This document shows positions 1 to 64,000 of a stretch of 64,000 nt of DNA, piece after piece. This DNA comes from Hyalangium minutum. Its GTDB lineage: Bacteria; Myxococcota; Myxococcia; Myxococcales; Myxococcaceae. The translations under genes were made by a program, and so were the position numbers. The notes beneath the pieces were generated by a model that was given only the letters and a program-made list of their open reading frames with translations, was not told the origin of the DNA and ran no database searches. Location: the NCBI RefSeq assembly GCF_000737315.1, contig NZ_JMCB01000008.1:434001-498000 (forward strand). The letters are read 5' to 3'. The first letter of the stretch is position 1; the number at the start of each line of letters is the position of its first letter.

Positions 1-1286
1 CCTTCACTCACTACTACCAGTCCGCTACGGCCGCCTCCCCGGGCCAGACCGTGACCTTTGACGTCACCGCCCTGGACCCTCAGTCCAGTACTCTGACGTT
101 TGCCTGGGCCTCCAACACTGGCTCGCTTGCCTCGGCCCAGCACACCGCCAACACCAGCCATGTTGTTTGGACGGCACCGGCCTGCGTGCAAACAGGTGTC
201 ACCCCCACCGTCACCGCTACCGTCACCAATGCCTACGGCTTGCCGGCCTCCAAGGCGTTCTCCCTTTCTGGCCTGCCGACGTGCGCGGCCGACTGGACCG
301 CTTCAGGCTCCATGTCCGTCGCCCGCCGGTTCCACACCGCCACCCGGCTCGTCTCCGGCAAGGTCTTCGTCACGGGAGGCGACGATTCGTCTGGCTATCA
401 CACCGCCGCGGACGTGTTCGATCCGGTCACCCGTTCCTGGTCCGCCGCGGCCCCCATGGCCGTGGGCCGCAATGCCCACGCCGCCGCCCTGCTCGCCTCC
501 GGGAAGGTCCTCGTCACGGGGGGCAACAATGCTGGCGCCCTTTCCACCGCTGCGGTGTACGACCCGGATACCAACTCCTGGTCCGCGGCCACCTCCATGA
601 CCACGGCCCGTTTCCACCACACCTCCACCCTGCTGCCCTCCGGCAAGGTGCTTATCGCGGGAGGCCTCAACTCGGCTGGCGGCCTTGCCACCGCGGCCCT
701 GTACGATCCGGCCACCAACTCCTGGTCCGCGGCCGGGTCTATGGCTTCGGTCCGCTACCAACACATCGCCACCCTGCTGCCCTCGGGCAAAGTGCTCGTC
801 ACCGGGGGCCCCGGCTCTCCCCTTGCCGCCGCGGAGGTGTACAACCCGGCCACCAATACCTGGGCCTCCGCCGGTTCCATGGCCACGGCCCGCCAGCTTC
901 ACACCGCCACCCTGCTCTCCTCCGGCAAGGTCCTCGTCGCGGGAGGTGATCAGCCTGGCCCCCTTGCCTCCGCGGAGGTGTATGACCCGGCCACCAACTC
1001 CTGGTCCGCGGCTGCTCCCATGGCCGTGGGCCGCCGGGCTCACGCCGCCGCCCTGCTGCCCTCTGGCAAGGTGCTCATCGCGGGAGGCCTGGGCACCAAC
1101 AGTCCCATGGCTGCTTCGGAGGTGTACGACCCGGCCACCAACTCCTGGTCCTCCACCGATTCCATGACATCGCTCCGCAACTACCACACCGCCACCGCGC
1201 TCTCTTCGGGCGAGGTTCTCGTCACGGGGGGCTACACGGCCCTCCACTCTGCCGTCACCTCCTCCACGGAGCTCTACAGGCCCTGA
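1..1286 (+). CDS. Kelch-repeat beta-propeller protein with preceding Ig/PKD-like segment, 5'-partial
   Basis: Reading frame is open from the window edge; about six repeats of R..H.A..L.SGKVL..GG...AEVYDPATNSWS. Confidence 0.9.
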   Translation, partial: FTHYYQSATAASPGQTVTFDVTALDPQSSTLTFAWASNTGSLASAQHTANTSHVVWTAPACVQTGVTPTVTATVTNAYGLPASKAFSLSGLPTCAADWTASGSMSVARRFHTATRLVSGKVFVTGGDDSSGYHTAADVFDPVTRSWSAAAPMAVGRNAHAAALLASGKVLVTGGNNAGALSTAAVYDPDTNSWSAATSMTTARFHHTSTLLPSGKVLIAGGLNSAGGLATAALYDPATNSWSAAGSMASVRYQHIATLLPSGKVLVTGGPGSPLAAAEVYNPATNTWASAGSMATARQLHTATLLSSGKVLVAGGDQPGPLASAEVYDPATNSWSAAAPMAVGRRAHAAALLPSGKVLIAGGLGTNSPMAASEVYDPATNSWSSTDSMTSLRNYHTATALSSGEVLVTGGYTALHSAVTSSTELYRP

Positions 1287-1406
1287 GCCTGGAAACGCCC
1301 TCTGATAACGCGTGTTTTCGATCGCGGGGATTGCGGCGAAGCGCGGGATCGTCCACGGCTGGGGACTCTCCGTCCGCCGCCGTGGACGGTTTGTGGTTAT
1401 AGGGGC

Positions 1407-1763
1407 TCACCGACGCACCCCCGCTCGCGTGAGGGCCTCAGCCAGGGCCTGGGCAGCGTCTCCCACGGCCTCCAGAGCGCGAGTCCCCTCAAACATGCTG
1501 CGCATGGCTTCGTCGTCGCCCACTTCGATGGAGAGCAGCTCGCAGGCAGCAACGGCCATGCTGAAGTTGTTGAAGGCCAACTTCACGGCCGCCGGCGTGT
1601 TCCCTCCGTACTCAGCGGCGATTTCCGCCACCGCCAGGTACCAACACTCGGTGGCCCGGCGCTGCGCCTCCCATGCCTCCCGGTAGTGCCGAGCCGCCTC
1701 CTTCAACTGCTGGGCCGCGTTCCGGAAGTTCGCCTCGGCCTTGTTCAGGTTGGGGGTGCTCAT
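1407..1763 (-). CDS. Hypothetical helical protein, 118 aa
   Basis: Clean ORF with ATG and natural composition, directly downstream of the tRNA 3'-half remnant. Confidence 0.6.
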   Translation of the reverse strand: MSTPNLNKAEANFRNAAQQLKEAARHYREAWEAQRRATECWYLAVAEIAAEYGGNTPAAVKLAFNNFSMAVAACELLSIEVGDDEAMRSMFEGTRALEAVGDAAQALAEALTRAGVRR

Positions 1764-1823
1764 TCCGCGTTCGCCCGCCGGGCCTTGGCAATAGCTTCCA
1801 TTGTTTTTACGAGGGGTTGCGAA

Positions 1824-1874
1824 GCACGCCGAGGGGGACTTGAACCCCCAACCCTTGGCTTCGAAGGCCGATGC
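1824..1874 (-). mobile_element. 3' half of tRNA-Arg(TCG), probable att-site remnant
   Basis: Minus strand reads GCATCGGC-CTTCGAA-GCCAAGGGTT-GGGGG-TTCAAGT-CCCCC-TCGGCGTG: anticodon arm, T-arm and 3' acceptor strand are present. No D-arm or pairing 5' acceptor strand upstream. Confidence 0.75.
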
Positions 1875-2474
1875 CGCTGGTTAGCGCCCTTCAGCTGCCA
1901 GCACGTGCCTACCTCGGGCGCATTGCTCGCGGCGGTGGTGCTGCGCACGGTGCGATGGGAGGCGATGCGGCTGCTGCTTCGCTTCTTCCGGGTACTGCTC
2001 TTCACTCTGGCGGCGCCCATGGGCCCCCAAAAGCGAGAGGGCCTGTCGCCGGGGTAGAGTCCCGACAACAAGCCCCTCTCAGGACAGCAGGCGCGGCCAA
2101 GCGCCAGCGCTGGCCTCACCCTCCGCCCAACAGGCTCACGCCGGACTCGCATCCGGGCATGAGTACCCCTATCGGGTGCTCGGGTGCGCATACAGCCTTA
2201 GCACGGCCAAGACCGGCCGTCCTAGCGCGCCCCGTGGTGCTCTACCCACCCCTGCGCGGGGTGGCACCCAGTTCGCACACGGGCTGCACAGGTTTGGCCG
2301 CCTGCGCGTGGCACGGCGTTACCCGTGCCCCCGTCACGCGCTCAACACTGCGCCCCTGCGCGCACGGGCGTCAAGAGGGTGCTCGCGGCCACCCCTTGTC
2401 GCGCAGTCCTCACGCGGGGTTACTGCGCAGGCACAGCAGGTGCTACGCGCGCGTGGGCCCGCGTGCGTGTCCTC

Positions 2475-3293
2475 CTAGTGAGCGCGCTGCGCAGGCACCG
2501 GAGGCACGGGGAGAGTGCTGCTCGGTTCTTTGGGGGTGGGGATGCTCGGCAGGTAGCACCGGCCCTGCCACTCATACCCGCGCGTCTTGCACGCCGCGCG
2601 GCTGTAGACGATCTGCACCCAGCACGCGCGGGTGCCGTCCTTCAGCTCAATCTCAAACTCCGTGCCGTCCTCGCAGGGGGCCTTGCGCTGGCCCTTGAAT
2701 GGGCGCGGCGGCAGATCCAAGCCCACTGCTGGGCGCTGCGCGTCCACCGCCCCCACTGGCAACGCCTCCGGCTCAGCAAGGGCCTCTTCCGCCACAGAGG
2801 CCAGAGCGGGCTGCTCAGTCTCCTCGGGAATGGGCTGCGCAGCCTTCCATGCGCGCGGGGCCAAGGCTGAGCACGCCAGCAGTCCGGCCAGAGCCGCCCA
2901 CTGCCAGCTGCGCATGCGCGCACGTGGGCGGGCGGCAGGCGCGCACAGGTGGGCCATGGCCTCGGGGTGGTGCTCCAGTCCCTCCAGCACGCAGGCCAGC
3001 GCATCCAGCCCGTCGTTCACCTGGCCGAGGGGGTTGGTGCCCTGGGGCGCGCGCTCCACCTCCAGCGCCACGTAGGGAGAGGGAGAGGTGCCCGCACGCA
3101 CGCGCAGGCGGTACTCCTCGGCGGGGGCGTAGTGGCCTGGGGCAGCAGCCGTCACAAGCAGCGCGGGGCGGCCAGTAGCGGACTGCCACGCGGTGTACAG
3201 GCGGCCCACGCCACCCTCGCCGCCGGTCGCGTTGCGCAGCCTGCGCAGTACCGTGTACGGCCCCACGCGGTTCTTCTGCCAGTTGCTGCTCAT
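2475..3293 (-). CDS. Myxobacterial membrane protein with degenerate kinase N-lobe-like start and C-terminal Cys domain
   Basis: Starts VGPYTVLRRL..GVGRLY (kinase-like) but has no HRD/DFG. TM segment WQWAALAGLLAC, then PPRPFKGQRKAPC..CW..C..YEWQGRCYLP. Confidence 0.7.
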   Translation of the reverse strand: MSSNWQKNRVGPYTVLRRLRNATGGEGGVGRLYTAWQSATGRPALLVTAAAPGHYAPAEEYRLRVRAGTSPSPYVALEVERAPQGTNPLGQVNDGLDALACVLEGLEHHPEAMAHLCAPAARPRARMRSWQWAALAGLLACSALAPRAWKAAQPIPEETEQPALASVAEEALAEPEALPVGAVDAQRPAVGLDLPPRPFKGQRKAPCEDGTEFEIELKDGTRACWVQIVYSRAACKTRGYEWQGRCYLPSIPTPKEPSSTLPVPPVPAQRAH

Positions 3294-3489
3294 GTTCCGG
3301 CCCTCCCTCGCATCAAGGGCCTTTCATGTACCACGGCGCACGCTGGGAGGTTGCGCGCCGTCGAAGGCGCTCCGCGCTCTGGGACTTGGTCTGCTGCTGT
3401 TTGTGTAGCTGTTGCTGCTCGTGTGTGGTTCCCGGGTCAGACTAGACGGCTCGGAGAAGCCTAGTAACCTCGTTGAGGCATATGAGCCT

Positions 3490-3807
3490 TCAGGTGGCGT
3501 TCAGCTCGTCCAACTCGGCCGTACGCGTCCACCCGTTCGTCGTCTTTTGGGACGCGGCCGCCTCCGAACAACTCCGTTTCCACCGCGTCGCCTGTCTTCG
3601 TGTAGAAGTTCTGGGCTGAAGAGCACTGTCACGGCCAACCGCCTGGGGCCGCATTGACCTCTGGACGATCAGGCGGAGTGTGGTTTCAGAACGACGCAGT
3701 TCGCGGAGGCCGATAAGCGCAAAGACCTCGGATCTCAGGGCAAGGCCCTGAAAACAGCAGCCCGGCGCCCACAGGTTCTCTACCTCCTGCGAGGGCCGGG
3801 CTTTCAA
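3490..3807 (-). pseudogene. Degraded fragment of a myxobacterial paralogous hypothetical family
   Basis: The stretch ENLWAPGCCFQGLALRSEVFALIGLRE recalls a recurrent myxobacterial family (from memory); the remainder does not look protein-like. Confidence 0.3.
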
Positions 3808-3989
3808 AACGACGAGCCCCCAGTTACCCAGGGACCGTACTCGTGGGCACGAGATTGGTCATTCTGGACACTGCACCTGCTCGTCGTCAACACGAGCCTT
3901 CGGGCTCCGTGCAGGGGGATCGTCTGCCCTGCGCAAACGCCGTGCTCTTGGTTTTAGAACCCATCGAGAGAAGCGCTGAGGAATACCTC

Positions 3990-4235
3990 ATGACCATTCT
4001 GACCGACGTCGTCTCACTCTTTTCTGTGCTGAAGGGCAACCCCGAGGCAGTCGCTCTTCTGGGGAATCTGCTCGACCGCATCGACCCAGGATGCTTGTTC
4101 GTTCTGGCCGTCTGCTTCTGGCGCACTCGTGAGCGATCCCCCACGTGCGGAGCGTCAACGGGCGCAGGCAAGCAGACGAAGAAAAGAGCCACACGAAGCA
4201 GCTTGAAGAAGAGAAAGGGGCCCACGAAGAAATGA
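3990..4235 (+). CDS. Small hypothetical protein with hydrophobic segment and basic tail
   Basis: GAGG Shine-Dalgarno before the ATG at 3990; 81 aa. Confidence 0.35.
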   Translation: MTILTDVVSLFSVLKGNPEAVALLGNLLDRIDPGCLFVLAVCFWRTRERSPTCGASTGAGKQTKKRATRSSLKKRKGPTKK

Positions 4236-4300
4236 TGGCGCCTCCTGTCCGCTGGCTGCTGCGTGAAATTTCAGGTGCGCACGGGTGCAATGCGAAGCGC

Positions 4301-4660
4301 CAGGCGGCGGTGAAATTTCAGGTGGTCGGGGACCAGGGAGCCGAAGGCCGCAAGGCCTTCTTCATCGAGATCGAGGCGCGACCCGGGCAGGAGGACGCGG
4401 TGGTGCAGATGCTGCGCGACATCCGTGCCTGCGTCGAAGACGAGCCCGCCACCGGCCCCTGGTTCGCGGTGCGGTTCTCGACGACGCGCTTCGGCATCTT
4501 CGAGGCCTTCCCCGATCTGGCGGGGCGCCAGGCGCATGTGGACGGCGGCGGCGGCGACATCTTCCGCGACATCGAGCGGATGAACACGATCCTCAATGTC
4601 GCAGCCCGGGTCCATCGGGTCGATGTACTGATGAGCAAGGACCGGTTCGCTCCTCTGTGA
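4301..4660 (+). pseudogene. 5'-truncated antibiotic biosynthesis monooxygenase (ABM) domain protein
   Basis: KAFFIEIEARPGQEDAV..WFAVRF....FGIFEAFPD..GRQAH is an ABM-fold pattern. No convincing start; codon style changes abruptly near 4300. Confidence 0.65.
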
Positions 4661-4716
4661 ATCCTCTCGTTCCGGCCGGCTTCACACTGAGAACGCTTCC
4701 AGGAATTCCCGAATCC

Positions 4717-5499
4717 CTAGACCGTCGGCACCGTCCCCCCGTCGATCAAGTGCTCCGAGCCCGATATCGAACCCGCGCGCGGTGACACCAGAAAGGTGAT
4801 CAGGTCGGCGACTTCCTGCGGCTTGGCCGGCCGCCCGAGCGGGATGCCGCCGAGCGATTGCATGATGATCTGCTTGCCGCCCTCGTAGTCCGTTCCGGCC
4901 TGGGTGGCCAGGCGCTCGGCCAGCGCAACGGAGGCTTCGGTCTCGACCCACCCGGGCGAGACGCGCAGCACGCGCACGCCCTTCGGTGTCACCTCCTTCG
5001 ACAAGGCCTTGCTGTAGGTGGACAGGGCGGCCTTGGCCGCTGCATAGGCCGTTGTCGATTCCGGCAGCGGCAGCAGACGCTGGATCGAGCTGACGTGGAC
5101 GATGACACCCGAGCCTTGCGCCAGCATGGCAGGCAGCAAGGCGCGGTCGAGCCGCACGGCCGGCATGAGGTTCCGGTTCAACGCATCGAACCACTGCGCA
5201 TCGTCCAAAGCCGCAAAACCACCACCCGGCGCGCTCGAGCCGCCGAGCACATTGATCAGGATGTCGACGCCGCCCCAACGCTCTCGCACCGACCGCGCCA
5301 CCTCGGCGACACCTTCGGCCGTCGAGAGGTCGGCCGCGACATACGACACGCCGGCGTTCGGCTCCGCGGGCACAGCGCGTGCGGTGGTCATTACCTGCAC
5401 GCCCGCAGCGTGCAGACCTTGAACGACAGCGGCGCCAATGCCTTTGGTGCCTCCCGTGACCAGCGCCCGCAGGCCTTTCAGTTGGAGATCGAAGCTCAT
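4717..5499 (-). CDS. Short-chain dehydrogenase/reductase
   Basis: TGGTKGIG nucleotide-binding motif and YAAAK catalytic motif. Confidence 0.95.
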
Positions 5500-5825
5500 G
5501 CCGTGATCTCCAGCGATGCGATCAGACCCCGCTCCAGGCGGAACCGATACCGCAGATCGACCGGACTACCGGGGAAGTTGCCGGTGACGTGGGCTTGGAC
5601 GACCTGCGAACCGGCCTCGCGCTCCAGCGTGAACGGCTGCGTCGTGTACGTGTACTGGGCCGACGCCGCCGCCTTCCACGCCTTGATGGCGTCGAGGCCG
5701 ATGTGTGTGTGGCCTTCATCTTTGACCACGGCCTGAGCGGCAAAGCAGCGGGCCACGGCCTCGGGGTTCTGTGTGTCGGCGGCGAAGTAGGCCGCAATCG
5801 GCTCCGGAAGGGTCAGATCGTTCAT
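5496..5825 (-). CDS. SnoaL/NTF2-like protein
   Basis: [15 protein letters not shown]...[14 protein letters not shown]; stop overlaps the SDR start. Confidence 0.9.
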
Positions 5826-5921
5826 GGTGGTTCCTCGGTAGTGATGACCGGAGAATGCGCGCCCTGGAGAAATAAGAGAATCATATAGACTCTTCACAGG
5901 TTATGTAGAGGTGGCTACAGA

Positions 5922-6830
5922 ATGCGTGGATCGGAATTCGCCGAACTGAAGGCTTTTGCCGCAGTGGTCGAGCGCGCCAGCTTCGCGCGCGCAGCAGAGC
6001 ACCTGGGGGTGTCGCCTTCAGCGCTCAGCCAGACCATCCGCCTGCTGGAAGCCCGGCTTGGAGCGCGGCTGCTGAACCGCACCACGCGCAGCCTGGCGCC
6101 CACCGTCACCGGAGAGCAGCTGTACAGGCGCATCGCGCCTCTTCTCCGAGAGATGACCGAGGCGGTGGCCGAAGCCAGTGCAGCGGCCGGGCGAACGCGC
6201 GGCACGCTGCGCATCAACACGCTGGGGATGGCCGCCCGCCAGGTCATCGCGCCACGGCTGGGCCGGTTTCACCGCGCGCACCCGGAGGTGGCACTGGACA
6301 TCGTGGTCGACGATGCGCTGAGCGACATCGTCGCCGGCCGCTTCGATGCCGGCATTCGCGTGGGCGTACGTCTGGAGAAGGACATGGTCGCCGTGCGCTT
6401 GACGCCGGACGTGAAGATGGTCGCCGTGGCGTCCCCTGACTACCTCGCGCATCGCGGCATCCCGCGCACCCCCGGTGACCTGCATGGCCACGCGTGCATC
6501 AACTGGCGACTCCAAGTCGATGGACGTGCCTACCGCTGGGAGTTCGAGAAGAGGGGAAAGCGGATCGAGCTCGCGGTCGATGGCCCGCTGGTCACCAACA
6601 ATGCCGATGTCGGCGTTGCCGCGGCGCTGGAAGGGCTGGGCATTGCCTATGCGTTCGGCCACGAGGGCGTGGACGAGTACCTTGCCCGAGGAGAGTTGGT
6701 CCGGGTGCTCGCGGACTGGTCGATCGCACGACCAGGGCTGTTCCTGTACCACCCCAGCCGACGCCACTTTCCGGCTGCGCTGCGCGCCTTCATCGACTGC
6801 ATGCTGGACAAGGACATGCCCGCACCGTGA
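5922..6830 (+). CDS. LysR-family transcriptional regulator, divergent from SnoaL-SDR
   Basis: SFARAAEHLGVSPSALSQTIR HTH, RLLNRTTRS, CrgA-like substrate-binding domain. Confidence 0.95.
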   Translation: MRGSEFAELKAFAAVVERASFARAAEHLGVSPSALSQTIRLLEARLGARLLNRTTRSLAPTVTGEQLYRRIAPLLREMTEAVAEASAAAGRTRGTLRINTLGMAARQVIAPRLGRFHRAHPEVALDIVVDDALSDIVAGRFDAGIRVGVRLEKDMVAVRLTPDVKMVAVASPDYLAHRGIPRTPGDLHGHACINWRLQVDGRAYRWEFEKRGKRIELAVDGPLVTNNADVGVAAALEGLGIAYAFGHEGVDEYLARGELVRVLADWSIARPGLFLYHPSRRHFPAALRAFIDCMLDKDMPAP

Positions 6831-6849
6831 CCCGGATGGCGCTCACGCC

Positions 6850-6965
6850 AGCTCGAACACCACGTCCTGTGCGCCTTCCCACAGCTCCAGCTCGGCTCAG
6901 GGCGCGCGCGTCGGACAGCTCCAGCTCGGGCGCCGCGTACAGGTCCACCTCGGCACGGGGGACAT
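6850..6965 (-). mobile_element. IS91-like transposase 3'-end remnant
   Basis: Shares CCAGCTCGG..GGCGCGCGCG.CGGACAGCTCCAGCTCGGG with the remnant at 8277-8322, which is contiguous with a recognisable IS91 C-terminus. Confidence 0.5.
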
Positions 6966-7179
6966 ACCGTAGGACTCTCCAAGTCCTATTCAACTACCCG
7001 CCCTCTGCGAGCATGAACTTTCCAAGTCGGTGCGTGCCAGAAGACTTCGTAGGTCATAGGCTGGGATGGCATGGGACTTGTTAGGTCCTAAAATCTCGTC
7101 TGACGTATTGGTGTGTGCGCAACCTGTCCCGGGGAACTTGCGATAACTCCGATCACTCGGGCTGTGCCCGGGAGGCCCC

Positions 7180-7749
7180 ATGACCCATCACGCCAACTCT
7201 TGGCGCCTTAGGTGTGCTCTCCTGATCTGCGCCAGCCTGTTAGCCGGTGTGGGCTGTAGTTCGACGCAAGCTGCCCATCAGGGCACCGGCGGATCGGGCT
7301 CTGCGGATGGGGCTGCCGCATACGTGCAGGAAACCGCGCAGCGCGGGGATTCCATCGCGCAGGCTGCCCCCGCCCAATGCGGCCCGTTTGACAGCACCGT
7401 TTCCTGCTGCCTTAAGCAGCACCCGGGCGAGTTCGGACGCTGCGGGGCTATAGACCCTGGGAAGGCCCCCACGCGGGCACCCAAGCAAGCGCCCCGGACG
7501 GATCCGAATCCGTACCCGCCCCCCACTACGGATCCGTACCCGCCCCCCACGGATGCAGCCCCTCCCGACAGACGGAAGAGGGATCAGCAATGCCGCGAGT
7601 ATTGGAATCAGTGCATCGCGCTCGGAGGCGAGTACGAGAAGCGCGGGCAGCATGGCCGCACCATCTGCGCGTCCTGCTACGACCAGTGCATGGGGCTGGG
7701 CTACTGGCCCAAAGAGGTCAACGACTTTGAATGTCTCGGAGGCTTCTAG
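7180..7749 (+). CDS. Lipoprotein with Pro-rich linker and Cys-rich C-terminal domain
   Basis: GGAGG RBS; signal peptide with lipobox LAGVGC; PNPYPPPTTDPYPPP linker; C-terminal CxxxxxxC..CxxCxxxC. Confidence 0.8.
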   Translation: MTHHANSWRLRCALLICASLLAGVGCSSTQAAHQGTGGSGSADGAAAYVQETAQRGDSIAQAAPAQCGPFDSTVSCCLKQHPGEFGRCGAIDPGKAPTRAPKQAPRTDPNPYPPPTTDPYPPPTDAAPPDRRKRDQQCREYWNQCIALGGEYEKRGQHGRTICASCYDQCMGLGYWPKEVNDFECLGGF

Positions 7750-7751
7750 CC

Positions 7752-8252
7752 GTGGCCCTCCTTCGTTGGGAATGGTGGAACAAGGTTGCCGAGGAACGCC
7801 AGTGGCTCACCCTCGGAATGAGCTTCGCAGAAGTGCCTTTTGACGCCTACGTGGCCGCGCTCAAGGATCTAGAGCGACAGTTTGCACGAGAGGCGCGAAC
7901 TCCTGGCGAACGCCTGCACCTCAAGCGCCTGACGGCAGAGGACGCATTGAACGCGGCATTCAGGATGGATCGCCCATGGAAAGACTTTGGCCCGTGGCTG
8001 CGCAGGCTCAAACGGCTGGGCTTCCCGAATCTCTGGAGCCGCTATCAGATCTCGACGATCTATGTGCAGTCCTTGCACAACTTCCCGGAGCAAACCCGAG
8101 ACGCTTTTGAGATGTTGGCGGACACAAGGCGCAGGGTCTTGAGGCGACGCAAGGATCGTTCTTCGCGCCAACAGATGCTTGACGGGATCGAGCACGCCCG
8201 ACGCGAGGCAGCACAATACGGCATCCAGCCGCCCGCGAAATCGAAGCGGTAG
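7752..8252 (+). CDS. Hypothetical helical protein, partner of the upstream lipoprotein (immunity-like)
   Basis: GTG start 2 nt after the upstream stop; charged helical sequence; no signal peptide. Confidence 0.75.
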   Translation: MALLRWEWWNKVAEERQWLTLGMSFAEVPFDAYVAALKDLERQFAREARTPGERLHLKRLTAEDALNAAFRMDRPWKDFGPWLRRLKRLGFPNLWSRYQISTIYVQSLHNFPEQTRDAFEMLADTRRRVLRRRKDRSSRQQMLDGIEHARREAAQYGIQPPAKSKR

Positions 8253-8254
8253 GG

Positions 8255-8600
8255 CACGGGAAACGCCCGCACAATCCCAGCTCGGCCCCATGGGCGCGCG
8301 CGGCGGACAGCTCCAGCTCGGGCCGGTGGCGCTCGCCAGGACGGCAGCCATCGTCGCCGCTCCGGTCGCGGGAGGGACGGCCCTTCGCCTCATCGACTCG
8401 GGCCGCCCCCCGCACAGATCTCCGGCCCCCTTCTCGTACGCCAACACCCTGAAGCCTGCCTCCACACCTCAAGCACGCCAACACATCCAGGGCGAACGTC
8501 CTTTTCTGCAGCCCGGCCCAGTCCAAACCGGGGGTGCGCTCCTTCCAAAGGCTCCTCCACCCTCGCGGCAAAGGCGGGGCTCTCCTCCGTAAGCCCCGGC
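8255..8600 (-). mobile_element. IS91-family transposase C-terminal remnant
   Basis: Minus frame reads PGLDWAGLQKRTFALDVLACLRCGGR, the DW..LL.R.F..DV..C..CGG signature also seen at 26570-26640, 49810-49845 and 55060-55110. Confidence 0.8.
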
Positions 8601-8646
8601 TCCGCCCCTGCTTGAGGGAGCAACGTCCCCGGCCTCGGACGTGCAG

Positions 8647-9489
8647 TCAGAGCATCGGGAGCTCGGGCCTGGGCTCGGAGGCAAAGGCCTCGTCGATGAG
8701 CGAAATCTCCTCCCGCGTGAGTCGCAGGTCCGCGGCCCCCGCATTCTCCTCCACGTGCGCCACGCGCGAGGCTTTGGGGATGGCGAAGAGCGAGGGGCGC
8801 CGGGTGACGAAGGCGAGCGCCACCTGGCGGAGGGTGGCCCCGTGGTTGCGCGCGACCTGGACCAGCGCGCGCCCCCTGGGTGACGAGGGAGACGGGAACT
8901 GGCCGTGGCCGAGGGGGCTGTAGGCGACCATCGACACCCGGTGGTCCTCGCACCAGGGGAGGACGCGGTACTCGGTGGTGCGCTCCTCCAGGTTGTAGAG
9001 CACCTGGTTGCAGGTGATGCGCCCCTCGCCCGTGAACCCGAGCGCCTCCTCGAGGTCGTCCACGTCGAAGTTGCTCACGCCCCAGCTGCGAATCTTCCCC
9101 TGGTCCACCAGCCGGTCGAAGGCGCCGAACGTCTCCTCCAGGGGATACTTCCCCCGCCAGTGCAGCAGGTAGCAGTCCAGCCAGTCCGTGCCCAGGCGCT
9201 CCAGCGAGCGCTCACAGGCGCCCAGGGTGCCGCGGAAGCTCGCGTTGGAGGGCAGCACCTTGGAGACGAGGAAGACCTCGTCGCGCCGGCCGGAGATGGC
9301 CTCCCCCACCATCTCCTCCACCGCGCCGGAGCCGTACATCTCCGCGGTGTCCACGTGGGTCATCCCCAGATCCAGCCCTCGGCGGAGCGCCCGGATGGCC
9401 TCCTCCCGGTGGGCCTGGTCCAGGTACCAGGTGCCCTGGCCCAGCACCGGCACCTGCCAGCCGGTGGGGCCCCACGCGTGCGTCCTCAT
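8647..9489 (-). CDS. Aldo/keto reductase
   Basis: LGQGTW, DTAEMYG, LVSKV, D.YLLHW, WGVSNF, NQVLYNL, AYSPLG, IPKAS motifs. Confidence 0.95.
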   Translation of the reverse strand: MRTHAWGPTGWQVPVLGQGTWYLDQAHREEAIRALRRGLDLGMTHVDTAEMYGSGAVEEMVGEAISGRRDEVFLVSKVLPSNASFRGTLGACERSLERLGTDWLDCYLLHWRGKYPLEETFGAFDRLVDQGKIRSWGVSNFDVDDLEEALGFTGEGRITCNQVLYNLEERTTEYRVLPWCEDHRVSMVAYSPLGHGQFPSPSSPRGRALVQVARNHGATLRQVALAFVTRRPSLFAIPKASRVAHVEENAGAADLRLTREEISLIDEAFASEPRPELPML

Positions 9490-9679
9490 GCGGTACCTCC
9501 TCGTTGCCCGCAAAGGTTGGGCACGCCGCTCCCTCCGTGCAGGCGGAGGCCGTCACGACCCAGCGAGGGCTCACCGGTCCCGAGGCAGAGCCGCTCTGGC
9601 CGCCGGGCCGGGCCGGACGGACCTTCAGGCGGAAGGGACGGACGCTGGCGCCGGCGTGGCCGCCGGTGAGGAGGGCAGG

Positions 9680-10342
9680 ATGCGCAACCCCCGGGTCGAG
9701 CAGTACAGCACCACGGACACCCGCCGTGCAGAGGGCTTCGCGGACGCGGTCTTCGCCATCACCATCACCCTGCTGGTGCTCGAGCTGCGTCCACCCGAGG
9801 TCCCGCCCGGCCAGCTGCTCGCCGGGCTGCTGCATCAGTGGCCGTCGTATCTCGCCTACGTGACGTCCTACCTCTACATCGCGGTCATCTGGCTCAACCA
9901 CAAGCACGCCTTCCTGCGCATCCGCTCGATGAACCGGGGGCTGCACTGGGCCAACCTCGGAATCCTCTTCACGACCGCGCTGCTGCCGTTCGCGACCGGG
10001 GTCCTGTCGAAAGCGGTGCGGGAAGGCGATCCGGCCGACGAGCGGACGGCCGTGGCGCTCTACTCGCTGGTCGGCGCGTTCCTGTGTGGCACCTGGGTGG
10101 TGTTCTTCCGCTACCTCGGCCACCACCCGACCCTGCTCGACGAGGGAGTCCCCGCGGAGTTCTTCATCCAGGAGACCACCCGCGCGTGGCTGGGGGTCAT
10201 CCTCTACGCCGCCGCCGGGGCGTTCGGCTACCTCGTCGCCCCGGTCATCGCGCTGGTGCTCTTCCTCGCGGTGCCGACCTTCTACGCCATCACCAGCCAC
10301 GGGCTCTACGAGCTGGGCATCGTGTTGCGTCGGCGTCGCTGA
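9680..10342 (+). CDS. TMEM175-family potassium channel
   Basis: RAEGFADAVFAITITLLVLEL signature with multiple TM helices. Confidence 0.92.
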   Translation: MRNPRVEQYSTTDTRRAEGFADAVFAITITLLVLELRPPEVPPGQLLAGLLHQWPSYLAYVTSYLYIAVIWLNHKHAFLRIRSMNRGLHWANLGILFTTALLPFATGVLSKAVREGDPADERTAVALYSLVGAFLCGTWVVFFRYLGHHPTLLDEGVPAEFFIQETTRAWLGVILYAAAGAFGYLVAPVIALVLFLAVPTFYAITSHGLYELGIVLRRRR

Positions 10343-10481
10343 CGCTCTCTCTGCCGAAGGCCCTATTGCGGCGGACATCCGCCGCGCTGATTTCGGTTGT
10401 GCTCACCGTTCCCGCAGCTCCTGGGGAGAAGCCCATCATCAATCTACATCCCGGTTTCCAAAGCCAAACGAGAGTCCCTAT

Positions 10482-10961
10482 ATGTTTCTGGGGCTTTCGT
10501 GGGCGCACAAAAGCATCGCGGCAATTCAGGCTTCAAGACATCAGTTGGCTACTTACAGCCATGTAGGCATATGGCTTTCCGACAAGGAGAGCCACGAGCG
10601 GTCAATCAAGCAAGATCTTGAAGAGCCTTTGATGCAGCTTGCAAAGAAGCTCAACAAGAAGACCGCGCAAACTAAACGCGGTCCCGAATGGGGTAGGCTT
10701 CTGTTTGTGCAAACATGGATTGCGTCCGAGTTTGACCGCATAAGGCGTGATCAGCTTGAACGATTCAACAATGAGCTTTTCGCCTCCAGTGGCTTGGGCG
10801 CAGCGCTGCTGGTGAGTCGAAAATGGGATGCCTTGAGGCTAAGGCATAATTGGATTGTGCATCCAATCTTGCCGCATAGTCGGCAATCGGACTTGTGGGA
10901 ACTCCTCTCCCGTGTAAGCCAATCGGGTAGCGAAGTTTTGGTGCCACAAGTTACAGTGTAA
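10482..10961 (+). CDS. Low-GC hypothetical ORF, probably a 5'-truncated fragment
   Basis: Open frame from about 10385 to 10961 in a visibly AT-richer patch; no recognisable domain. Confidence 0.35.
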   Translation: MFLGLSWAHKSIAAIQASRHQLATYSHVGIWLSDKESHERSIKQDLEEPLMQLAKKLNKKTAQTKRGPEWGRLLFVQTWIASEFDRIRRDQLERFNNELFASSGLGAALLVSRKWDALRLRHNWIVHPILPHSRQSDLWELLSRVSQSGSEVLVPQVTV

Positions 10962-11040
10962 ATCGATGGGGCACTCATTACGAAACGGCTCGTGTCGTGA
11001 GCCACTCGCCGACGGGTTACGCCGTCGGTCGGCCCCGCGG

Positions 11041-11570
11041 CTACTTCAGCGCGTCGGCGAGAGTCGGGATCTTGCTCGCCTTGCGTGCCTGCTCGACCTC
11101 CGCGAGCTGCTTGTCGGTCAGCTCGACGTGCGTCCAGCGTTAGCCGCTGATCACCTTCCCGGACTGACCGTCCTTCGGGGGAGCTGCTTCGGGTAGACCT
11201 CGCAGCGGATCAGCAGGTGGGTTCCCGCCTGCCGCTCGTCGAAGAACTTCTTCAGCGCGGCCGGGTTGGCGAACTCGAGTTCGTCAGCGCCGACGAGGGT
11301 CATCAGGAACGACTTGAAGCGCCCGCCGCCGCCCTTCTTCTGATCGCTCAGGTTCTCGACATAGTCGACGGTCTCGCTGACTCGGCTCGGGGCCTCGCCG
11401 CCCGGAAGGGGCTCGGACTCGCGAACCTTCAGCTCGCCGATCGCGCTGTCGCCCTTGAAGCCCTCCTTCGTGCGGATGACCTCCACGGCGAGCAGGTAAC
11501 GACCGAAGCGGGGATAGCGGCCCCCCGCGGCAGCGGGCGCGGTCGCGATCTTCGTCAATGCACTGTTCAC
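11041..11570 (-). pseudogene. Phage-like ssDNA-binding-type protein, disrupted
   Basis: Natural frame to YPKQLP, then a 1-nt frameshift to KDGQSGKVISG, an in-frame TAA, and RWTHVELTDKQLAEVEQARK..LADALK-stop at 11041. SSB assignment is inference. Confidence 0.6.
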
Positions 11571-11796
11571 GTTGCTTGCTTCCTCTCTTTGGGTGAGTGC
11601 CAGCGACGCGGGCTTGCGACCGCTGGCACACGCCTAAATTGGTGCGCTTGCGGCGCGTGGCTCAGACTTCCGCGAGTGGCTCAGATGATGGAATCTTCCT
11701 AGATAGGGAAGTGTCCCTTCAGCCGATTACCTCACCGCTATTGGTTTCGGATACCATGTGGCATCAAAAAGCAACTAACGCCAACGAGAGGTCGCA

Positions 11797-12768
11797 ATGG
11801 AGAATCCCGCAAGGACGATATTCAACTCGATCAACACTGATCAGGATGTGGGACGCCTGATCAGGACGCAGGTGGAAGATCTTTATGTTGACTTCAAGAC
11901 CAAGCAAGATCACGCCATTTCGGACGTAGATCAACATCTCCAAGCAGTGCTTTCCAAGGCAATTGCGGGATTCGCCAATGCCGATGGAGGAGTGATTGTC
12001 TTAGGTGTCAATGCCCCCCAAGGGCAGCCGCCTTCCTTGAAATTGATCGCGCCACTTAATGACTTCGAGCAGGAAGTTAACTCGTATATTCCTCGCTCCA
12101 CTTCCTTTCCTGTCGCAGGGGCGGAAACGAAAAAGGTCCCTTTCCAAGGACAAGCAGGCGGCGTGGTGTTGGTGTACGTCCCCAAAAGCGACCTTGCGCC
12201 GCACTGTAGCATGAAGGATCGCCGTTACTATCAACGGATCGGCGACTCGTTCTTGCCGATGGAGCACTACCAAATTGCAGACATGTTCGGACGGCGCCAC
12301 CAACCGCGGCTCGTTCCCTATGTTGAGGCTAGCCGCGATATCAACTCCCGTGGAGGGATGGAGTTGATCGTTGGCGTCAAGAACGTTGGAGTGGCGATCG
12401 CTAGATACGTCTATTTGTCCGTGGAGGAGCGTGCACAATTTTCGTTTTCAGATTACGGCATTAGCGGCAACGGCCATTGGGGCTTGCCGCCCTTTGTTGG
12501 CGGGAGCCGGCTAAGTGAATATCGAGGTGGTGTTGATCATGTTATTCATCCCGGAGTTGCCCTGCCTGTCACAAAGATGAGAGGTGCCGTCAGGGTTGAT
12601 ACCCCGGCCACTTTGTTGGAGGAGTACTCACAGATTACAATTGCTGGTCGTGTCGTTGCAGAGGGGGCCGTGTTGAAAAACTGGCGTGTGTTTCTTTCTA
12701 GAGCACAGATACAGCAAATTCTTAGCGGGCCCAACCAATCGGTGGTCCTTGATAGTATACTGACTTGA
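11797..12768 (+). CDS. Schlafen/AlbA_2-domain protein with C-terminal Ig-like beta-sandwich
   Basis: VEDLYVDFK, I.GFANADGGVIVLGV, YYQRIGDSFLPM mark AlbA_2. C-terminal LIVGVKNVGVAIA..VIHPG is a CARDB/Ig-like pattern. Lower GC than the flanks. Confidence 0.85.
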   Translation: MENPARTIFNSINTDQDVGRLIRTQVEDLYVDFKTKQDHAISDVDQHLQAVLSKAIAGFANADGGVIVLGVNAPQGQPPSLKLIAPLNDFEQEVNSYIPRSTSFPVAGAETKKVPFQGQAGGVVLVYVPKSDLAPHCSMKDRRYYQRIGDSFLPMEHYQIADMFGRRHQPRLVPYVEASRDINSRGGMELIVGVKNVGVAIARYVYLSVEERAQFSFSDYGISGNGHWGLPPFVGGSRLSEYRGGVDHVIHPGVALPVTKMRGAVRVDTPATLLEEYSQITIAGRVVAEGAVLKNWRVFLSRAQIQQILSGPNQSVVLDSILT

Positions 12769-12808
12769 TTCTTAATGGACTTGAACCTGGAGTGATCGTC
12801 GGCCCGCG

Positions 12809-13115
12809 CTAGAGCGCGGGCCAGTCGTAACTCGCGAAGCAAAGCTTTTGCGGCGTGCCTTCGGTCTGCTCAATGAAGCGCGCGAAGTCTCGAGCCTTGC
12901 GGAAGGCTTCGATCAGCTCGTCGGTGTGCTGATACAGCTCGACCTCGACCTCGACCTCGACCTCGTCGGCGAGTTGCCCTTGACGGTGACACCGCCCGAT
13001 CGCCTGTTCCCACGCGGCGCCGTCGGCGGGCGGGTTCACGAAGAGCATCCGCGAGAACGCGGTTAGGTTCTTCCCCGTGCCATGCGCCCGAAGGGACGCT
13101 ACGATCGACCGCTTG
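12809..13115 (-). pseudogene. C-terminal fragment of an SF2 (SNF2-like) helicase
   Basis: IVASLRAHGTGKNLTAFSRMLFVNPP..AWEQAIGRCHRQGQ matches helicase motifs V/VI; no N-terminal ATPase domain. Confidence 0.75.
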
Positions 13116-13480
13116 CCGTTCTCGCGGATGCTGGTGCTCAGCCGCTCAAGCGAGGAAACCTGCGGCTAATGCACGGGCATCAGATCGCGAAGGTGCTTCC
13201 TAAGCATCACGCCGCGAAGGTCGCCGACGAGTGGGGAGTTCCCGGGCTCACGGTCGCCGTCGGGCACTCTCACCGGCCGGGGATGCACGTTCGGCCTGGC
13301 CGCGAGGGCAACTGCCGGGCGATCGCGGTCGGCGCGGGCCGCACGCTGGATCCCGACTGGGTGAAGGGGCGCCCGAGAGGATGGAGAACGAGCTGCTCGT
13401 CGCGTATCTCCTGCCGACTGGGCACGTCGCGGCTTACAGCGTGCGGCTCGTTAGGGGCGCGTTTCTCTGGGGGGTAAGGT
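13115..13480 (+). pseudogene. C-terminal fragment of a calcineurin-like metallophosphoesterase, frameshifted
   Basis: LMHGHQ and VAVGHSHR metal-ligand motifs; continues in another frame as WENELLVAYL. Confidence 0.6.
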
Positions 13481-13630
13481 CTACCGCTGAGCCGCGGTCG
13501 AGAAAGCGTCTCGCAGTCAAGTCGTGACCGAAGCTAACAGCCCGGGTGGGGCTTCCTGATCTGGTCTGCGGTGCCCCTGCGCGCTCGCAGAACCTGCTAC
13601 CGTTCGCCCAATTCAGGAGGTCACCTTCAT

Positions 13631-14491
13631 TTGAGCCAACCTGCTAGATTGGCCCTTGTGCTCGCGGTCGTGTGGGGAGCTGCGGCACGAGGAGAGACGC
13701 CTTTGAGCAGTCGTGCGAAGCGAGAGCGGCCTGTCGCAGTCGTCGGCAAAGCCGACGAGCCTCTGCCCGAGATCCACGTCGCGCCGGACGCGATCACGCT
13801 GCTTTGGTTTCCTGCCGACATCCAGCGGAAGACGCTGACGGTTGACGAGTCGCGGATCCGGGTGCTGGACACAGGCACGCGCTCGATCATCGTCCAAGCT
13901 GTGCCCGACTACCGGCTCGAGGAGCGGCACGAACTCGGGGTCTTCTTCGCCGACGGGCAGGCGCCCGCTCGGGCCGCGTTTGCGCTCGTCATGGACCCCG
14001 CAGAAGTCGACACGCGGATCGACGTGCAACGCCCCGAGCTGCCGACCGGCCCCTGTCCGGCCGAAATGCAGCGCGCCGCCCCCCGACCCGAAGACTTCGT
14101 GCTGAAGGGCTTCGTAAACGCGCGCGGCATCCCGACAGTCGTCGTCCCGAAGGTTGCGGACAGCGAGCGGGGCTTTTCGTCGGAACCCGGTGTCTCCTAT
14201 CGCGGCAATGGGTGGGCGATAGTGGAGGTGTGGATCCGCAACCTGTCCGGTCGGTCACCGTGGACGCCGCGCGACGTGGTGCTCAAGGACAAGGCGGGAG
14301 AGAATCTGCACGCGCGCCTTGTGACGGACGCCAAAGGCCCGGTTGCTCCGGGGGATCGCGTGCGCGTGCTCGCCGTTCTCGACCGAGCGGCCCCGAGCGT
14401 TGGGCCTGTCGTCGTCCTGGAAGTGCTCGGGGATGACAATCGCAGCTTCGTGATTCCCCGTGTGACACTTCCGATGGAGGGAAAGCCATGA
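13631..14491 (+). CDS. DUF2381-family myxobacterial secreted protein
   Basis: GGAGG then TTG start; signal peptide; EIHVAPDAITLLWFPADI..FFADG.AP.RAAF.L..DPAEVD..IDV.R pattern; stop overlaps the kinase start. Confidence 0.85.
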   Translation: MSQPARLALVLAVVWGAAARGETPLSSRAKRERPVAVVGKADEPLPEIHVAPDAITLLWFPADIQRKTLTVDESRIRVLDTGTRSIIVQAVPDYRLEERHELGVFFADGQAPARAAFALVMDPAEVDTRIDVQRPELPTGPCPAEMQRAAPRPEDFVLKGFVNARGIPTVVVPKVADSERGFSSEPGVSYRGNGWAIVEVWIRNLSGRSPWTPRDVVLKDKAGENLHARLVTDAKGPVAPGDRVRVLAVLDRAAPSVGPVVVLEVLGDDNRSFVIPRVTLPMEGKP

Positions 14492-16240
14492 TCGCGCGCC
14501 TTATCCGGCTGCCGTGGGGCGCCGTTATCGACGGCTGGCACGTCCTGAAGGAACTCGGCGACGGCGGTTTTGCTGTCGTCTACCTCGCCGAGAAGAATGG
14601 GCAGCGTCGGGCGATCAAGGTGGCGCGGCACCGTGACGCCAGCGGGGACGACAAACAGACACACGCTCGATTGAAGCGCGAATTGACGGTTCTTTCGATG
14701 CTGGACCATCCGAACATCGTCGAGCTTTGTGGCCATGGGTACGCGGAAGCGGGCAATTTCTACCTTGCCCTTGAGTATGTGGACGGCTGGACGCTCGGCG
14801 AGTGGAAAGAGCGCAAGCACCCCACCTTTCACGAAATCTTGAGCGTCTTTGTGAAGATCGCCGAGGCCCTGCTCTACATGCACAGCCGGGGCATCCTTCA
14901 CCGAGACTTGAAGCTCGCTAACGTGGTGATCCGGAAGAGCGACGGCAAGCCGATCATCATCGACTTTAGCTGCGCGACCTACACGCAAGCGGCGGACCTG
15001 ACCGAGAGCGGATTGCCTCCCGGAACGGATCGGTTCCGCGCGCCCGAGCAGTTCAAGTTCCTGCGCGAGCACAGAGACGAGCACCGGGCACGGTACGCCT
15101 TCCAGGTGGCCGACGAGATCTTCGCAGTCGGCGCGATGCTCTACGAGCTGCTGACGGATCCGCGACCGACAGAAGCGCGCGCGCGGGAGACTCTGAACAA
15201 CCCCTTCGACCCGCCTGCACCCGCGAGAGATCTGAATGCTCGCGTTCCCGAAGCGCTCAGCGACCTAGTCGAGAGCATCCTTTCGCGCGATCCCAACCTG
15301 CGACCCGTCGATACCGAGGCACTTCGGCGCGAGCTGGCCGAGCTTGAGGCAGATCCGGGAGCTGACTACCAAGCGCCCGCGCATCCCCCGTCAGAGCAGC
15401 GGCAGCCCCAGCCGGTCGGTCAGAAACCGGGCCGATGGAGCAAGCTGCGTGCGTTGGGCGGCAGGGTGGTTGCCGACGTTCGCCGCTTGGGGAAGGTGCT
15501 CGCGGCAGGCGCGGTTGCTGCTGTCGTGCTCGCTGCTGTCGTGGCTCTCTGGATGCTCCCCAGTGCGCAGACGCTCCCAAGCGCCGCGCCTGCCGCCCGT
15601 CACACCTGCCCCTGATATGTCACCTGCCCCCGCGCCTGTGGTGGTCACAGGTCCGGCCCTCGCCCCAGAACAAAAGGAAGGTGCAACAGTGAAGACACAG
15701 CCACCCGAAGCCCCGAAGCAAGCACGCAGCTCGCGCGAGCGCGGGCAAAAGGCTCCCCCAAGCGCGGACGTATGCAAGGGGCTGTCGCTAGCCGCTGCCT
15801 TCGCTCTCGGGTGCACCGGGGTTCCCGTCAAGCCCGATCCGTTTACCTGCCCCGAAGGCGCTCAGCGTGCGATGCGCGAGCTTCACTGGAACGACGGCGA
15901 TCGCTTGAGTCTTCTGATCGACGACCGGCACGGGGTGGAGGAGAACCTTTGGTTGCGCCCGGGTGACACGGTCGTCGGGGTTGTTCCGGAGTACGCGCGC
16001 GGGCAGAAGGCAGCCCCTCCAGGAACACGCTTTCTCGGGGGGAAGGTGTACGTCGTGCCCGAGAAGACGGCGAGCGGTCACCCGGGTCGAATCATCGTGA
16101 AGTACGAGCGCGTGAAGCTGCCGCGTCAAGACGAACTGCCCGTCTGCTTTGTCGTCGACACGACCGCCGACGAGTTGAAAGACGGTGCCGGTAGAACCGC
16201 GAATGGCGACGCTGGACTCGCGGTCGACTGGTGGCCTTGA
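14488..16240 (+). pseudogene. Membrane Ser/Thr protein kinase with a frameshift after the TM helix
   Basis: LGDGGFAVVY, AIK, HRDLKLAN, DFS, GT..F.APE, then a TM helix. The frame stops at 15615 while the natural C-terminal domain continues in the 15344..16240 frame. Confidence 0.8.
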
Positions 16241-16257
16241 GAGTACCCCCGCAGGTT

Positions 16258-16352
16258 GACCTAGCGGGTAGGCGGTCAAAATCGGCCGGTTTTGAGCGGG
16301 ACGCTATCCGACCTAGCAGGGCGTTCAAACCGGCCCCATCTAGTGGGTAAGT
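16258..16352 (+). promoter_or_regulatory. Repeated operator-like motifs upstream of the kinase-like gene
   Basis: GACCTAGC.GG..GGC.GTCAAA.TCGGCC occurs twice (16258, 16310), plus a third CTAG.GGGTA at 16340 and the near-palindrome TCAAAA-TCGGCCGG-TTTTGA. Confidence 0.5.
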
Positions 16353-16404
16353 AAGCTTGTCTCGCGCTGGCATGGTGCCCGCGCGATCGAGAGGAGGATC
16401 GAGC

Positions 16405-17541
16405 ATGTCAGCAATCGAGTTCAGGCTTCCCAAGGGGGCGATTCTGTTCTCCAAGGGCGGGTTTTCTTACGAGTTCCGCGCGGACTTGGGCGAGGCGCAT
16501 CACGGCCTGAGCCTCTTTCTCGCGCGGCGTCGCACGCCGGAAGGGCACCCTCGCGGGAAGGTGCTGCTCAAGGCGGTCGGGAGTCCGCGCGGCGGGGCTC
16601 AGGAAGGGCGGCGCTTCGACAAGGCACGGGCGAAGCTCGAAGAGCAAGTGCGTCTCGCGACGTACCTTCAGCACCCGGGCATCCTCCGTGTTCACGATCT
16701 GCACAAGACCGAATCGGCTTGGTACGTGATCACCGACCATCCGGCCGGGCAGGATCTTGACGACCTGATGGGACTCGCGACCGAACTAGACCGATGGTTC
16801 TCGCCCTTCTTCACGCTGTACGTTGGCGCGGCAGTCGCGAGTGCCCTTGAGCATGCGCACAATACAACGGACGACAAGGGGAACCCGCTCGGTATCGTCC
16901 ACCGGGCGATCGACTTGGGGCACATCTTCGTCGACTGGGAGGGTCGCGTTCAGGTCTCCGACTTCGGGCTCGCACTCTCCACACTGCCGGGCCGCGTCGC
17001 CTCCACCGTCCGCCGCCCGCAGGGAGATAGCTACTTCGCGTCGCCGGAAATGCTGCTAGGCGGCAAGGTGGATGCACGCTCGGATCTCTTCGCGCTCGGG
17101 CTCGTCATGCTCGAAATGTCCACAGGGAGGAGCCTGCTCGATACCGATATGGGTGTCTCCGACGCGGCAAAGGCGGCACTCTCGAAGAAGCAGCTCGCCC
17201 GCGTGAAGCGCGCGATCAAGCGCGCCAAACTGGCCGGGTGTGAGCCGACGATCGAGCAGACGATTTGGCGCGCGGCGACCTATACGCAGGGCGACATTGA
17301 CGCGGTTACAGCGAAGCTCCCCGAGAACCTGCGCGTGCCGCTGAGCAGGCTCCTTCAGCACGACGCGGCAGCGCGCTATCAGTCGGCGGGAGAGCTGGCG
17401 ACCGAGCTGCGCGGCTGGCTCTCACAGGTGGACTTTGGCAAGTCTCAAGCTGCCGCCGAGCTGAAGAAGCTGAAGGCGGACGCGGGCGCGGTCATGGTCG
17501 ACTTGGAGTTGCAGCGCACGGACGACAGCGCGTCGGCCTGA
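16405..17541 (+). CDS. Ser/Thr kinase-like protein, probable pseudokinase
   Basis: GAGGAGG RBS; VLLK, HPGI, DFG, SPE motifs present, but the catalytic loop reads HRAID instead of HRD. Confidence 0.85.
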   Translation: MSAIEFRLPKGAILFSKGGFSYEFRADLGEAHHGLSLFLARRRTPEGHPRGKVLLKAVGSPRGGAQEGRRFDKARAKLEEQVRLATYLQHPGILRVHDLHKTESAWYVITDHPAGQDLDDLMGLATELDRWFSPFFTLYVGAAVASALEHAHNTTDDKGNPLGIVHRAIDLGHIFVDWEGRVQVSDFGLALSTLPGRVASTVRRPQGDSYFASPEMLLGGKVDARSDLFALGLVMLEMSTGRSLLDTDMGVSDAAKAALSKKQLARVKRAIKRAKLAGCEPTIEQTIWRAATYTQGDIDAVTAKLPENLRVPLSRLLQHDAAARYQSAGELATELRGWLSQVDFGKSQAAAELKKLKADAGAVMVDLELQRTDDSASA

Positions 17542-17747
17542 GCGCCCCCCGGTGCCGGTCCCCGCTGCCCTGGGGCCGGTTGGGTCGTAGCAGCGCCCCG
17601 CCATGTTGCGTCTATGTCGCGTGAGAGCGCGGAATGGGCTGGAACGGGGCGGGACTACAGGGGATGCGGCGGGATCTCGATTCCAAGTCGTTCCGGGCGG
17701 TTGCGAGGTAAGGGCGCGATTCCGCTGGGAGTTTCGCACCGTCCGGA

Positions 17748-17772
17748 GCGGGTTCGATTCCCGCCGCCTCCA
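17748..17772 (+). mobile_element. tmRNA 3'-end copy, att-site remnant
   Basis: GCGGGTTCGATTCCCGCCGCCTCCA is a T-arm plus acceptor strand typical of the ssrA 3' end; no tmRNA body upstream. Confidence 0.75.
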
Positions 17773-17778
17773 TCCCGC

Positions 17779-18022
17779 GAATTCCCATCAGCACCGTCAC
17801 CAGCACGTTTGCCGACGCCACCCGCTCCACCTGTTCCACCAGCTGCCGCACCGCCGGATCCGGGCCCACCCTCCCGTGGAAGCACGCCGACTCCGCCGCC
17901 CGCCACCGCGGATCGAAGCGCACCTCCGTCTCCCCACCTGCAGCACCCTGTTCAGCGGCACCTCCGCCTCGTACAGCCGCCCCCTTCAGGTACGTGGCGT
18001 TGGTGGAGCTCAAGTCCCTCAA
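17779..18022 (-). pseudogene. Internal fragment of an FHA-domain sigma54 enhancer-binding protein
   Basis: RDLSSTNATYL (FHA STNGT motif), GETEVRF, then HG.VG.DPAVRQLVEQVERVA..VTVL (AAA+ start); cut before the Walker A motif. Confidence 0.7.
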
Positions 18023-18119
18023 GCCTCCGTTATCGGCGAGCTAGGCGCGGGAGCGGGAGGCCCGGGCTCATCGGTGAGCCCTGATGACTGGAGGCGGCCC
18101 AGGGAAAACCCCAGGTGGC

Positions 18120-18475
18120 CAGGACTCACCGGTCAGCTCTCTCGAACAGCCCCACATTGCTGGAATCGCGCATGCGGCCAAGTCTCACCAGTGAGACTTT
18201 TGGAACAGTCCCCACCACCGGGAACCGGCATGCGGCCAAGTCTCACCAGTGAGACTTTTGGAACAGCGGCGCATCAGCGGGGAGCGCGACGGGCCCAGTC
18301 CACGATCGTGGACTGTCCCAGTCGTGTGCGGCGAAGACTCACGCCTGTCGATTCAAGGGGTTGGCCGCTTGTGGCTGCCTCGCGCCTCATGCCCCTTGCC
18401 CGTAACCCCTCGGCCTTCCAGCGCTTTTCTACGACAGTCTCCCAACGTAGACGAATCGTCCACGATCGTGGACTG
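18120..18475. repeat. Cluster of palindromes and a 39-bp direct repeat
   Basis: GCATGCGGCCAAGTCTCACCAGTGAGACTTTTGGAACAG at 18170-18208 and 18228-18266 (58-bp period); perfect palindrome CAGTCCACGATCGTGGACTG near 18296-18315, repeated near 18457-18475. Confidence 0.9.
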
Positions 18476-18526
18476 TCTTCGGGGGTGGCTCATCACAAGC
18501 GCCTGTTTTTACTCGGACTCAGGCCG

Positions 18527-18547
18527 TGGCACTCCGCGTGCTCTAGG
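18527..18547 (+). promoter_or_regulatory. sigma54-type -24/-12 promoter
   Basis: TGGCACTCCGCGTGCTCTAGG: GG-N10-GC, about 65 bp upstream of the ATG at 18612. Confidence 0.7.
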
Positions 18548-18611
18548 GCCCTGCAACCGCAACGTCAAGCGGCCGGGGACGCAGGGTGCGTCTCCCAGGA
18601 GAACCCCTCTC

Positions 18612-19358
18612 ATGTTCACTCTGTTCAAGAGCAAGGAAGCCACCCGCGCCGTTCCCGAGGCCCCCTTCGTCCACCGCGCCATCCCGGACGACATCACCCT
18701 GGAGCAGCTGGGCTCCGAGCTGCGCCAACTGTTCGCCCAGGAGAACTCCAACCACCACCGCATGGGGGAGATCTACAACCACATCGTCGAGAAGAAGCTG
18801 GCGGAGGCGGCCGGCTACAAGGACTCGACGGAGTACTTCCGCAAGGAGTTGGCGGACCTGTCCGTGGCGTCGCTGAAGATGTACGGGGCGGTGGCGGAGA
18901 GCTTCAGCGAGCCGGTGGCGCGGCGCTTCGGCGTCACGTGCCTGTCGGTGCTGCTCACCTACGCGGAGGCCACCGGGCTGGAGCTCAACCACGAGGAGCC
19001 GGGCCCCACCCCCATCGAGGTGCCGGACGAGCACGGGAACGTGGCGGTGCAGCCGTTCGGCGCGTGCAGCGTGGACCAGATGCGCCGGGCCCTGCAGCGC
19101 AAGCGCCGGCCCACCTCCACCAAGCCCCTGCCGCCGGAGAAGGTGGCGCTGGCCGAGCAGTACTCCGCGGCGGTGGCACAGCGCTTCCCCAAGGGCAAGG
19201 GCACCCAGTTGAAGGTCAAGCTGCGCAACCAGAAGGGCAAGGCAGTGCTCGACATCCAGGGCATCCCCCTGGAGCAGATCCTCCAGCTCGTTGAAGCGCT
19301 CTCCGCCGAGCTGCCTCCGGTGAGCACCGGAGAGAAGGCGCCGGTGCAGCCGTCCTGA
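18612..19358 (+). CDS. Myxobacterial hypothetical protein, possible helical DNA-binding N-terminal domain
   Basis: AGGAG RBS; strong GC3 codon bias; MGEIYN..GY....YF..EL..LS...LKMY.AVA..F resembles DUF3102/ParB-HTH-like patterns (inference). Confidence 0.8.
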   Translation: MFTLFKSKEATRAVPEAPFVHRAIPDDITLEQLGSELRQLFAQENSNHHRMGEIYNHIVEKKLAEAAGYKDSTEYFRKELADLSVASLKMYGAVAESFSEPVARRFGVTCLSVLLTYAEATGLELNHEEPGPTPIEVPDEHGNVAVQPFGACSVDQMRRALQRKRRPTSTKPLPPEKVALAEQYSAAVAQRFPKGKGTQLKVKLRNQKGKAVLDIQGIPLEQILQLVEALSAELPPVSTGEKAPVQPS

Positions 19359-19595
19359 TGTTCCGTCCGTGAGTCATGGCCCCGCGTTCCAGAAGCTCGG
19401 GACGCGGGGCCTCCTTCTCCCCGGGCTACCTGAGGCTGCCCTCATGTCCGACGCGTTCCTGCCCGCGCTGTTTCCCGGCTACGCCCGCAGCGTGCAGTGC
19501 CAGCACATCTTCCTCGACATAAAAGTGTCGTCCGGAGAGAGGAAATGCTGGAGCCAGCAGCCTGAGCGTCCCTACTCTTGGGATAAAACGCCTAC

Positions 19596-20351
19596 ATGGC
19601 TCAGCATCTCATCAGTGCAGGGACGGATATCGCCTGTGTGGGCATCTGGGATGCGGGACTTGCCCCATCGGCACGTCCGATTGGGGACAAGGATCTGGCT
19701 GCGAGCGCGGAGCGCGGCGAGGTTCTTCCAATACAAACACACGCGGACGGAACATACCTGTTGAGAATCCACGTGGATGAGCCGTACGTGCCACCTCCTG
19801 CACAGCGATTCGAGACGATGGGTCGAGAGTTCGGGCTGAACCTCGGCTCGGGCACTGCGCTCGTCGGCGGGTGTGAGGATTTCCGAAACCCACGCCCGCA
19901 GATCACTTTTGCTGCGGACCGATTCCATGTGGAGCCTTCCTGGTATCGGGTGCAGGTTCATCTGAACCGGACAGACCCAGAACTGCTCGAGCGGCTCGCT
20001 CACAGGGAAGCAGAGACGGCCTTGAGCGAAGAGGAGAACGTGCGCTATCGCCAACTCGGAAAGGACCAACACCGGGCGCTCTTCTTGGGGCTGGGAGCTC
20101 TGGGAACTGCCATCTTGTCCGGTGTGATTCGAGGCACTGCCGGTGTCATGGGCGGAGGCGTTGCCGTGCTGCTGGCAGGGGCGGCTTTCGCGTTTGCTCG
20201 CCGCGCCAAGAAGGCCGGCTACGACTCGCTGCATGCTCGCTATCAGACCGCGCTCGCCGCCGCGCATGAGCCAGATGTTGTGCTCGTACTACACCGCACG
20301 GGTGAACCCATTCCAGGCGGATCCGTCGACTTGGAGGCCACGGCTTCGTGA
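19596..20351 (+). CDS. Hypothetical membrane protein
   Basis: 251-aa ORF with two adjacent hydrophobic Gly-rich helices near the C-terminus. Confidence 0.75.
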   Translation: MAQHLISAGTDIACVGIWDAGLAPSARPIGDKDLAASAERGEVLPIQTHADGTYLLRIHVDEPYVPPPAQRFETMGREFGLNLGSGTALVGGCEDFRNPRPQITFAADRFHVEPSWYRVQVHLNRTDPELLERLAHREAETALSEEENVRYRQLGKDQHRALFLGLGALGTAILSGVIRGTAGVMGGGVAVLLAGAAFAFARRAKKAGYDSLHARYQTALAAAHEPDVVLVLHRTGEPIPGGSVDLEATAS

Positions 20352-20540
20352 CGCGAGGCCCTCTGGTACACAGTTCATCGAGGTCCTGACCCGCTCCTCT
20401 ATGGAAGCGGCGGTAATCGAAACTGCGGCTTCCAGTTCTGGGAACTCCTCTCGCCGTGAATCTGCGAGCTTCTCACCACGGCTTGGGCCCGCCCCTTCGG
20501 GCCTCAGAAAAATGGGTCGGCGTGGCGTGTGTCGCGCGGG

Positions 20541-21242
20541 CTAGGGCAAGCGGACGCCGCGCTCGGCCTCGAAATGGCGCCGCCAGCGCGCCCGCAGGTT
20601 GCTTTGAGGCACTCCGTGAGGCTCGTCGAGGAACTCGGCGGCGAGGATGCGGTCGGTTCGAAAGTGCCGGAAGGTCGATCGAAGCTCGCACCAGGCGGCG
20701 AGCAGCCGCACCGTCTCGGCATAGCCGATGACGACGGGCCAGATCGTCCGCTCGCTCTCCCGGCCATGGTCGTCCCGATAGCGGATGTGGATCTTCCGCC
20801 CGCTGCGGATCCACGCGCGGGTGCGGGCCATGTCCAGCCCATCCACGGCGGCGCTCATGGGCGGCGGGGCGCCGATGGTCGGCTCGGCGATGAACGGGCG
20901 CAGCCGTTCCGGCACGACCGCGGCGATCTTGGCCACGAGGTCTCGCGCCGCGCTCGCGAGCTCGGCGTCGCTTCGCTCGGCGACCCACTGCGCGCCGAGC
21001 ACCGCGGCCTCGAGCTCAGCGGGCGTGAGCATCAACGGCGGCATGTCGAAGTCGCGCTCAAGTACGTAGCCCAACCCCGCCTCGCCGCGGATCGGCACCC
21101 GCTGTCCGATGAGGTCCGCGACGTCGCGATAGACGGAGCGCTTCGACACCTCCAGCTCCGCGGCCAGAGCGCCAGCCGTCACCGGGCTGCCGGAGCGCCG
21201 GAGAATCTGGATGATCTGGAACAGACGATCGGCGCGGCGCAT
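20541..21242 (-). CDS. YafY-family HTH-WYL transcriptional regulator
   Basis: MRRADRLFQIIQIL, LA.ELEVS.RSVYRD, GEAGLGY, AWCELR..FRHFRTDRI. Confidence 0.95.
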   Translation of the reverse strand: MRRADRLFQIIQILRRSGSPVTAGALAAELEVSKRSVYRDVADLIGQRVPIRGEAGLGYVLERDFDMPPLMLTPAELEAAVLGAQWVAERSDAELASAARDLVAKIAAVVPERLRPFIAEPTIGAPPPMSAAVDGLDMARTRAWIRSGRKIHIRYRDDHGRESERTIWPVVIGYAETVRLLAAWCELRSTFRHFRTDRILAAEFLDEPHGVPQSNLRARWRRHFEAERGVRLP

Positions 21243-21336
21243 GGGGCGGTTTCCTGCTGACAGCATGCTGGCAACAGCCCTTCGCTACAAGCGGGCCACG
21301 GTCACAGCAGTGGCCGCCCCCCGAAGGAGGACACGC

Positions 21337-21738
21337 ATGAACTTCGTCTCAATCCGCCTGATCACCGCCGACATCGACCGCCTGGTCCGCTTCTACGAGC
21401 GAATCACTGGCCTGCCGACGACCCGGTATACCGAGGATTTCGCGGAGCTGATCACCTCGGCCTGCACCCTCGCGATCGGCAGCACGCGCACGCTCCATCT
21501 GTTCGGCGGCAACGTCGCCCGGCCTGCCGACAACCACACCGCCATCATCGAGTTCCGCGTCGACGACGTCGACGAATCGTTCCGAATACTGGCGGACGTC
21601 ATCGGCGGTTCCCTGGTGCAAAAGCCCACCACCATGCCGTGGGGCAACAGATCGCTGCTGTTCCGCGATCCCGATGGCACCCTGGTGAACTTCTTCACGC
21701 CGGTTACGAAGGAAGCGATCGCGAAATTCGCTCGATAG
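21337..21738 (+). CDS. VOC/glyoxalase-family protein
   Basis: AAGGAGG RBS; EFRVDDVD, PTTMPWGNRSLLFRDPDGTLVNFF; divergent from the WYL regulator. Confidence 0.92.
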   Translation: MNFVSIRLITADIDRLVRFYERITGLPTTRYTEDFAELITSACTLAIGSTRTLHLFGGNVARPADNHTAIIEFRVDDVDESFRILADVIGGSLVQKPTTMPWGNRSLLFRDPDGTLVNFFTPVTKEAIAKFAR

Positions 21739-21845
21739 GCGCGGTCTGTCCACCACCCGGGAGCATCACTCGGGCGGCCCCATGAGCGGCCCTCCTCGGC
21801 CCCTCTGCACCCTGGTTCCCCCTCAGAGAGAAAGGACATCCTGAG

Positions 21846-21878
21846 TGGAGGCGGCGGGAATCGAACCCGCCGCCTCCA
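21846..21878 (-). mobile_element. tmRNA 3'-end copy embedded in a perfect 13-bp hairpin, att-like
   Basis: TGGAGGCGGCGGG-AATCGAA-CCCGCCGCCTCCA; 21846-21870 is the exact reverse complement of 17748-17772. Confidence 0.8.
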
Positions 21879-22003
21879 GCGCGGGTCTGCTGTAGCCTGC
21901 TCTCATAGGCCCCGATCCCACAAGCAGGCAGGGGCTCCACGGGGGCCCCGTGGGAGGCGAACGGTAGCGTGTGCCCTGGCGAGGTGTGGCTGGGGAGGGG
22001 TAG

Positions 22004-23188
22004 GTGGGAACGCACGTGTGGGCGTACCGGCGAAGGCAGCCGGAGGGGACGGTGCTGTACGAGGCGGTGCGGGAGAACCTGGCCAGATTGCTGGCGGAAG
22101 CCAGCGAGGTAGGGCGAGGCCTGCCCCGGTACGTGGAGCGAGACTTCGCCAGGTACCTGGAATGCGGAGTGCTGGCGCACGGCTTCGCGCGGGTGCGCTG
22201 CGAGAGTTGCAAGGACGAGCTGCTTCGTCGCCTTCTCGTGCAAGGGCCGAGGGGTGTGCCCGTCCTGCAACGCGAAGCGGGCGCATGTGACGGCGGTGCA
22301 CCTGGTGGAGCAGGTGCTGCCGCACGTGCCCTACCGGCAGTGGACGCTGTCCTTTCCGCACCGGGTCCGGTGGGTGCTGCTCAAGAACGTGGGACTGCTT
22401 TCGGACGTCCTCACCGTCTTCCTGCGCGCGGTGTTCGCCCTGCAGCGCCGGAGGGCACGGCGACAGGGTCTGCGCGCTGGGCAGGTCGGAGCCGTCTCTT
22501 TCATCCAGTTCTTCGGCTCCGCCTTGCAGGTAACGCCGCACTTCCACTCGCTGGTGCCGGATGGCGTCTTCGTGCCGCGGGAGGGCAGCGTGCGCTTCGA
22601 GCCGTTGCCGCCGCCCACGCAAGGTGAGGTGGAGAGGCTGCTGAGGGTGGTGCGCCTGCTGGAGAAAAGAGGGGCCCTGCCCGCGCAAGGACCCGAGGAT
22701 GCGCTGCAGGCGTACCAGGCGCACTCCCTGCAGCAACGGCTGCGCTGGACGGAGGTGGACCGCCGGCTCCCTCCCAGCAAGCAGCCCCGGTGCGCCTTGC
22801 TGGAAGGCTTCTCCCTGCATGCCAATACTCACCTCCATGCCAACGACAGGCAGGGGCTGGAGCGGCTGTGCCGCTATGGAGCGCGTGGCGCGCTGGCGCT
22901 GGAGCGCCTGTCGCGAATGGAGGATGGCCGCATCGCCTACCGCATGAAGCGCCCGCTGCCGGACGGCACCACGCACCTGCTCTTCACCGGGCTGGGACTG
23001 TTACGGCGTGTAGCGTCCCTGGTACCTCCGCCACGGGCAAACCTCACGAGGTTCCACGGCGTCTTGGCTCCAGGCGCGCAACTGCGGCCATTTCTGGTCC
23101 CCCGAGCGGGAGGGGAGGAGAGGAGCGAGGCGCCCCAGGCAGCGGCCAGCACGGAGCCGATGAAGGAGAAGACGCCGCGAGGAGACTT
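22004..23188 (+). pseudogene. IS91-family rolling-circle (HUH/Y2) transposase, frameshifted and 3'-truncated
   Basis: Zn-binding domain [27 protein letters not shown] with an extra base near 22225; HUH motif PHFH; LCRYGARG; breaks off after MKEKTPRGD. Confidence 0.9.
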
Positions 23189-23423
23189 CGCGGATCGGCA
23201 GGGCCCTTTTCCCGAGGGAATTGCGTATCCCATGCCCGAGAAGCCATTCAAGGAGCAGAGCAAGCCGCCGTGCGTCGAGGGCCGGGAAGAGGAAGTCCGG
23301 GGCGGATGCTGGATTCCCCACGCGAAGACCGCGCCCTGTTCCCGAGGCACGGCCGAGTTGCAGGGCAAGTGCTACGTGCCCGTGAAGAAGCCGGACCCGG
23401 CACCGACTTCCGTTCAGCCCTGA
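23189..23423 (+). pseudogene. Captured C-terminal Cys domain of a myxobacterial kinase-type gene, fused in frame to the transposase
   Basis: [30 protein letters not shown] parallels the C-terminus of the 2475..3293 protein. Confidence 0.7.
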
Positions 23424-23650
23424 AGCTGTAACGAAGCGGCTTGAATGAAGAGGCGGTCGTCTTCCTGACCGAGCCCCTCGCCGCACACTGGCGCGGCTTG
23501 CAGGGGCCTTTGCTCCTTCCTGGCTTCTCACAAGGTGCGAAACGCGAACCGAGGTGGGTCCACTGACATGTCATTGGGTCAGGCCCACCCTTCATTTGTT
23601 CTTACAAATCGAGACAACGTCTTGGACCGGTACTGGCCCTGAGACACCTC

Positions 23651-23671
23651 TGGCGTGCTCTGGGCTCTAGG
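23651..23671 (+). promoter_or_regulatory. Possible sigma54-type promoter of the 692-aa gene
   Basis: TGGCGTGCTCTGGGCTCTAGG: GG-N10-GC with the same GCTCTAGG tail as 18527 and 55307; the -12 bases are weak. Confidence 0.45.
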
Positions 23672-23768
23672 CTTCGTAGTGAGAGGGATGCGTGTAACCC
23701 AAAAAAATCGGGCCGCGTAACCCATTCATCGTCGCCACCACTCCACCAAGACATCCGAGAATAAATCA

Positions 23769-25847
23769 ATGACATCCATCAAATCGAAGCAGCCCTCCGC
23801 AATGCCTGTTCCCCCTCGTGCCTCCGCCGTGGAACAGAAGCCCATCACTCCCACCAGGACCACACCCAAGGCACAGACCGCCGCCGCCGCCCTGAAGGAT
23901 GTTTTCGAGTCGCGTGCTCGCACGTCACCGGCCGCCCTTCGTGCCTTCGCCGTGGAACAGAAGCCCATCACTCCCACCAGGACCACACCCAAGGCACAGA
24001 CCGCAGCCGCCGCCCTGAAGGATGTTTTCGAGTCGCGTGCTCGCACGTCACCGGCCGCTCCCGCGAGCGCGTCGCCCGAGTTCTACGGTGCGGACCCGAG
24101 CACGATGGACGTCCCCGATCTCGGCGTGACCGCACGGGGACGGGACACCAGTACCGAGAGGATGATGCGGCTCCATGCCGCCGGCGTAGACGAGTTGATC
24201 ATCAATCCCCGAAACGATTTCGAGAACGCCTCCAAGGCCGCCGAGAAAGCGGACAAGGAACTGGCCAAGCTCGTCGCGGGCTTTGGTCCCGCCCTGTCCA
24301 AGGAGGAACAAGACAAGGCCATCAAGGCGTTCAAGGAAACCCCACACAACGCCGAGATCTACAAGAGAGCCGAAGAGACCGCGGACAAGCTCATCACCGC
24401 GATCAACGAGTCCCCAAAGAACCGGGACGCGGTGCCCGAAGCCTACAGAGACGATTTTGACTCGGAGGTGGCGACCGCCAAGGAACTCCTGCCTCGGCTC
24501 GCCAACACGGAGAAGGGTCAGGACGCCATCGCCGACGCCGTGGAAGCCCTGGGGACGAACGAGGAGAGTGCCGAGAAGAGCGAGAAGTTGGCCTTGCTGG
24601 CCACCGCACGCCAAGCCGTTCAAGGAGCGGATACCGCCATCGTCAAGTCCGTCAGCCAGCGTCTGCTGTCGTTGTCCAAGGACAATGCGGGCGAGGCCCA
24701 GAAGCTCTTCGACGGTTTGAAGAAGGCGGGTCCTTATCTGGGCCTCTCCGATGCGGACGCCACGAAGCTTGGCGACAACCTCAAGGACATCCACCAGAAC
24801 AAGCCCGGGGCATTGGATGCGTACAAGGAGACCATCACCCAGGCGAAGATCGATGTGCCGGGAGGCAATACCGAAGTCACACGGGACCTCTTCAAGGGCT
24901 TGGGTCTGGCCGCCACCATCGCCAGCTTCAGCTCGGGCCTGCGAGATGGAGATGTGGATGCGGTCATCAAGACCACGTCCGAGGGACTGCAGATCGGCGC
25001 GGACGGCGCCTCACTGGTCACGGGGGTGTTGTCCGCCTCCTCCTCCAATCCCGCGAAGTATGCGTCAGTCGCCAAGGCCTTCGACAAGGTGGGAGGGGTC
25101 GCCGGAATCGTGGGCGGAGTGGCGGACTTCATCACCGCCGGCAATAGCTTCGCGGAGGGGGACTATGGCAAGGGCATCACTTCGCTGATCGCCGGGGCGG
25201 GCGGAGTCCTCTCGGGCGCGTCCGCCATCGTGTCCATTCCCGTGGTGGGACAGATCGCCGCGGGACTGCTAACGGTGGGCGGGTTCATCGGAGGCGCCAT
25301 CGTCGAGGCGATCAAGGAGGCCAAGGAAGAGAAGCTCGCCGAGGACAACTCCACGTCCTTTCTGGAGGGAGGCGGCGTCCGCCCCGAGGCGGCCCGGGAA
25401 CTGGCGGACCTCAGCGGCCCGGAGCACAAGAACGTGGGTCCCGCGATCGTCCAACTGGCGGAGCGCCTCAAGTTCGAACCGAGGGACTTTCTGCGCTTCA
25501 TCGCCGAACAGCCTCCCGAGAAGATCGCGGGCTTTGTGGATAATGCCCTCGCCATCCCCCAGGATCCCCACAACCCGGATCGACTCGTTGAAAGCTCTTC
25601 GACCGACTACCGCTACATCGATCGCCAGGACAATCCGGTTTCCTTCGAGAAGGGACGGAAGAACCTCAGGGGTGGGAAGGACGTGAAGACTGGCAGCATC
25701 AGGCAACTGGAAGGCTACCTGAAGGACCAGAACCTCCTGCCCCCGCCCCCCCCGCCTCCCCCGCCCTCCGTGCCCAAGACGGCTCCGATCAACTTCGAGG
25801 ACCTCATGGAGGTGCTCAAGGAGAAGGAGGAAGTCAAAAGCATCTGA
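23769..25847 (+). CDS. Large hypothetical protein, effector/translocator-like
   Basis: Disordered Pro/Ala/Thr N-terminus, helical middle, long Gly/Ala-rich hydrophobic stretch in the C-terminal third, poly-Pro tail; no Sec signal. Confidence 0.8.
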   Translation: MTSIKSKQPSAMPVPPRASAVEQKPITPTRTTPKAQTAAAALKDVFESRARTSPAALRAFAVEQKPITPTRTTPKAQTAAAALKDVFESRARTSPAAPASASPEFYGADPSTMDVPDLGVTARGRDTSTERMMRLHAAGVDELIINPRNDFENASKAAEKADKELAKLVAGFGPALSKEEQDKAIKAFKETPHNAEIYKRAEETADKLITAINESPKNRDAVPEAYRDDFDSEVATAKELLPRLANTEKGQDAIADAVEALGTNEESAEKSEKLALLATARQAVQGADTAIVKSVSQRLLSLSKDNAGEAQKLFDGLKKAGPYLGLSDADATKLGDNLKDIHQNKPGALDAYKETITQAKIDVPGGNTEVTRDLFKGLGLAATIASFSSGLRDGDVDAVIKTTSEGLQIGADGASLVTGVLSASSSNPAKYASVAKAFDKVGGVAGIVGGVADFITAGNSFAEGDYGKGITSLIAGAGGVLSGASAIVSIPVVGQIAAGLLTVGGFIGGAIVEAIKEAKEEKLAEDNSTSFLEGGGVRPEAARELADLSGPEHKNVGPAIVQLAERLKFEPRDFLRFIAEQPPEKIAGFVDNALAIPQDPHNPDRLVESSSTDYRYIDRQDNPVSFEKGRKNLRGGKDVKTGSIRQLEGYLKDQNLLPPPPPPPPPSVPKTAPINFEDLMEVLKEKEEVKSI
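23816..24058 (+). repeat. In-frame tandem duplication, 123-bp unit, two copies
   Basis: TCGTGCCTCCGCCGTGGAACAG.. at 23816 recurs at 23939; the 41-aa unit RASAVEQKP..SPAAL is duplicated. Confidence 0.95.
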
Positions 25848-25861
25848 GGGACGTCGAGCCT

Positions 25862-26490
25862 CTACCCGTGTCGGCTCAGCAGCAGCGGTGATGCGAGCCG
25901 CTGCTCCGGGTGCATGCGCAGGAGCAGGTGGATGACGCCCGTGAGTCCCGGCATCAGCCCGGGCGAGAACGCCTCCCGCGCCAGTCCGCCCACCGGGCCG
26001 CGCTCCTCCAGGCTCGAAATCAACTCCGCGTCCATCCACGCCCGGTCCGGCCCCCGGTAGCCCTCCGGGTCGATGCGCCGCGCCGTGTCCAACAGCGCCC
26101 ACGTGCCCAGGTCGCCATGGCACAGCGTGTGGCTCCAGCCGAAGCCCTCGCGCGTGCTCGCCGCGGTGGCCCGCCGCAGCACGTCCAAATACCCCTCGCC
26201 CTTCGTGCGCACGTGGAGATCGCCCGCTACCAGTCCAATCCCCGTGCTGCCGTGACACCAGGCCGCGACGGAGTCCACCGAGCTGCCCACGCGCACGTCC
26301 TTCCAGTCGCCCAGTTCCGGCCGGTACAACGACTCCTCGAAGGCGAACGCCGCGTCCGCCAGCTCCCGCCACCGCTGCCGGTCCTCCGCCGTCCCCGCCG
26401 CGCTCAGGCTCAGGCGCGCCAGGCACCAGCCAATCCCCGTCGCGCCGTGGGCCATTCCCCCAATCGCCTCGGGGAACATCGACTCCCCCA
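25862..26490 (-). pseudogene. C-terminal LanC-like cyclase fragment of a lanthipeptide synthetase (LanM-type)
   Basis: GMAHGATGI, AWCHGSTGI, TLCHGDLG, GLMPGLTG motifs; the 5' part is replaced by IS91 sequence. Confidence 0.85.
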
Positions 26491-26956
26491 AGCGGGAGGG
26501 GAGGAGAGAAGCGAGGCGCCCCAGGCAACGGCCAGCACGGAGCCGATGAAGGAGAAGACGCCGCGAGGAGACTGGGCCGAGTTGCTGAAGAGGACGGGTT
26601 CGCCTGCGTGAGGTGTGGAGGCAGACGGCGAGTGCTGGCGTACGTGAACAAGGCAGGAGGAGTGCGAGCGATTCTGGAGCACCGGGGCCTGCCCACGGCA
26701 GGTGTGAGGCGGGCCCCGGCGCGCGAGCCCCCTCAAGCCGCGGGGTGTTGAGGCTCAAGCCGCCAGGGCCAAGAGAGCCAAGCCCCTGCCGCCCACCTCA
26801 TGGGAGGGCGGCCAGGGCCGGCGTGTACTCCAAGGGGCTGCGCGGCTTCTCCACCCGCTTGGCCCACTGCTCGGGCGGCCCCCGTCAGCGGCACTCCTCT
26901 GCACCTCCTCTCCAGCCCTCACCCTCCACATGGCCTCTATCCCGCCTATACGCGTC
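26491..26956 (+). mobile_element. IS91-family 3' end (degraded transposase C-terminus plus terminal region)
   Basis: Repeats 23105-23188 almost exactly, continues DWAELLKRT..ACVRCGGRRRVLAYV..GVRAILEH.GLP, and ends at CCGCCTATACGCG. Confidence 0.85.
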
Positions 26957-27064
26957 TTGCTCATTTCGTTTCCGTCTCCAGTTTGGTCCTTTTTTGGTCC
27001 CCAAAAACCGGATTTGGTCCCGAAAATGCAGTCGCAGCTCCCTTCTCAGAGGGCGGCGCCTTGA

Positions 27065-27114
27065 AAGCGGCGGGTTGCTCAACTTGGGAGCGGCGGCAAT
27101 CGAACCCGCCGCTT
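27065..27114 (-). mobile_element. Degenerate tmRNA-3'-end/att hairpin copy
   Basis: GGAGCGGCGGCAATCGAACCCGCCGCTT resembles 21846-21878; the extra inverted arm AAGCGGCGGGTT (27065-76) pairs with 27103-14. Confidence 0.55.
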
Positions 27115-27288
27115 GGAACTTCTGGCGAGAGCGATTCAACTCGGTCGGTAGTGCGTTTCGGCCGCGTCAGCGTCGACGTACTCCTCAATTATCGAATAAT
27201 GACCGGGCCTCTGCGTGACGAACCACTGGTAGCGCAACGTTCCCGGCTCGGTCGCAGCGGCGGATGCCAATGCTCGCGCCACCCGCAC

Positions 27289-28518
27289 TCAGTTGCCGGT
27301 GCCGTAGACCGCGTCGCGCACGGAGACGGTGAAAGCTCCCGACATGCCTTCGAACGCCGTGTTGGTGAGCGCCACGACCGTCAGGCGGCGCTGGGGATCC
27401 ACGAACCAGTTGTGGCCGTAGGCTCCGCCCCACTGCCAGGTCCCCGCCGACTGCGGGCTCCGCGTCTGCGCCGGGTCGACGAGCACCGCCCCGATGAAGC
27501 CGAAGCCCCAGCCAGGCCCCTGCGTCTGAGCCTCCGGGCCCACCTGGGCGGAGCCCAGCTGCTCGACGGTGGCCGCAGGCAGGACCGGCGCCCCGCCCGT
27601 CCGCAGCGTCTCCAGGAACTTCAGGAAGTCACCCGCCGTTCCCACCATGCCCGCCCCTCCGGACGGGAAGGCGCGCGGGTTCAAGGCCCGCCCGGGGGCG
27701 AAATGGACGCCAGCGCCGTAGTAGGGCACCACCTGATCCTTGCCCATGCGAACCGGCTCCGGCTTCCCGTCCGCGTAGGGCGTCGCGAGCCTGCTCGCGT
27801 CCTTCACGCTGAAGCCCGTGTCCTTCATGCCCAGCGGTCCGGTGACGAGCCGCTCGACCACCCGAGGCAGGGGCGCGCCTCCGGCTCGGGCGATGACCGC
27901 GCCCAGGACATCCGTCGCCATGGAGTAGCCCCACTGCTTCCCAGGCTCGGAGGACAGCGGCACCGAGGCGATCCGGCGAAGGTTCTCCTCCAGGGACACC
28001 TCGGACCCATCCAGGCCCGTCGAGACCCCGGCCCGGTGATACGGCCCCTGCTCCGGCTCCCGGAAGCTGTACGTCAGGCCCGCGGTATGGGTCAGCAGGT
28101 GGCGCACGGTGATGACGGGCTCGCGGCCATCCGCCAGCTTCGGCCGGAAGGTGGGAAGCCACTTCTTGATGGGCTCGTCCAGCGCCAGCTTGTGCTGCTC
28201 CGCCAGCGCCAGCGCCGTCACGGCCACGATGGGCTTGCTCATGGACGCCAGGCGGAACACCTCATTCTCCCGCATGGGCCGCCCCGCCTCGCGATCGGCC
28301 AGGCCCGCGGCGCGCCGGTAGACGATCTTACCGTCCTTCGCGACGAGGACGACGGCGCCGACAATGCGCTTCTCGGCGATCGCCTGGTCGATGCTCAAGT
28401 CCAGCCGCGCCGCGAGGGCACGTTCCTCGGAGAAGCCCGGGGGAGCGGGGGGAGTGGAGGGGGCTGGGGCTTGAGCGACGCTGACGGCCATCAGGGCGAT
28501 GGCGATGGCAGAATACAT
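27289..28518 (-). CDS. Secreted serine hydrolase, beta-lactamase/EstB (class C-like) family
   Basis: Signal peptide; FRLASMSK (SxxK), LLTHTAG, WGYS, WGGAYG. Confidence 0.93.
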   Translation of the reverse strand: MYSAIAIALMAVSVAQAPAPSTPPAPPGFSEERALAARLDLSIDQAIAEKRIVGAVVLVAKDGKIVYRRAAGLADREAGRPMRENEVFRLASMSKPIVAVTALALAEQHKLALDEPIKKWLPTFRPKLADGREPVITVRHLLTHTAGLTYSFREPEQGPYHRAGVSTGLDGSEVSLEENLRRIASVPLSSEPGKQWGYSMATDVLGAVIARAGGAPLPRVVERLVTGPLGMKDTGFSVKDASRLATPYADGKPEPVRMGKDQVVPYYGAGVHFAPGRALNPRAFPSGGAGMVGTAGDFLKFLETLRTGGAPVLPAATVEQLGSAQVGPEAQTQGPGWGFGFIGAVLVDPAQTRSPQSAGTWQWGGAYGHNWFVDPQRRLTVVALTNTAFEGMSGAFTVSVRDAVYGTGN

Positions 28519-28581
28519 AGGGTGATACTCCTGTTTATTGAGTGACCGCTACACAAATAAGGAACCCACCACCTCATTTCA

Positions 28582-28595
28582 ATAGCGAACGCTAT
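28582..28595. promoter_or_regulatory. Probable TetR operator palindrome
   Basis: ATAGCG-AA-CGCTAT overlaps the TetR start codon; a related imperfect palindrome TGAGTGACCGCTACA lies near 28540-28554. Confidence 0.55.
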
Positions 28596-29244
28596 GAAAA
28601 CCACTTCCTCCACAGAACGGCGTCCGCGCGGGCGCCCCCGCAGCTTCGACAGCTCAAGGGCGCTCGACCAAGCCCTGGAGGTGTTCTGGCGGCTAGGGTA
28701 CGAGGGCGCGTCGATCGCCGATCTCACCGAGGCGATGGGCATCACCGCGCCCAGCCTCTATGCCGCGTTCGGGTCCAAGGCCGAGCTCTACCGCCGGGTC
28801 TTGGAGCACTACCGAGCCCGGCAAGGCGGCTCGCAACCTCGCGCGCTCACCGAGGCGCCTACCGCCCGCGCCGGGGTGGAGCGGCTCCTGCAGGAGGCCG
28901 CCAGGGAGTTCTCCAGCCCTAAGCACCCTCCGGGATGCATGATCTCGACTGCGGTCCTGACGTGCGCGGAGGAGAACCAGCCCGTCGCCGAGCATGTCGC
29001 CTCCCTGAGAGCCGGTACACTGGCGGCGCTCCGGGCCCGCATCGAGCAGGGCATCGCCCGGGGAGAGCTGCCGGCCGGGACGGACGCGGCGGCGCTCGCC
29101 CGGTATTTCGGTGCCCTCCTCCAGGGCATGTCGGTGCAGGCGCTGGATGGCGCGAGCCAGGCCGAGCTCCTCGCGCTCGGGGAGATCGCGATGCGGGCCT
29201 GGGACAGCGTGGCCCAGCAGGCCACGTCGCCACGAAGACGTTGA
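28594..29244 (+). CDS. TetR/AcrR-family regulator
   Basis: RGRPRSFD..ALDQALEVFWRLGYEGASIADLTEAMGITAPSLYAAFGSK. Confidence 0.95.
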   Translation: MKTTSSTERRPRGRPRSFDSSRALDQALEVFWRLGYEGASIADLTEAMGITAPSLYAAFGSKAELYRRVLEHYRARQGGSQPRALTEAPTARAGVERLLQEAAREFSSPKHPPGCMISTAVLTCAEENQPVAEHVASLRAGTLAALRARIEQGIARGELPAGTDAAALARYFGALLQGMSVQALDGASQAELLALGEIAMRAWDSVAQQATSPRRR

Positions 29245-29299
29245 AGAGGGCTGCACGCTGAGTGCCCCGTCATGGGGCTCAGCGGGAGTGTGCGGCGCG

Positions 29300-29420
29300 T
29301 GCACCTTGTCCTTCCTCTATCGATCCGGAGCGAGCAGGCGTACCAGGCGCACTCTCTGCGGCAACGGCTGCGCTGGACGGAGGTGGACGTGCTGCCTCTT
29401 CCCGAAAGCAGCCCCGATGC
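29300..29420 (+). mobile_element. IS91 transposase internal remnant
   Basis: GGCGTACCAGGCGCACTCTCTGCGGCAACGGCTGCGCTGGACGGAGGTGGAC is near-identical to 22710-22760. Confidence 0.8.
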
Positions 29421-29429
29421 GAACCCAGT

Positions 29430-30035
29430 CAGGATGTGATGCTCGACTTCATGATGGGGCATTACCTGATCGCCTCGCTCGACGCGAACACGCAGTTCTC
29501 CGGGCACATCCTCCAGTGCCAGGAGGACAAGTTCAGGGACTCGCTCATCACACAGAGGCAAACCGGGACCGAGATCATCCGGGGGCAACGCGAGTTCTCC
29601 AATACGTTCAACATCGCCAACTGGGAGAGGCTCGGGCACTTCGCGCTCACCAAAGAGGCACTCGTGTACCTCATGAACAGCGTCATCAAGACGAAGCTCG
29701 CGCTGGCCATGGACACGAACCAGACGTTCCTCCGCACTTGGGTGCGCGTGCAGGCGGCGCTCGGCAACGCGAACACCCCCTACATCCTGGCCGGCATCCG
29801 AAAGACCAGTGCCTGGACGAAAGGGACCGCAGTCGATGTGGCACACGTGCCGAAGAACACGGATCCCGCCTTTGAGCATTGGGTCGTGATCCGCTCGCTC
29901 AAGGCCGCGTCCGACGACAGCGATTATTACGATGTTGAGTTCTGGACGTGGCAGCGGGACTACACGGTGAAGTTCAAGAAGTCCGTGATCAGCAGTTATC
30001 TCGCCTGCTTGGTCTACGGATTCCTCGAGGACTGA
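29430..30035 (+). pseudogene. 5'-truncated hypothetical gene, possible papain/C39-fold peptidase
   Basis: Natural GC3-biased frame starting at the IS junction; EHWVVI..DVEFWTW resembles the His/Asp strands of papain-like peptidases (inference). Confidence 0.5.
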
Positions 30036-30099
30036 CGGCGCCCAGGGCCTCACGCCGCAAGCTCGCTGCGGAGCCCCCTATACGCGAAACCGGACAGCC

Positions 30100-30445
30100 G
30101 TTTCGAACCGCCCCCACCGCCGGGAACCGGCAGGCGGCCAAGTCTCACCAGTGAGACTTTTGGAACGGCGGCGCAGAAGCGGGGAGCGCGACGGGCCCAG
30201 TCCACGATCGTGGACTGTCCCAGTCGTGTCCGGCGAAGACTCACGCCTGTCGCTTCAAGGGGTTGGCTGCTTGGGGCAGCCGTCCTGATGTTCCGTCCGT
30301 GAGTCACGGCCTCGCGTTCCGGAAGCCCGGGACGCGGGGCCTCTTTCCCCCGGGTTACCGGAGGCTGCCCTCATGTCCGACGCTCCCCTGCCCGCGCTGT
30401 TTCCTGGCTACGCCCGCGACGTGCAGTGCCAGCACATCTTCCTCC
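30100..30445 (+). repeat. Internally deleted copy of the 18200-19510 cassette
   Basis: About 30110-30280 matches 18210-18375 and about 30277-30445 matches 19347-19515; promoter and gene are missing. Confidence 0.9.
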
Positions 30446-30524
30446 TCGGCAGTGTCCGATAACTCGACAGCGGGCCCCGGCAGTCCCAGTCTCAGCCACC
30501 TCGATGGATAGATGAGGAGGGCCC

Positions 30525-30986
30525 ATGCTCCCGAGGATGCTCGCGGCCATCTGGCTCGTGGTCCTGTCCCTGCTGGGGAACTGCGCTGAAGCCTCACGAG
30601 AGGTCCGACAGGAGAGCGCCATCCCGGTGGATGACGGTGGTGGAGGTGGGGACTCCGTTAGCCCCCGCATCCTGGTCCTCATCGCGCGCGGGCAGTTCGC
30701 CGAGGCTCAGGTGCTCATCCAAGAGTCGCTCAGGGGCGGGCTGATGTCGCAAGCCTCAGCCACGGCGCTCCTGGTGCGCATTCAACTGCTCAACACGAAA
30801 CTGGGAGAGATCCCTGCACGTCTCCAACGGGTGGCCAACTTTCCCTCGGTGCTCAAGGACTTCACGTTGTACGAGATCCGGACCTTCCTGGAGCAGCGAG
30901 ACTATAGCATCGCCACGGAGGCCCAGCTCAAAATGGCTAAAAAGCTCATTGAGGAGAGCCCACGGCTGATGGAGAAGATCCCGTGA
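30525..30986 (+). CDS. Exported hypothetical protein, possible lipoprotein
   Basis: GAGGAGG RBS; hydrophobic signal ending in LLGNC (non-canonical lipobox). Confidence 0.75.
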   Translation: MLPRMLAAIWLVVLSLLGNCAEASREVRQESAIPVDDGGGGGDSVSPRILVLIARGQFAEAQVLIQESLRGGLMSQASATALLVRIQLLNTKLGEIPARLQRVANFPSVLKDFTLYEIRTFLEQRDYSIATEAQLKMAKKLIEESPRLMEKIP

Positions 30987-31522
30987 GCCCGCCCGTGAAA
31001 CCCGAGGAGTTGCTGGCGCGGCTGCGCTCTGCACGCGAGGCAGCAGGAGGCAAGCCAGGTGCGCTTGAGCGCCTACGGCTTCACCGCGAACTCGCTGCCG
31101 AAGCACCCGCGTTCGTCCCCAATCTGCTGGAACTGGGACGGTGTCTGCAGTTGGCCGAGCCGGCCGCAGGTGAGGACACCTTTACCGAGGCGGAGACCGT
31201 GCTGAAACAAGCGGTAGAGCTCTCAGAACGGAGCGCCCCCGCTCTGTTGGAGTTGGGCTATTTCCTGAACCTCATCCGGGACAGGCCGCAGGAAATGGAG
31301 CCACTGCTGGAGGAAGCCGCGGGGAAGTCCCTGCGTCTGCTGGAAGATGCCTGGAGCGGTCTCATCGACGCGCTGGTCGAGCAGGGCAAGTTGCAACGGG
31401 CACTCGCCTTGAGCGGTGAGGCCCTGCGTGTATTTCCAGAATCGGCTCGGATCACTCTGTCTTCGCAGTCCGCTCGGGCTCGGGCCATTCAGGAGGGCCT
31501 CTTACCGCCGGAACCATGCTGA
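30983..31522 (+). CDS. TPR-like helical partner protein
   Basis: Start overlaps the upstream stop (GTGA); LLELGRCL..AETVLKQAVEL..ALLELGYFL..AWSGLIDALVEQGK repeats. Confidence 0.8.
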   Translation: MSPPVKPEELLARLRSAREAAGGKPGALERLRLHRELAAEAPAFVPNLLELGRCLQLAEPAAGEDTFTEAETVLKQAVELSERSAPALLELGYFLNLIRDRPQEMEPLLEEAAGKSLRLLEDAWSGLIDALVEQGKLQRALALSGEALRVFPESARITLSSQSARARAIQEGLLPPEPC

Positions 31523-31692
31523 ATGACTCTGAGAGCCGGTTGTACTCAGGACAGGCCCAGAGCCTCTCTCCTGCCCTGATGGGCAGCCAACAGTCAAACC
31601 AGGATTAACAGTAAAAACCCTACAACTCCTGGTATGAGCTGTCATGACGCAGGCTCCGCACTTGAGCGGCAACCGCGTCACAGGAGGACTCC

Positions 31693-32361
31693 GTGAAGGG
31701 ACAAGAGAGAAACAGGGCATTTCGGACGGTGGTGCTGGCGGCGATGAGCTGGGGGCTGCTCGCGGGCTGTGGGCCCACGGACCTGGAGGAAGCTCTTGGG
31801 TCGAGCGAGGAGCTGGCCTCCCAGGAGGCGTCCTTGTACGCCAACCCGCGGTGCTCGACCGTGTGCAGTCCCACCGTGTCCTGTGACTTGATGTGCGATC
31901 TGGTCCCCGGAGAGCCGTCCACCTGCGGAGATCTGGGCCGGTGTATCGACGGCGATGTGGATGCGGACGGCGTCCCCTTCCCACAGGACAACTGCCCCAG
32001 GGATGCCAACCCCGACCAGTCCGACTGTGACGGGGATGGCCGGGGCGACGCCTGCGAGACCGATCCCGGCTACTTCGTCTACAAGGCCCCCACCATGATG
32101 CTGTGCCACTTCGACCCGGACATGAGCATCAGCGGCGTCGATGTGGAGATCTACACGGCGGACGTGTACCAGGACATCAGCTGCCTCCACCTCCCGGATC
32201 GTTACGCGCGGCGCGAGGTGTCCAGCGTCCACTGCGGCTTCCACAGCGAGAGCACCTGCCAGAACCGTGTGGCGGAGCGTGTTCAGGAGCTGATGGCTCA
32301 GGGGTACTACCCCATCACCACCAGCTCAGACCAGGACATGTGCCCCTACCCGCGCTTGTAG
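31693..32361 (+). CDS. Cys-rich lipoprotein with thrombospondin type-3-like repeat
   Basis: GGAGG RBS; lipobox LAGC; D.DADGVP..QDNCP..ANPDQSDCDGDGRGDAC. Confidence 0.85.
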   Translation: MKGQERNRAFRTVVLAAMSWGLLAGCGPTDLEEALGSSEELASQEASLYANPRCSTVCSPTVSCDLMCDLVPGEPSTCGDLGRCIDGDVDADGVPFPQDNCPRDANPDQSDCDGDGRGDACETDPGYFVYKAPTMMLCHFDPDMSISGVDVEIYTADVYQDISCLHLPDRYARREVSSVHCGFHSESTCQNRVAERVQELMAQGYYPITTSSDQDMCPYPRL

Positions 32362-32406
32362 GGGCGCGCGTTCGCTCCTGCTCAAGCAGAGAGCTCCTGG
32401 GGAGTG

Positions 32407-34368
32407 TCACTGACAGGAGGCGTCGCTGCGCTCCACGCTGACGCTCTCCTGGCTCTGGCCGACGCCGTCCACCCGGATGCGCCAGGCGTGGCCGGCGGCG
32501 CAGGCCTGCACCTCGTACACGCTCCCGCTGCCGGAAGAGGAGACACGCGCGTGCTGGGTGGCGTACTCGCCAGCGGCAAAGAGGGTGGCGTAGTCCGTCT
32601 CGCCCCCCTGCCGCTGATAGAGCAGCACCGTCGCCTCCCTCTGCTTGCCGTAGTTGGTGCTGTACCAGCCATCCACCGGCTCCTTGCCGCCCCGCACCGT
32701 GGAGACGGACAGCCCCCGCGGGTTGGCTTGGACGATGCGCAGCAACCGCTGTCCCTCCTCGTTTTCCACCCGCGCCGTGGTGCCCTCCAGCGTGGGCATG
32801 AGGTCGGGCGGCAGGTGCCAGCGCTGCTCGTACTGGTGAGGCGTATCGGCCGTGAGGCGGTCGAGCACCAGCACCACGTCCTTCTCCAGCAGGAAGAGGC
32901 TGCGCCAGTGCATCACGCCCTCGTAGAGCGTGTGGTGGCCCGACTGGTAGAGCCACCCGTCCCCGGTGATGCTGGTGCCCAGCACGGCGTCCCCGAGGGC
33001 CTGGTCCTTGCCGTCCACCACCACCGTGTTGTGGGCGCGCGTGCCCTGGTAGTAGTCCTTCTCCGGCCCTGGATCTTCCGTGAACATCCCCGAGTCCGTC
33101 AGCAGCGTGCGGCCGGCTGCGAAGAGGACGAGGTTCAGCGCGTCCAGTTGACTGTGGTCGGTGCGGAAGGGGCCCGCGTCGAAGGTGACGTGTGTCTGCG
33201 CCAGGTACTCCTTCTGGCCTCCGAAGTCCGAGCGCAGGATGGCGAGGCCGCCGCTCCAGTACGTGGACAGCCGGTCGGTGGGTGCGGTGCCACACATGCC
33301 GGCGCTCAGCGTGTGGCGGAACTCGGGGTACTTCTCCGCCAGCCCGTAGAAGAGCGGGGGCAGGAAGCGGCGCACCTGGCGCGCTTGGCTGGCACCGAGC
33401 ATGGGGATGTTCCCATCGGGCTGGATGATGCGCGCGCCCACGTACACCATGCGATCGACGGCGGCCCAGAGGTTCCCCGGCAGCTTCACGTCGTACTTCT
33501 TGGCCCAGCCCGCGAGCATCCACACCTGGGCCATGACGTAGAAGTGGTAGTAGACCGAGTTCTCGACGATGAAGCCGTCAGGCGCGATGACCAGGTCGAG
33601 CAAGTCGGCGTAGCGCGAGAGGACCAGCTCGCGCCAGCCGGGTGACTCGGGCCAGCCTGGGAAGTTCTCCGCCACCAAGAGCAGCCCGGCCGCCTGGGCG
33701 AAACCGTGGTTGTAGCTGTCCTCGAAGTTCCTCGGTTTGGCGAGGAAGACCGCGTCCGAGCGAATCATGTCCTCGAGCAGGCGCGCCTCCTGGTGAGAGA
33801 GCGCGTTGGCGTGCTTGAGCTTCCAGTAGGTGTTGACGAGCACCATGGCGCGGAAGGCCGTGCCGTGCTTGTCCCAGCCGTAGGGCGAGGAGGGACCGTG
33901 CTGCGAATAACTCTCGAGCACCTGCATGAGCTTGTCGCGGTACTTGCGCAGCCCCGTCTCGCGGTAGGCCCACAAGAGGTGGGCGGTGGGCCGCAGCCCG
34001 TAGAAGACGAACTGCCAGTACTTCTCCCCGTAGGGGTCCTCCCGCCAGGTGAGGGAGTGGGGCAGCTTCACCGGCTCGTAGCGGGGCACGGGCCACGTGT
34101 CTTCCATGATGAGGTCGGCGCTCTCGAGGTCACCCTCATCCAGCTCGATATAGGCAATCTCCTTGCCCCATCGGTGGCCTTCCACGACGCACTCCCCCCC
34201 GTCGCACTCACCCCGCTCCGAGTGCTCGGGCTCCTGCTCTTCGCAGAAGTAGGCCGCGAACCTGTCCTTGCCGGGATTCTCCGTGCACCCGGGCAGGGAA
34301 GACAGGAGCACGCTCGCTCCCACCAGAGCGACGACGGACCGCCAGACCATGCCTCTTCTCCGTTTCAT
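32407..34368 (-). CDS. Heparinase II/III-family polysaccharide lyase, lipoprotein
   Basis: Lipobox LPGC; YNHGFAQ, ENSVYYHFY, QPDG.IPMLG, FDAGP..TDHSQLD.L, LTDSG, T.AHNTVVVDG. Confidence 0.88.
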   Translation of the reverse strand: MKRRRGMVWRSVVALVGASVLLSSLPGCTENPGKDRFAAYFCEEQEPEHSERGECDGGECVVEGHRWGKEIAYIELDEGDLESADLIMEDTWPVPRYEPVKLPHSLTWREDPYGEKYWQFVFYGLRPTAHLLWAYRETGLRKYRDKLMQVLESYSQHGPSSPYGWDKHGTAFRAMVLVNTYWKLKHANALSHQEARLLEDMIRSDAVFLAKPRNFEDSYNHGFAQAAGLLLVAENFPGWPESPGWRELVLSRYADLLDLVIAPDGFIVENSVYYHFYVMAQVWMLAGWAKKYDVKLPGNLWAAVDRMVYVGARIIQPDGNIPMLGASQARQVRRFLPPLFYGLAEKYPEFRHTLSAGMCGTAPTDRLSTYWSGGLAILRSDFGGQKEYLAQTHVTFDAGPFRTDHSQLDALNLVLFAAGRTLLTDSGMFTEDPGPEKDYYQGTRAHNTVVVDGKDQALGDAVLGTSITGDGWLYQSGHHTLYEGVMHWRSLFLLEKDVVLVLDRLTADTPHQYEQRWHLPPDLMPTLEGTTARVENEEGQRLLRIVQANPRGLSVSTVRGGKEPVDGWYSTNYGKQREATVLLYQRQGGETDYATLFAAGEYATQHARVSSSGSGSVYEVQACAAGHAWRIRVDGVGQSQESVSVERSDASCQ

Positions 34369-34713
34369 CCACCGTGTGTTGCCCTTGTGGCGCGCCCCAA
34401 CTAGCTGCCTGACGGTGGGGCGCCAATCGCATGGCAGGGCGGGTGGGGGTCCAAGAACGAACGCCCTACCCGTCCGGGTGGCTGGCGCGGAAACTGCTAG
34501 AGGCTCGTGACGTGCGGCGGCTCCGCCACACCCGAAGTGCTTTGCGGGCCCGGGGAGAGAAGGAGGCCGCGTCCTCGGCGTGGCTGACCTCGGATGGCCG
34601 CCAGCTCCTGCTCGAAGTTCGCGGACGACCTCTGGGTGGACATGGGCTGGAATGCCCGGGACGGCTCGGGCGTCACGGTCCACGCCGTGAAGCCCGAGGA
34701 GGAGCCCTGAGCA

Positions 34714-35865
34714 CTACCAGGGGCAGTTGACGACCTGGACGGTGCGCGTCACGGGCGTGGCGCTGTTGCCGCCACCGTCCGTCACGTTGTAGGTCAACGT
34801 GTACACGCCGACGGCCCAGGCATTCACTTCGCCCGTGCGCGACACCCACGGCGTGATGTTTCCGGAGCACGCATCGGTCGCCGTCACGCCCGGATCTGTC
34901 CACGGGGTGTTGCACGTGTGCACGATGGACGCGGAGCCGAGGAGCGTCAGCGAGGGCGCCGTCGTGTCATCCACGATCACCGTGCGGGTGACGTCCACAG
35001 ACCCCGCATGGTTCCACGTGGAGTACGAGACCGGGTACGAGCCCTCGTAGCTCAGCAGAGGGCCCGGCCCGGAGGAGTCCGTGCCCGTGTTGTACGCATG
35101 CACCACCAGCGGGTTGCCGCACCCATCCACAGCCTGAGCGCCCGGATCGCTGTACGTCCCTCCCTTGACGCACTCCAGTGTCAGCGGCGAGCCGCCGTTG
35201 ACCGTGAGCACCGGAGGCAGCGACGCACAGGCCTGCGCGCCGAGGATGGGCGGCGTCGTCGTGGTGAAGAAGTTGGCATAGCTGGCGACGAAGTTATTCC
35301 CCTGCCAGATCGGGTACGGCCAGGGGATGGTCGCGGGATCCTCCGTGAGCGCGTTGCCGGTGAAGGTGCCACTCACCTCGACGTAAGGGCCCTGGATGGT
35401 GAGCGCGTCCAGCAAGACGGCGCCAGGATACCCGGCCGCACCGTTTGGTGGGACGATCGCGGACGACAACCCTGCTCCCCTCAGGGTCCCCAGGGTGTTC
35501 GGGTCGAGGTTCCGGACGCTGACGCGCGTAATGTCCCCCATGAACCGGACGAACTCTCCATAGGTATACGCCGCCACGATGCCGTCAGCGCTGGCTTGGA
35601 TCGCGACCTGCGGCAGGGCCCTCGAGGTCGTCAGTTCGAGGGACTTAGGCTGCACCGTGCAGGTGGGCGCGAGGACGGAACTCTCGACAGTGATTCTGTA
35701 GAAGGGCCGGGGGTATGGGATCGGGTCCACGTCTTCGAGGACCTTGATTGAATAACCACAGCCTCCCCGTGCTGTTTGAGCGGCGCCGACGACAGGGAGA
35801 CTGGCCAGAGCCGAGGTTCCCAGCAGAGAGACCATCCCGAGGACTACTTTTCCAAGCATTTGCAT
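34714..35865 (-). CDS. Secreted protein with two C-terminal DUF5011/HYR-like Ig domains
   Basis: Signal peptide; PPVLTVNG..PLTLEC..Y.DPGA.A.D and D.TAP.LTLLG..W.DPG.TATD.C..Y.VTD..GN. Confidence 0.85.
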   Translation of the reverse strand: MQMLGKVVLGMVSLLGTSALASLPVVGAAQTARGGCGYSIKVLEDVDPIPYPRPFYRITVESSVLAPTCTVQPKSLELTTSRALPQVAIQASADGIVAAYTYGEFVRFMGDITRVSVRNLDPNTLGTLRGAGLSSAIVPPNGAAGYPGAVLLDALTIQGPYVEVSGTFTGNALTEDPATIPWPYPIWQGNNFVASYANFFTTTTPPILGAQACASLPPVLTVNGGSPLTLECVKGGTYSDPGAQAVDGCGNPLVVHAYNTGTDSSGPGPLLSYEGSYPVSYSTWNHAGSVDVTRTVIVDDTTAPSLTLLGSASIVHTCNTPWTDPGVTATDACSGNITPWVSRTGEVNAWAVGVYTLTYNVTDGGGNSATPVTRTVQVVNCPW

Positions 35866-36077
35866 TGTTGTACCTCCCGTGGTGACCGTCGGGCCGCGAA
35901 GCTAGCGCCAAGCCGCGTTCCGTGGAAGACGTGAATGAGAGGGAAAGCCGGTAAGTTTTTAGAAGACACAGGCACGTCCCCCCCCTGGCCAGAGGGAGTA
36001 CACGCTGGCTACGCTCGCGTCCGTCAGGTGTGCCCTGCGCCCACCCCATCGCGCCGCAGGTCCCCAGGGAGGCTGCC

Positions 36078-37595
36078 TTGAAGGTTTCCGTTGTCCGCCG
36101 GTACGAGTCGAAGCTTGGTGACTCGGACTTCCATCCGTATCGCACCGGTGCCTGGACGCCGAACACGGTGGAAGTCGATGCCACCGACCTGGATGTGATT
36201 GCGGGGGAGATTCCGCGTGATCTCGCAGGCCTCTACCTGCGCAACACGGAGAACCCTCTCTTTGAGGCCATCACCGGCCGCTATCACCCGTTCGACGGCG
36301 ACGGGATGGTGCACGCCCTCCGCTTCCAGGAGGGCCGCGCGGAGTACCGCAATCGCTTCGTGAAGACCGCAGGGCTGCTCGCCGAGCTCGAAGCCGGCGG
36401 CGCGCTGTGGGCCGGAATCCTCGAGTCCCCCGAGGCCTCGCAGCGCGATGGCTGGGGCGCCCGGACGCGGATGAAGGATGCCTCGTCCACGGACATCCTC
36501 GTTCACCGGGGCGAAGCGCTCACCACCTTCTATCAGTGCGGAGATGCGTACCGGCTCGATCCGTACACGCTCGAGACGCGCGGCACGGTGCACTGGAGCG
36601 AGCAGACGCAAGGGAACCCGGGCGTGCGCGGGGTGTTCCCGAAGGGCGCGACTGTGTCCGCGCATCCGAAGGTGGACGAGCAAACCGGCGAGCTGCTGTT
36701 CTTCAACTACTCGAAGGAAGCGCCGTTCATGCACTTCGGGGTGATCAACGCGGAGGGGAAGCTCGCCCGCTACGTGCCGGTGCCCCTGCCGGGCCCGCGC
36801 CTTCCGCACGACATGGCGTTCACCGAAAACTACGCCATCCTCAATGACTTCCCGATGATGTGGGACCCGGAGCGGCTCGCGAAGAACCAGCACCGCCCCG
36901 TGTACCGCCCGGAGCTGGGTTCACGCTTCGGGATCGTGCGCCGCGATGGCACCGGCTCCGTGCGCTGGTTCGAGGCGTCGCCCACCTACGTGCTGCACTT
37001 CTCCAACGCGTACGAGGAGGGCGACGAGATCATCCTCGAGGGCTACCACCAGGGTGCGCCGATTCCGAAGCGGCTCGAGGGCGAGACGGCGATCGATGCG
37101 TTCCGCAAGAGCCTGGACATGCGCGAGCTGCAGACGCGGCTCCACCGCTGGCGGTTCAACCTGTCCACGGGACAGACGAAGGAAGCGTTCCTCGATGATG
37201 AGGTGACCGAGTTCCCGACCATCGACAACCGCCTGGGCGGAAGGAAGCACCGCAAGGTGATCGCGATGACGGGCGAGCCGGGGCACTTCCTCTTCAACGG
37301 CCTGGTGGCGTACGACGTGGAGCGCGGGACGAAGCAGTCGTACCGCTTCCCGGAGGGCGTCTTCGCCAGCGAGTCCCCCATCGCCCCGCGCACGGGAGCA
37401 CGCGGCGAGGCCGACGGTTACGTGGTGACCTTCGTGAGCGACCTGGGCAACGACAGCAGCGAGTGCCAGGTCTTCGACGCGGGGGAGATCGCCCGCGGCC
37501 CCATCGCGCGCATCCGGCTGCCGCACCGGATCTCCAGCGGTACGCACGCCACGTGGGTGTCCGAGGAGGACCTCGCGAAGCACCGCGCGCGGTAG
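36078..37595 (+). CDS. Carotenoid oxygenase / lignostilbene dioxygenase (RPE65) family
   Basis: GGGAGG then TTG; YHPFDGDGMVH, SAHPKVD, LPHDMAFTENY, LHFSNAYE, SGTHATW (four His ligands). Confidence 0.93.
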   Translation: MKVSVVRRYESKLGDSDFHPYRTGAWTPNTVEVDATDLDVIAGEIPRDLAGLYLRNTENPLFEAITGRYHPFDGDGMVHALRFQEGRAEYRNRFVKTAGLLAELEAGGALWAGILESPEASQRDGWGARTRMKDASSTDILVHRGEALTTFYQCGDAYRLDPYTLETRGTVHWSEQTQGNPGVRGVFPKGATVSAHPKVDEQTGELLFFNYSKEAPFMHFGVINAEGKLARYVPVPLPGPRLPHDMAFTENYAILNDFPMMWDPERLAKNQHRPVYRPELGSRFGIVRRDGTGSVRWFEASPTYVLHFSNAYEEGDEIILEGYHQGAPIPKRLEGETAIDAFRKSLDMRELQTRLHRWRFNLSTGQTKEAFLDDEVTEFPTIDNRLGGRKHRKVIAMTGEPGHFLFNGLVAYDVERGTKQSYRFPEGVFASESPIAPRTGARGEADGYVVTFVSDLGNDSSECQVFDAGEIARGPIARIRLPHRISSGTHATWVSEEDLAKHRAR

Positions 37596-37607
37596 CGCAT
37601 CCAGCGG

Positions 37608-38792
37608 TTACGCCCGGGCGAGCAGCCGCAGGCGCTCGGGCGAGCGGATGAAGAACGAGGACGTCCAGGCCACCTCCGGCTCCACCCGCTGGAGGCCCTT
37701 CCAGCGCGACAGCATCACCTCCAGCATGACCTTCGCCTCCAGCCGGGCCAGCGGCGCCCCGAGGCAGAAGTGGATGTCCTTGCCGAAGGCCAGGTGTCCC
37801 TGGGTGTCCCGGTGGATGTCGAAGCGGTCCGGATCCGGGAACCGGCTCTCGTCCCGGTTGGCCGATGCCAGCAGCGGCAACACGATGCTCCCCTGGGGAA
37901 GGTGCTCGCCGCCCACCTCCAGGTCCGTGGTCGTCTGCCGGAAGATGCACTGGGCCGGGCTTTCGTAGCGCAGCACCTCCTCCACCAACTGCGGAATGAG
38001 CGAGGGGTTCGCCCTCACCTCCTCGAAGACCTCGGGATGGTTCGTCAGCGTCACCAGGGTGTTGCCGATGAGGCTCGTCGTGGTCTCGTTGCCGGCAATC
38101 AGCAGCGTATTGATGAACCTCAGCACCTCCTCCGACGTCAGCTGGGCGCCCTCCACCTCCGCCTGCATCAGCAGCGAGATGAGATCCTCCTTCGGCTCGC
38201 GGCGCCGCAGCTCGATCTCCCCACTGAAGTAGTGGGCGAACTCCTGAGCCGATTTCTTCACCTGGGCCACGTTGCCCGCCTTGATCAACGACAGCGAGCT
38301 CACGGAGTCGTCTGACCAGCGCTTGAAGTCCCGGCGGCGCTCGGGCCCCACCCCGAGCAGCTCGGCGATGACGATCATCGGCAGAGGGACGGTGATGTCC
38401 TGCACCAGCTCGCACTCACGCTGACCGGCCACGGCCTCCACCAGCTCGTGGGAGATCTGCCGGATGCGCGGCTCCAGCTGGGCGATGGTGCGCGGAGTAA
38501 ACGCCTTCGTCACCAGGCCGCGCAGCTTGCCGTGCCGGGGCGGATCCATCTGCACGATGGAGGCCGAGGCGCTGCCCGGGCTCCGAAGCTCGGGCGGGAT
38601 GCTGGCCGTATAGCCCGTGTTCGAGAAGTGCTTGGAGTTCTGGAGCAGACTCAGCACGTCCTGGTAGCGGCCCACGCTCAAGAAGCCCGTGGGCATCAGC
38701 TTGCACACGGCGGACGCTCGGCGCATCTCCGAGAACACCGCGTAGGGGTTGCGCAGGACGTGAGGCGCGGCGACGTCAAAGACGGCGATCAT
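37608..38792 (-). CDS. Cytochrome P450
   Basis: DPPRHGKLR, IAGNETT, EEVLRYE (ExxR), FGKDIHFCLGA heme motif. Confidence 0.95.
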   Translation of the reverse strand: MIAVFDVAAPHVLRNPYAVFSEMRRASAVCKLMPTGFLSVGRYQDVLSLLQNSKHFSNTGYTASIPPELRSPGSASASIVQMDPPRHGKLRGLVTKAFTPRTIAQLEPRIRQISHELVEAVAGQRECELVQDITVPLPMIVIAELLGVGPERRRDFKRWSDDSVSSLSLIKAGNVAQVKKSAQEFAHYFSGEIELRRREPKEDLISLLMQAEVEGAQLTSEEVLRFINTLLIAGNETTTSLIGNTLVTLTNHPEVFEEVRANPSLIPQLVEEVLRYESPAQCIFRQTTTDLEVGGEHLPQGSIVLPLLASANRDESRFPDPDRFDIHRDTQGHLAFGKDIHFCLGAPLARLEAKVMLEVMLSRWKGLQRVEPEVAWTSSFFIRSPERLRLLARA

Positions 38793-38921
38793 GGGCTCTC
38801 CAAGCACAGGGGCTGCCACAGCCGCAGCGAACCGGCACATCCTAGCCCGCCCTCTCCTCCTGCGGGCCTCCCCCCCGCTGTCCCACATGCGCAGCAGGAC
38901 GGACTCACCTAAACTGTCTCC

Positions 38922-39851
38922 ATGCCCCTCCATCCACAGGCAGCAAACTTCCTTTCCATGGTGGCCGGCGCGCCGCCGCTCGACACACAAACCCCCGAGG
39001 AGAACCGGGCCGGGGTTCGGGCCGTCCTGCCACTGACCGGAGCACCCACGGCGCTGGCGGACGTCACCGACACCACGCTGCCAGGTCCGGGGGGCGCCAT
39101 CCCCGTGCGAGTGTACCGCCCGAGCAACGCCTCCCAGTTGCCCGTCGTGGCGTACTTCCACGGCGGTGGATGGCTCCTGGGCGACCTGGACAGCCACGAC
39201 TCCACGTGCCGGGACATCGCCCGTTACGCGGAGGCCGTGGTGGTGGCGGTCCACTATCGCCTCGCACCCGAGAATCCATTTCCCGCCGCCTACGAGGACT
39301 GCCTGGCCGTCACAAAGGCCCTGCTGGACGACAGCGCCGGCCTCGGCACGGACCGCACGAGGGTCGCCATCGCGGGAGACAGCGCAGGTGGCAACCTGGC
39401 CGCAGGCATCGCCCAGGCTCTGCGAGGCAGTTCCCCGGGGCTGGTCCACCAGGTGCTCATCTATCCCCTCATGGACGCGCGCCTGCACCCGACGGGCAGC
39501 TCCACGCAGTTCAGTGAGGGCCACTTCCTGTCCCGGCGTGACCTCGAGTACTTCGTGAACACCTACGCGGGCGCGGCCGACCGGCAGGACTGGCGCCTCT
39601 CCCCGGGGCTTGCCAAAGACTTGAGCGGCCTGCCAGCGGCGACCGTGCTCACCGCCGAGTGCGATCCCTTGCGCGACGATGGCGAGTCCTATGCGGCGGC
39701 GCTGCGCTCGGCCTCGGTTCCGGTCGAGTACCGGTGCTTCGAAGGCCAGGTCCACCCGTTCGTCATGCTGGGCGGCATCATCGACGCAGCGAACGAGGCC
39801 CGTCGCCTGATTGGCGAGCAGCTTCGGCAGTCCTTCGCTCGGGCCCCCTAG
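38922..39851 (+). CDS. Alpha/beta hydrolase, HSL-family esterase
   Basis: HGGGW, GDSAGG, ECDPLRDD, QVHPF. Confidence 0.95.
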   Translation: MPLHPQAANFLSMVAGAPPLDTQTPEENRAGVRAVLPLTGAPTALADVTDTTLPGPGGAIPVRVYRPSNASQLPVVAYFHGGGWLLGDLDSHDSTCRDIARYAEAVVVAVHYRLAPENPFPAAYEDCLAVTKALLDDSAGLGTDRTRVAIAGDSAGGNLAAGIAQALRGSSPGLVHQVLIYPLMDARLHPTGSSTQFSEGHFLSRRDLEYFVNTYAGAADRQDWRLSPGLAKDLSGLPAATVLTAECDPLRDDGESYAAALRSASVPVEYRCFEGQVHPFVMLGGIIDAANEARRLIGEQLRQSFARAP

Positions 39852-39910
39852 CCTATCCTGCGCCCCGTGCGAATCGCCGTTCTTCTCCTCTGTGCCGCCG
39901 AGGTGGCGCC

Positions 39911-40714
39911 ATGAACCGCGTGGGGATCGCGATCGTCCTGGTGCTCGTTGCGGTGGCTGCCGCCATCGTCTTCGGGCTCACCCGGGATCCTTCGTCTTTC
40001 CGTTCCAAGCAGTTCCTCATCACGGGCCGCATGCCCAAGGACTGGTCTTTCCGCGAGCACCCAGGTTCGCTGGGGTTCTCGGTCTCTCGAGCGCATCCGA
40101 CGGGCCGGTCGACGCGGAGCGCGGCCTGGGTGAAAGCCGTGATCGCCGACCCGGAGGCCACGCTCGAGTCGTGGCGGAACCGGCCGCCTTCGACGCATCG
40201 GGTGACCGACGTGACGATCGACTCCCAGCCGGCCATGCAGGTGCAGTCGCCGACAGAGCGCACCTACTACGTGAAGAACCACCGTGGGGACTTGCTCTCG
40301 ATCCGGTTCGTGGAGGCGACGCCCGTCAACGAGATCGACGAGTTCATGGCGAACCTGCGCCTGCTCCCCGGGCGTCCGGTGGATCCTGATGCTCGGTTCG
40401 AGCTGAGCGGCACGGTGAGCCTGCTCACCGGCAACTGCATGCCGCCGGCCGAGTGCAAGCCACTCGGGGTGCAACGCGAGGTCGTCGTCCGCGGAGCAGG
40501 ACCGAACCTCTCCGCGGGAGAAGAGGTCTCGCGCGCGCTGTCCGACCGAGACGGAGACTTCGAGTTCGAGCTCCCGCCCGGCCGCTATCACGTCTTCGCG
40601 ATCGAGGACGGGAAGGAGTGGTGCACGAGCTCGGGGCCATTCGGCCCGTGCGGCGTGCGGATCGTCGACCGGGACATCGAGACGTCGGTGGTCATCGATC
40701 GCGCGTCGCACTGA
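39911..40714 (+). CDS. Membrane-anchored hypothetical protein with C-terminal beta-sandwich domain
   Basis: N-terminal TM helix; SDRDGDFEFELPPGRYHV carboxypeptidase-regulatory-like motif. Confidence 0.75.
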   Translation: MNRVGIAIVLVLVAVAAAIVFGLTRDPSSFRSKQFLITGRMPKDWSFREHPGSLGFSVSRAHPTGRSTRSAAWVKAVIADPEATLESWRNRPPSTHRVTDVTIDSQPAMQVQSPTERTYYVKNHRGDLLSIRFVEATPVNEIDEFMANLRLLPGRPVDPDARFELSGTVSLLTGNCMPPAECKPLGVQREVVVRGAGPNLSAGEEVSRALSDRDGDFEFELPPGRYHVFAIEDGKEWCTSSGPFGPCGVRIVDRDIETSVVIDRASH

Positions 40715-40836
40715 GCACCGGGCGGAGGCATGCCCCCGTCTCAGGCGGCCCCAACATCGCGCGGAGAATCTCGTCCAGAGGCCGGACTCCAGGTACCGTC
40801 CCTTCGTTTCCTCCATGCCTGCTGAGGGTCTCTTCG

Positions 40837-41652
40837 ATGAAAACGGTTTCTGGGAAGCTCCTGCCGTTCCCCCTGGCGCTGCTGCTGGGCGCCTGTGCCA
40901 CTCCGGGCGCCAGCGGTCATGAGCCGTCGGGCGCCGGCAACCCCGCGTGGCTTGCGGGCGCACGCGTCGTCGAGCTCAGCCATCCGCTCACCCCCGAGAT
41001 GCCCCTCTTCCCGGGCGGAACGCCCCTCGGCGTGAAGGTGCAGGGCACTGTCGAGCACGATGGCTACTACATCCGCCACTTCACGATCGGAGAGCACTCC
41101 GGTACGCACGTGGACGCTCCCGCCCACTTCGCTCCCGGCGCGGCCACGGTGGACCAGATTCCGCCGGAGACCCTGATGGGCCCGGCCGCGGTGGTGGACG
41201 TCACGGCACAGGCGGCCCAGAACCCGGACTACGTGGTGTCCCCCGCGGACATCGAGGCCTGGGAGCGCGAGCATGGTCCGCTCCAGCCCCAGCACCTGGT
41301 GCTCATCCGCACGGGATGGGCCGCGCGGTGGCCCGACGAGAAGCGCTACCGCAACGCGGATGCCGCCGGGGTCCTGCACTTCCCTGGGCTCTCCGTGGCC
41401 ACGAGCCAGCTGCTGCGCCAACGGAAGGTGCGCGCCGTGGGCATCGACACCCTCTCCGTGGATCCGGGCACCAACGCCACCTTCGAGGAGCACAGGGACT
41501 TCCTCGCCGGAGGCGGCTACCACATGGAGAACCTCGCGGATCTCTCGATGCTGCCTCCGGTGGGGGCGTTCCTCGTCGTCGCACCGCTGTCCGTCAAGGA
41601 CGGCAGCGGCGCTCCGGCGCGGGTGTTCGCCTTTCTCCCCTCGAAAGAGTAG
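40837..41652 (+). CDS. Cyclase-family (kynurenine formamidase-like) metal hydrolase, lipoprotein
   Basis: Lipobox LGAC; HSGTHVDAPAHF; GIDTLSVD; ENLADL; GSGAPARV. Confidence 0.93.
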   Translation: MKTVSGKLLPFPLALLLGACATPGASGHEPSGAGNPAWLAGARVVELSHPLTPEMPLFPGGTPLGVKVQGTVEHDGYYIRHFTIGEHSGTHVDAPAHFAPGAATVDQIPPETLMGPAAVVDVTAQAAQNPDYVVSPADIEAWEREHGPLQPQHLVLIRTGWAARWPDEKRYRNADAAGVLHFPGLSVATSQLLRQRKVRAVGIDTLSVDPGTNATFEEHRDFLAGGGYHMENLADLSMLPPVGAFLVVAPLSVKDGSGAPARVFAFLPSKE

Positions 41653-41705
41653 GAAGCTCGCCGTGCCCTGGAGCCCGGTGCCGACGACGCTCACCGGCGC
41701 ACCCT

Positions 41706-42088
41706 TCAGAGGGCGAGGAACATGTTGACGCCGATCTGATCGCCATTGAGGGTGTCGCTTGTGGCAGGCGAGGACTTCCCGCCAGCAGACACCTGCTGCG
41801 CTTCATAGGACTGGTGAGCGAAGCGCAGATTGATGGACCAGCACAGGCTGCTGCACGACACATAGCCCCCCTCGGCCACGAGCCCCAGGGTGTCGCCGAA
41901 CCGGACGGAGGCATCCTGGCCGTCGAGCGACACTTTGGCCTGGGGAGCCATCACGTACTGCAGACCGCCGCCCAGGCGAACAGCGGAACCGAGCTTGACG
42001 AAGCCCAGCAGTTCCAGCGGCCAGCGGTCGAACTTGATGCCCCCATTGGAGGCCGTGGCGTCGTCTACGTGGTAGGAGATCGTCGTTC
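41706..42088 (-). pseudogene. 3' fragment of an outer-membrane beta-barrel-like gene
   Basis: Frame ISYHVDD..FDRWPLELLGF..RLGGGLQY..GLVAEGGY..GVNMFLAL has alternating beta-strand patterns and no own start. Confidence 0.55.
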
Positions 42089-42480
42089 AGGAACTCATTC
42101 CGCCGCTTCTGCGAGGAGCCCGCCGGGATGATCTCAAAGCCCCCGTTCGCGGTCAGGGCCTGGGAGAGGGCATTGCCGAGTTCCTCCTCCAGCTTGAGTT
42201 GCAGGCTCGCCTGCTGCTGGGTGAACGCCTGGGTCATGTTGGCGGTATCGGATGCTGCGACCAGCCCACCAATGAGGCCGAAGCTGGCCCCGGGGTGGTT
42301 CACGATGGTGACGCTGAGCTCCTCCGGACTGCTGAGCGGCATCAGCGCGATCGTCCGCACGTGCGTGTTGACTGCCTTGTCGTAGGGCTTGTGCGGCACA
42401 CTGGCACAGCCCGTCAACGCCAGCGCCGCGCACAGCGCGACGAGCCTGAGCTCCGGCTTGCTTCTTGAGAACTGCTCCAT
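42089..42480 (-). pseudogene. 5' fragment of a lipoprotein gene, joined out of frame to the barrel fragment
   Basis: GGGAG RBS; lipobox LTGC; natural sequence to RNEFLND, then nonsense-like text. Confidence 0.65.
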
Positions 42481-42557
42481 GGTCTCCCGCTGAGGTGATT
42501 CTGGCGGGCCTGATCAGGTGGCCCGCAGAGGGATGAGACCGTGAGCTGGAGAACGAT

Positions 42558-43046
42558 TCAGGGAATCGTCCTCATCCCGATGGAGCGTGGGTCCCGAGAA
42601 GAGAAGTCAAAGGCGGAAGAGGAAGGAGGGTTGGGCACGGCACCGGAATTCTGGGGGCTGGCCGCGCGGGTAGAGCCAAACCAGGTCACCAAGCCCCAGA
42701 CGAGCATCGAAGTCCCCACGGTCACGGGAATGAAGGACGCGACACAGGCCACTTCGGGGATCTGATTTTCGTCGCAGGACCCTAGCTTCCGCACAAGGCC
42801 CACAGCTCCATAGGCGCCGACCAGGCCCCCGGCAACGGCGGCGACATTGCCGGGGTGGTCGATGCCGGAGATCTCCAAGCGTGGAATGGGAACCACCCAT
42901 CCCGACTGGGTCTCGACGACCACCTCGTCCGGGTCGCTGTGTCGAATCTTGGCCTCGAACCGCCTTCCATCGAAGAGGGAAACCGTCGCGGTCGTCGAGC
43001 AACCGCAGAGCGCGGCCAGAAGCACCCAGGTGAGTCTCGTAGGCAT
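42558..43046 (-). CDS. Small lipoprotein with C-terminal hydrophobic hairpin
   Basis: GGAGG RBS; lipobox LCGC; two Gly-rich hydrophobic helices; 21 bp downstream of the CHAT gene. Confidence 0.8.
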   Translation of the reverse strand: MPTRLTWVLLAALCGCSTTATVSLFDGRRFEAKIRHSDPDEVVVETQSGWVVPIPRLEISGIDHPGNVAAVAGGLVGAYGAVGLVRKLGSCDENQIPEVACVASFIPVTVGTSMLVWGLVTWFGSTRAASPQNSGAVPNPPSSSAFDFSSRDPRSIGMRTIP

Positions 43047-43067
43047 CGCTGCACCTCCCCCATCCCA

Positions 43068-45767
43068 TTATTTCCGCGGCTGCTCTCGGGGGCCCGCCTC
43101 CAGCGCGCGCAGAGGGGTATTCTGGCCCACGACGATGAAGGGTGCCCAGTAATGGGGATGCCCATGGGTCTGCCGCAGCGCAAGCATCGCCTCACGCAGG
43201 GCCGTGGCGCGGCGGCCCTTCCCCTCGAGCAGGTTGCGGTAATAGTCCTCCATGAGCACACGGGTGGTCTCGTCGTTCACCTTCCACAAGCTCATCACCA
43301 CCGTCTCGGCCCCCGCCGCGACGAAGGCCCGGCGCAGCCCGTAGACGCCCTGCCCGAGTTTGACGTCCCCTCGCCCCGTGTCACAGGCGGACAGGACCAC
43401 CAGCTGGGTGCCCCACAGGTTGAGGCCGGCCAGCTCCAGGGCCGTCACCATGGCGCTGTCGGGGGGAGGCTTGGCGGCGCCGGAGCCTCCGGACGTCGCC
43501 GCGCGCGCGCCCGCCAGGACGAGTCCCGAGCGCAGCAACGGATCGGCCGGGCGCGCGGCGAGGGCGTCCTCTCCCAACGCACCAAAGTGGCCCATGGCAC
43601 GGGTGGACTCCTGCGTGCTGGGCTCCCCCAGGAAGAAGCCGTGGGTGGCCAGATGCAGCACGCCCGGAGCGGACAGGTGCAGGAGGCGGTCCTTGGTGGC
43701 TTCGGAGCCCAGGAAGAGCTGAGCGCTCGGAACCATGCGCTGGATGGCCTCGGCCTCCCCGCGGGTTCCAGGCAGCGGCGTCCAGAGACTCGCGCCCAGG
43801 TCGGTGCGCAGCGTGGAGAAGAAGCGCTCGACGAAGAAGGAGCGCTGCGTCGGCCCCGGTGTCTTGCCAGGGGCAGGCGGGACGGGAGCGTGGAAGTCCG
43901 GGTCGGCCAGGACGACCACCGACGGTGAAGGAGCCACCGTCCAGGTGCGCGGCAGCAAGTCCTTGCCGGAGGTGAGATAGGTGAAGTCGTAGGAGTCCAC
44001 GAGGAACTCGGCGCCATCGTGAAGCGCGGCGAAGGGAACGAGGCCCAGCTGCCCGTCCGGCGAGATGAAGACGTTGCGGGTGCGGCCCAGGGCCTTCCTC
44101 AGGGGAGCGAAGACGAGCCGGTAGAGCGCCTGGGCAGGAACCAGGAAGTTCGCGTCGCGGTTGGCCAGGGCATCTCGCAGCCGAGCGGCGGCGCTATCGA
44201 TGGGCTCGGCGGCTCCAAGCTCAAAGGCTTCGATGCTCCCGTCCGGGAAGAGAACCATCGCCAGGTAGCGGAGCTCCTGCGGGGCCTGCGAGCCCCCGGC
44301 TCCGGGCCCGCGGAGGATCCCGCGATCCATGTAGGCGATGAACTCGACCAGCGCGTGAGTGGGCGGCAGGGCCTCCGCGACGAGGCTGACCACGTCTTCA
44401 GGAGGAGGCAGCGTGGTCAGCGCGCGCAGAGGCGCGGAGCGCCTGGCCAGGTCCGCTTCGAGGGCATCGCCCTGGCTGGCGAGTTCCTGAAGGCGCTGCT
44501 GGTAGTCGGCGGGCGCCAGCGATCCGGGCCCCTGAAGCGACAGGGTGGCCAGCTGGCTGCGCAAGCCGCGCAGCCGCTCGAAGGCGTCACGGTCCTGGGC
44601 ACTGACACGCTGGTGGATGGTGCGTGAGGTATCCGCGGTCTCCTCGACGGAGCGGCCCTTGCGCAGGAGCGCGGCGGTGAGCGCCAGGTGCCGCACCTCA
44701 TCCTCGGTGGGCATGGCTCGCTGCAGCTCGTAGAGCAGCTCCTCCTGGGTGCGCAGGTGCGCCATGAAGGCGGTCAGACGGGACTCTGAGAAGTCGAGTG
44801 CTTCCCGGCGCAGGCGCAGCTCGGAGATGGCGAACGCGCGCTGCAAGAGCGGCAGGGCATCGTCCAGCCGGTCATCGGCCAAGCGCAACTGGGCCAGGTT
44901 GATGAGCAGATCGGCGACGTAGGGATGGTTCCTGCCTTGAGTCGCCTCGATGATCGCGAGCGCGCGCCTGTAGCGCGGCTCTGCCCTCTCGACATCGCCT
45001 TGCCTGGCGAAGATGAGGGCGAGGTTGTTGAGCGAAGAGGCAATGTCGGGGTGATTCTTGGGCAGAGCCCTCTGCTGAAGGAAGAGAGCGCGCACGGCGA
45101 GTGGCTCCGCGCGCTCGTACGACCCGAGGTTCATGTAGAGGCTTGCGAGGTTGTTGAGCGAGGCGGCGACCTGGGGATGGTCCTTGCCGTAGGCCGCCTG
45201 ATGAATGGCGAGCGCGCGTTTGTAGAGTGGCTCGGCCCGCTCGTACCGCCCCTGCTCCGAGTAGAGCCGGGCGAGGTTGCTGAGCACCACGGCGACCTGG
45301 GGATGGTCCTGACCGTGGGCCTTTTCCTGAATGGCGAGCGCGCGCTCGTACAGCGGCGCGGCGCGGTCATATGAGCCCTGCGCCTTGTAGAGAGAGGCGA
45401 GGTGGTCGAGCGAAGAGGCGATGTCGGGATGGCGCTTGTCCAGGGCTGCTTCCCGGAGCTCGAACCCGCGCTGGAGCAGGGGCTCAGCCTCGGCCGAGTT
45501 TCCCTGAAGCCGATGAAGCACCCCCAGCAGATCCAGACACCGGGCGGTCTCCAGATGAGTCCCCCCCAGCACCGCCTCCGTCAGCGCGAGCGCCTGCCTC
45601 CCGTGGATCAGCGCGTCGGCGTACCGGCCCGTCTCATAGAGCTTTGTCGCCCGGTCATAGGCCTCCTGCGCCTGCTCCAGCTGCGACTCCGTCCGTTCCT
45701 CTCCGGCCATGGCTCCCGCCGCGCAACAGAGGACAGCGGCCATCATCCACGCGAGCGCCTGCCGCAT
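43068..45767 (-). CDS. Exported TPR-CHAT (caspase-like protease) protein
   Basis: Signal peptide; repeated HP.VA.SL.NLA.LY..QG.Y..AEPLY.RAL TPRs; intact catalytic motifs LHLATHG and VLSACDTG. Confidence 0.93.
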   Translation of the reverse strand: MRQALAWMMAAVLCCAAGAMAGEERTESQLEQAQEAYDRATKLYETGRYADALIHGRQALALTEAVLGGTHLETARCLDLLGVLHRLQGNSAEAEPLLQRGFELREAALDKRHPDIASSLDHLASLYKAQGSYDRAAPLYERALAIQEKAHGQDHPQVAVVLSNLARLYSEQGRYERAEPLYKRALAIHQAAYGKDHPQVAASLNNLASLYMNLGSYERAEPLAVRALFLQQRALPKNHPDIASSLNNLALIFARQGDVERAEPRYRRALAIIEATQGRNHPYVADLLINLAQLRLADDRLDDALPLLQRAFAISELRLRREALDFSESRLTAFMAHLRTQEELLYELQRAMPTEDEVRHLALTAALLRKGRSVEETADTSRTIHQRVSAQDRDAFERLRGLRSQLATLSLQGPGSLAPADYQQRLQELASQGDALEADLARRSAPLRALTTLPPPEDVVSLVAEALPPTHALVEFIAYMDRGILRGPGAGGSQAPQELRYLAMVLFPDGSIEAFELGAAEPIDSAAARLRDALANRDANFLVPAQALYRLVFAPLRKALGRTRNVFISPDGQLGLVPFAALHDGAEFLVDSYDFTYLTSGKDLLPRTWTVAPSPSVVVLADPDFHAPVPPAPGKTPGPTQRSFFVERFFSTLRTDLGASLWTPLPGTRGEAEAIQRMVPSAQLFLGSEATKDRLLHLSAPGVLHLATHGFFLGEPSTQESTRAMGHFGALGEDALAARPADPLLRSGLVLAGARAATSGGSGAAKPPPDSAMVTALELAGLNLWGTQLVVLSACDTGRGDVKLGQGVYGLRRAFVAAGAETVVMSLWKVNDETTRVLMEDYYRNLLEGKGRRATALREAMLALRQTHGHPHYWAPFIVVGQNTPLRALEAGPREQPRK

Positions 45768-46450
45768 CACAACCTCCCGGCAATCCCGATGGTGGCCCCC
45801 AGTCCCTGCCTGGCCAGGGTCAGCACAGGAACGAAGCGAGGCGGAGAGGATGGAGCGCTCGAGGCATAACCATGGGACAGCCACGGCTCGGGCGCCGAGA
45901 GCTCGTAGCCCAGGGTCGCTCCAACGGTGGGCAGAAACAAGATGCCGGCGACCGCGAACACCCCGGAAGTACAGCTCCAGGTCTCGGAGATCTCGCACCC
46001 TTCGAGCCCGACCAGGGCCGAACCGGCGACGAGCGGCACAACGAGGCCGAGGATGCTTCCCAACAGGGTGAAGCCCAATCGGCCCCGGCCGTCCATCGCC
46101 CAGCCGGTGACAGCCACCCCCAGGCTGGTGGCCAGCACATCGAGTGATAACGGGACCGCGAGCTGCCCGAACGTTGGGGACTCGGAGAGGGCCAGACTGC
46201 CCACCGCCATGCCTACGACGCCTCCCCCGAGCCCCGCCAAGGACTCGATGAGGATGCGGCCAGCCGAGCCCCCCTCGCCGCTCCCGTCATGGATGGTCGA
46301 ATCCATGTCCGTATCCAGCAGGTAGGATTTCCCACGCTGGGAGCCAGGCAGTGCCAGGGAAGAAACTCCATCGAGGCGAGGGAGGATGGAGGCCTCCCCG
46401 CCCGGGGACAGGGAGGCAAGGGCGACGGTCAGGACGCAGAGCGTGTACAT
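45767..46450 (-). CDS. Membrane protein with glycine-zipper-like helices
   Basis: Stop overlaps the CHAT start (TGATG); signal peptide plus about four hydrophobic Gly-rich segments. Confidence 0.8.
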   Translation of the reverse strand: MYTLCVLTVALASLSPGGEASILPRLDGVSSLALPGSQRGKSYLLDTDMDSTIHDGSGEGGSAGRILIESLAGLGGGVVGMAVGSLALSESPTFGQLAVPLSLDVLATSLGVAVTGWAMDGRGRLGFTLLGSILGLVVPLVAGSALVGLEGCEISETWSCTSGVFAVAGILFLPTVGATLGYELSAPEPWLSHGYASSAPSSPPRFVPVLTLARQGLGATIGIAGRL

Positions 46451-46576
46451 GGCGTTCTCCCGAGGGAGCCCCGAAAGGCAGCAGGCGGATGGCATGGGCC
46501 GGAATGGCCCCTCCCCCCGGTAGAGCCAGTGACCTGGAGAATCATGCAGCCCCAGGCTCCAGAGCCCTCAGACCTC

Positions 46577-47545
46577 TCAGCGACGCTTGCTGGCCTTCTG
46601 CGTGGACCAGGCGAAGCTGTACTCGCGCTCTTCAACCTCCTCGCGCTCCTGGCCCTCCACCTGCAGCTTCGTCACCTGCGAGGTTCGGGCGCTGTAGGGG
46701 CGCAGCGTGGCGGCGTCCGTTACCACCTCCAAGGTGGAGACGCGGCGCGCCGACTTGAGCATCGCATTGAAGTCCGGCGTCTTGTCCGCGGGGCCTGCGG
46801 CCTTCATCATCTGCGCCATCACGCCCGCCATCCCCTTGCGGAAGGGCTCGCCCTCGAGGACCGTCTCCATCTCCAGGCGCACCGCACCCTTGCGGCCCGC
46901 CTCCGGTCCGCGGTGGCGCACCGTCACCTGGCTGTCCACCGGCCCGGAGGGCAGCTGCATCGGCACCGTGCCCGAGCGCTCCGCTCCAGCCGCCAGATCC
47001 GTGCCCACCCAGGCCCCCACCCACACGTTCCAGAAATCTCCCGCCTTCTGCTTCATCATCTGCGCCATCGACGGCTGCGAGAGTGCCGCGCGCATCTGCT
47101 CGCGCATGCCCTTCTCCTCGGGAATCATCGCGAGGGCCCGCGCCACGGTCTCCTCCATCCCCACCACATCCACCACCTGGCCCTCGGGCGAGAGCACCAA
47201 CGTGGGGATGGCGCCGGCCACCGCCGCGGCGGCCTTGATGTCCAGGGGCAGCGGGCCCTTGGTGACATCGCGCCCGTCCAGCTCCACGAACTGGAACTTG
47301 TCCAGCTTCAGCTCGTACCCGCCCCCCTGACGCGCCGACAGCGCCGCGTCGTAACGCACGACCGAGCGCCTGCCCTTCTTGAGGATGCGCTCGGTCACCG
47401 TCACCCGCGACGGCGCGCCCCAGGCGAAGCGCAGCTCGGGACCGGCCGCGAGGGCTTCCGCCTTCGGAGCGGCGGCAGTGGGGTCGGCGGCGAGAGCAGA
47501 ACTGGCTGTGAACAGCATCGCCGCCAGGAGAACGACGAAGCGCAT
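46577..47545 (-). CDS. Secreted hypothetical protein
   Basis: MRFVVLLAAMLFTASSALA signal peptide; strong GC3 bias; beta-rich sequence. Confidence 0.8.
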   Translation of the reverse strand: MRFVVLLAAMLFTASSALAADPTAAAPKAEALAAGPELRFAWGAPSRVTVTERILKKGRRSVVRYDAALSARQGGGYELKLDKFQFVELDGRDVTKGPLPLDIKAAAAVAGAIPTLVLSPEGQVVDVVGMEETVARALAMIPEEKGMREQMRAALSQPSMAQMMKQKAGDFWNVWVGAWVGTDLAAGAERSGTVPMQLPSGPVDSQVTVRHRGPEAGRKGAVRLEMETVLEGEPFRKGMAGVMAQMMKAAGPADKTPDFNAMLKSARRVSTLEVVTDAATLRPYSARTSQVTKLQVEGQEREEVEEREYSFAWSTQKASKRR

Positions 47546-47964
47546 CGGGTGTACCTCATCAGGTATCGAGTGGGTCCGCGCGTATAACACGGGTCCTGCC
47601 TCCCCTGCCTGCGCTGGGCTTGAGACTCCTGCGAGTTCGCCGGATTTGTCAGGGGCTTCTGTCAGCTCTCCCGCACTCTGGATGTAGCGGCTTTCGACAA
47701 CGCAGTTTCAGGAGTCACTCAATGCAAAGAAGCTCTTGGGGCTGGATGAAACGGCTGTTGGGACTCTGGCTGGGAGTGGGTGTGGGCAGCCGCCGGAGGC
47801 GCCGGAAGAGCAGGCTTCGCTGGGCGCTGCTCTCGGGAGCGCTTTCTCACGAGTGAACTCGGGGCTGAGTGGCATTGAGCTTTGGAGGGGCGTTTCGCTT
47901 CGGGGAGGCGCATGCGGGACGCGACATCTCCCCCCTTGCTACTTCCAGCTGTATGCCACGACCT

Positions 47965-47983
47965 GGGGATTGCCACAAGCCCC
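47965..47983. promoter_or_regulatory. 19-bp imperfect palindrome upstream of the monooxygenase (RAE-like)
   Basis: GGGGATTG-CCA-CAAGCCCC, 57 bp upstream of the ATG at 48041. Confidence 0.45.
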
Positions 47984-48040
47984 CCTCTGTGAGGCACAGA
48001 CGCCGGCCGCACGCGAAAAACAGCGGGCGCGGAGGAACAA

Positions 48041-49537
48041 ATGCACACCGAATCCGGACGCAGTGTGGCCACGAACAACCATGCAGTGCTGATCGCCGGA
48101 GGCGGCCCGACGGGCCTGATGTTGGCAGCCGAGTTGGCGTTGGCGGGGATCGACGTCGCCGTCGTCGAGCGTCGCGTGAACCAAGAACTCCCCGGGTCAC
48201 GCGCTGGCGGCCTGCACGCCCGCACGATCGAGGTGTTCGATCAGCGGGGCGTCGCCGAGCGCTTCCTCTCGCAGGGGCAGATCATGCAGGTGGCTGGCTT
48301 CTCGTTCATCCCGCTCGACATCAGCGACTTCCCGACGCGCCACAACTATGGGCTCGCGCTCAGGCAGGCTCGCATCGAGCGCATCATGGCCGAGTGGGTC
48401 GCCGAGCTGCCGGTGACGTTCTATCGAGGGCGTGAGGTGACGGGGTTCGCGCAGGACGACACCGGCGTCGACGTCGAGCTGTCGGACGGCGCCTCGCTCC
48501 GGGCGACGTACCTCGTCGGGTGCGACGGAGGCCGGAGCCTGATTCGCAAGAATGCCGGGATCGAGTTCCCCGGCTGGGACGCGTCGACCAGCTTCCTCAT
48601 CGCCGAGGTCGAGATGACCGAGGAGCCCGCGTGGGGCGTGCGCCGTGGAGACAAGGGCGTCAACGCCATCGGCAAGCTCGACGACGGCAAGCGCGCCGGC
48701 GTCGTGCTGGTCGAGCCGCAGGTCGGCAACAGAATCGAGCCGACCCTGGATGAGCTGCGCGCGGCGCTGATTGCTGTCTACGGGACCGACTTCGGTGTTC
48801 GCAATCCGACCTGGCTCTCCCGATTCTCCGACATGGCTCGGCAGGCGGCGTCCTACCGGGAGCGACGGGTGCTCCTCGCCGGCGACGCGGCGCACGTGCA
48901 TGCCCCCACAGGCGGACAGGGACTCAACATCGGCGTGCAGGACGCCGTGAATCTCGGCTGGAAGCTCGCGCAGGTGGTGAGGGGCCTCTCGCCGGAGACC
49001 CTGCTCGACACCTACCACGCCGAGCGGCACCCCATCGGTGCCCGCGTGCTCCGCCTGACGATGGCCCAGATAGCGCTCGGCCGCGGCGACGATCGCACCG
49101 AGGCCCTGCGCGAGAACATGACCGAGCTGCTGAAGATGGAGCAGCCTCGCAAGCAGTACGCCGCGATGATGTCGGGCCTCGACGTCCACTATGACTTCGG
49201 TGCGGGGCACCCGCTGCTCGGGCGTCGCATGCCCGACCTCGAGCTGAGCACGGAGAACGGTCCGAAGCGCGTGTTCTCGCTGCTGCACGAGGCCCGACCG
49301 GTCTTCCTCAACCTCGGCGAGCCGGGCGCCTTCGACATCACGCCGTGGACGGAGCGGGTTCGGCGGGTGGATGCCCGCTACACGGGCGCGTGGGAGCTCC
49401 CGGTGTTCGGTGCGGTCGCTGCGCCCTCGGCCGTTCTGGTTCGGCCCGATGGCCATGTCGCGTGGGTGGGAGACGGCACGGATTCGGGGCTGCGTGACGC
49501 GCTCACCCAGTGGTTCGGACCGCCCACGCCGGCGTAG
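48041..49537 (+). CDS. FAD-dependent monooxygenase (class A, Rox/PheA-like)
   Basis: IAGGGPTGL, LHARTIEVFDQRG, YLVGCDGGRS, LAGDAAHVH.PTGGQGLNIGVQDA.NLGWKLA, C-terminal VLVRPDGHVAW. Confidence 0.93.
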   Translation: MHTESGRSVATNNHAVLIAGGGPTGLMLAAELALAGIDVAVVERRVNQELPGSRAGGLHARTIEVFDQRGVAERFLSQGQIMQVAGFSFIPLDISDFPTRHNYGLALRQARIERIMAEWVAELPVTFYRGREVTGFAQDDTGVDVELSDGASLRATYLVGCDGGRSLIRKNAGIEFPGWDASTSFLIAEVEMTEEPAWGVRRGDKGVNAIGKLDDGKRAGVVLVEPQVGNRIEPTLDELRAALIAVYGTDFGVRNPTWLSRFSDMARQAASYRERRVLLAGDAAHVHAPTGGQGLNIGVQDAVNLGWKLAQVVRGLSPETLLDTYHAERHPIGARVLRLTMAQIALGRGDDRTEALRENMTELLKMEQPRKQYAAMMSGLDVHYDFGAGHPLLGRRMPDLELSTENGPKRVFSLLHEARPVFLNLGEPGAFDITPWTERVRRVDARYTGAWELPVFGAVAAPSAVLVRPDGHVAWVGDGTDSGLRDALTQWFGPPTPA

Positions 49538-49556
49538 CACTGCTCGTACCAACGAC

Positions 49557-49585
49557 AAAGCCCCTCTCCGAGTGGAGAGGGGCCG
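49557..49585. terminator. Intrinsic terminator-like hairpin
   Basis: GCCCCTCTCC-GAGT-GGAGAGGGGC, 10-bp stem about 20 nt after the monooxygenase stop. Confidence 0.7.
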
Positions 49586-49613
49586 TCGGAAAGCCGGAGT
49601 TGGACTCAGCCGC

Positions 49614-49845
49614 CGAGCATCAGAAAAATGGGAGGCCAGTTGAAGGTCCTGGGCCTGTGGGTTGTCTTGAGCGCCTCAACACCCCGCTGCCTGATGTGGC
49701 CCTCGCGCCGCGGCCAGCCTCGCACCTGCCGTGGTCAGGCCCAGGGGCTTCACAATCGCGCGCCCCCCTCGTGCTGCCTTCACGTACGCCAACACCCTGA
49801 AGCCTGCCTCCACACCTCACGCAGGCGAACACGTCGAAGTCGAGT
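49614..49845 (-). mobile_element. IS91-family 3'-end remnant
   Basis: Minus frame reads LDFDVFACVRCGGR; shares GAGCATCAGAAAAATGGGAGGCC.GTTGAAGGT with 54614-54647. Confidence 0.8.
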
Positions 49846-50123
49846 GAGCTTGAAATCCGGGTGGGGACGAATGCATCCCTCGGAGGCTTGGAAAAACTTG
49901 GAAATCGTCTCTTCCATGAACTGTGAATCTTGCACGGCTCCGTAGCGCACCGTCCGAGGGGAGGTGCGCTGGGCGCAGCCCTGGAGAATTTTCCCTGCCG
50001 GGGCAAGCTCAAGCAGGGGGTTCCCCTTAATCCATTCTTCTATTGTGCAATCAATAACACCTGTAGAGTCCGCCGCCCGAATTGAGCCTCGCTCTCCGAA
50101 GCGCCGTAGGGGCTGGAGTCACC

Positions 50124-53045
50124 ATGACGACGAAGTACCCGCTGTTGCTTGTGCTGGCACTGGCCGCTGCTTGCGGAGACAACCACAAGCCCAATCTTCC
50201 CCCCACTGTCGCGGATGTCAGCGTCTCCACCGCCGAGGACACCCCGGTGGCCATCACCGTCTCGCCGGAGGATGCGAACGGCGACGCGCTTGAGGTCACA
50301 TTCGCCACCCCCAGCCATGGCACGCTCGCGGGCACGGGGACGTCGGTGACGTACACGCCCCATGCGAACTTCGCCGGAAAAGAGACGTTCACGGTCACGG
50401 TCTCCGATGGCAAGGCCTCGGCGACAGCCACCATCTCCGTCACCGTGAACCCGGTCGATGACGCCCCGGTGGCGGGCAACGACACCGCGACGACGGACGA
50501 GAACGTACCGCTGACGCTGGCGGCCGCCACCCTGCTGGCCAATGACACCGAAGTGGACGGGCAGACTCTCACCATCACTGGCGTGAGCAGCGCGGTCTCC
50601 GGTACCGTGGTCTTGGCAGGCACCACCGTCACCTTCACTCCCACAGCCGATTTCTCGGGCACGGCCCGTTTCCAGTACACCGTGTCGGACGGCACCCTCA
50701 CCGCCACCGCCACCGTCACCGTGACGGTGAACATGGTGAATGACGCTCCGGTGGCGACCGATGACACCGCGACGACAGACGAGGACGTGCCGCTGACACT
50801 GGCCACCAGCACCCTGCTGGCCAACGACACGGACCCGGAAGGACAGACACTGACGATCACCGGCGTGAGCGGCGCGGTCTCTGGCACAGTGGCGCTGGCG
50901 GGCACCACCGTCACCTTCACCCCCACGGCCGACTTCTCGGGCACGGCCCGTTTCCAGTACACCGTGTCGGACGGCTCCCTCACCGCCACTGCCACCGTCA
51001 CCGTCACCGTGAGCCCGGTCGATGATGCCCCGGTGGCGACCGATGACACCGCGACGACGGACGAAGACGTGCCGCTGGCGCTGGCCACCAGCACCCTGCT
51101 GGCCAACGACACGGACCCGGAAGGGCAGACACTGACGATCACCGGCGTGAGCGGCGCGGTCTCTGGCACCGTGGCTCTGGCAGGCACCACCGTCACCTTC
51201 ACCCCCACGGCCGACTTCTCGGGCACGGCCCGTTTCCAGTACACCGTGTCGGACGGCTCCCTCACCGCCACCGCCACCGTCACCGTGACGGTGAACCCGG
51301 TGAATGACCCCCCGGTGACGACCGACGACACCGCGACGACGGACGAAGACGTGACGCTGACGCTGGCGGCCACCACCCTGCTGGCCAACGACACCGACGT
51401 GGACGGGCAGACGCTGACGATCAGCGCCGTGCAGAACCCGAGCAATGGCGTGGCCACGCTCTCCGGGACGACCCTCACCTTCACTCCCAACGCAAACTTC
51501 AATGGCACGGCCGCCTTCGAGTACGTAGCGACCGACGGGCTGGCCACCCGCATCGGTCTGGTCACGGTGACGGTGAACCCGATCAACGACGCGCCCGTGG
51601 CCACCGACGCCACGGTGAGGGTGGCCCAGAACACCTCCACCACCGTCACCCTGAGGGCCACGGACGTGGACGGTGACGCACTGTCCTTCACCATCGCCAC
51701 CCCTCCCGCTCAAGGAACGCTGGCAGGGACAGGCGCCAACCAGACCTACGCTCCGGCAGCGGACTTCGCGGGGCAGGACAGCTTCACCTTCACGGTCAGT
51801 GATGGCACGCTGACCTCCAACACCGCCACGGTCAGCATCACCGTCTACCCTCCCTTCGTTTGCGGCGACGGCAACCTTGAGCCCGGCGAGGTGTGTGACG
51901 ACGGAAACCGCGTCGCTGGGGACGGCTGTCGCGCGGACTGCCGCGGCCTGGAGGTGTGCGGCGACGGCCTGGTGGACAGCGTCGCGGGCGAGCAGTGCGA
52001 TGATGGCGGAACGGCTTCTGGAGACGGCTGCGACGCCTCGTGCCAGCTCGATGCCTTCTCCAGCGTCCCGCCAACGCTCATCAGCGGGGCCTTGAGCTGC
52101 CGCACGAACAACTCGAACACGGGGCGTAAGGTGGCGGTGGATGCGCTGGGCCGCTTCTTCGTGGTGATGAACTGTGGCGGCACCGGGTATGTCAGCGTGA
52201 GCCGGGATCGCGGCCAGACCTGGGTGGGCCCCACCTCCCTGGGCATCACCGGCGTCGCGGAGATCGCGATTGAAGGCGGCCCCACGGGAACCGCCTATGT
52301 GTCGGCCCTCGCCAGTCCGGGCAAGCTGATTTTCACCCGGACCACCGACGCGGGCGAGACCTGGGAGACCCCTCGAGAGATCTCAGCTGTGGTCGAGGCC
52401 GAGGTGAGCATGGACTCCCTGGGCGACGCCCTCTACATGTCCTTCTCGATGAACTCGACGAACCTGCGCATCCTCCGGAACTCCGCCCGGGGCGAAGGTT
52501 CTTTCATCGTCACGGATGTGGCCCAGGCCAATAGCTTCCACGAGCTCATCGTGGACAAGATCAGTGGAGACGTGTTCTCGGTGAGTGACAACCCGGCGTT
52601 CCACATCCGCCGCAGCAGCGACGCGGGCGCCACCTTCGGCGCCGAGAGCGCACCGCCCGGGCAGGCCTTCTTCTCGGATTGGACAGGCTCCAACAGCTTC
52701 CTCTACACGACAGGAACCAACGGAGACGACAACATTGACGTCATCCCCGTGTCGGCCCCCGGGACGAGCACCCAGGTGCATGGCCTGCCCACGGACGTTG
52801 GCCCTGGCCCCCTCCGCAGCATTGACGCGGATGCGCTCGGTAACGCCTATGTCGTCACGCAACGGAACACGGGCAACATCCAATTGGACAGAATGCTCTT
52901 CGGGGCCTCTTCGGTGGCGCAGGCGGACGCCCGGACCCTTGGCGCCGGCAGCGCCCCGGCGGTCGCGGCTCTCCCCTCGAACACCGGCGCCCTCGTGGCC
53001 TACACGAACGGCACCAGCGTCTACGGCGCGGTGGTCGTGTACTAA
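50124..53045 (+). CDS. Surface adhesin-like lipoprotein: cadherin-like Ig repeats, Myxococcus Cys-rich repeats, C-terminal propeller-like domain
   Basis: Lipobox LAAAC; about six N/DDAPVA.DD..TT.ED Ig units; CGDG...GE.CDDG.....DGC...C twice; VSRDRGQTW / RTTDAGETW / [12 protein letters not shown] (Asp-box) motifs. Confidence 0.9.
50463..51590 (+). repeat. Intragenic tandem repeats, 282-bp (94-aa) period, four units
   Basis: Equivalent A/P-P-V codons at 50463, 50745, 51027, 51309 and 51591; units 2 and 3 are nearly identical. Confidence 0.9.
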
Positions 53046-53085
53046 ATTCACGCTTTGCCTTCATCCCCTTTTCGAGACCGTGTTC

Positions 53086-54525
53086 ATGCGGAAGTTCGTT
53101 GCGAAGTCATGGGTGTACACTGTGAGCCTGCTGGCGATCTCTGGCCTGCTGGCAGCCCCTCAGGCGCGAGCGGAGGGTGAGGAGCCCCAGGGCCACCTGG
53201 AGGCGGGGCTCTTCGGAGGCGGGCACTTCTTCTCCAAGAATGGAGAGCTGGGGGTGGCGGACTACCCAGACCTGGTGCCCTCGCTCAAGAACTCCGGGTT
53301 GCTGGGAGCCCGGCTGGGCTATGCGCTGCTCCCGAGCCTGTGGGTGGAAGGCGAGCTGGCCGCCATCCCCACCTCGGACTCCCTCTCGGACGCGTCCGTC
53401 TTCGTGATGGGCTGGCGGGCCCATGCCCTGTTCCACTTCTGGAGCTCGGGCCGCTGGCGTCCTTTCCTGGCTGCGGGCGTGGGGGCCCACAGCTCCTTCA
53501 CGGGGCGCACGGGGGTGGATCAGGTGGAGAATGACACGGACTTCGCCCTCCACTGGGGTGCCGGACTCAAGTACGACCTGACGCCCCGGCTGTCGCTGCG
53601 CGGAGATCTGCGCCACCTGCTGCCGCCCTCCCGGCAGAGCCGTGGCGTCACCCATGACTTCGAGCTGCAGGCGGGCCTCTCCTACCGCTTCGGTGGCGAA
53701 TCCCGCCCGGCCCCCCCTCCGCCTGAGCCCCTGGACACGGATGAGGATGGGGTGCGGGATGAGGCGGACGCCTGTCCGCGTGAGGCGGAGGACAAGGACG
53801 GCTTCCAGGACGAGGACGGCTGCCCGGACAACGACAATGATCAGGACGGGGTGGCCGACGCCGCCGACAAGTGTGTGGACCAGGCTGAGACCGTCAACCA
53901 AGTGGATGACGAGGACGGGTGCCCCGAGACAGACGAGGATGGGGACGGTCTCCTGGGCTCCAAGGATGCGTGTCCCGCGCAGGCGGAGGACAAGGACGGC
54001 TTCCAGGACGAGGACGGCTGCCCGGACAACGACAATGATCAGGACGGGGTGGCCGACGCCGCCGACAAGTGCCCCGCCGAGTTGGAGACGCGCAATGGTT
54101 TCCAGGACGACGATGGGTGCGCCGATGAGCTGCCGAAGGCGGTGCAACGCTTCACGGGCGTCATCACCGGGCTCCAGTTCGCGGCGGGCTCGGACCGCAT
54201 CCAGGCCACGTCCTATGCGCTTCTGGATCAGGCGGTCAAGGTGCTGAAGCAGTACCCGGACGTGCGGTTGGAGATCTCGGGGCACACCTCATCGGACGGG
54301 AACGCGCAGGCCAACCAGGAGCTGCCACAGCGACGAGCCGAGGCGGTGCGGAAGTACCTGCTGTCCAAGGGGATTGAGGCGAGCCGGGTGACGGCGCAGG
54401 GGTTTGGCTCCTCCCGCCCCCTGATGCCGAATGAGGCGAGGTCGGGGCGTGAGAAGAACCGGCGCATCGAGTTCCGGGTCATCAACGACGCGCCAGCGAG
54501 CGGAGCGGAGGCGCACCCCAAGTAA
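53086..54525 (+). CDS. OmpA-family protein: OM beta-barrel, TSP3 repeats, OmpA C-terminal domain (TraB-like architecture)
   Basis: Signal peptide; barrel strands; D.DEDG..D..D.CP...ED.DGFQDEDGCPD repeats; ISGHTSSDG..N..L..RRAEAV..YL..NRRIEF. Confidence 0.93.
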   Translation: MRKFVAKSWVYTVSLLAISGLLAAPQARAEGEEPQGHLEAGLFGGGHFFSKNGELGVADYPDLVPSLKNSGLLGARLGYALLPSLWVEGELAAIPTSDSLSDASVFVMGWRAHALFHFWSSGRWRPFLAAGVGAHSSFTGRTGVDQVENDTDFALHWGAGLKYDLTPRLSLRGDLRHLLPPSRQSRGVTHDFELQAGLSYRFGGESRPAPPPPEPLDTDEDGVRDEADACPREAEDKDGFQDEDGCPDNDNDQDGVADAADKCVDQAETVNQVDDEDGCPETDEDGDGLLGSKDACPAQAEDKDGFQDEDGCPDNDNDQDGVADAADKCPAELETRNGFQDDDGCADELPKAVQRFTGVITGLQFAAGSDRIQATSYALLDQAVKVLKQYPDVRLEISGHTSSDGNAQANQELPQRRAEAVRKYLLSKGIEASRVTAQGFGSSRPLMPNEARSGREKNRRIEFRVINDAPASGAEAHPK

Positions 54526-54611
54526 GGGCCCGAGACCCGCGCGCTGAAAACCGTTTCCGGTCCTCGCGGGCGCCCACGATTCTGCGGCCCCGAGCAGCCC
54601 GGCCCCGATTC

Positions 54612-54730
54612 TGGAGCATCAGAAAAATGGGAGGCCGGTTGAAGGTGAGGGCTGGAGAGGAAGGGCCGAAGAGGGCTGCGGACGGGGTCCGCCCGAGCAG
54701 TAGCAACTCGGCCCAGTCCTCTCGCGGACT
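54612..54730 (-). mobile_element. IS91-family terminal remnant
   Basis: Reverse complement CCTCTCCAGCCCTCACCTTC matches about 26907-26926; also contains REDWAELLL (compare RGDWAELLK). Confidence 0.7.
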
Positions 54731-55039
54731 CCGCTGCTTCATCCGCTCCGTTCGGGCCGCTGCCTCCTTCCCCGAGCTCGACTCCTACTCACCGGCTTAT
54801 CTTTCCATGCGCACATGGCAGGTACACCCTTTCATGGTCGATGTCAGAACCCTCCCGAGCGGATTGAGGCCATCCCTCTACCGTCGTCAGCATCTGGCGC
54901 ATTAGGAGGAAGCACTGATCAGGCCGTTGGTGACCCGCTGGGAGTGAGCAGCGATGGCACTCTTGCGACCGAGGATTTGTTGCGTGTGACCGCCAACCCT
55001 TGAGGTTTGGGAGAGCCGAGGCGTGAGGCTCCAACCCGG

Positions 55040-55130
55040 CTCCTGCCTTCACACCTCACGCAGGCGAACACGTCCAAGTCCAACGTCCTCCTCAGCAACT
55101 CGGCACTGTCCTCTCGCGGCGTCGCGAGCG
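55040..55130 (-). mobile_element. IS91-family transposase remnant
   Basis: Minus frame reads TPREDSAELLRRTLDLDVFACVRCEGR. Confidence 0.75.
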
Positions 55131-55306
55131 GGGGCTCCGTTCGGGCGCGGTGGCGAACGGATCTGGCGCACATGGGCTGCCTGGACGGCCAGGTGGTGAC
55201 TCCAGTCAGCAGGAAAAACAGCAGTCACCAGTCTTCCACCCCTCTTTCGGGGCCGTTCTCGAGGAAAAACGGCCCTTCTCGGGCCTTTAGGGGGCCGAAA
55301 AGCCGT

Positions 55307-55327
55307 TGGCATGTTCCCTGCTCTAGG
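55307..55327 (+). promoter_or_regulatory. sigma54-type -24/-12 promoter
   Basis: TGGCATGTTCCCTGCTCTAGG: GG-N10-GC, about 40 bp upstream of the ATG at 55365. Confidence 0.65.
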
Positions 55328-55364
55328 TCAGGGCGTCTCCACTGCCTCGAATGGAACCCCGACC

Positions 55365-56375
55365 ATGACCTCGCCCATTGCCTCTCGTGACTTCGCCGTT
55401 CGCCTCCCCGTGCAGGACGTCCCCGCTCCCCGCGTGGGCAGCGCGCAGACCGCCAGTCAGCCCGTGGCCCCTGCGGAGAGTGGCTCCAAGCGCGCTGTCG
55501 CTTTGGACCTGCAGAAGGACGGCTTCAGCGCAGGCCCTCCGACCGGTGCCAAGTGGACCCAGTTCCTGCAGGGGCTGCAGGGCCTCGACGCAGGCAAGCA
55601 GCAGGAGCAGATCATCCAGGCCCACCAGCAGATGGTGCAGGCCCAGGTGCAAGAGCAGCTTCAGCAGTTGCAGCAGATGATTCAACAGCAGCAGCAGATG
55701 AGCCAGGGCGCCGCCGGGGCTCCCCCGTCCGCCGGTGGCGTTCAGCCGGCCGGTGGCAGCAGCGCCGCCCCGGCAGCTCCGGCCGTTCCGCAGGCTCCCG
55801 CGGGCAACGGTGGCATCGTCCCCTCCACCGGACAGGCCCCCGGCAAGCCCAGCGCCTCGGCCCCCACGGGCTCCGGCCCCGTCAGCGCCTCGGGTGACGC
55901 CAAGCTGGGCTCCGGCTTCCCCTCGGCCCTGGGCCAGTTCAAGGGCGCCATCGAGTCGGCCGCGGCCAAGGCGGGCGTGCCGGCCTCCATGCTGGCCGGG
56001 CAGATCTGGCAGGAGTCCCGCGGCAACATCGCCGCCGTCACCACCAACGGTGGCAACGGCCTGACGGACACGGGCCTCATGCAGGTCAACCCCAACACCT
56101 TCGGCGAGCTGCAGGCCAAGCACCCGGAGCTGCAGGGCAAGAACCTGGCGGATCCGGAGACCAACATCCTGGCCGGCGCCTTCTACATGAAGGACATGAA
56201 GGAGCAGTTCGGTAGCTGGGATCTGGCCCTGCGCGCCTATAACTCTGGCCCGAACGGCGTGGACAAGAGCAACCCGAACGCCATCCCCGCCGGCACGGGT
56301 GACGCCACCTACGTGAACAAGGTGAAGCAGTTCTGGGACACCATCCAGACGGGCAAAGGCTCCCTGCCCGCGTAA
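55365..56375 (+). CDS. Lytic transglycosylase (SLT domain) with low-complexity N-terminal extension
   Basis: IWQESRG (catalytic Glu), GLMQV, NILAGAFY, ALRAYNSG, YVNKV; Q-rich coiled coil and Pro/Ala/Gly linker; no signal peptide. Confidence 0.92.
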   Translation: MTSPIASRDFAVRLPVQDVPAPRVGSAQTASQPVAPAESGSKRAVALDLQKDGFSAGPPTGAKWTQFLQGLQGLDAGKQQEQIIQAHQQMVQAQVQEQLQQLQQMIQQQQQMSQGAAGAPPSAGGVQPAGGSSAAPAAPAVPQAPAGNGGIVPSTGQAPGKPSASAPTGSGPVSASGDAKLGSGFPSALGQFKGAIESAAAKAGVPASMLAGQIWQESRGNIAAVTTNGGNGLTDTGLMQVNPNTFGELQAKHPELQGKNLADPETNILAGAFYMKDMKEQFGSWDLALRAYNSGPNGVDKSNPNAIPAGTGDATYVNKVKQFWDTIQTGKGSLPA

Positions 56376-56388
56376 ACCGTGAGCCCGC

Positions 56389-57210
56389 TCAGCTCCCCAT
56401 GAACGACTTCCAGAGCGTCTCCGCGAACTGCTCATCCGACATCGCCTCGCGCATCTGCAAGAGCTGCGAGGTCTGGCCTCCCTGGGGGAGGATGTAGCGG
56501 AGCCGGTCCGTGCCGTCGGTGACGGCCTCGAAGATGTCCGCCGCGACCGACTCGGCGGGGGTGTGCACGGAGCTGTTATGGCGGTAGGCCACCAGGCACT
56601 TGTCCCGGGCCTCCTGGTACTCCTCGAGGCCCTCTCCGGCGAGCAGCGCCAGGGAGCTGCCGTTGAAGTCGGTACGCACCCCTCCCGCCTGGATCAGCTT
56701 CACGGAGATGCCGAGCGGCTTCAGCTCGTATTGCAGGGACTCCGAGAAGCCCTCGAGCGCGAACTTCGTGCCGTGGTACAGGCTGTAGAACGGGAAAGTC
56801 ACCATGCCGCCCACGGACCCGATGTTGACCACCACGCCCCGGCGCCGAGCTCGGAATTGGGGCAGGACGGCGCGGATGACCCGCATCGTTCCGAACAGGT
56901 TCGTCGAGAACTGATGCTGGATCTCTTCCTCGGAGGCCGCCTCGAAGGGGCCAAAGGTGCCATAACCGGCGTTGTTGATGACCATGTCGATGCCGTCGCA
57001 ATTCCGCTGCGCTTCACTGACGGTCTTGCGAACGGACGCATCGTCGAGCACATCCATGCCGTACACCCGGACATGCGGCAGCAGGTGCAGCTCCTGCTCC
57101 GCATCAGGCCTGCGCATGGTCGCGGCCACCTGCCAGCCCTTCTGCTGGAAATGCTTCACCAAGGCTCGGCCGAGCCCCCTGGAGCATCCCGTAATGAGAA
57201 CCGTCTTCAT
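56389..57210 (-). CDS. Short-chain dehydrogenase/reductase
   Basis: TGCSRGLG, INNAGYG, YHGTK. Confidence 0.95.
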   Translation of the reverse strand: MKTVLITGCSRGLGRALVKHFQQKGWQVAATMRRPDAEQELHLLPHVRVYGMDVLDDASVRKTVSEAQRNCDGIDMVINNAGYGTFGPFEAASEEEIQHQFSTNLFGTMRVIRAVLPQFRARRRGVVVNIGSVGGMVTFPFYSLYHGTKFALEGFSESLQYELKPLGISVKLIQAGGVRTDFNGSSLALLAGEGLEEYQEARDKCLVAYRHNSSVHTPAESVAADIFEAVTDGTDRLRYILPQGGQTSQLLQMREAMSDEQFAETLWKSFMGS

Positions 57211-57714
57211 GGTGTGTGCCCCTCCCTTTTCCCTGTTTTGACTTCGCAACACTCCCCTGGATCTGCGCATCGGGAGAGAGAGGCCTGTTGAGGGTGGGAG
57301 GAAGCGGTCTCCAGGAAACGCGGACCCACGATCCGCGTGACCGCGGCGCGCCTGACGAGACACCGCCTCGAGATGAGAAGGACTCGAGGCGTCACAGCGG
57401 CCCGGGCGATCTCGCTCGCCGCGAGCGCAGTCCCGCGCCTTTCGCGGATCGTCTCCATTCGGGGGCACGCGCGCAGGCAACTTCTACGCCCCACAGCTTG
57501 CCCACAACTTTTCAGTCTCCCCCGGTCCCCCTTCAACTGCCCCCGAGTCACCAGCGCTGGGACTCACCTCGCAGCCACTGTCGATCCGGGGGACCACGAC
57601 GGTGGAGATCTGGAATTCCGGTCGAGTGATGATCGGAATCACGCGCTCCCTGCTGACCATCCACATCCGGTGGACAATCCTCAAGGGTCCTATGGCTGGT
57701 AGGATGAATGCACC

Positions 57715-58425
57715 ATGCCTTCTTCAACGAGCGGACTCATCCTCACCGTCGCCGTTGTCGTAACCGGGTGCGCCACTTCTCAGGAGGCGCCCGAGGCCTA
57801 CTCATGGGCGCCTGTGCGCCCACCCGCTGTGCCCGGCACGGGCCTGCCTGTGCGAGGGCAGCCAGGCCAGGTGCGCCCCCCATCACTGCCCCGGAGTCAG
57901 CACCAGCGCGAGTTGCCGCCCACCCGGGAGCCCAGCATCTGGGCTGGAGACGCTCCTCGTGCTTCGCAGGAGCGAAAGCCGGAGGCGGAGGCGAACCCCA
58001 CATCGGAGAGGTCCATCAGGAGGGACCCACCTGCCCCGGTGACCGTGGAGCGTCGCCGCTCTGGGTGCGAGGCCATCCCCGTGCCGCACGCGGGCGGAGA
58101 TGATCCGCATAACGAGTGTGCCGATAAGTTTCCGCCGAACCGCTATCCCGGCAAGGACGTGCTCGTGAACGGCAAGCGCTTCGATGCGCTGCAAGTCGGC
58201 GTGCGCGTGCTGTGGGAGATCAAGACTGATCAGTTTGACACGTACTCGCTCTTTCTCCGGAATCAGGTGGCCATCGATCAAGCGGAAGAGATGCGAGAAG
58301 AGCGCGACATCGCCGCGGCCTGTGGATACGGCTTCGTCGTTGGGGTGAGCAGCGCCGCTCACAGGGAAGCGCTGCTGCGGCAGGATCCGACTCTGGACAT
58401 TGTTGTCACAGGGTGCAAACGATGA
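57715..58425 (+). CDS. Lipoprotein with C-terminal PD-(D/E)xK nuclease-like domain (DUF6310-like), putative toxin
   Basis: Lipobox VTGC; Pro-rich linker; GKRFDAL..VLWEIK restriction-endonuclease-fold motif. Confidence 0.8.
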   Translation: MPSSTSGLILTVAVVVTGCATSQEAPEAYSWAPVRPPAVPGTGLPVRGQPGQVRPPSLPRSQHQRELPPTREPSIWAGDAPRASQERKPEAEANPTSERSIRRDPPAPVTVERRRSGCEAIPVPHAGGDDPHNECADKFPPNRYPGKDVLVNGKRFDALQVGVRVLWEIKTDQFDTYSLFLRNQVAIDQAEEMREERDIAAACGYGFVVGVSSAAHREALLRQDPTLDIVVTGCKR

Positions 58426-59180
58426 CCGCTCAAAATCGCGTCGAGCTCACCGTCTACGCGCCAGCGCTCACGGGTGACGATGGCCGCACGCTCGCTGCCG
58501 TCCACGGAATGGAGAAAGCGCTCCCAGGCATGCGCCTGGAGTGGAAAGTCTCCAAAGAAGGGCAACTCATTGCGCTCCCGCAGCGTGACGCATGGCTTGC
58601 TGAGGCAGCGACTCGCGGGCAGTTCCCGCTTCTCTGCAACGGCGATGAGAACTACCCCATGACGATTTCCGGGTTGAAAACGCCCGCGAGCCAGGCACCT
58701 GGCGGACAGCCGCTGCTCGATATCCATGCGGACCTACCGCTCGATGCGGTCGTCATCGCGGCAGCGGTGAACATCCTAGAGCACGTAGCCGAAGGCGCAC
58801 GCGCGCGATGGGGCCACATGACGCCGGCCCGTGTGATGCAGGACATTGCGGACCAGATAGGCCCGAAGCGGCATGGTCCTGAAAAGCCGCCGCGCGGGCT
58901 ACCTGCTATCACGTTCCCAGAGAGAATCCCCGCACCCGAGATTCCCTATTACCTCGGGTGGCTCAACTACTGGTCGGCAGCCGCCGCACGAGCCATCGGG
59001 TTCCCGGACCCTGCCCGCGATGCGGACCTGCTCTCTGGGGCGCAGCGCACGGCGACGGGCGGGTGGGTGGTGCGACTCACGGAGGCGCCGCTCGATCTCG
59101 ACAACCCTACGCATCTGGATGCGCTCCTGCGAGCGTATGAGCGCTTCCCGGTGATCGGCGGGCGCGTCGCTCCGCGCTGA
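58422..59180 (+). CDS. Putative immunity protein (DUF5953/Imm52-like)
   Basis: ATGA overlap with the upstream stop; YLGWLNYWS..A..IGFPDP..T.TGGWVVRLT..PLDL.NP.H. Confidence 0.8.
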   Translation: MTAQNRVELTVYAPALTGDDGRTLAAVHGMEKALPGMRLEWKVSKEGQLIALPQRDAWLAEAATRGQFPLLCNGDENYPMTISGLKTPASQAPGGQPLLDIHADLPLDAVVIAAAVNILEHVAEGARARWGHMTPARVMQDIADQIGPKRHGPEKPPRGLPAITFPERIPAPEIPYYLGWLNYWSAAAARAIGFPDPARDADLLSGAQRTATGGWVVRLTEAPLDLDNPTHLDALLRAYERFPVIGGRVAPR

Positions 59181-59729
59181 CTGAGTGTGTACAGCAGCCG
59201 AGTGCTTTCGGCCCCATGTAGCCGCGGGCGTGTTCGAGGCCGACGACCTCAAAGCCCGAAGTTCGCCAACCGACCGATTGGGCTGGATTCTGATCCAAAC
59301 CAGAGGGCGCGATCCTGCGGTTGCCCGCAGTTGCCGCAATCGGAATCCCGTGTTCCTCACCGATCGTTTCCACCAGCCCCAACAAGCCCAGGTGCCCATG
59401 GCGTCTGCCACGCACCTCACGCGGGTCCTTCCCTCCTTCAACCCGTATGGAGAGGGCAAGTTCTGGGTAATGTTCAACCGAGCAACATTGCCGTACTCGC
59501 CAGCGTAGCCCTCGATGATGATCAACAAGGTCGTGCCTCTGACGAGGCCCGAGAGGGTGACCCTCGAGTGCAGACTGCTTCCCGCATCGTCAACTCAGAC
59601 GGCGCTGCAACCGCCTCATCCTCGTCTGGCATCCCCCGCAGGGCATGGCCTTCTGGGGCACCCTGCTGCTTGAGGCTCGACACCGCGTGCTGGGGTAGCC
59701 CCTGTGCTGAGGCCAGTTGAACAGGCCTC

Positions 59730-59770
59730 CCTCGACGTCCAAAGAGAACGTCCGGCGCAGCAGCGACCCA
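59730..59770 (-). mobile_element. Short IS91 transposase remnant
   Basis: Reverse complement encodes SLLRRTFSLDV, the same conserved motif as the other remnants. Confidence 0.5.
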
Positions 59771-59804
59771 TGAATAGATCCCCTGGGGGATTAGGGCTCC
59801 TGGA

Positions 59805-61280
59805 ATGCCGAAGATCTATTCATTAAAAGAAATTTTCTCGATCGACCTCAGATCGCTGGCCTGGTTTCGCGTGCTGATGGGCGCGCTTGCCGTGGCCGAC
59901 GGGTTCAACCGGCTTTCCGTCGCGGAGGCTCATTACTCGGACAGCGGCGTTCTACCCAGAGCCGCTTACCTGACCGATATTGCGACCCGGTTCGAATTCA
60001 GCCTCACCCTGCTCTCCGGAGACTGGCGGTTTCAGGCTGCACTCATTTTGCTCCAGGTCGTGTGTGCCTTCTGCTTTATGGTGGGTTATCGCGGCCGCCT
60101 CAGTGCATTTCTCACCTGGATTCTGCTGCTTTCGTTTCACACGCGGCTTCCGATCAATGCACATGGCGGCGACGACGTTTTGCGGCTGATGTTCTTCTGG
60201 TCGATATTCTTGCCAGTCAGCGCCAAGCACTCCATGGATGCCATCTTGAATTCCGAGCGAGAGCCCGTGCCAGACTCTGTGTCCGGCTTTGCGCCGGCTG
60301 CGATTCTCTTGCAGCTGGCCTTTGTTTACTCCTTCTCGTTCATCCACAAATGGAATCCCGTGTGGAACTCCGAGTTTTCGGCGCTTTACTATGCCTTGAA
60401 CATCGATCATCTGGTGACTGCGCAAGGACGGTGGCTCTTGCAGTTTCCCGCCTTCTTGAGGTTCGCCACGCTGGGTACGATGATCCTGGAATGTACGGGG
60501 CCGCTGCTGGTGTTCTCGCCTGTCTTTCTGCCTCAACTGAGGATGATTGTTCCAGCGGTTTTCATCTTGTTCCACTTCTGCCTGTTCTTAGGCATGTACC
60601 TGGGGATCTTCCCGTGGATCTGCGCGATCAGCTGGTTGCTGTTTTTGCCGGGTGGGTTTTGGGCAAAGGTTGAACCTCGATTGGGTATCGGCTCCGGCCG
60701 CTTCCAGGGTTGGGTTCCCAGAATCGAGGCCCTGGTCAGAAAAAGGCCTCTGGCGTCCAGTGTCTCCTGGCTCAGCCAAAGCTTGGCGGCGGTCTTCCTG
60801 CTCTGGGTGCTCTGGTGGAATCTCACCACGGTTCATGCCCTCCGTGAGATGCCGAAGCCGCTCGGCGCTATCCTCTTCGGGCTCTACCTGGATGCAACGT
60901 GGAACCTGTTCGCACCGTTTCCGTTCAAGGATGATGGATGGTTCGTCATCGATGGACTCACCCAGAATGGGGAGCACATCAACTTGATGACTCCAGGCGC
61001 ACCGCTCACGGATGCCAAACCCGCCCTCGTCGCGAAGACTTACCCCAACTCCCAATGGAGGAAATATTTCATGAGCCTCTGGTTTGGGGACAATGACGCC
61101 TACTTGCCTTACTTCGGGCAGTATTTGTGCAACTCCTACAATCGGGACAAGCAGGGACTTGATCGATTGGTCTCATTCAACATGTATTACATGCTGGAAA
61201 TGACACCACCGCCCGGGGAGCCCGCTCCGCCCGTTGAGAAGAAATTGATGTGGACACAGTTCTGCAGCGATGAATCCTAG
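59805..61280 (+). CDS. HTTM-domain (SdpB / gamma-carboxylase-like) membrane protein with C-terminal W.LFAP segment
   Basis: DLRSLAWFRV, HGGDDVLRLMFFW..FLP, QLAFVY.FS.IHK, W...ALYYAL, ATWNLFAPFP; many TM helices; lower GC than the flanks. Confidence 0.85.
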   Translation: MPKIYSLKEIFSIDLRSLAWFRVLMGALAVADGFNRLSVAEAHYSDSGVLPRAAYLTDIATRFEFSLTLLSGDWRFQAALILLQVVCAFCFMVGYRGRLSAFLTWILLLSFHTRLPINAHGGDDVLRLMFFWSIFLPVSAKHSMDAILNSEREPVPDSVSGFAPAAILLQLAFVYSFSFIHKWNPVWNSEFSALYYALNIDHLVTAQGRWLLQFPAFLRFATLGTMILECTGPLLVFSPVFLPQLRMIVPAVFILFHFCLFLGMYLGIFPWICAISWLLFLPGGFWAKVEPRLGIGSGRFQGWVPRIEALVRKRPLASSVSWLSQSLAAVFLLWVLWWNLTTVHALREMPKPLGAILFGLYLDATWNLFAPFPFKDDGWFVIDGLTQNGEHINLMTPGAPLTDAKPALVAKTYPNSQWRKYFMSLWFGDNDAYLPYFGQYLCNSYNRDKQGLDRLVSFNMYYMLEMTPPPGEPAPPVEKKLMWTQFCSDES

Positions 61281-61715
61281 AAGAACATCCCTCCTCCGAC
61301 GGTGGCGGTGGTGCGCACGTAGTCCGGGAAGCCCCCGTGCCGAGGACGACCTCTACCAAGGCCAGCCTGGGAGCGCTCTCCTCCTCGGGCCGTGGGTCCT
61401 CCCGTTTCCTTGGGTGTACCGGAGCGGCCGCCAACCCCCATAGCAAGGCTGCGCAGATGAGCATGAGGTGGCTCGCTTCCCCGCCCGGGACCCGCGGCGC
61501 CCGGGGAGCATCAGCGCCCAATTTGCGCCCAGCGAGGCTCGCGTGGTTCGACACCGAGTCGGGAGCGGCTCGAGCCTTGTTCCACCACCACAGAGTGTTC
61601 ACTCTTGAAGAAGAGCCTACGATTCTAGGTCGAGTTTATTGACTCCCGAGAGGCAGCGGAGCGGGAGGTAGCGAGGAATCGGAGGACCTATCGGACAACA
61701 GAAGGGGGAAGGGCC

Positions 61716-62501
61716 ATGTCAGTCGGGTTGAAGAAACCACTGGGTTTCGGAGGGATGCTGGTCGCGGCGGGAATGCTGTTCAACACGGCGAGCACAGCGC
61801 TCGCGGCTGACTCGGCTCCCAGCCAAGTTGTCCCGGAAGTGCTCGGGGCCGGCCCTGGTGGCGGCCAGGGCGGCGGCTACGGCGGCCAGCAGGGCGGTGG
61901 CCATGGTGGCGGCTACGGCGGCCAGCAGGGCGGTGGTCACGGTGGCGGCTACGGCGGCCAGCAGGGTGGTGGCCACGGTGGCGGCTACGGCGGCCAGCAG
62001 GGTGGTGGCCACGGTGGCGGCTACGGCGGCCAGCAGGGCGGTGGCCATGGTGGCGGCTACGGCGGCCAGCAGGGCGGTGGCCACGGTGGCGGCTACGGCG
62101 GCCAGCAGGGCGGTGGCCACGGTGGCGGCTACGGCGGCCAGCAGGGCGGCGGTCACGGTGGCGGCTACGGCGGCCAGCAGGGCGGTGGCCACGGTGGCGG
62201 CTACGGCGGCCAGCAGGGCGGTGGCCACGGTGGCGGCTACGGCGGCCAGCAGGGCGGCGGTCACGGTGGCGGCTACGGCGGCCAGCAGGGCGGTGGCCAC
62301 GGTGGCGGCTACGGCGGCCAGCAGGGCGGTGGCCACGGTGGCGGCTACGGCGGCCAGCAGGGCGGCGGTCACGGTGGCGGCTACGGCGGCCAGCAGGGCG
62401 GTGGCCACGGTGGCGGCTACGGCGGCCAGCAGGGCGGTGGCCACGGTGGCGGCTACGGCGGCCAGCAGGGCGGTGGCCACCGCGGCGGCCACGGGGAATA
62501 A
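61716..62501 (+). CDS. Secreted glycine-rich repeat protein
   Basis: GAAGGG RBS; signal peptide ending in ALA-A; body made of GGQQGGGHGGGY repeats. Confidence 0.8.
   Translation: MSVGLKKPLGFGGMLVAAGMLFNTASTALAADSAPSQVVPEVLGAGPGGGQGGGYGGQQGGGHGGGYGGQQGGGHGGGYGGQQGGGHGGGYGGQQGGGHGGGYGGQQGGGHGGGYGGQQGGGHGGGYGGQQGGGHGGGYGGQQGGGHGGGYGGQQGGGHGGGYGGQQGGGHGGGYGGQQGGGHGGGYGGQQGGGHGGGYGGQQGGGHGGGYGGQQGGGHGGGYGGQQGGGHGGGYGGQQGGGHGGGYGGQQGGGHRGGHGE
61881..62480 (+). repeat. 36-bp tandem repeat, 16 full copies plus a partial one
   Basis: Unit GGCGGCCAGCAGGGCGGTGGCCACGGTGGCGGCTAC, with variation only at synonymous positions. Confidence 0.97.
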
Positions 62502-62681
62502 TAGGCGCACCGTCGTCTGGGCATGAGGCGAGGCTGGAGACCGCTGGACGCTCAGCGGCCTCTGCTCCCAGCGCCCTGCTTGCTGCTGGGCTGGCACCGT
62601 CCTCTCGAAGGGTGCCCCTCTACGGGTGGCGCACGGGAGGAGGCTCACATGTCGGGGTAAGCTCGCGGGCCACGCGCCCCC

Positions 62682-63953
62682 ATGACCCGATTCCTCGACG
62701 AACTCACAGCCCTGCTGCGGCACTCCCGCAACCTTCCCGCCGCGGAGCCCCTGCCCAGGGTCTCTCGCGACTGGATCGATCGGGAGGCGCAAGGTGCTGG
62801 CGTCCACCTGGAAGCGGGGGCCATCCTCGCCTTGTCGCTCCGGCACTGTGGCCTGACGGCCCTCCCCGAGCCGCTCGGCGAGCTGTCCCAGCTCCAGCAG
62901 CTCGACGTGACAGGAAATCCCCTCCCTTCCCTACCCGAGAGCCTGGGGCGCCTGACGCACCTCTCGCGGCTCATGGCCGACAACTGCCGGCTCACGCTGC
63001 TCCCGGAGTCGCTCGGGGCCCTGAGCCAGCTCGAGTTGCTCTTCGCGGATGGCAACCAGCTCACGGCCCTGCCCGCCAGCCTGGAGCGGCTGACCCGCCT
63101 CCGGCGGCTGGACCTGCGCGGCAACCAGCTCGCCTCTGTTCCCGAGAGCCTCGGCCGCCTGAACTCGCTCGTGGACCTGCGGCTGGGCAAGAACCTCCTG
63201 ACGTCCGTGCCAGAGTCGCTCTGGAACCTGACGGGCTTGGAGACGCTGGATCTGTCGGAGAACCGCCTTGCGTCCCTTTCGTCCGGCATGGGCGCGCTGT
63301 CCCGGCTGAAGATGCTGGACCTGGGCCATAACGCGCTGACCGCTGTCCCCGAGTCTCTCGGCCAGCTCACCGGCCTCTCGGAGTACCTCTACCTCAGCGA
63401 CAACCAGCTGACCTCCCTGCCGGAGTCGCTCGGGAACCTGAAAGCCCTGAGGTACCTCAACGCCACGGACAACCGGCTGACGACACTCCCCTCCTCCCTG
63501 GGCGGGATACGCGCGCTCATCGAACTCCGCCTCTACAACAACCGCCTCACGGGGCTCCCGGAGGCAATGGGTGCGCTGGAGAACCTCCAAGAGCTCCACC
63601 TGAAGAACAACGCGCTGGACTCCTTGCCCGAGTCCCTCGGCCAGCTCACGCGGCTCCGGAAGCTCAGCCTGGAGAACAACAGGCTGACGGCGCTCCCCTC
63701 CTCCCTGGGAGGCCTCTCGCAGCTCACGGAGCTGGACCTGCGGAACAACCGGCTGGGCTCGCTCCCCGAATCGCTGGGTGCGCTCCGCCACCTGGTCTCC
63801 CTGGACCTCCGAGGCAACCAACTGCGCGCGCTGCCCGCATCCATCGCGGAGCTCCCGAGCCTTGGGAAGCTCGACCTGCGGTGGAACAAGCTGTCCTCGC
63901 CCCCAAGCTGGCTGCAGCGGCTCGAGCAGCGCGGGTGCATCGTGTACCTGTGA
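62682..63953 (+). CDS. Leucine-rich repeat protein (23-aa repeats), stand-alone
   Basis: About 15 repeats of LPESLG.L..L..L.L..N.LT; no GTPase or enzyme domain attached. Confidence 0.93.
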   Translation: MTRFLDELTALLRHSRNLPAAEPLPRVSRDWIDREAQGAGVHLEAGAILALSLRHCGLTALPEPLGELSQLQQLDVTGNPLPSLPESLGRLTHLSRLMADNCRLTLLPESLGALSQLELLFADGNQLTALPASLERLTRLRRLDLRGNQLASVPESLGRLNSLVDLRLGKNLLTSVPESLWNLTGLETLDLSENRLASLSSGMGALSRLKMLDLGHNALTAVPESLGQLTGLSEYLYLSDNQLTSLPESLGNLKALRYLNATDNRLTTLPSSLGGIRALIELRLYNNRLTGLPEAMGALENLQELHLKNNALDSLPESLGQLTRLRKLSLENNRLTALPSSLGGLSQLTELDLRNNRLGSLPESLGALRHLVSLDLRGNQLRALPASIAELPSLGKLDLRWNKLSSPPSWLQRLEQRGCIVYL

Positions 63954-64000
63954 GTCCACGCGGCGAGCCGCGGCCGAAAGCGGCGGACGAGCCGGACGAG

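Follow-up and report, generated by a model that had tools for sequence, protein, structure and literature searches.

A candidate Schlafen-type anti-phage protein with a predicted Ig-like sensor domain in a decayed phage-like element of a myxobacterium

The gene and its locus

The gene under study (11797..12768, plus strand) lies in a 64,000-nucleotide stretch of DNA, the whole of which was analysed and is referred to here as the window. As given in the list of open reading frames, it is complete and comprises 323 codons plus a stop codon, and the same interval was also called as a gene in the source assembly (GCA_000737315.1, contig JMCB01000008.1). The encoded protein (about 35.5 kDa) is a fusion of an N-terminal Schlafen nuclease domain and a C-terminal domain predicted to be Ig-like. 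Its start is supported by the full-length homologues (approximately 320 amino acids), which have the same start region, and a putative Shine–Dalgarno sequence (GAGAGG, 11786..11791, plus strand) can be read 5 nucleotides 5' of the ATG. A scan around the gene for sigma-70-like promoter and terminator consensus sequences, which are a poor guide for a myxobacterium, found none. The GC content of the gene is 52.7% compared with 66.3% for the window average, and its GC3 is 57% compared with 75–95% in the adjacent genes. An earlier note on this DNA had described the reading frame as intact and lower in GC, and both statements hold.

The gene is part of an island of approximately 3 kb between ordinary chromosomal genes, which encode an aldo-keto reductase and a TMEM175-type channel on the left and a DUF2381 protein and a kinase on the right. 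The genome, that of Hyalangium minutum, is of the high-GC myxobacterial type, with 66% GC in the window and with DUF2381 and many Ser/Thr kinases in the flanks. Two remnants of element genes were recognised in the island by tblastn with proteins of Myxococcus hansupus. Both are located on the minus strand, antisense to the Schlafen/Ig-like gene, which agrees with the opposite orientation to the phage genes that had been noted before. The first (11047..11570, minus strand) is the frameshifted remnant of a gene for a protein of 176 amino acids, which was detected in two frames (amino acids 16–139 at 86% and amino acids 126–175 at 64% identity; nucleotide identity 86%). The second (12830..13138, minus strand) covers the last 100 codons or so of a gene for an SNF2-type phage helicase of 631 amino acids (amino acids 532–630 at 84% identity). 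The full helicase of M. hansupus matched the DNA helicase family phrog_62 at 1.4e-16, and the fragment in the window matched it weakly. Compared with the intact gene of M. hansupus, a hexanucleotide repeat in the helicase remnant, (CTCGAC)x4.7 at 12938–12965, extends an EVEV run.

The Schlafen/Ig-like gene had also been described as the only unbroken open reading frame in this region. This is nearly correct; an ORFan of 159 amino acids at the left edge of the island (10482..10961, plus strand; 51% GC) is likewise open, and its membership of the element is uncertain. It had no homologue in 5.8 billion proteins and no match in Pfam, PHROG or PADLOC, and it may be either a gene specific to this lineage or a non-coding remnant. 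Having no homologues and not being conserved beside the relatives of the Schlafen/Ig-like gene, it was rejected as a partner gene.

In M. hansupus (CP012109), a syntenic trio was found in which both flanking genes are intact and the Schlafen protein is 68% identical. The Schlafen gene of this organism is also low in GC (53% versus 64–67%). The trio sits in an element adjoining ffh that carries a phage-type integrase, an excisionase-like HTH_17 protein, a DNA polymerase A, a PD-(D/E)XK exonuclease, the SNF2-type helicase, fragments of a methyltransferase and a VapE primase, and IS insertions. Because of this synteny and the low GC content common to both genes, we infer that the Schlafen/Ig-like gene is foreign cargo, placed antisense within a phage-like replication module. 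The term "ruined prophage", which the earlier note had used, thus appears essentially right as far as the remnants are concerned, since their counterparts are intact in a phage-like, integrase-bearing element. However, no phage structural genes were present in the stretch of the M. hansupus element that was examined, and the island in the window contains no integrase, no tRNA gene and no convincing flanking direct repeats that could serve as att sites. In 50,697 phage genomes, no match was obtained for the island with blastn or for the protein with tblastn.

A contig of a close relative (L090), which is 96–97% identical on another gene of the window, bears a Schlafen copy with 92% identity. 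Only a 1.6-kb piece containing this gene is left there, and its flanks are trimmed otherwise than in the window. In both cases the DNA of the element was trimmed to different extents and the gene was kept. The L090 copy has a 1-nucleotide deletion at codon 231, beyond which the frame is open to the native stop codon. Because the downstream frame is still open, the frameshift appears to be either very recent or an assembly error. A 50–80-bp intergenic repeat flanks the 1.6-kb segment of L090 on either side in direct orientation (L090 positions 9384–9445 and 11050–11131), and it also occurs twice in the window (49615–49647 and 54614–54696). The right-hand neighbour of the segment corresponds to the gene at 48.4–49.6 kb of the window in inverted orientation. 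The inverted neighbour and the bracketing repeats imply a rearrangement or a repeat-mediated relocation in L090.

A PADLOC search of ten neighbouring proteins detected no known defence gene within 10 kb, with the exception of a WYL regulator about 8 kb away. This HTH_11/WYL regulator (20541–21266, minus strand; PADLOC WYL model, 2e-58) and a Y2-type transposase (22254–23423, plus strand) are encoded 8–10 kb downstream of the Schlafen/Ig-like gene, and no link to it was shown for either. Near the other end of the window, a polytopic membrane protein of 491 amino acids (59805–61280, plus strand) is encoded in a strongly T-skewed patch of lower GC content (56%). It is followed by the gene for a predicted secreted protein (61716–62501, plus strand), which consists almost wholly of approximately 18 tandem GGYGGQQGGGHGG repeats.

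The nuclease domain and the predicted Ig-like domain

Residues 27–155 (11875..12261, plus strand) form the Schlafen nuclease domain, which was assigned by Pfam, Foldseek and a family profile. They matched SLFN_AlbA_2 (PF04326) at E = 3.7e-12 with 47.2 bits (gathering cutoff 25.3 bits), covering profile positions 1–117 of 118. The AlphaFold model of the full protein (pLDDT 89.4) had its best PDB neighbours in Foldseek among the N-domains of SLFN13, SLFN11, SLFN12, SLFN14 and SLFN5 and the tRNase domain of SAMD9; the Schlafen fold was recovered with a probability of 1.0 for the SLFN matches. A profile built from 45 relatives matched SLFN12 at 4e-8 and the CRISPR-associated Schlafen CbCash at 7e-5, as well as SLFN13/8, SLFN14, SLFN5 and SLFN11. 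The Pfam and Foldseek matches confirm the Schlafen (AlbA_2) nuclease that had been recognised in the earlier note.

The catalytic motif E27-x4-D32-x-K34 (EDLYVDFK; 11875..11898, plus strand) was identified by its invariance and by alignments to SLFN14, RorSlfn5 and CbCash. In an alignment of 116 full-length relatives, E27, (D/E)32, K34, N61 and R147 are invariant. The profile alignment places D32 on E211 of SLFN14, the residue changed in the E211A structure. In the tRNA-bound cryo-EM structure of CbCash (PDB 9ylu), E17, D22 and K24 are located with a metal ion at the scissile phosphate, and the metal used for cleavage is Mn2+ or Mg2+ (PMC13462974). E27, D32 and K34 fall on these three residues; because CbCash was not recovered in a single-sequence PDB search with the present protein, this mapping was taken from the profile alignment, in which the offset is constant. 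The motif also corresponds to E15/D20 of RorSlfn5 from Raoultella ornithinolytica, in which the E15A/D20A exchange abolished both defence and Mn-dependent tRNA cleavage (PMC13056530). The earlier reading of EDLYVDFK as an E/D/K catalytic triad agrees with these published roles. The third carboxylate of SLFN13, D248, aligns in the profile alignment with A73, to which N72 is adjacent, and this position is acidic in only 55% of the family. We do not regard its absence as a sign of inactivity, since the centre defined by the structure of CbCash with bound tRNA consists of E-D-K and a metal. The E-D-K catalytic centre of the Schlafen-fold nuclease domain is intact.

Residues 168–323 (12298..12765, plus strand) are predicted to fold as an Ig-like beta-sandwich, the putative sensor, according to the AlphaFold2 model, Foldseek and the domain profile. 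Modelled alone, they gave a pLDDT of 93.8 and a pTM of 0.89. The model consists of eight strands of at least three residues each, then a short helix and, at the end, a further strand, and the region is all-beta in the model of the full protein, too. All top Foldseek matches were Ig-like sandwiches, namely TRAP-beta, the integrin alpha ectodomain, the GAE/adaptin appendage and the MG domains of alpha2-macroglobulin and complement. The scores were weak (best E = 0.016, TM 0.4–0.5, probability 0.9–1.0), and no close solved relative was found. The C-terminal domain is thus, as modelled, an Ig-like beta-sandwich. The earlier note had called the C-terminus Ig/CARDB-like, of which the first half stands. 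The CARDB identity was dismissed for lack of Pfam support, as no Pfam family including CARDB (PF07705) matched the C-terminus of the protein at E ≤ 1 or any of the C-terminal domains of 33 relatives. The V.N.G..A..HPG pattern on which that description had drawn is real and conserved in the family, with N196 present in 100%, G198 in 98%, P252 in 80% and G253 in 75% of the 116 relatives.

Family, genomic context and selection

A word-index search yielded 53 relatives, mostly of approximately 320 amino acids and many of them aligned near full length. An exhaustive HMMER search with the profile of the C-terminal domain returned 718 clusters (representatives at 50% identity), 407 of them at E ≤ 1e-10; the two matches obtained by the word-index search with the same profile were uninformative in comparison. 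Nearly all full-length proteins of the HMMER set have 300–345 amino acids with the domain at approximately 165–320, and Ex4(E/D)xK was present at positions 24–40 in 68 of 75 proteins with the domain. Other N-terminal partners also occur. In P0072, the C-terminal beta-sandwich is joined to a genuine GGDEF cyclase (Pfam 1e-40), P0070 and P0167 carry it behind a Cys-rich N-terminus that is HNH-like by eye only, and P0058 has a transmembrane helix followed by two tandem copies. Because the beta-sandwich is fused to the GGDEF cyclase and to other N-termini, it seems to be a portable module, which would fit a sensor role.

Across the 116 relatives, the nuclease domain shows a higher mean pairwise identity than the sensor (40% versus 28%). 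Substitution rates were estimated with the Nei–Gojobori method. In comparison with the L090 copy, dN/dS was 0.10 for the nuclease and 0.60 for the sensor, the latter value being based on few substitutions; in comparison with M. hansupus, the values were 0.05 and 0.19, with dS saturated. These rates indicate purifying selection on the nuclease domain and, for the sensor domain, either relaxed or diversifying selection. The low-count sensor value of 0.6 and the deletion in L090 leave room for a recent relaxation of constraint on the gene, which may have taken place.

The genomic context of the relatives is predominantly mobile or defence-related. Of eight neighbourhoods sampled in chromosomes or metagenomes, six had such a context; one of the exceptions is purely metabolic and the other ambiguous. 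In Bdellovibrio reynosensis (CP093442, handled as L088), the homologue directly follows the Wadjet genes JetABCD (L088 positions 3309–9965) with an integrase nearby, and a ubiquitin-like BubE/ThiF/Multi_ubiq module is located approximately 8 kb downstream (L088 positions 18308–20352). Judged by its gene content, this arrangement of JetABCD, the homologue and the Bub module is a compact defence island. On two Bdellovibrionota-type contigs, the homologue is cargo of an integrative and conjugative element (ICE) between type IV secretion genes and the integrase, in one case together with two HipAB pairs. A further neighbourhood combines an integrase with an ImmA/IrrE-type repressor and a group II intron reverse transcriptase, and another contains an integrase, a reverse transcriptase and a type IIG restriction–modification gene. 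Full-length relatives with 28% identity are borne by megaplasmids of the Bacillus cereus group. In addition, a tailed phage (IMG/VR_UViG_3300015615_000325; L081 positions 9992–10939) encodes a two-domain relative with 30% identity and the motif EDLQLDFK, which sits in the head-morphogenesis module between a Mu-F-like head gene and the major capsid gene. The neighbourhood analysis that the earlier note had suggested thus shows that homologues are enriched in defence islands and on mobile elements. This is in line with the published data on prokaryotic Schlafens (pSlfns), approximately 70% of which are encoded within 10 kb of a defence gene and 30% outside defence contexts (PMC13056530). No model of PADLOC-DB v2.0.0 (2023), which predates the pSlfn papers, and no NCBIfam family matched the Schlafen/Ig-like protein.

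A candidate defence protein and its known counterparts

By analogy with the characterised pSlfns, we consider it fairly probable that the gene encodes an anti-phage system made up of one protein, a candidate pSlfn whose sensor is Ig-like, carried as low-GC cargo of a decayed phage-like element. In a mechanism modelled on RorSlfn5 and CbCash, the protein would be present as an oligomer in the idle state. During infection, the beta-sandwich would bind a protein made by the phage; this is a tail assembly chaperone in the case of RorSlfn5, and the trigger here need not be the same. Binding would switch on the metal-dependent cleavage of tRNA loops, upon which translation would stall and the phage yield would fall. 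The gene presumably arrived as a moron on the phage-like integrative element, which would since have decayed to approximately 3 kb with the Schlafen/Ig-like gene as its only recognisable gene still intact.

Part of the evidence would also fit a recently stranded relic, the former defence or competition gene of the element, which would now be unexpressed or relaxed and would so far have been spared an inactivating mutation. The other recognisable genes of the element are all broken, the L090 copy is frameshifted at codon 231 with a sensor dN/dS of 0.60 in that comparison, no promoter site was found in the scan and no partner defence genes are located nearby. We regard such a relic as unlikely. 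All 323 codons form an open frame at 53% GC, the residues invariant in the family are all present, and the nuclease domain has a dN/dS of 0.10 even in comparison with the closest relative. Moreover, two lineages lost the flanks independently and both retained the gene, and the open frame downstream of the L090 deletion dates this deletion as very recent, if it is not an assembly error.

Two further explanations concern the function of the protein. It is quite unlikely that it is a trigger-responsive tRNase serving the mobile element instead of the host, either as an addiction or competition toxin or as a responder to a cellular stress signal rather than to a structural protein of a phage. No antitoxin-like partner is conserved beside the gene across contexts, and the sole characterised Slfn–Ig protein responds to a phage protein and shows no toxicity by itself (PMC13056530). 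Points that speak for this explanation are that nearly all relatives are carried by integrative elements, ICEs, plasmids or phages, that HipAB toxin–antitoxin pairs flank one of them, and that the same C-terminal domain also occurs joined to a GGDEF signalling enzyme. It appears very improbable that the protein binds nucleic acids or acts as a regulator without being a nuclease. The relatives are annotated as "AlbA family DNA-binding", "helix-turn-helix domain-containing" or "ATP-binding protein", and some mammalian Schlafens are without nuclease activity (PMC13462974). However, these database names are automatic labels derived from other AlbA_2 architectures, no helix-turn-helix or ATPase domain was detectable with Pfam and NCBIfam, and the invariance of E-D-K in 116 relatives would not be expected of a pure binding protein.

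The reading as an anti-phage protein can be compared with a recent survey of 5,930 prokaryotic Schlafens with 55 architectures, in which fusions to Ig-like domains (pSlfn5) account for 3.9% (Perez Taboada et al., Nat Microbiol 2026; PMC13056530). The earlier note had referred to prokaryotic Schlafen–Ig fusions as phage sensors or effectors, which is verified by this work, as pSlfn5 is a single-gene defence system acting by tRNA cleavage (PMC13056530). RorSlfn5 is a hexameric, Mn-dependent tRNase that cuts the anticodon arm of tRNA; its Ig-like domain binds the tail assembly chaperone of phage T5, and the protein is non-toxic alone (PMC13056530). In chimeras of pSlfn5 proteins, the specificity moves with the sensor domain (PMC13056530). 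A single-gene system consisting of a Schlafen and an Ig-like sensor that acts as a trigger-activated tRNase has therefore already been published (2026), and the present finding is confirmatory in this respect. The residual novelty lies in the compact, widespread and apparently portable putative sensor domain, which a myxobacterium has kept from a phage-like element that is now decayed.

RorSlfn5 and the present protein are both single polypeptides with an N-terminal Schlafen nuclease bearing Ex4DxK and a C-terminal Ig-like beta-sandwich, which in the present case is a modelled one. The RorSlfn5 sensor was likened to integrin ectodomains and to the Ig-like domain of complement C5 (PMC13056530), and both sensors have integrin-ectodomain and complement-type domains as structural neighbours. 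The two families also have in common that conservation is higher in the nuclease than in the sensor and that their genes are associated with mobile and defence loci. Differences exist in size and host. RorSlfn5 has approximately 380 amino acids and 43.1 kDa (untagged) with the motif at 15–20, whereas the present protein has 323 amino acids and approximately 35.5 kDa with the motif at 27–34; the region following the nuclease is about 70 residues shorter here, and the host belongs to the Myxococcota, unlike that of RorSlfn5. The size gap between 43.1 and approximately 35.5 kDa argues against orthology of the two proteins, whose sensors were compared by published description. Judged by architecture and fold class, there is a good probability that the present protein works like pSlfn5.

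As for the sensor itself, we tentatively suggest, as a possibility, that the beta-sandwich is a distinct and widespread module other than the RorSlfn5 sensor, which would recognise another phage component. It would be portable, being attached mostly to a Schlafen tRNase and otherwise to a GGDEF cyclase, a Cys-rich HNH-like N-terminus or a membrane-anchored tandem form, so that one detector would serve different immune or signalling outputs. The GGDEF fusion offers a route to study the coupling of one phage-sensing fold to different effectors. Provided that the present protein is functional, Schlafen immunity that targets tRNA and uses an Ig-like sensor would also comprise Myxococcota, Bdellovibrionota and phage- and ICE-borne copies, and it would include a compact sensor subfamily (approximately 35 kDa), the trigger of which could be found with myxophages.

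CbCash shares with the present protein the prokaryotic single-lobe Schlafen nuclease and differs in the sensor. In Cash, this is a Csx15 Rossmann-like cA4-binding domain acting downstream of type III CRISPR, whereas a beta-sandwich is predicted here and no CRISPR locus is adjacent. The mammalian SLFN11, SLFN12, SLFN13 and SLFN14, which are tRNA-targeting antiviral effectors, have the same fold as the present N-domain (Foldseek probability 1.0) with an Ex4ExK motif; unlike the present protein, they are built from two pseudo-symmetric lobes, a linker and helicase domains. PARIS AriB, PrrC and Shedu have unrelated nuclease folds and no sequence similarity to the present protein, but they follow the same logic, in which a phage cue activates a nuclease and growth arrest results. 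Shedu likewise pairs a common nuclease core with varied sensor domains.

What the first reader, a model, noticed from the sequence alone, without database searches (positions are those of the whole stretch)
18527..55327. One extended sigma54 motif, TGGC-N9-GCTCTAGG, precedes three unrelated genes without signal peptides
Seen: identical spacing at 18527, 23651 and 55307, each on the + strand 40-100 bp upstream of a gene (orphan 18612, translocator-like 23769, transglycosylase 55365). The shared TCTAGG tail goes beyond the standard GG-N10-GC consensus and contains the rare CTAG. Inference: a dispersed co-regulated set, possibly contact-dependent predation or competition effectors.
Basis: partly seen in the sequence, partly recalled or inferred. 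Interest (0 to 1): 0.7.

Follow-up and report, generated by a model that had tools for sequence, protein, structure and literature searches.

The report
Three sigma-54 promoters in a myxobacterium
The repeated motif marks three real-looking sigma-54-type promoters in a myxobacterial genome; two are conserved in related genera, but they probably answer to different activator proteins, so this is an ordinary kind of promoter with a slightly unusual extension.

Summary
TGGC-N9-GCTCTAGG occurs exactly three times, all on the + strand, 37-98 nt upstream of start codons, against 0.01 expected.

It is a sigma-54 (-24 GG / -12 GC) promoter.
- For the transglycosylase gene (55365), the same promoter lies at the same place in 26 loci of Archangiaceae and Myxococcaceae.
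- For the gene at 18612, it lies there in about 27 loci.
- Each family has its own upstream inverted repeats, which look like activator sites.
- FHA-domain sigma-54 activator genes lie next to both families in other genomes.

- The "orphan" belongs to a multi-copy family with 309 homologs.
- CTAG itself is not conserved. In the tail only T16 and the final GG are. One genome (H. versicolor) carries four different tails.
- The upstream sites differ, so a single shared activator is unlikely.
- Site 23651 is the weakest. It has GGGC instead of TGC at -12, its profile score is within the chance range, and its orthologs are uninformative.

The effector idea is a lead only. The transglycosylase is 51% identical to an Erwinia hrp-cluster enzyme that sits behind an hrp box. 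The 692-aa protein weakly resembles a membrane-active T6SS effector family. No secretion genes lie in the window.

A fourth candidate site is at 34483.

The parts
18527..18547 (+). Sigma-54-type promoter of the 248-aa family gene: -24 TGGCAC, -12 GTGCT, tail CTAGG.
   Evidence: Exact motif. The same promoter lies about 84 nt before the ATG in about 27 family members. Profile score 18.4 bits.
18447..18473 (+). Candidate activator (EBP) binding site: GTAGAC-GAATC-GTCCAC-GATC-GTGGAC, about 55-80 bp upstream of the -24 element.
   Evidence: Inverted repeat. The GGAC / GTCC / GGAC half-sites are invariant across 11 aligned family members. Function is inferred.
18298..18313 (+). Second copy of the palindrome GTCCACGATCGTGGAC. 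It lies inside a 175-bp dispersed repeat that recurs at 30120-30290.
18557..18594 (+). Conserved 5' leader with two hairpins: CCGC..GCGG and GGGACGC..GCGTCTC, just before the ribosome-binding site.
   Evidence: RNAalifold consensus of 14 family leaders. Four of 11 pairs show compensatory changes. Role unknown.
18612..19358 (+). Gene for a 248-aa protein with no signal peptide. It belongs to a multi-copy family in Hyalangium, Stigmatella and relatives; function unknown.
   Evidence: 309 homologs. No hit in Pfam, PHROGs, NCBIfam or PADLOC. AlphaFold2 model pLDDT 76, with no Foldseek PDB match better than E = 0.5.
23651..23671 (+). Weaker sigma-54-type promoter candidate: -24 TGGCGT, -12 GGGCT (G instead of the usual T before GC), tail CTAGG.
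   Evidence: Exact motif. Profile score 14.0 bits, within the null range. No upstream repeat of the kinds seen at the other two sites. An IS91-family transposase gene ends 228 bp upstream.
23769..25847 (+). Gene for a 692-aa all-helical protein with a Gly/Ala-rich hydrophobic segment (about aa 440-520), no signal peptide and an internal 123-bp tandem duplication.
   Evidence: The start is supported by alignment with homologs. No Pfam family. Weak NCBIfam hit to the T6SS effector BTH_I2691 family, 33 bits against a cut-off of 150. 208 remote relatives of 750-1000 aa share its core. Duplication.
55307..55327 (+). Sigma-54-type promoter of the transglycosylase gene: -24 TGGCAT, -12 CTGCT, tail CTAGG.
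   Evidence: Exact motif. Best profile score in the window, 26.1 bits. TGGC and TGCT are invariant in 26 orthologous or paralogous loci.
55195..55231 (+). Candidate activator site: GGTGAC-TCCA-GTCAGC followed by GTCACCAG, 76-112 bp upstream of the -24 element.
   Evidence: Inverted repeat. Invariant in the four closest genera. Present as GGTGAC-N4-GTCACC or CTGATGAC...GTCATCAG in Corallococcus, Myxococcus and Stigmatella. Function is inferred.
55251..55274 (+). Conserved inverted repeat with an A-tract (GGCCGTT-CTCGAGGAAA-AACGGCC) between the activator site and the promoter. It may be a DNA-bending or protein-binding element.
   Evidence: Nearly invariant in four genera. In Myxococcus the same position holds AATCAATGACTTG, which fits the IHF consensus WATCAANNNNTTR as I recall it. 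Role is inferred.
55365..56375 (+). Gene for a 336-aa protein: Ser/Gln/Pro-rich N-terminal half without a signal peptide, and a C-terminal SLT lytic transglycosylase domain. It is a paralog of the M. xanthus MXAN_0114 type.
   Evidence: Pfam SLT, 1.4e-21. 86% identical to the H. versicolor protein. 51% identical over 217 aa to an Erwinia hrp-cluster enzyme.
34483..34503 (+).
   Evidence: Profile score 21.4 bits, above all 30 null windows. Intergenic position. The ORF has GC3 of 0.95. No comparative data.

Best explanation
Each of the three sites is a promoter read by RNA polymerase carrying sigma-54 (RpoN).

Mechanism, taken from established knowledge of sigma-54 rather than shown here: sigma-54 binds the -24 GG (TGGC) and the -12 GC (TGC). 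The closed complex cannot open by itself. It waits for an ATP-driven enhancer-binding protein (EBP) bound to inverted repeats about 60-120 bp upstream, with DNA bending in between.

The window comes from an Archangiaceae myxobacterium, a group with dozens of EBPs.

The shared tail is not a separate CTAG element. It is a near-consensus version of a clade-typical extension of the -12 region, TGC-T-N3-GG, in which only the T and the final GG (about -7/-6 from the expected start) are under selection. Three exact copies in one genome are largely three promoters sitting close to that consensus.

The three promoters have different upstream repeats:
- GTCCRCG-type at 18612.
- GGTGAC-N4-GTCACC-type at 55365.
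- None recognisable at 23769.

They therefore most likely respond to different activators, though related ones. The likely activators are FHA-domain EBPs that read Ser/Thr-kinase signals.

Shown here: motif, geometry, conservation, upstream repeats and gene neighbourhoods. Inferred: sigma-54 dependence, the identity of the activators and the role of the GG.
For: - Three exact sites against 0.01 expected.
- The GG-N10-GC spacing is too short for a sigma-70-type promoter, and no sigma-70-like promoter is nearby.
- Transglycosylase family: TGGC and TGCT are 26/26 conserved at -57 to -89 from the ATG in Hyalangium, Vitiosangium, Archangium, Corallococcus, Myxococcus and Pyxidicoccus. GG at positions 20/21 is 26/26 and 25/26, while positions 17-19 vary.
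- 248-aa family: TGGC and TGC are 22/22, and GG is 17/22 and 19/22.
- In 87 fetched loci the exact motif occurs 9 times, always at one of these two promoter positions.
- The upstream inverted repeats are conserved within each family. They have the form of experimentally defined M. xanthus EBP sites: CACCG-N6-CGGTG for PexR (PMC12754779) and GCGCA-N5-TGCGC for NmpR (PMC11841059).
- M. xanthus sigma-54 promoters typically end in (C/G/T)TGCT (PMC9765219).
- FHA-domain EBP genes lie beside transglycosylase copies in M. xanthus (MXAN_0116 with kinase MXAN_0117), in H. versicolor L004 and in MAG L006.
- FHA-domain EBP genes also lie beside 248-aa family genes in L046, L067 and L068.
- In S. aurantiaca the two gene families lie 5 kb apart, next to the kinase.
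- An in-silico survey already reports enrichment of sigma-54 promoters before lytic transglycosylase genes in Myxococcia (PMC12316311).
Against: - There are no transcription data: no start sites and no rpoN or EBP dependence.
- Site 23651 has G instead of T before the -12 GC, scores within the chance range and has no recognisable activator site.
- The two more distant homologs of the site 23651 gene (L034, L035) show only sigma-54-like sequences with spacing one base too long.
- The window holds no EBP gene.
- I could not test whether the GG extension is general to myxobacterial sigma-54 promoters or specific to these families. The promoter lists in the papers I read stop at the -12 element.
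- Many of the aligned loci are closely related, so the conservation counts overstate the number of independent events.
Confidence: 0.7

Rival explanations
1. One regulon: a single activator and signal switch on all three genes together as a set of Sec-independent exported proteins for contact-dependent killing.
For: - The tails are identical.
- Both well-sampled families are linked to FHA-domain EBPs and Ser/Thr kinases.
- They are neighbours in S. aurantiaca.
- A 47%-identical homolog of the 692-aa protein (L034) has two GTCACCAG elements upstream, the motif of the transglycosylase activator site.
- The transglycosylase is homologous to an Erwinia enzyme in the hrp T3SS cluster behind an hrp box.
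- The 692-aa protein weakly resembles a membrane-active T6SS effector family.
Against: - The upstream repeats differ among the three window promoters. GTCACCAG lies only upstream of 55307 among the three promoters.
- The EBPs next to 248-aa family genes in L046 and L068 are double-FHA proteins only 38-42% identical to MXAN_0116.
- The 248-aa protein matches no family and shows no export or effector feature; it often sits alone in variable islands.
- No secretion genes lie in the 64 kb.
- There are no immunity-like partners next to the transglycosylase or the 692-aa gene.
Confidence: 0.15
2. The tail is the binding site of a separate protein, for example a repressor or anti-activator. It would overlap the -12 and melting region and gate these promoters, which would explain the conserved GG.
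For: - The GG at positions 20-21 is conserved while its neighbours drift.
- As far as I know, standard sigma-54 contacts do not extend there.
- In the 248-aa family the region is partly palindromic (for example GCCCTAGGGC in L045).
Against: - The palindrome is not kept in the transglycosylase family.
- Only two or three bases are conserved, too few for a typical operator.
- No candidate protein is known.
Confidence: 0.1
3. Site 23651 is a chance match or a decayed promoter, and only two of the three sites function.
For: - Profile score of 14.0 bits; 9 of 30 simulated windows reach 14.2 or more.
- -12 is GGGC rather than TGC.
- No activator-type repeats.
- An IS91-family transposase gene immediately upstream may have cut off the native control region.
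- The homolog loci lack a canonical site.
Against: - Given an intergenic GCTCTAGG, a TGGC at exactly N9 has a probability of about 0.006 (my arithmetic from base composition).
- The strand and the 97-nt distance to an ATG supported by homolog alignment are right.
- M. xanthus promoters with non-T at that position have been validated, for example TCGCT and GTGTT (PMC9765219).
Confidence: 0.3
4. Two overlapping sigma-54 promoters: the conserved GG would be the -24 of a second GG-N10-GC promoter 18-19 nt downstream.
For: In Myxococcus and Corallococcus the GG at 20-21 is followed by GC at 32-33 (TGGTGCGTGGGTCGC). In the 248-aa family, GG at 21-22 pairs with GC at 33-34.
Against: - In Archangiaceae transglycosylase promoters, including the window, positions 32-33 are TC, yet the GG is still conserved.
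- In the 248-aa family the downstream GC is part of a conserved leader hairpin.
- GG-N10-GC is frequent by chance at 66% G+C.
Confidence: 0.05

Closest known systems
Sigma-54 promoters of Myxococcus xanthus with NtrC-like activators (Nla28 targets, PexR-katB/ahpC, NmpR-pilR/mxan_4236)
   Same: - -24 TGGC and -12 (C/G/T)TGCT with the fixed spacing.
- Interrupted palindromes upstream as activator sites.
- Located 40-100 nt before the gene (PMC9765219, PMC12754779, PMC11841059).
   Different: - The upstream repeats here (GGTGAC-N4-GTCACC and GTCCRCG-type) match none of those published sites.
- The linked activators are FHA-domain EBPs rather than receiver- or GAF-domain ones.
- A conserved GG five bases after the -12 GC has not been described, to my knowledge.
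In-silico sigma-54 regulon of Myxococcia (PLoS One 2025, PMC12316311)
   Same: It reports enrichment of predicted sigma-54 promoters upstream of lytic murein transglycosylase genes (COG0741) in Myxococcia, which covers the 55307 site in kind.
   Different: In the passages I read, that study gives no activator sites, no tail extension, and no mention of the 248-aa or 692-aa families.
HrpL (hrp box) regulon of Erwinia and Pseudomonas syringae, which includes T3SS-associated lytic transglycosylases
   Same: - A homologous SLT-domain protein without a Sec signal, 51% identical over 217 aa.
- Its gene carries a dedicated dispersed promoter motif, GGAACC-N15-CCACTAA.
- It lies next to the sigma-54 activator gene hrpS in the hrp cluster.
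   Different: - There the motif is read by an ECF sigma factor, and sigma-54 acts one step upstream. Here the transglycosylase gene itself has the sigma-54 promoter.
- No T3SS genes are near it in the window or in M. xanthus.
Sigma-54/EBP control of T6SS genes (VasH type) and Ser/Thr-kinase/FHA control of T6SS firing
   Same: - In M. xanthus the transglycosylase gene MXAN_0114 is flanked by a fused VipA-VipB sheath-like gene (MXAN_0113), an FHA-EBP and a Ser/Thr kinase.
- The 692-aa protein has a weak hit to the T6SS effector family BTH_I2691.
   Different: - No T6SS core cluster, VgrG, PAAR or immunity genes are adjacent.
- The NCBIfam score is far below the cut-off.
- The resemblance is by neighbourhood only.

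Membership tests
Sigma-54 (RpoN)-dependent promoter | GG and GC dinucleotides separated by exactly 10 bases (the -24 and -12 elements) | tested here: met
   All three sites are TGGC-N9-GC. The spacing is invariant in about 50 related promoters.
Sigma-54 (RpoN)-dependent promoter | Match to the wider consensus TGGCAC-N5-TTGCW | tested here: met
   - 18527: TGGCAC..GTGCT.
- 55307: TGGCAT..CTGCT.
- 23651: only TGGCGT..GGGCT, so met for two sites and marginal for the third.
Sigma-54 (RpoN)-dependent promoter | Upstream activator (EBP) binding sites, usually inverted repeats about 70-150 bp upstream | tested here: inconclusive
   Conserved inverted repeats are present at 18447-18473 and 55195-31. 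None is recognisable for 23651. Binding was not tested.
Sigma-54 (RpoN)-dependent promoter | Conservation of the element at the orthologous position | tested here: met
   Met for the transglycosylase family (26 loci) and the 248-aa family (about 27 loci). Inconclusive for the 692-aa gene, which has only 3 homologs and none with canonical spacing.
Sigma-54 (RpoN)-dependent promoter | Transcription start about 12 nt downstream of the GC, and dependence on rpoN and an EBP | not testable with these tools
   Needs 5'-RACE or dRNA-seq and genetics.
T3SS-associated (Hrp-type) lytic transglycosylase | SLT catalytic domain with no Sec signal peptide | tested here: met
   Pfam SLT 1.4e-21 at aa 196-303. 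The N-terminus MTSPIASRDFAVRLPVQDV has no hydrophobic core (by inspection). No signal-peptide predictor was available.
T3SS-associated (Hrp-type) lytic transglycosylase | Encoded in, or co-regulated with, a T3SS gene cluster | tested here: not met
   No T3SS genes in the 64-kb window or within 10 kb in M. xanthus. Only the Erwinia homolog is in an hrp cluster.
T6SS effector BTH_I2691 family (NF041559) | Score above the curated family cut-off of 150 bits | tested here: not met
   33.1 bits, E = 2.2e-8, covering aa 153-507 against profile positions 489-816 of 858. Its closer relatives also score below the cut-off or not at all.
T3SS translocator (YopB/IpaB/HrpK type) | Match to a translocator family profile or fold | tested here: not met
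   No Pfam family at E <= 0.01. No PDB sequence match better than E = 0.46. The AlphaFold2 model is too poor (pLDDT 50) for a fold search. Only a generic resemblance remains: a helical protein with a Gly/Ala-rich hydrophobic hairpin.

The most novel reading that the evidence does not exclude
The conserved T-N3-GG extension after the -12 GC marks a sub-class of myxobacterial sigma-54 promoters. These would be served by FHA-domain activators that read Ser/Thr-kinase signals. Together they would control a dispersed set of proteins exported without Sec signals: an HrpH-like wall-cutting enzyme and a membrane-inserting helical protein. The multi-copy 248-aa family, whose role and location are unknown, would be under the same control. 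The exported proteins would serve a contact-dependent apparatus (T3SS-like or sheath-based). The GG would then be a new sequence determinant in the melting region of sigma-54 promoters.
Probability: 0.15. Interest if true: 0.65.

Novelty: new member of a known kind. Interest (0 to 1): 0.35.

Why it matters
Myxobacteria depend heavily on sigma-54 and carry dozens of activators, most with unknown targets.

This analysis gives testable promoter and activator-site pairs for two conserved, uncharacterised gene families. One is the MXAN_0114-type transglycosylase. The other is a multi-copy 248-aa family. Both are tied to FHA-domain activators and Ser/Thr kinases.

If the GG extension proves functional, it would refine sigma-54 promoter models for this clade. 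If the transglycosylase proves to be exported by a secretion apparatus, it would be a first handle on substrates of the poorly understood myxobacterial systems.

As it stands, these are ordinary promoters in an organism known to have many of them.

Tried and rejected
- **Genome-wide concerted tail.** I asked whether the tail co-varies across promoters within a genome. Rejected: H. versicolor has four different tails, and contigs of one metagenome also differ.
- **Second overlapping promoter as the reason for the GG.** Rejected for Archangiaceae.
- **Mobile promoter carried on a repeat.** The spacers and flanks of the three sites are unrelated. BLAST of the upstream regions finds only family orthologs plus an unrelated 175-bp repeat further upstream of site 1.
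- **Function of the 248-aa protein.** Pfam, PHROGs, NCBIfam, PADLOC, PDB sequence search and Foldseek on a pLDDT-76 model all gave nothing significant. A ParB-like impression from the sequence was not confirmed.
- **Function of the 692-aa protein.** The structure model was too poor to search. A profile search found 208 remote relatives, but they carry no Pfam or NCBIfam annotation beyond the same weak hit.
- **Rfam scan of the window.** No family.
- **Other strains of the 692-aa gene.** I looked for copies without the IS91 element upstream. No record was found.
- **Generality of the GG in published M. xanthus sigma-54 promoters.** The papers I read list only the -24 and -12 elements.
- **Literature on MXAN_0113 to MXAN_0117.** There is only a listing of MXAN_0114 among M. 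xanthus lytic transglycosylase genes in the key resources table of a gliding-motility study (PMC11444678).

Full report
**1. The observation**

The pattern TGGC-N9-GCTCTAGG occurs exactly three times in the window, at 18527, 23651 and 55307, all on the + strand. Dinucleotide-preserving shuffles give a mean of 0.01 matches.
- The 8-mer GCTCTAGG occurs only four times in the window on both strands, three of them in the motif.
- CTAG is strongly under-represented: 35 copies against about 200 expected from composition (my arithmetic).
- The motif ends 64, 97 and 37 nt before the ATGs at 18612, 23769 and 55365.
- By inspection, none of the three products has a signal-peptide-like N-terminus.
- The core TGGC-N9-GC alone is very common in this 66% G+C DNA, so the specificity lies in the tail.

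**2. The organism and the window**

The window comes from a myxobacterium of the Archangiaceae. The transglycosylase is 86% identical to that of Hyalangium versicolor and 85% identical to that of Archangium violaceum.

I mapped genes by third-position G+C and annotated them with Pfam. The result is a mixed set:
- Ser/Thr kinases and a DUF2381 protein.
- A WYL regulator and an IS91-family transposase.
- A LanC-like protein and a beta-lactamase-fold enzyme.
- A heparinase-like lipoprotein and a CHAT-TPR protein.
- A cadherin-repeat protein, an OmpA-like protein and a DUF6310/DUF5953 pair.

There is no secretion apparatus and no sigma-54 activator gene in the 64 kb.

**3. The transglycosylase promoter (55307)**

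I fetched 31 loci encoding relatives of the protein.

The promoter itself:
- A sigma-54-type promoter lies at the same place, 57-89 nt before the ATG. It is found in Hyalangium, Vitiosangium, Archangium, Corallococcus, Myxococcus and Pyxidicoccus, and later also in Stigmatella.
- In 26 sequences TGGC and TGCT are invariant.
- Positions 17-19 (CTA in the window) vary: C/A/T, T/C/A and A/G/T.
- The GG at positions 20-21 is kept in 26/26 and 25/26.
- Even the closest relatives have other tails: TTAAGG in H. versicolor, TTCAGG in Vitiosangium and TCAAGT in A. minus.

The region upstream of it:
- About 75-110 bp upstream lies a conserved inverted repeat, GGTGAC-N4-GTCA(C/G)C, followed by GTCACCAG (window 55195-55231). 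It is invariant in the four closest genera and recognisable in all the others.
- Between this repeat and the promoter is a conserved A-tract inverted repeat. In Myxococcus the same position holds AATCAATGACTTG, which fits the IHF consensus as I recall it.
- This is the textbook layout of a sigma-54 promoter.
- The repeat has the form of experimentally defined M. xanthus activator sites (PMC12754779; PMC11841059).

The neighbouring genes in other genomes:
- In M. xanthus the homolog is MXAN_0114. Its neighbours are MXAN_0113 (a fused VipA-VipB sheath-like protein, above the Pfam cut-offs), MXAN_0115 (a C39-like peptidase), MXAN_0116 (an FHA-domain sigma-54 activator) and MXAN_0117 (a Ser/Thr kinase with TPR repeats).
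- The kinase-activator-peptidase block also lies beside a second transglycosylase copy in H. versicolor (L004) and in a MAG (L006).
- The window's gene is the copy without this block, but it keeps the same upstream repeat.
- The FHA-domain activator is therefore the best candidate regulator. This is inferred from linkage.

**4. The gene at 18612 is not an orphan**

The family:
- The gene has 309 homologs at 57-83% identity in Hyalangium, Stigmatella and soil metagenomes.
- There are at least four copies in H. versicolor.
- The copies sit in variable regions with kinases and DUF2381, or with DUF5953, Imm11 and AHH toxin-immunity genes.

The promoter:
- Every copy examined has a sigma-54-type promoter about 84 nt before the ATG: TGGC(A/C/G)CGC-N4-GTGC(T/C)-N3-GG(G).
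- TGGC and TGC are 22/22 conserved, and GG is 17/22 and 19/22. The exceptions are in the most distant members.
- TCTAGG is the commonest single tail, but CATGGG, CCTAGG, TTCAGG, TCTGGG and TTTGGG also occur.

The flanking elements:
- Upstream, three half-sites (GGAC, GTCC, GGAC) are invariant (window 18447-18473).
- Downstream is a conserved leader with two hairpins.

Links to activators and to the transglycosylase:
- In L046 and L068 a double-FHA sigma-54 activator gene is divergent from the family gene. In L067 an FHA-type activator lies just upstream.
- In S. aurantiaca the family gene lies 5 kb from the transglycosylase gene and the kinase.

The protein itself gave no family or fold match.

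**5. The gene at 23769**

- Only three homologs were found by the word-indexed search. Their alignment supports the ATG at 23769.
- One homolog locus (L034) has two GTCACCAG elements upstream, the transglycosylase-type repeat. Neither L034 nor L035 has a sigma-54-like sequence with canonical spacing.
- The window site has G instead of T before the -12 GC and no recognisable upstream repeat. An IS91-family transposase gene ends 228 bp upstream of it.
- The protein is all-helical, with a Gly/Ala-rich hydrophobic stretch.
- It has a weak, sub-threshold NCBIfam hit to the T6SS effector BTH_I2691 family.
- It shares its core with 208 uncharacterised representative proteins of 750-1000 aa.

**6. A profile scan with a null model**

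I built a 25-column profile from 42 distinct promoters outside the window and scanned the window with it. The maxima of 30 Markov-simulated windows ranged from 8.9 to 18.3 bits.

| Site | Score (bits) |
|---|---|
| 55307 | 26.1 |
| 34483 | 21.4 |
| 18527 | 18.4 |
| 23651 | 14.0 |

The third does not on this measure alone.
- A fourth candidate appears at 34483 (TGGCGCGGAAACTGCTAGAGG). It is intergenic and lies 91 nt before a 38-codon ORF with GC3 of 0.95.

**7. What the tail is**

The comparative data show selection on T16 and on the GG at positions 20-21, about -7/-6 from the expected start. They show no selection on CTAG.
- Within one genome the tails differ, so no factor imposes a genome-wide tail.
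- The three identical tails in the window are best read as three promoters close to a clade consensus, T-Y-T-R-G-G. From the observed frequencies of CTA at positions 17-19 in the two families (4/26 and 6/22), two of them agreeing has a probability of roughly 0.04. That is mildly surprising, not decisive.
- Why the GG is kept is unknown. It lies in the region that melts on activation. As far as I know, no sequence-specific sigma-54 contact is described there.
- I could not check whether validated M. xanthus promoters share it.

**8. The effector idea**

- The transglycosylase's closest relatives outside myxobacteria are in Erwinia, Pantoea and Burkholderiales.
- The Erwinia gene sits in the hrp T3SS cluster next to hrpS. 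It is preceded by GGAACC-N15-CCACTAA, which matches the hrp-box consensus as I recall it. That makes a helper role for a secretion machine plausible.
- The fused sheath-like neighbour in M. xanthus points the same way.
- Against it, none of the loci holds an apparatus, and no immunity-like partners are present. Nothing found here marks the 248-aa protein as an effector.
- The literature holds only a listing of MXAN_0114 among M. xanthus lytic transglycosylase genes, in the resources table of a gliding-motility study (PMC11444678).
- An in-silico survey already noted sigma-54 promoters before such genes in Myxococcia (PMC12316311).

**9. Verdict**

- The tight-regulon and effector readings are not established.
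- The finding adds members to a known kind of promoter in a clade known for it. It also gives one modestly interesting detail, the conserved GG, and useful regulator-target hypotheses.

Noticed in passing
window 34483-34710: Fourth sigma-54-type candidate, TGGCGCGGAAACTGCTAGAGG. Profile score 21.4 bits, above all null windows. It lies in the gap between two minus-strand genes, 91 nt upstream of a 38-codon ORF (MAASSCSKFADDLWVDMGWNARDGSGVTVHAVKPEEEP) with GC3 of 0.95. An inverted repeat, GGCGCGCCCCA..TGGGGCGCC, lies 60-100 bp upstream.
   Followed up: partly
window 18218-18390 and 30120-30290: A roughly 175-bp dispersed repeat, 95% identical between the two copies. It carries a small hairpin and the palindrome GTCCACGATCGTGGAC. 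The second copy is not followed by a promoter-like site.
   Followed up: partly
window 55042-55123, 26557-26624, 49803-49841, 8455-8524, 54702-54727: A family of short dispersed intergenic repeats (core ...caactcggcactgtcctctcgcgg...). Two copies lie in the 840-bp gap upstream of the transglycosylase gene.
   Followed up: no
window 22254-23423: IS91-family (Y2) transposase gene directly upstream of the 23651 site. Fragments of the same element are scattered in the window and in related loci, so it may have displaced the native control region of the 692-aa gene.
   Followed up: partly
window 23812-24058: A 123-bp tandem duplication (97% identical) inside the 5' part of the 692-aa gene. It repeats a 41-residue segment that the homologs have only once.
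   Followed up: no
window 18548-18611 and family loci: The leader of the 248-aa family has two conserved hairpins just before the ribosome-binding site, with some compensatory changes. This may be a post-transcriptional control element. There is no Rfam match.
   Followed up: partly
L032 8060-9745 (M. xanthus MXAN_0113): A single 561-aa protein with VipA and VipB (T6SS sheath) domains, both above the Pfam cut-offs. Its gene is divergent from the transglycosylase gene and shares the intergenic activator-site region. It lies away from any T6SS cluster.
   Followed up: partly
L086 (S. aurantiaca) 1-8729: The transglycosylase gene, the Ser/Thr kinase and a 248-aa family gene lie within 9 kb, separated by a 1368-aa NTPase-TPR gene. 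This is the only locus seen where two of the three gene families are neighbours.
   Followed up: partly
window 57715-59180; L082, L083: A DUF6310 + DUF5953 gene pair in the window. In H. versicolor, DUF5953 genes lie next to Imm11 and AHH nuclease toxin genes and near 248-aa family genes. This suggests toxin-immunity islands.
   Followed up: no
window 61863-62494: A 36-bp unit repeated 17.6 times (95% identical) inside a Gly-rich repeat gene. It produced many spurious TGGC-N9-GC core matches.
   Followed up: no
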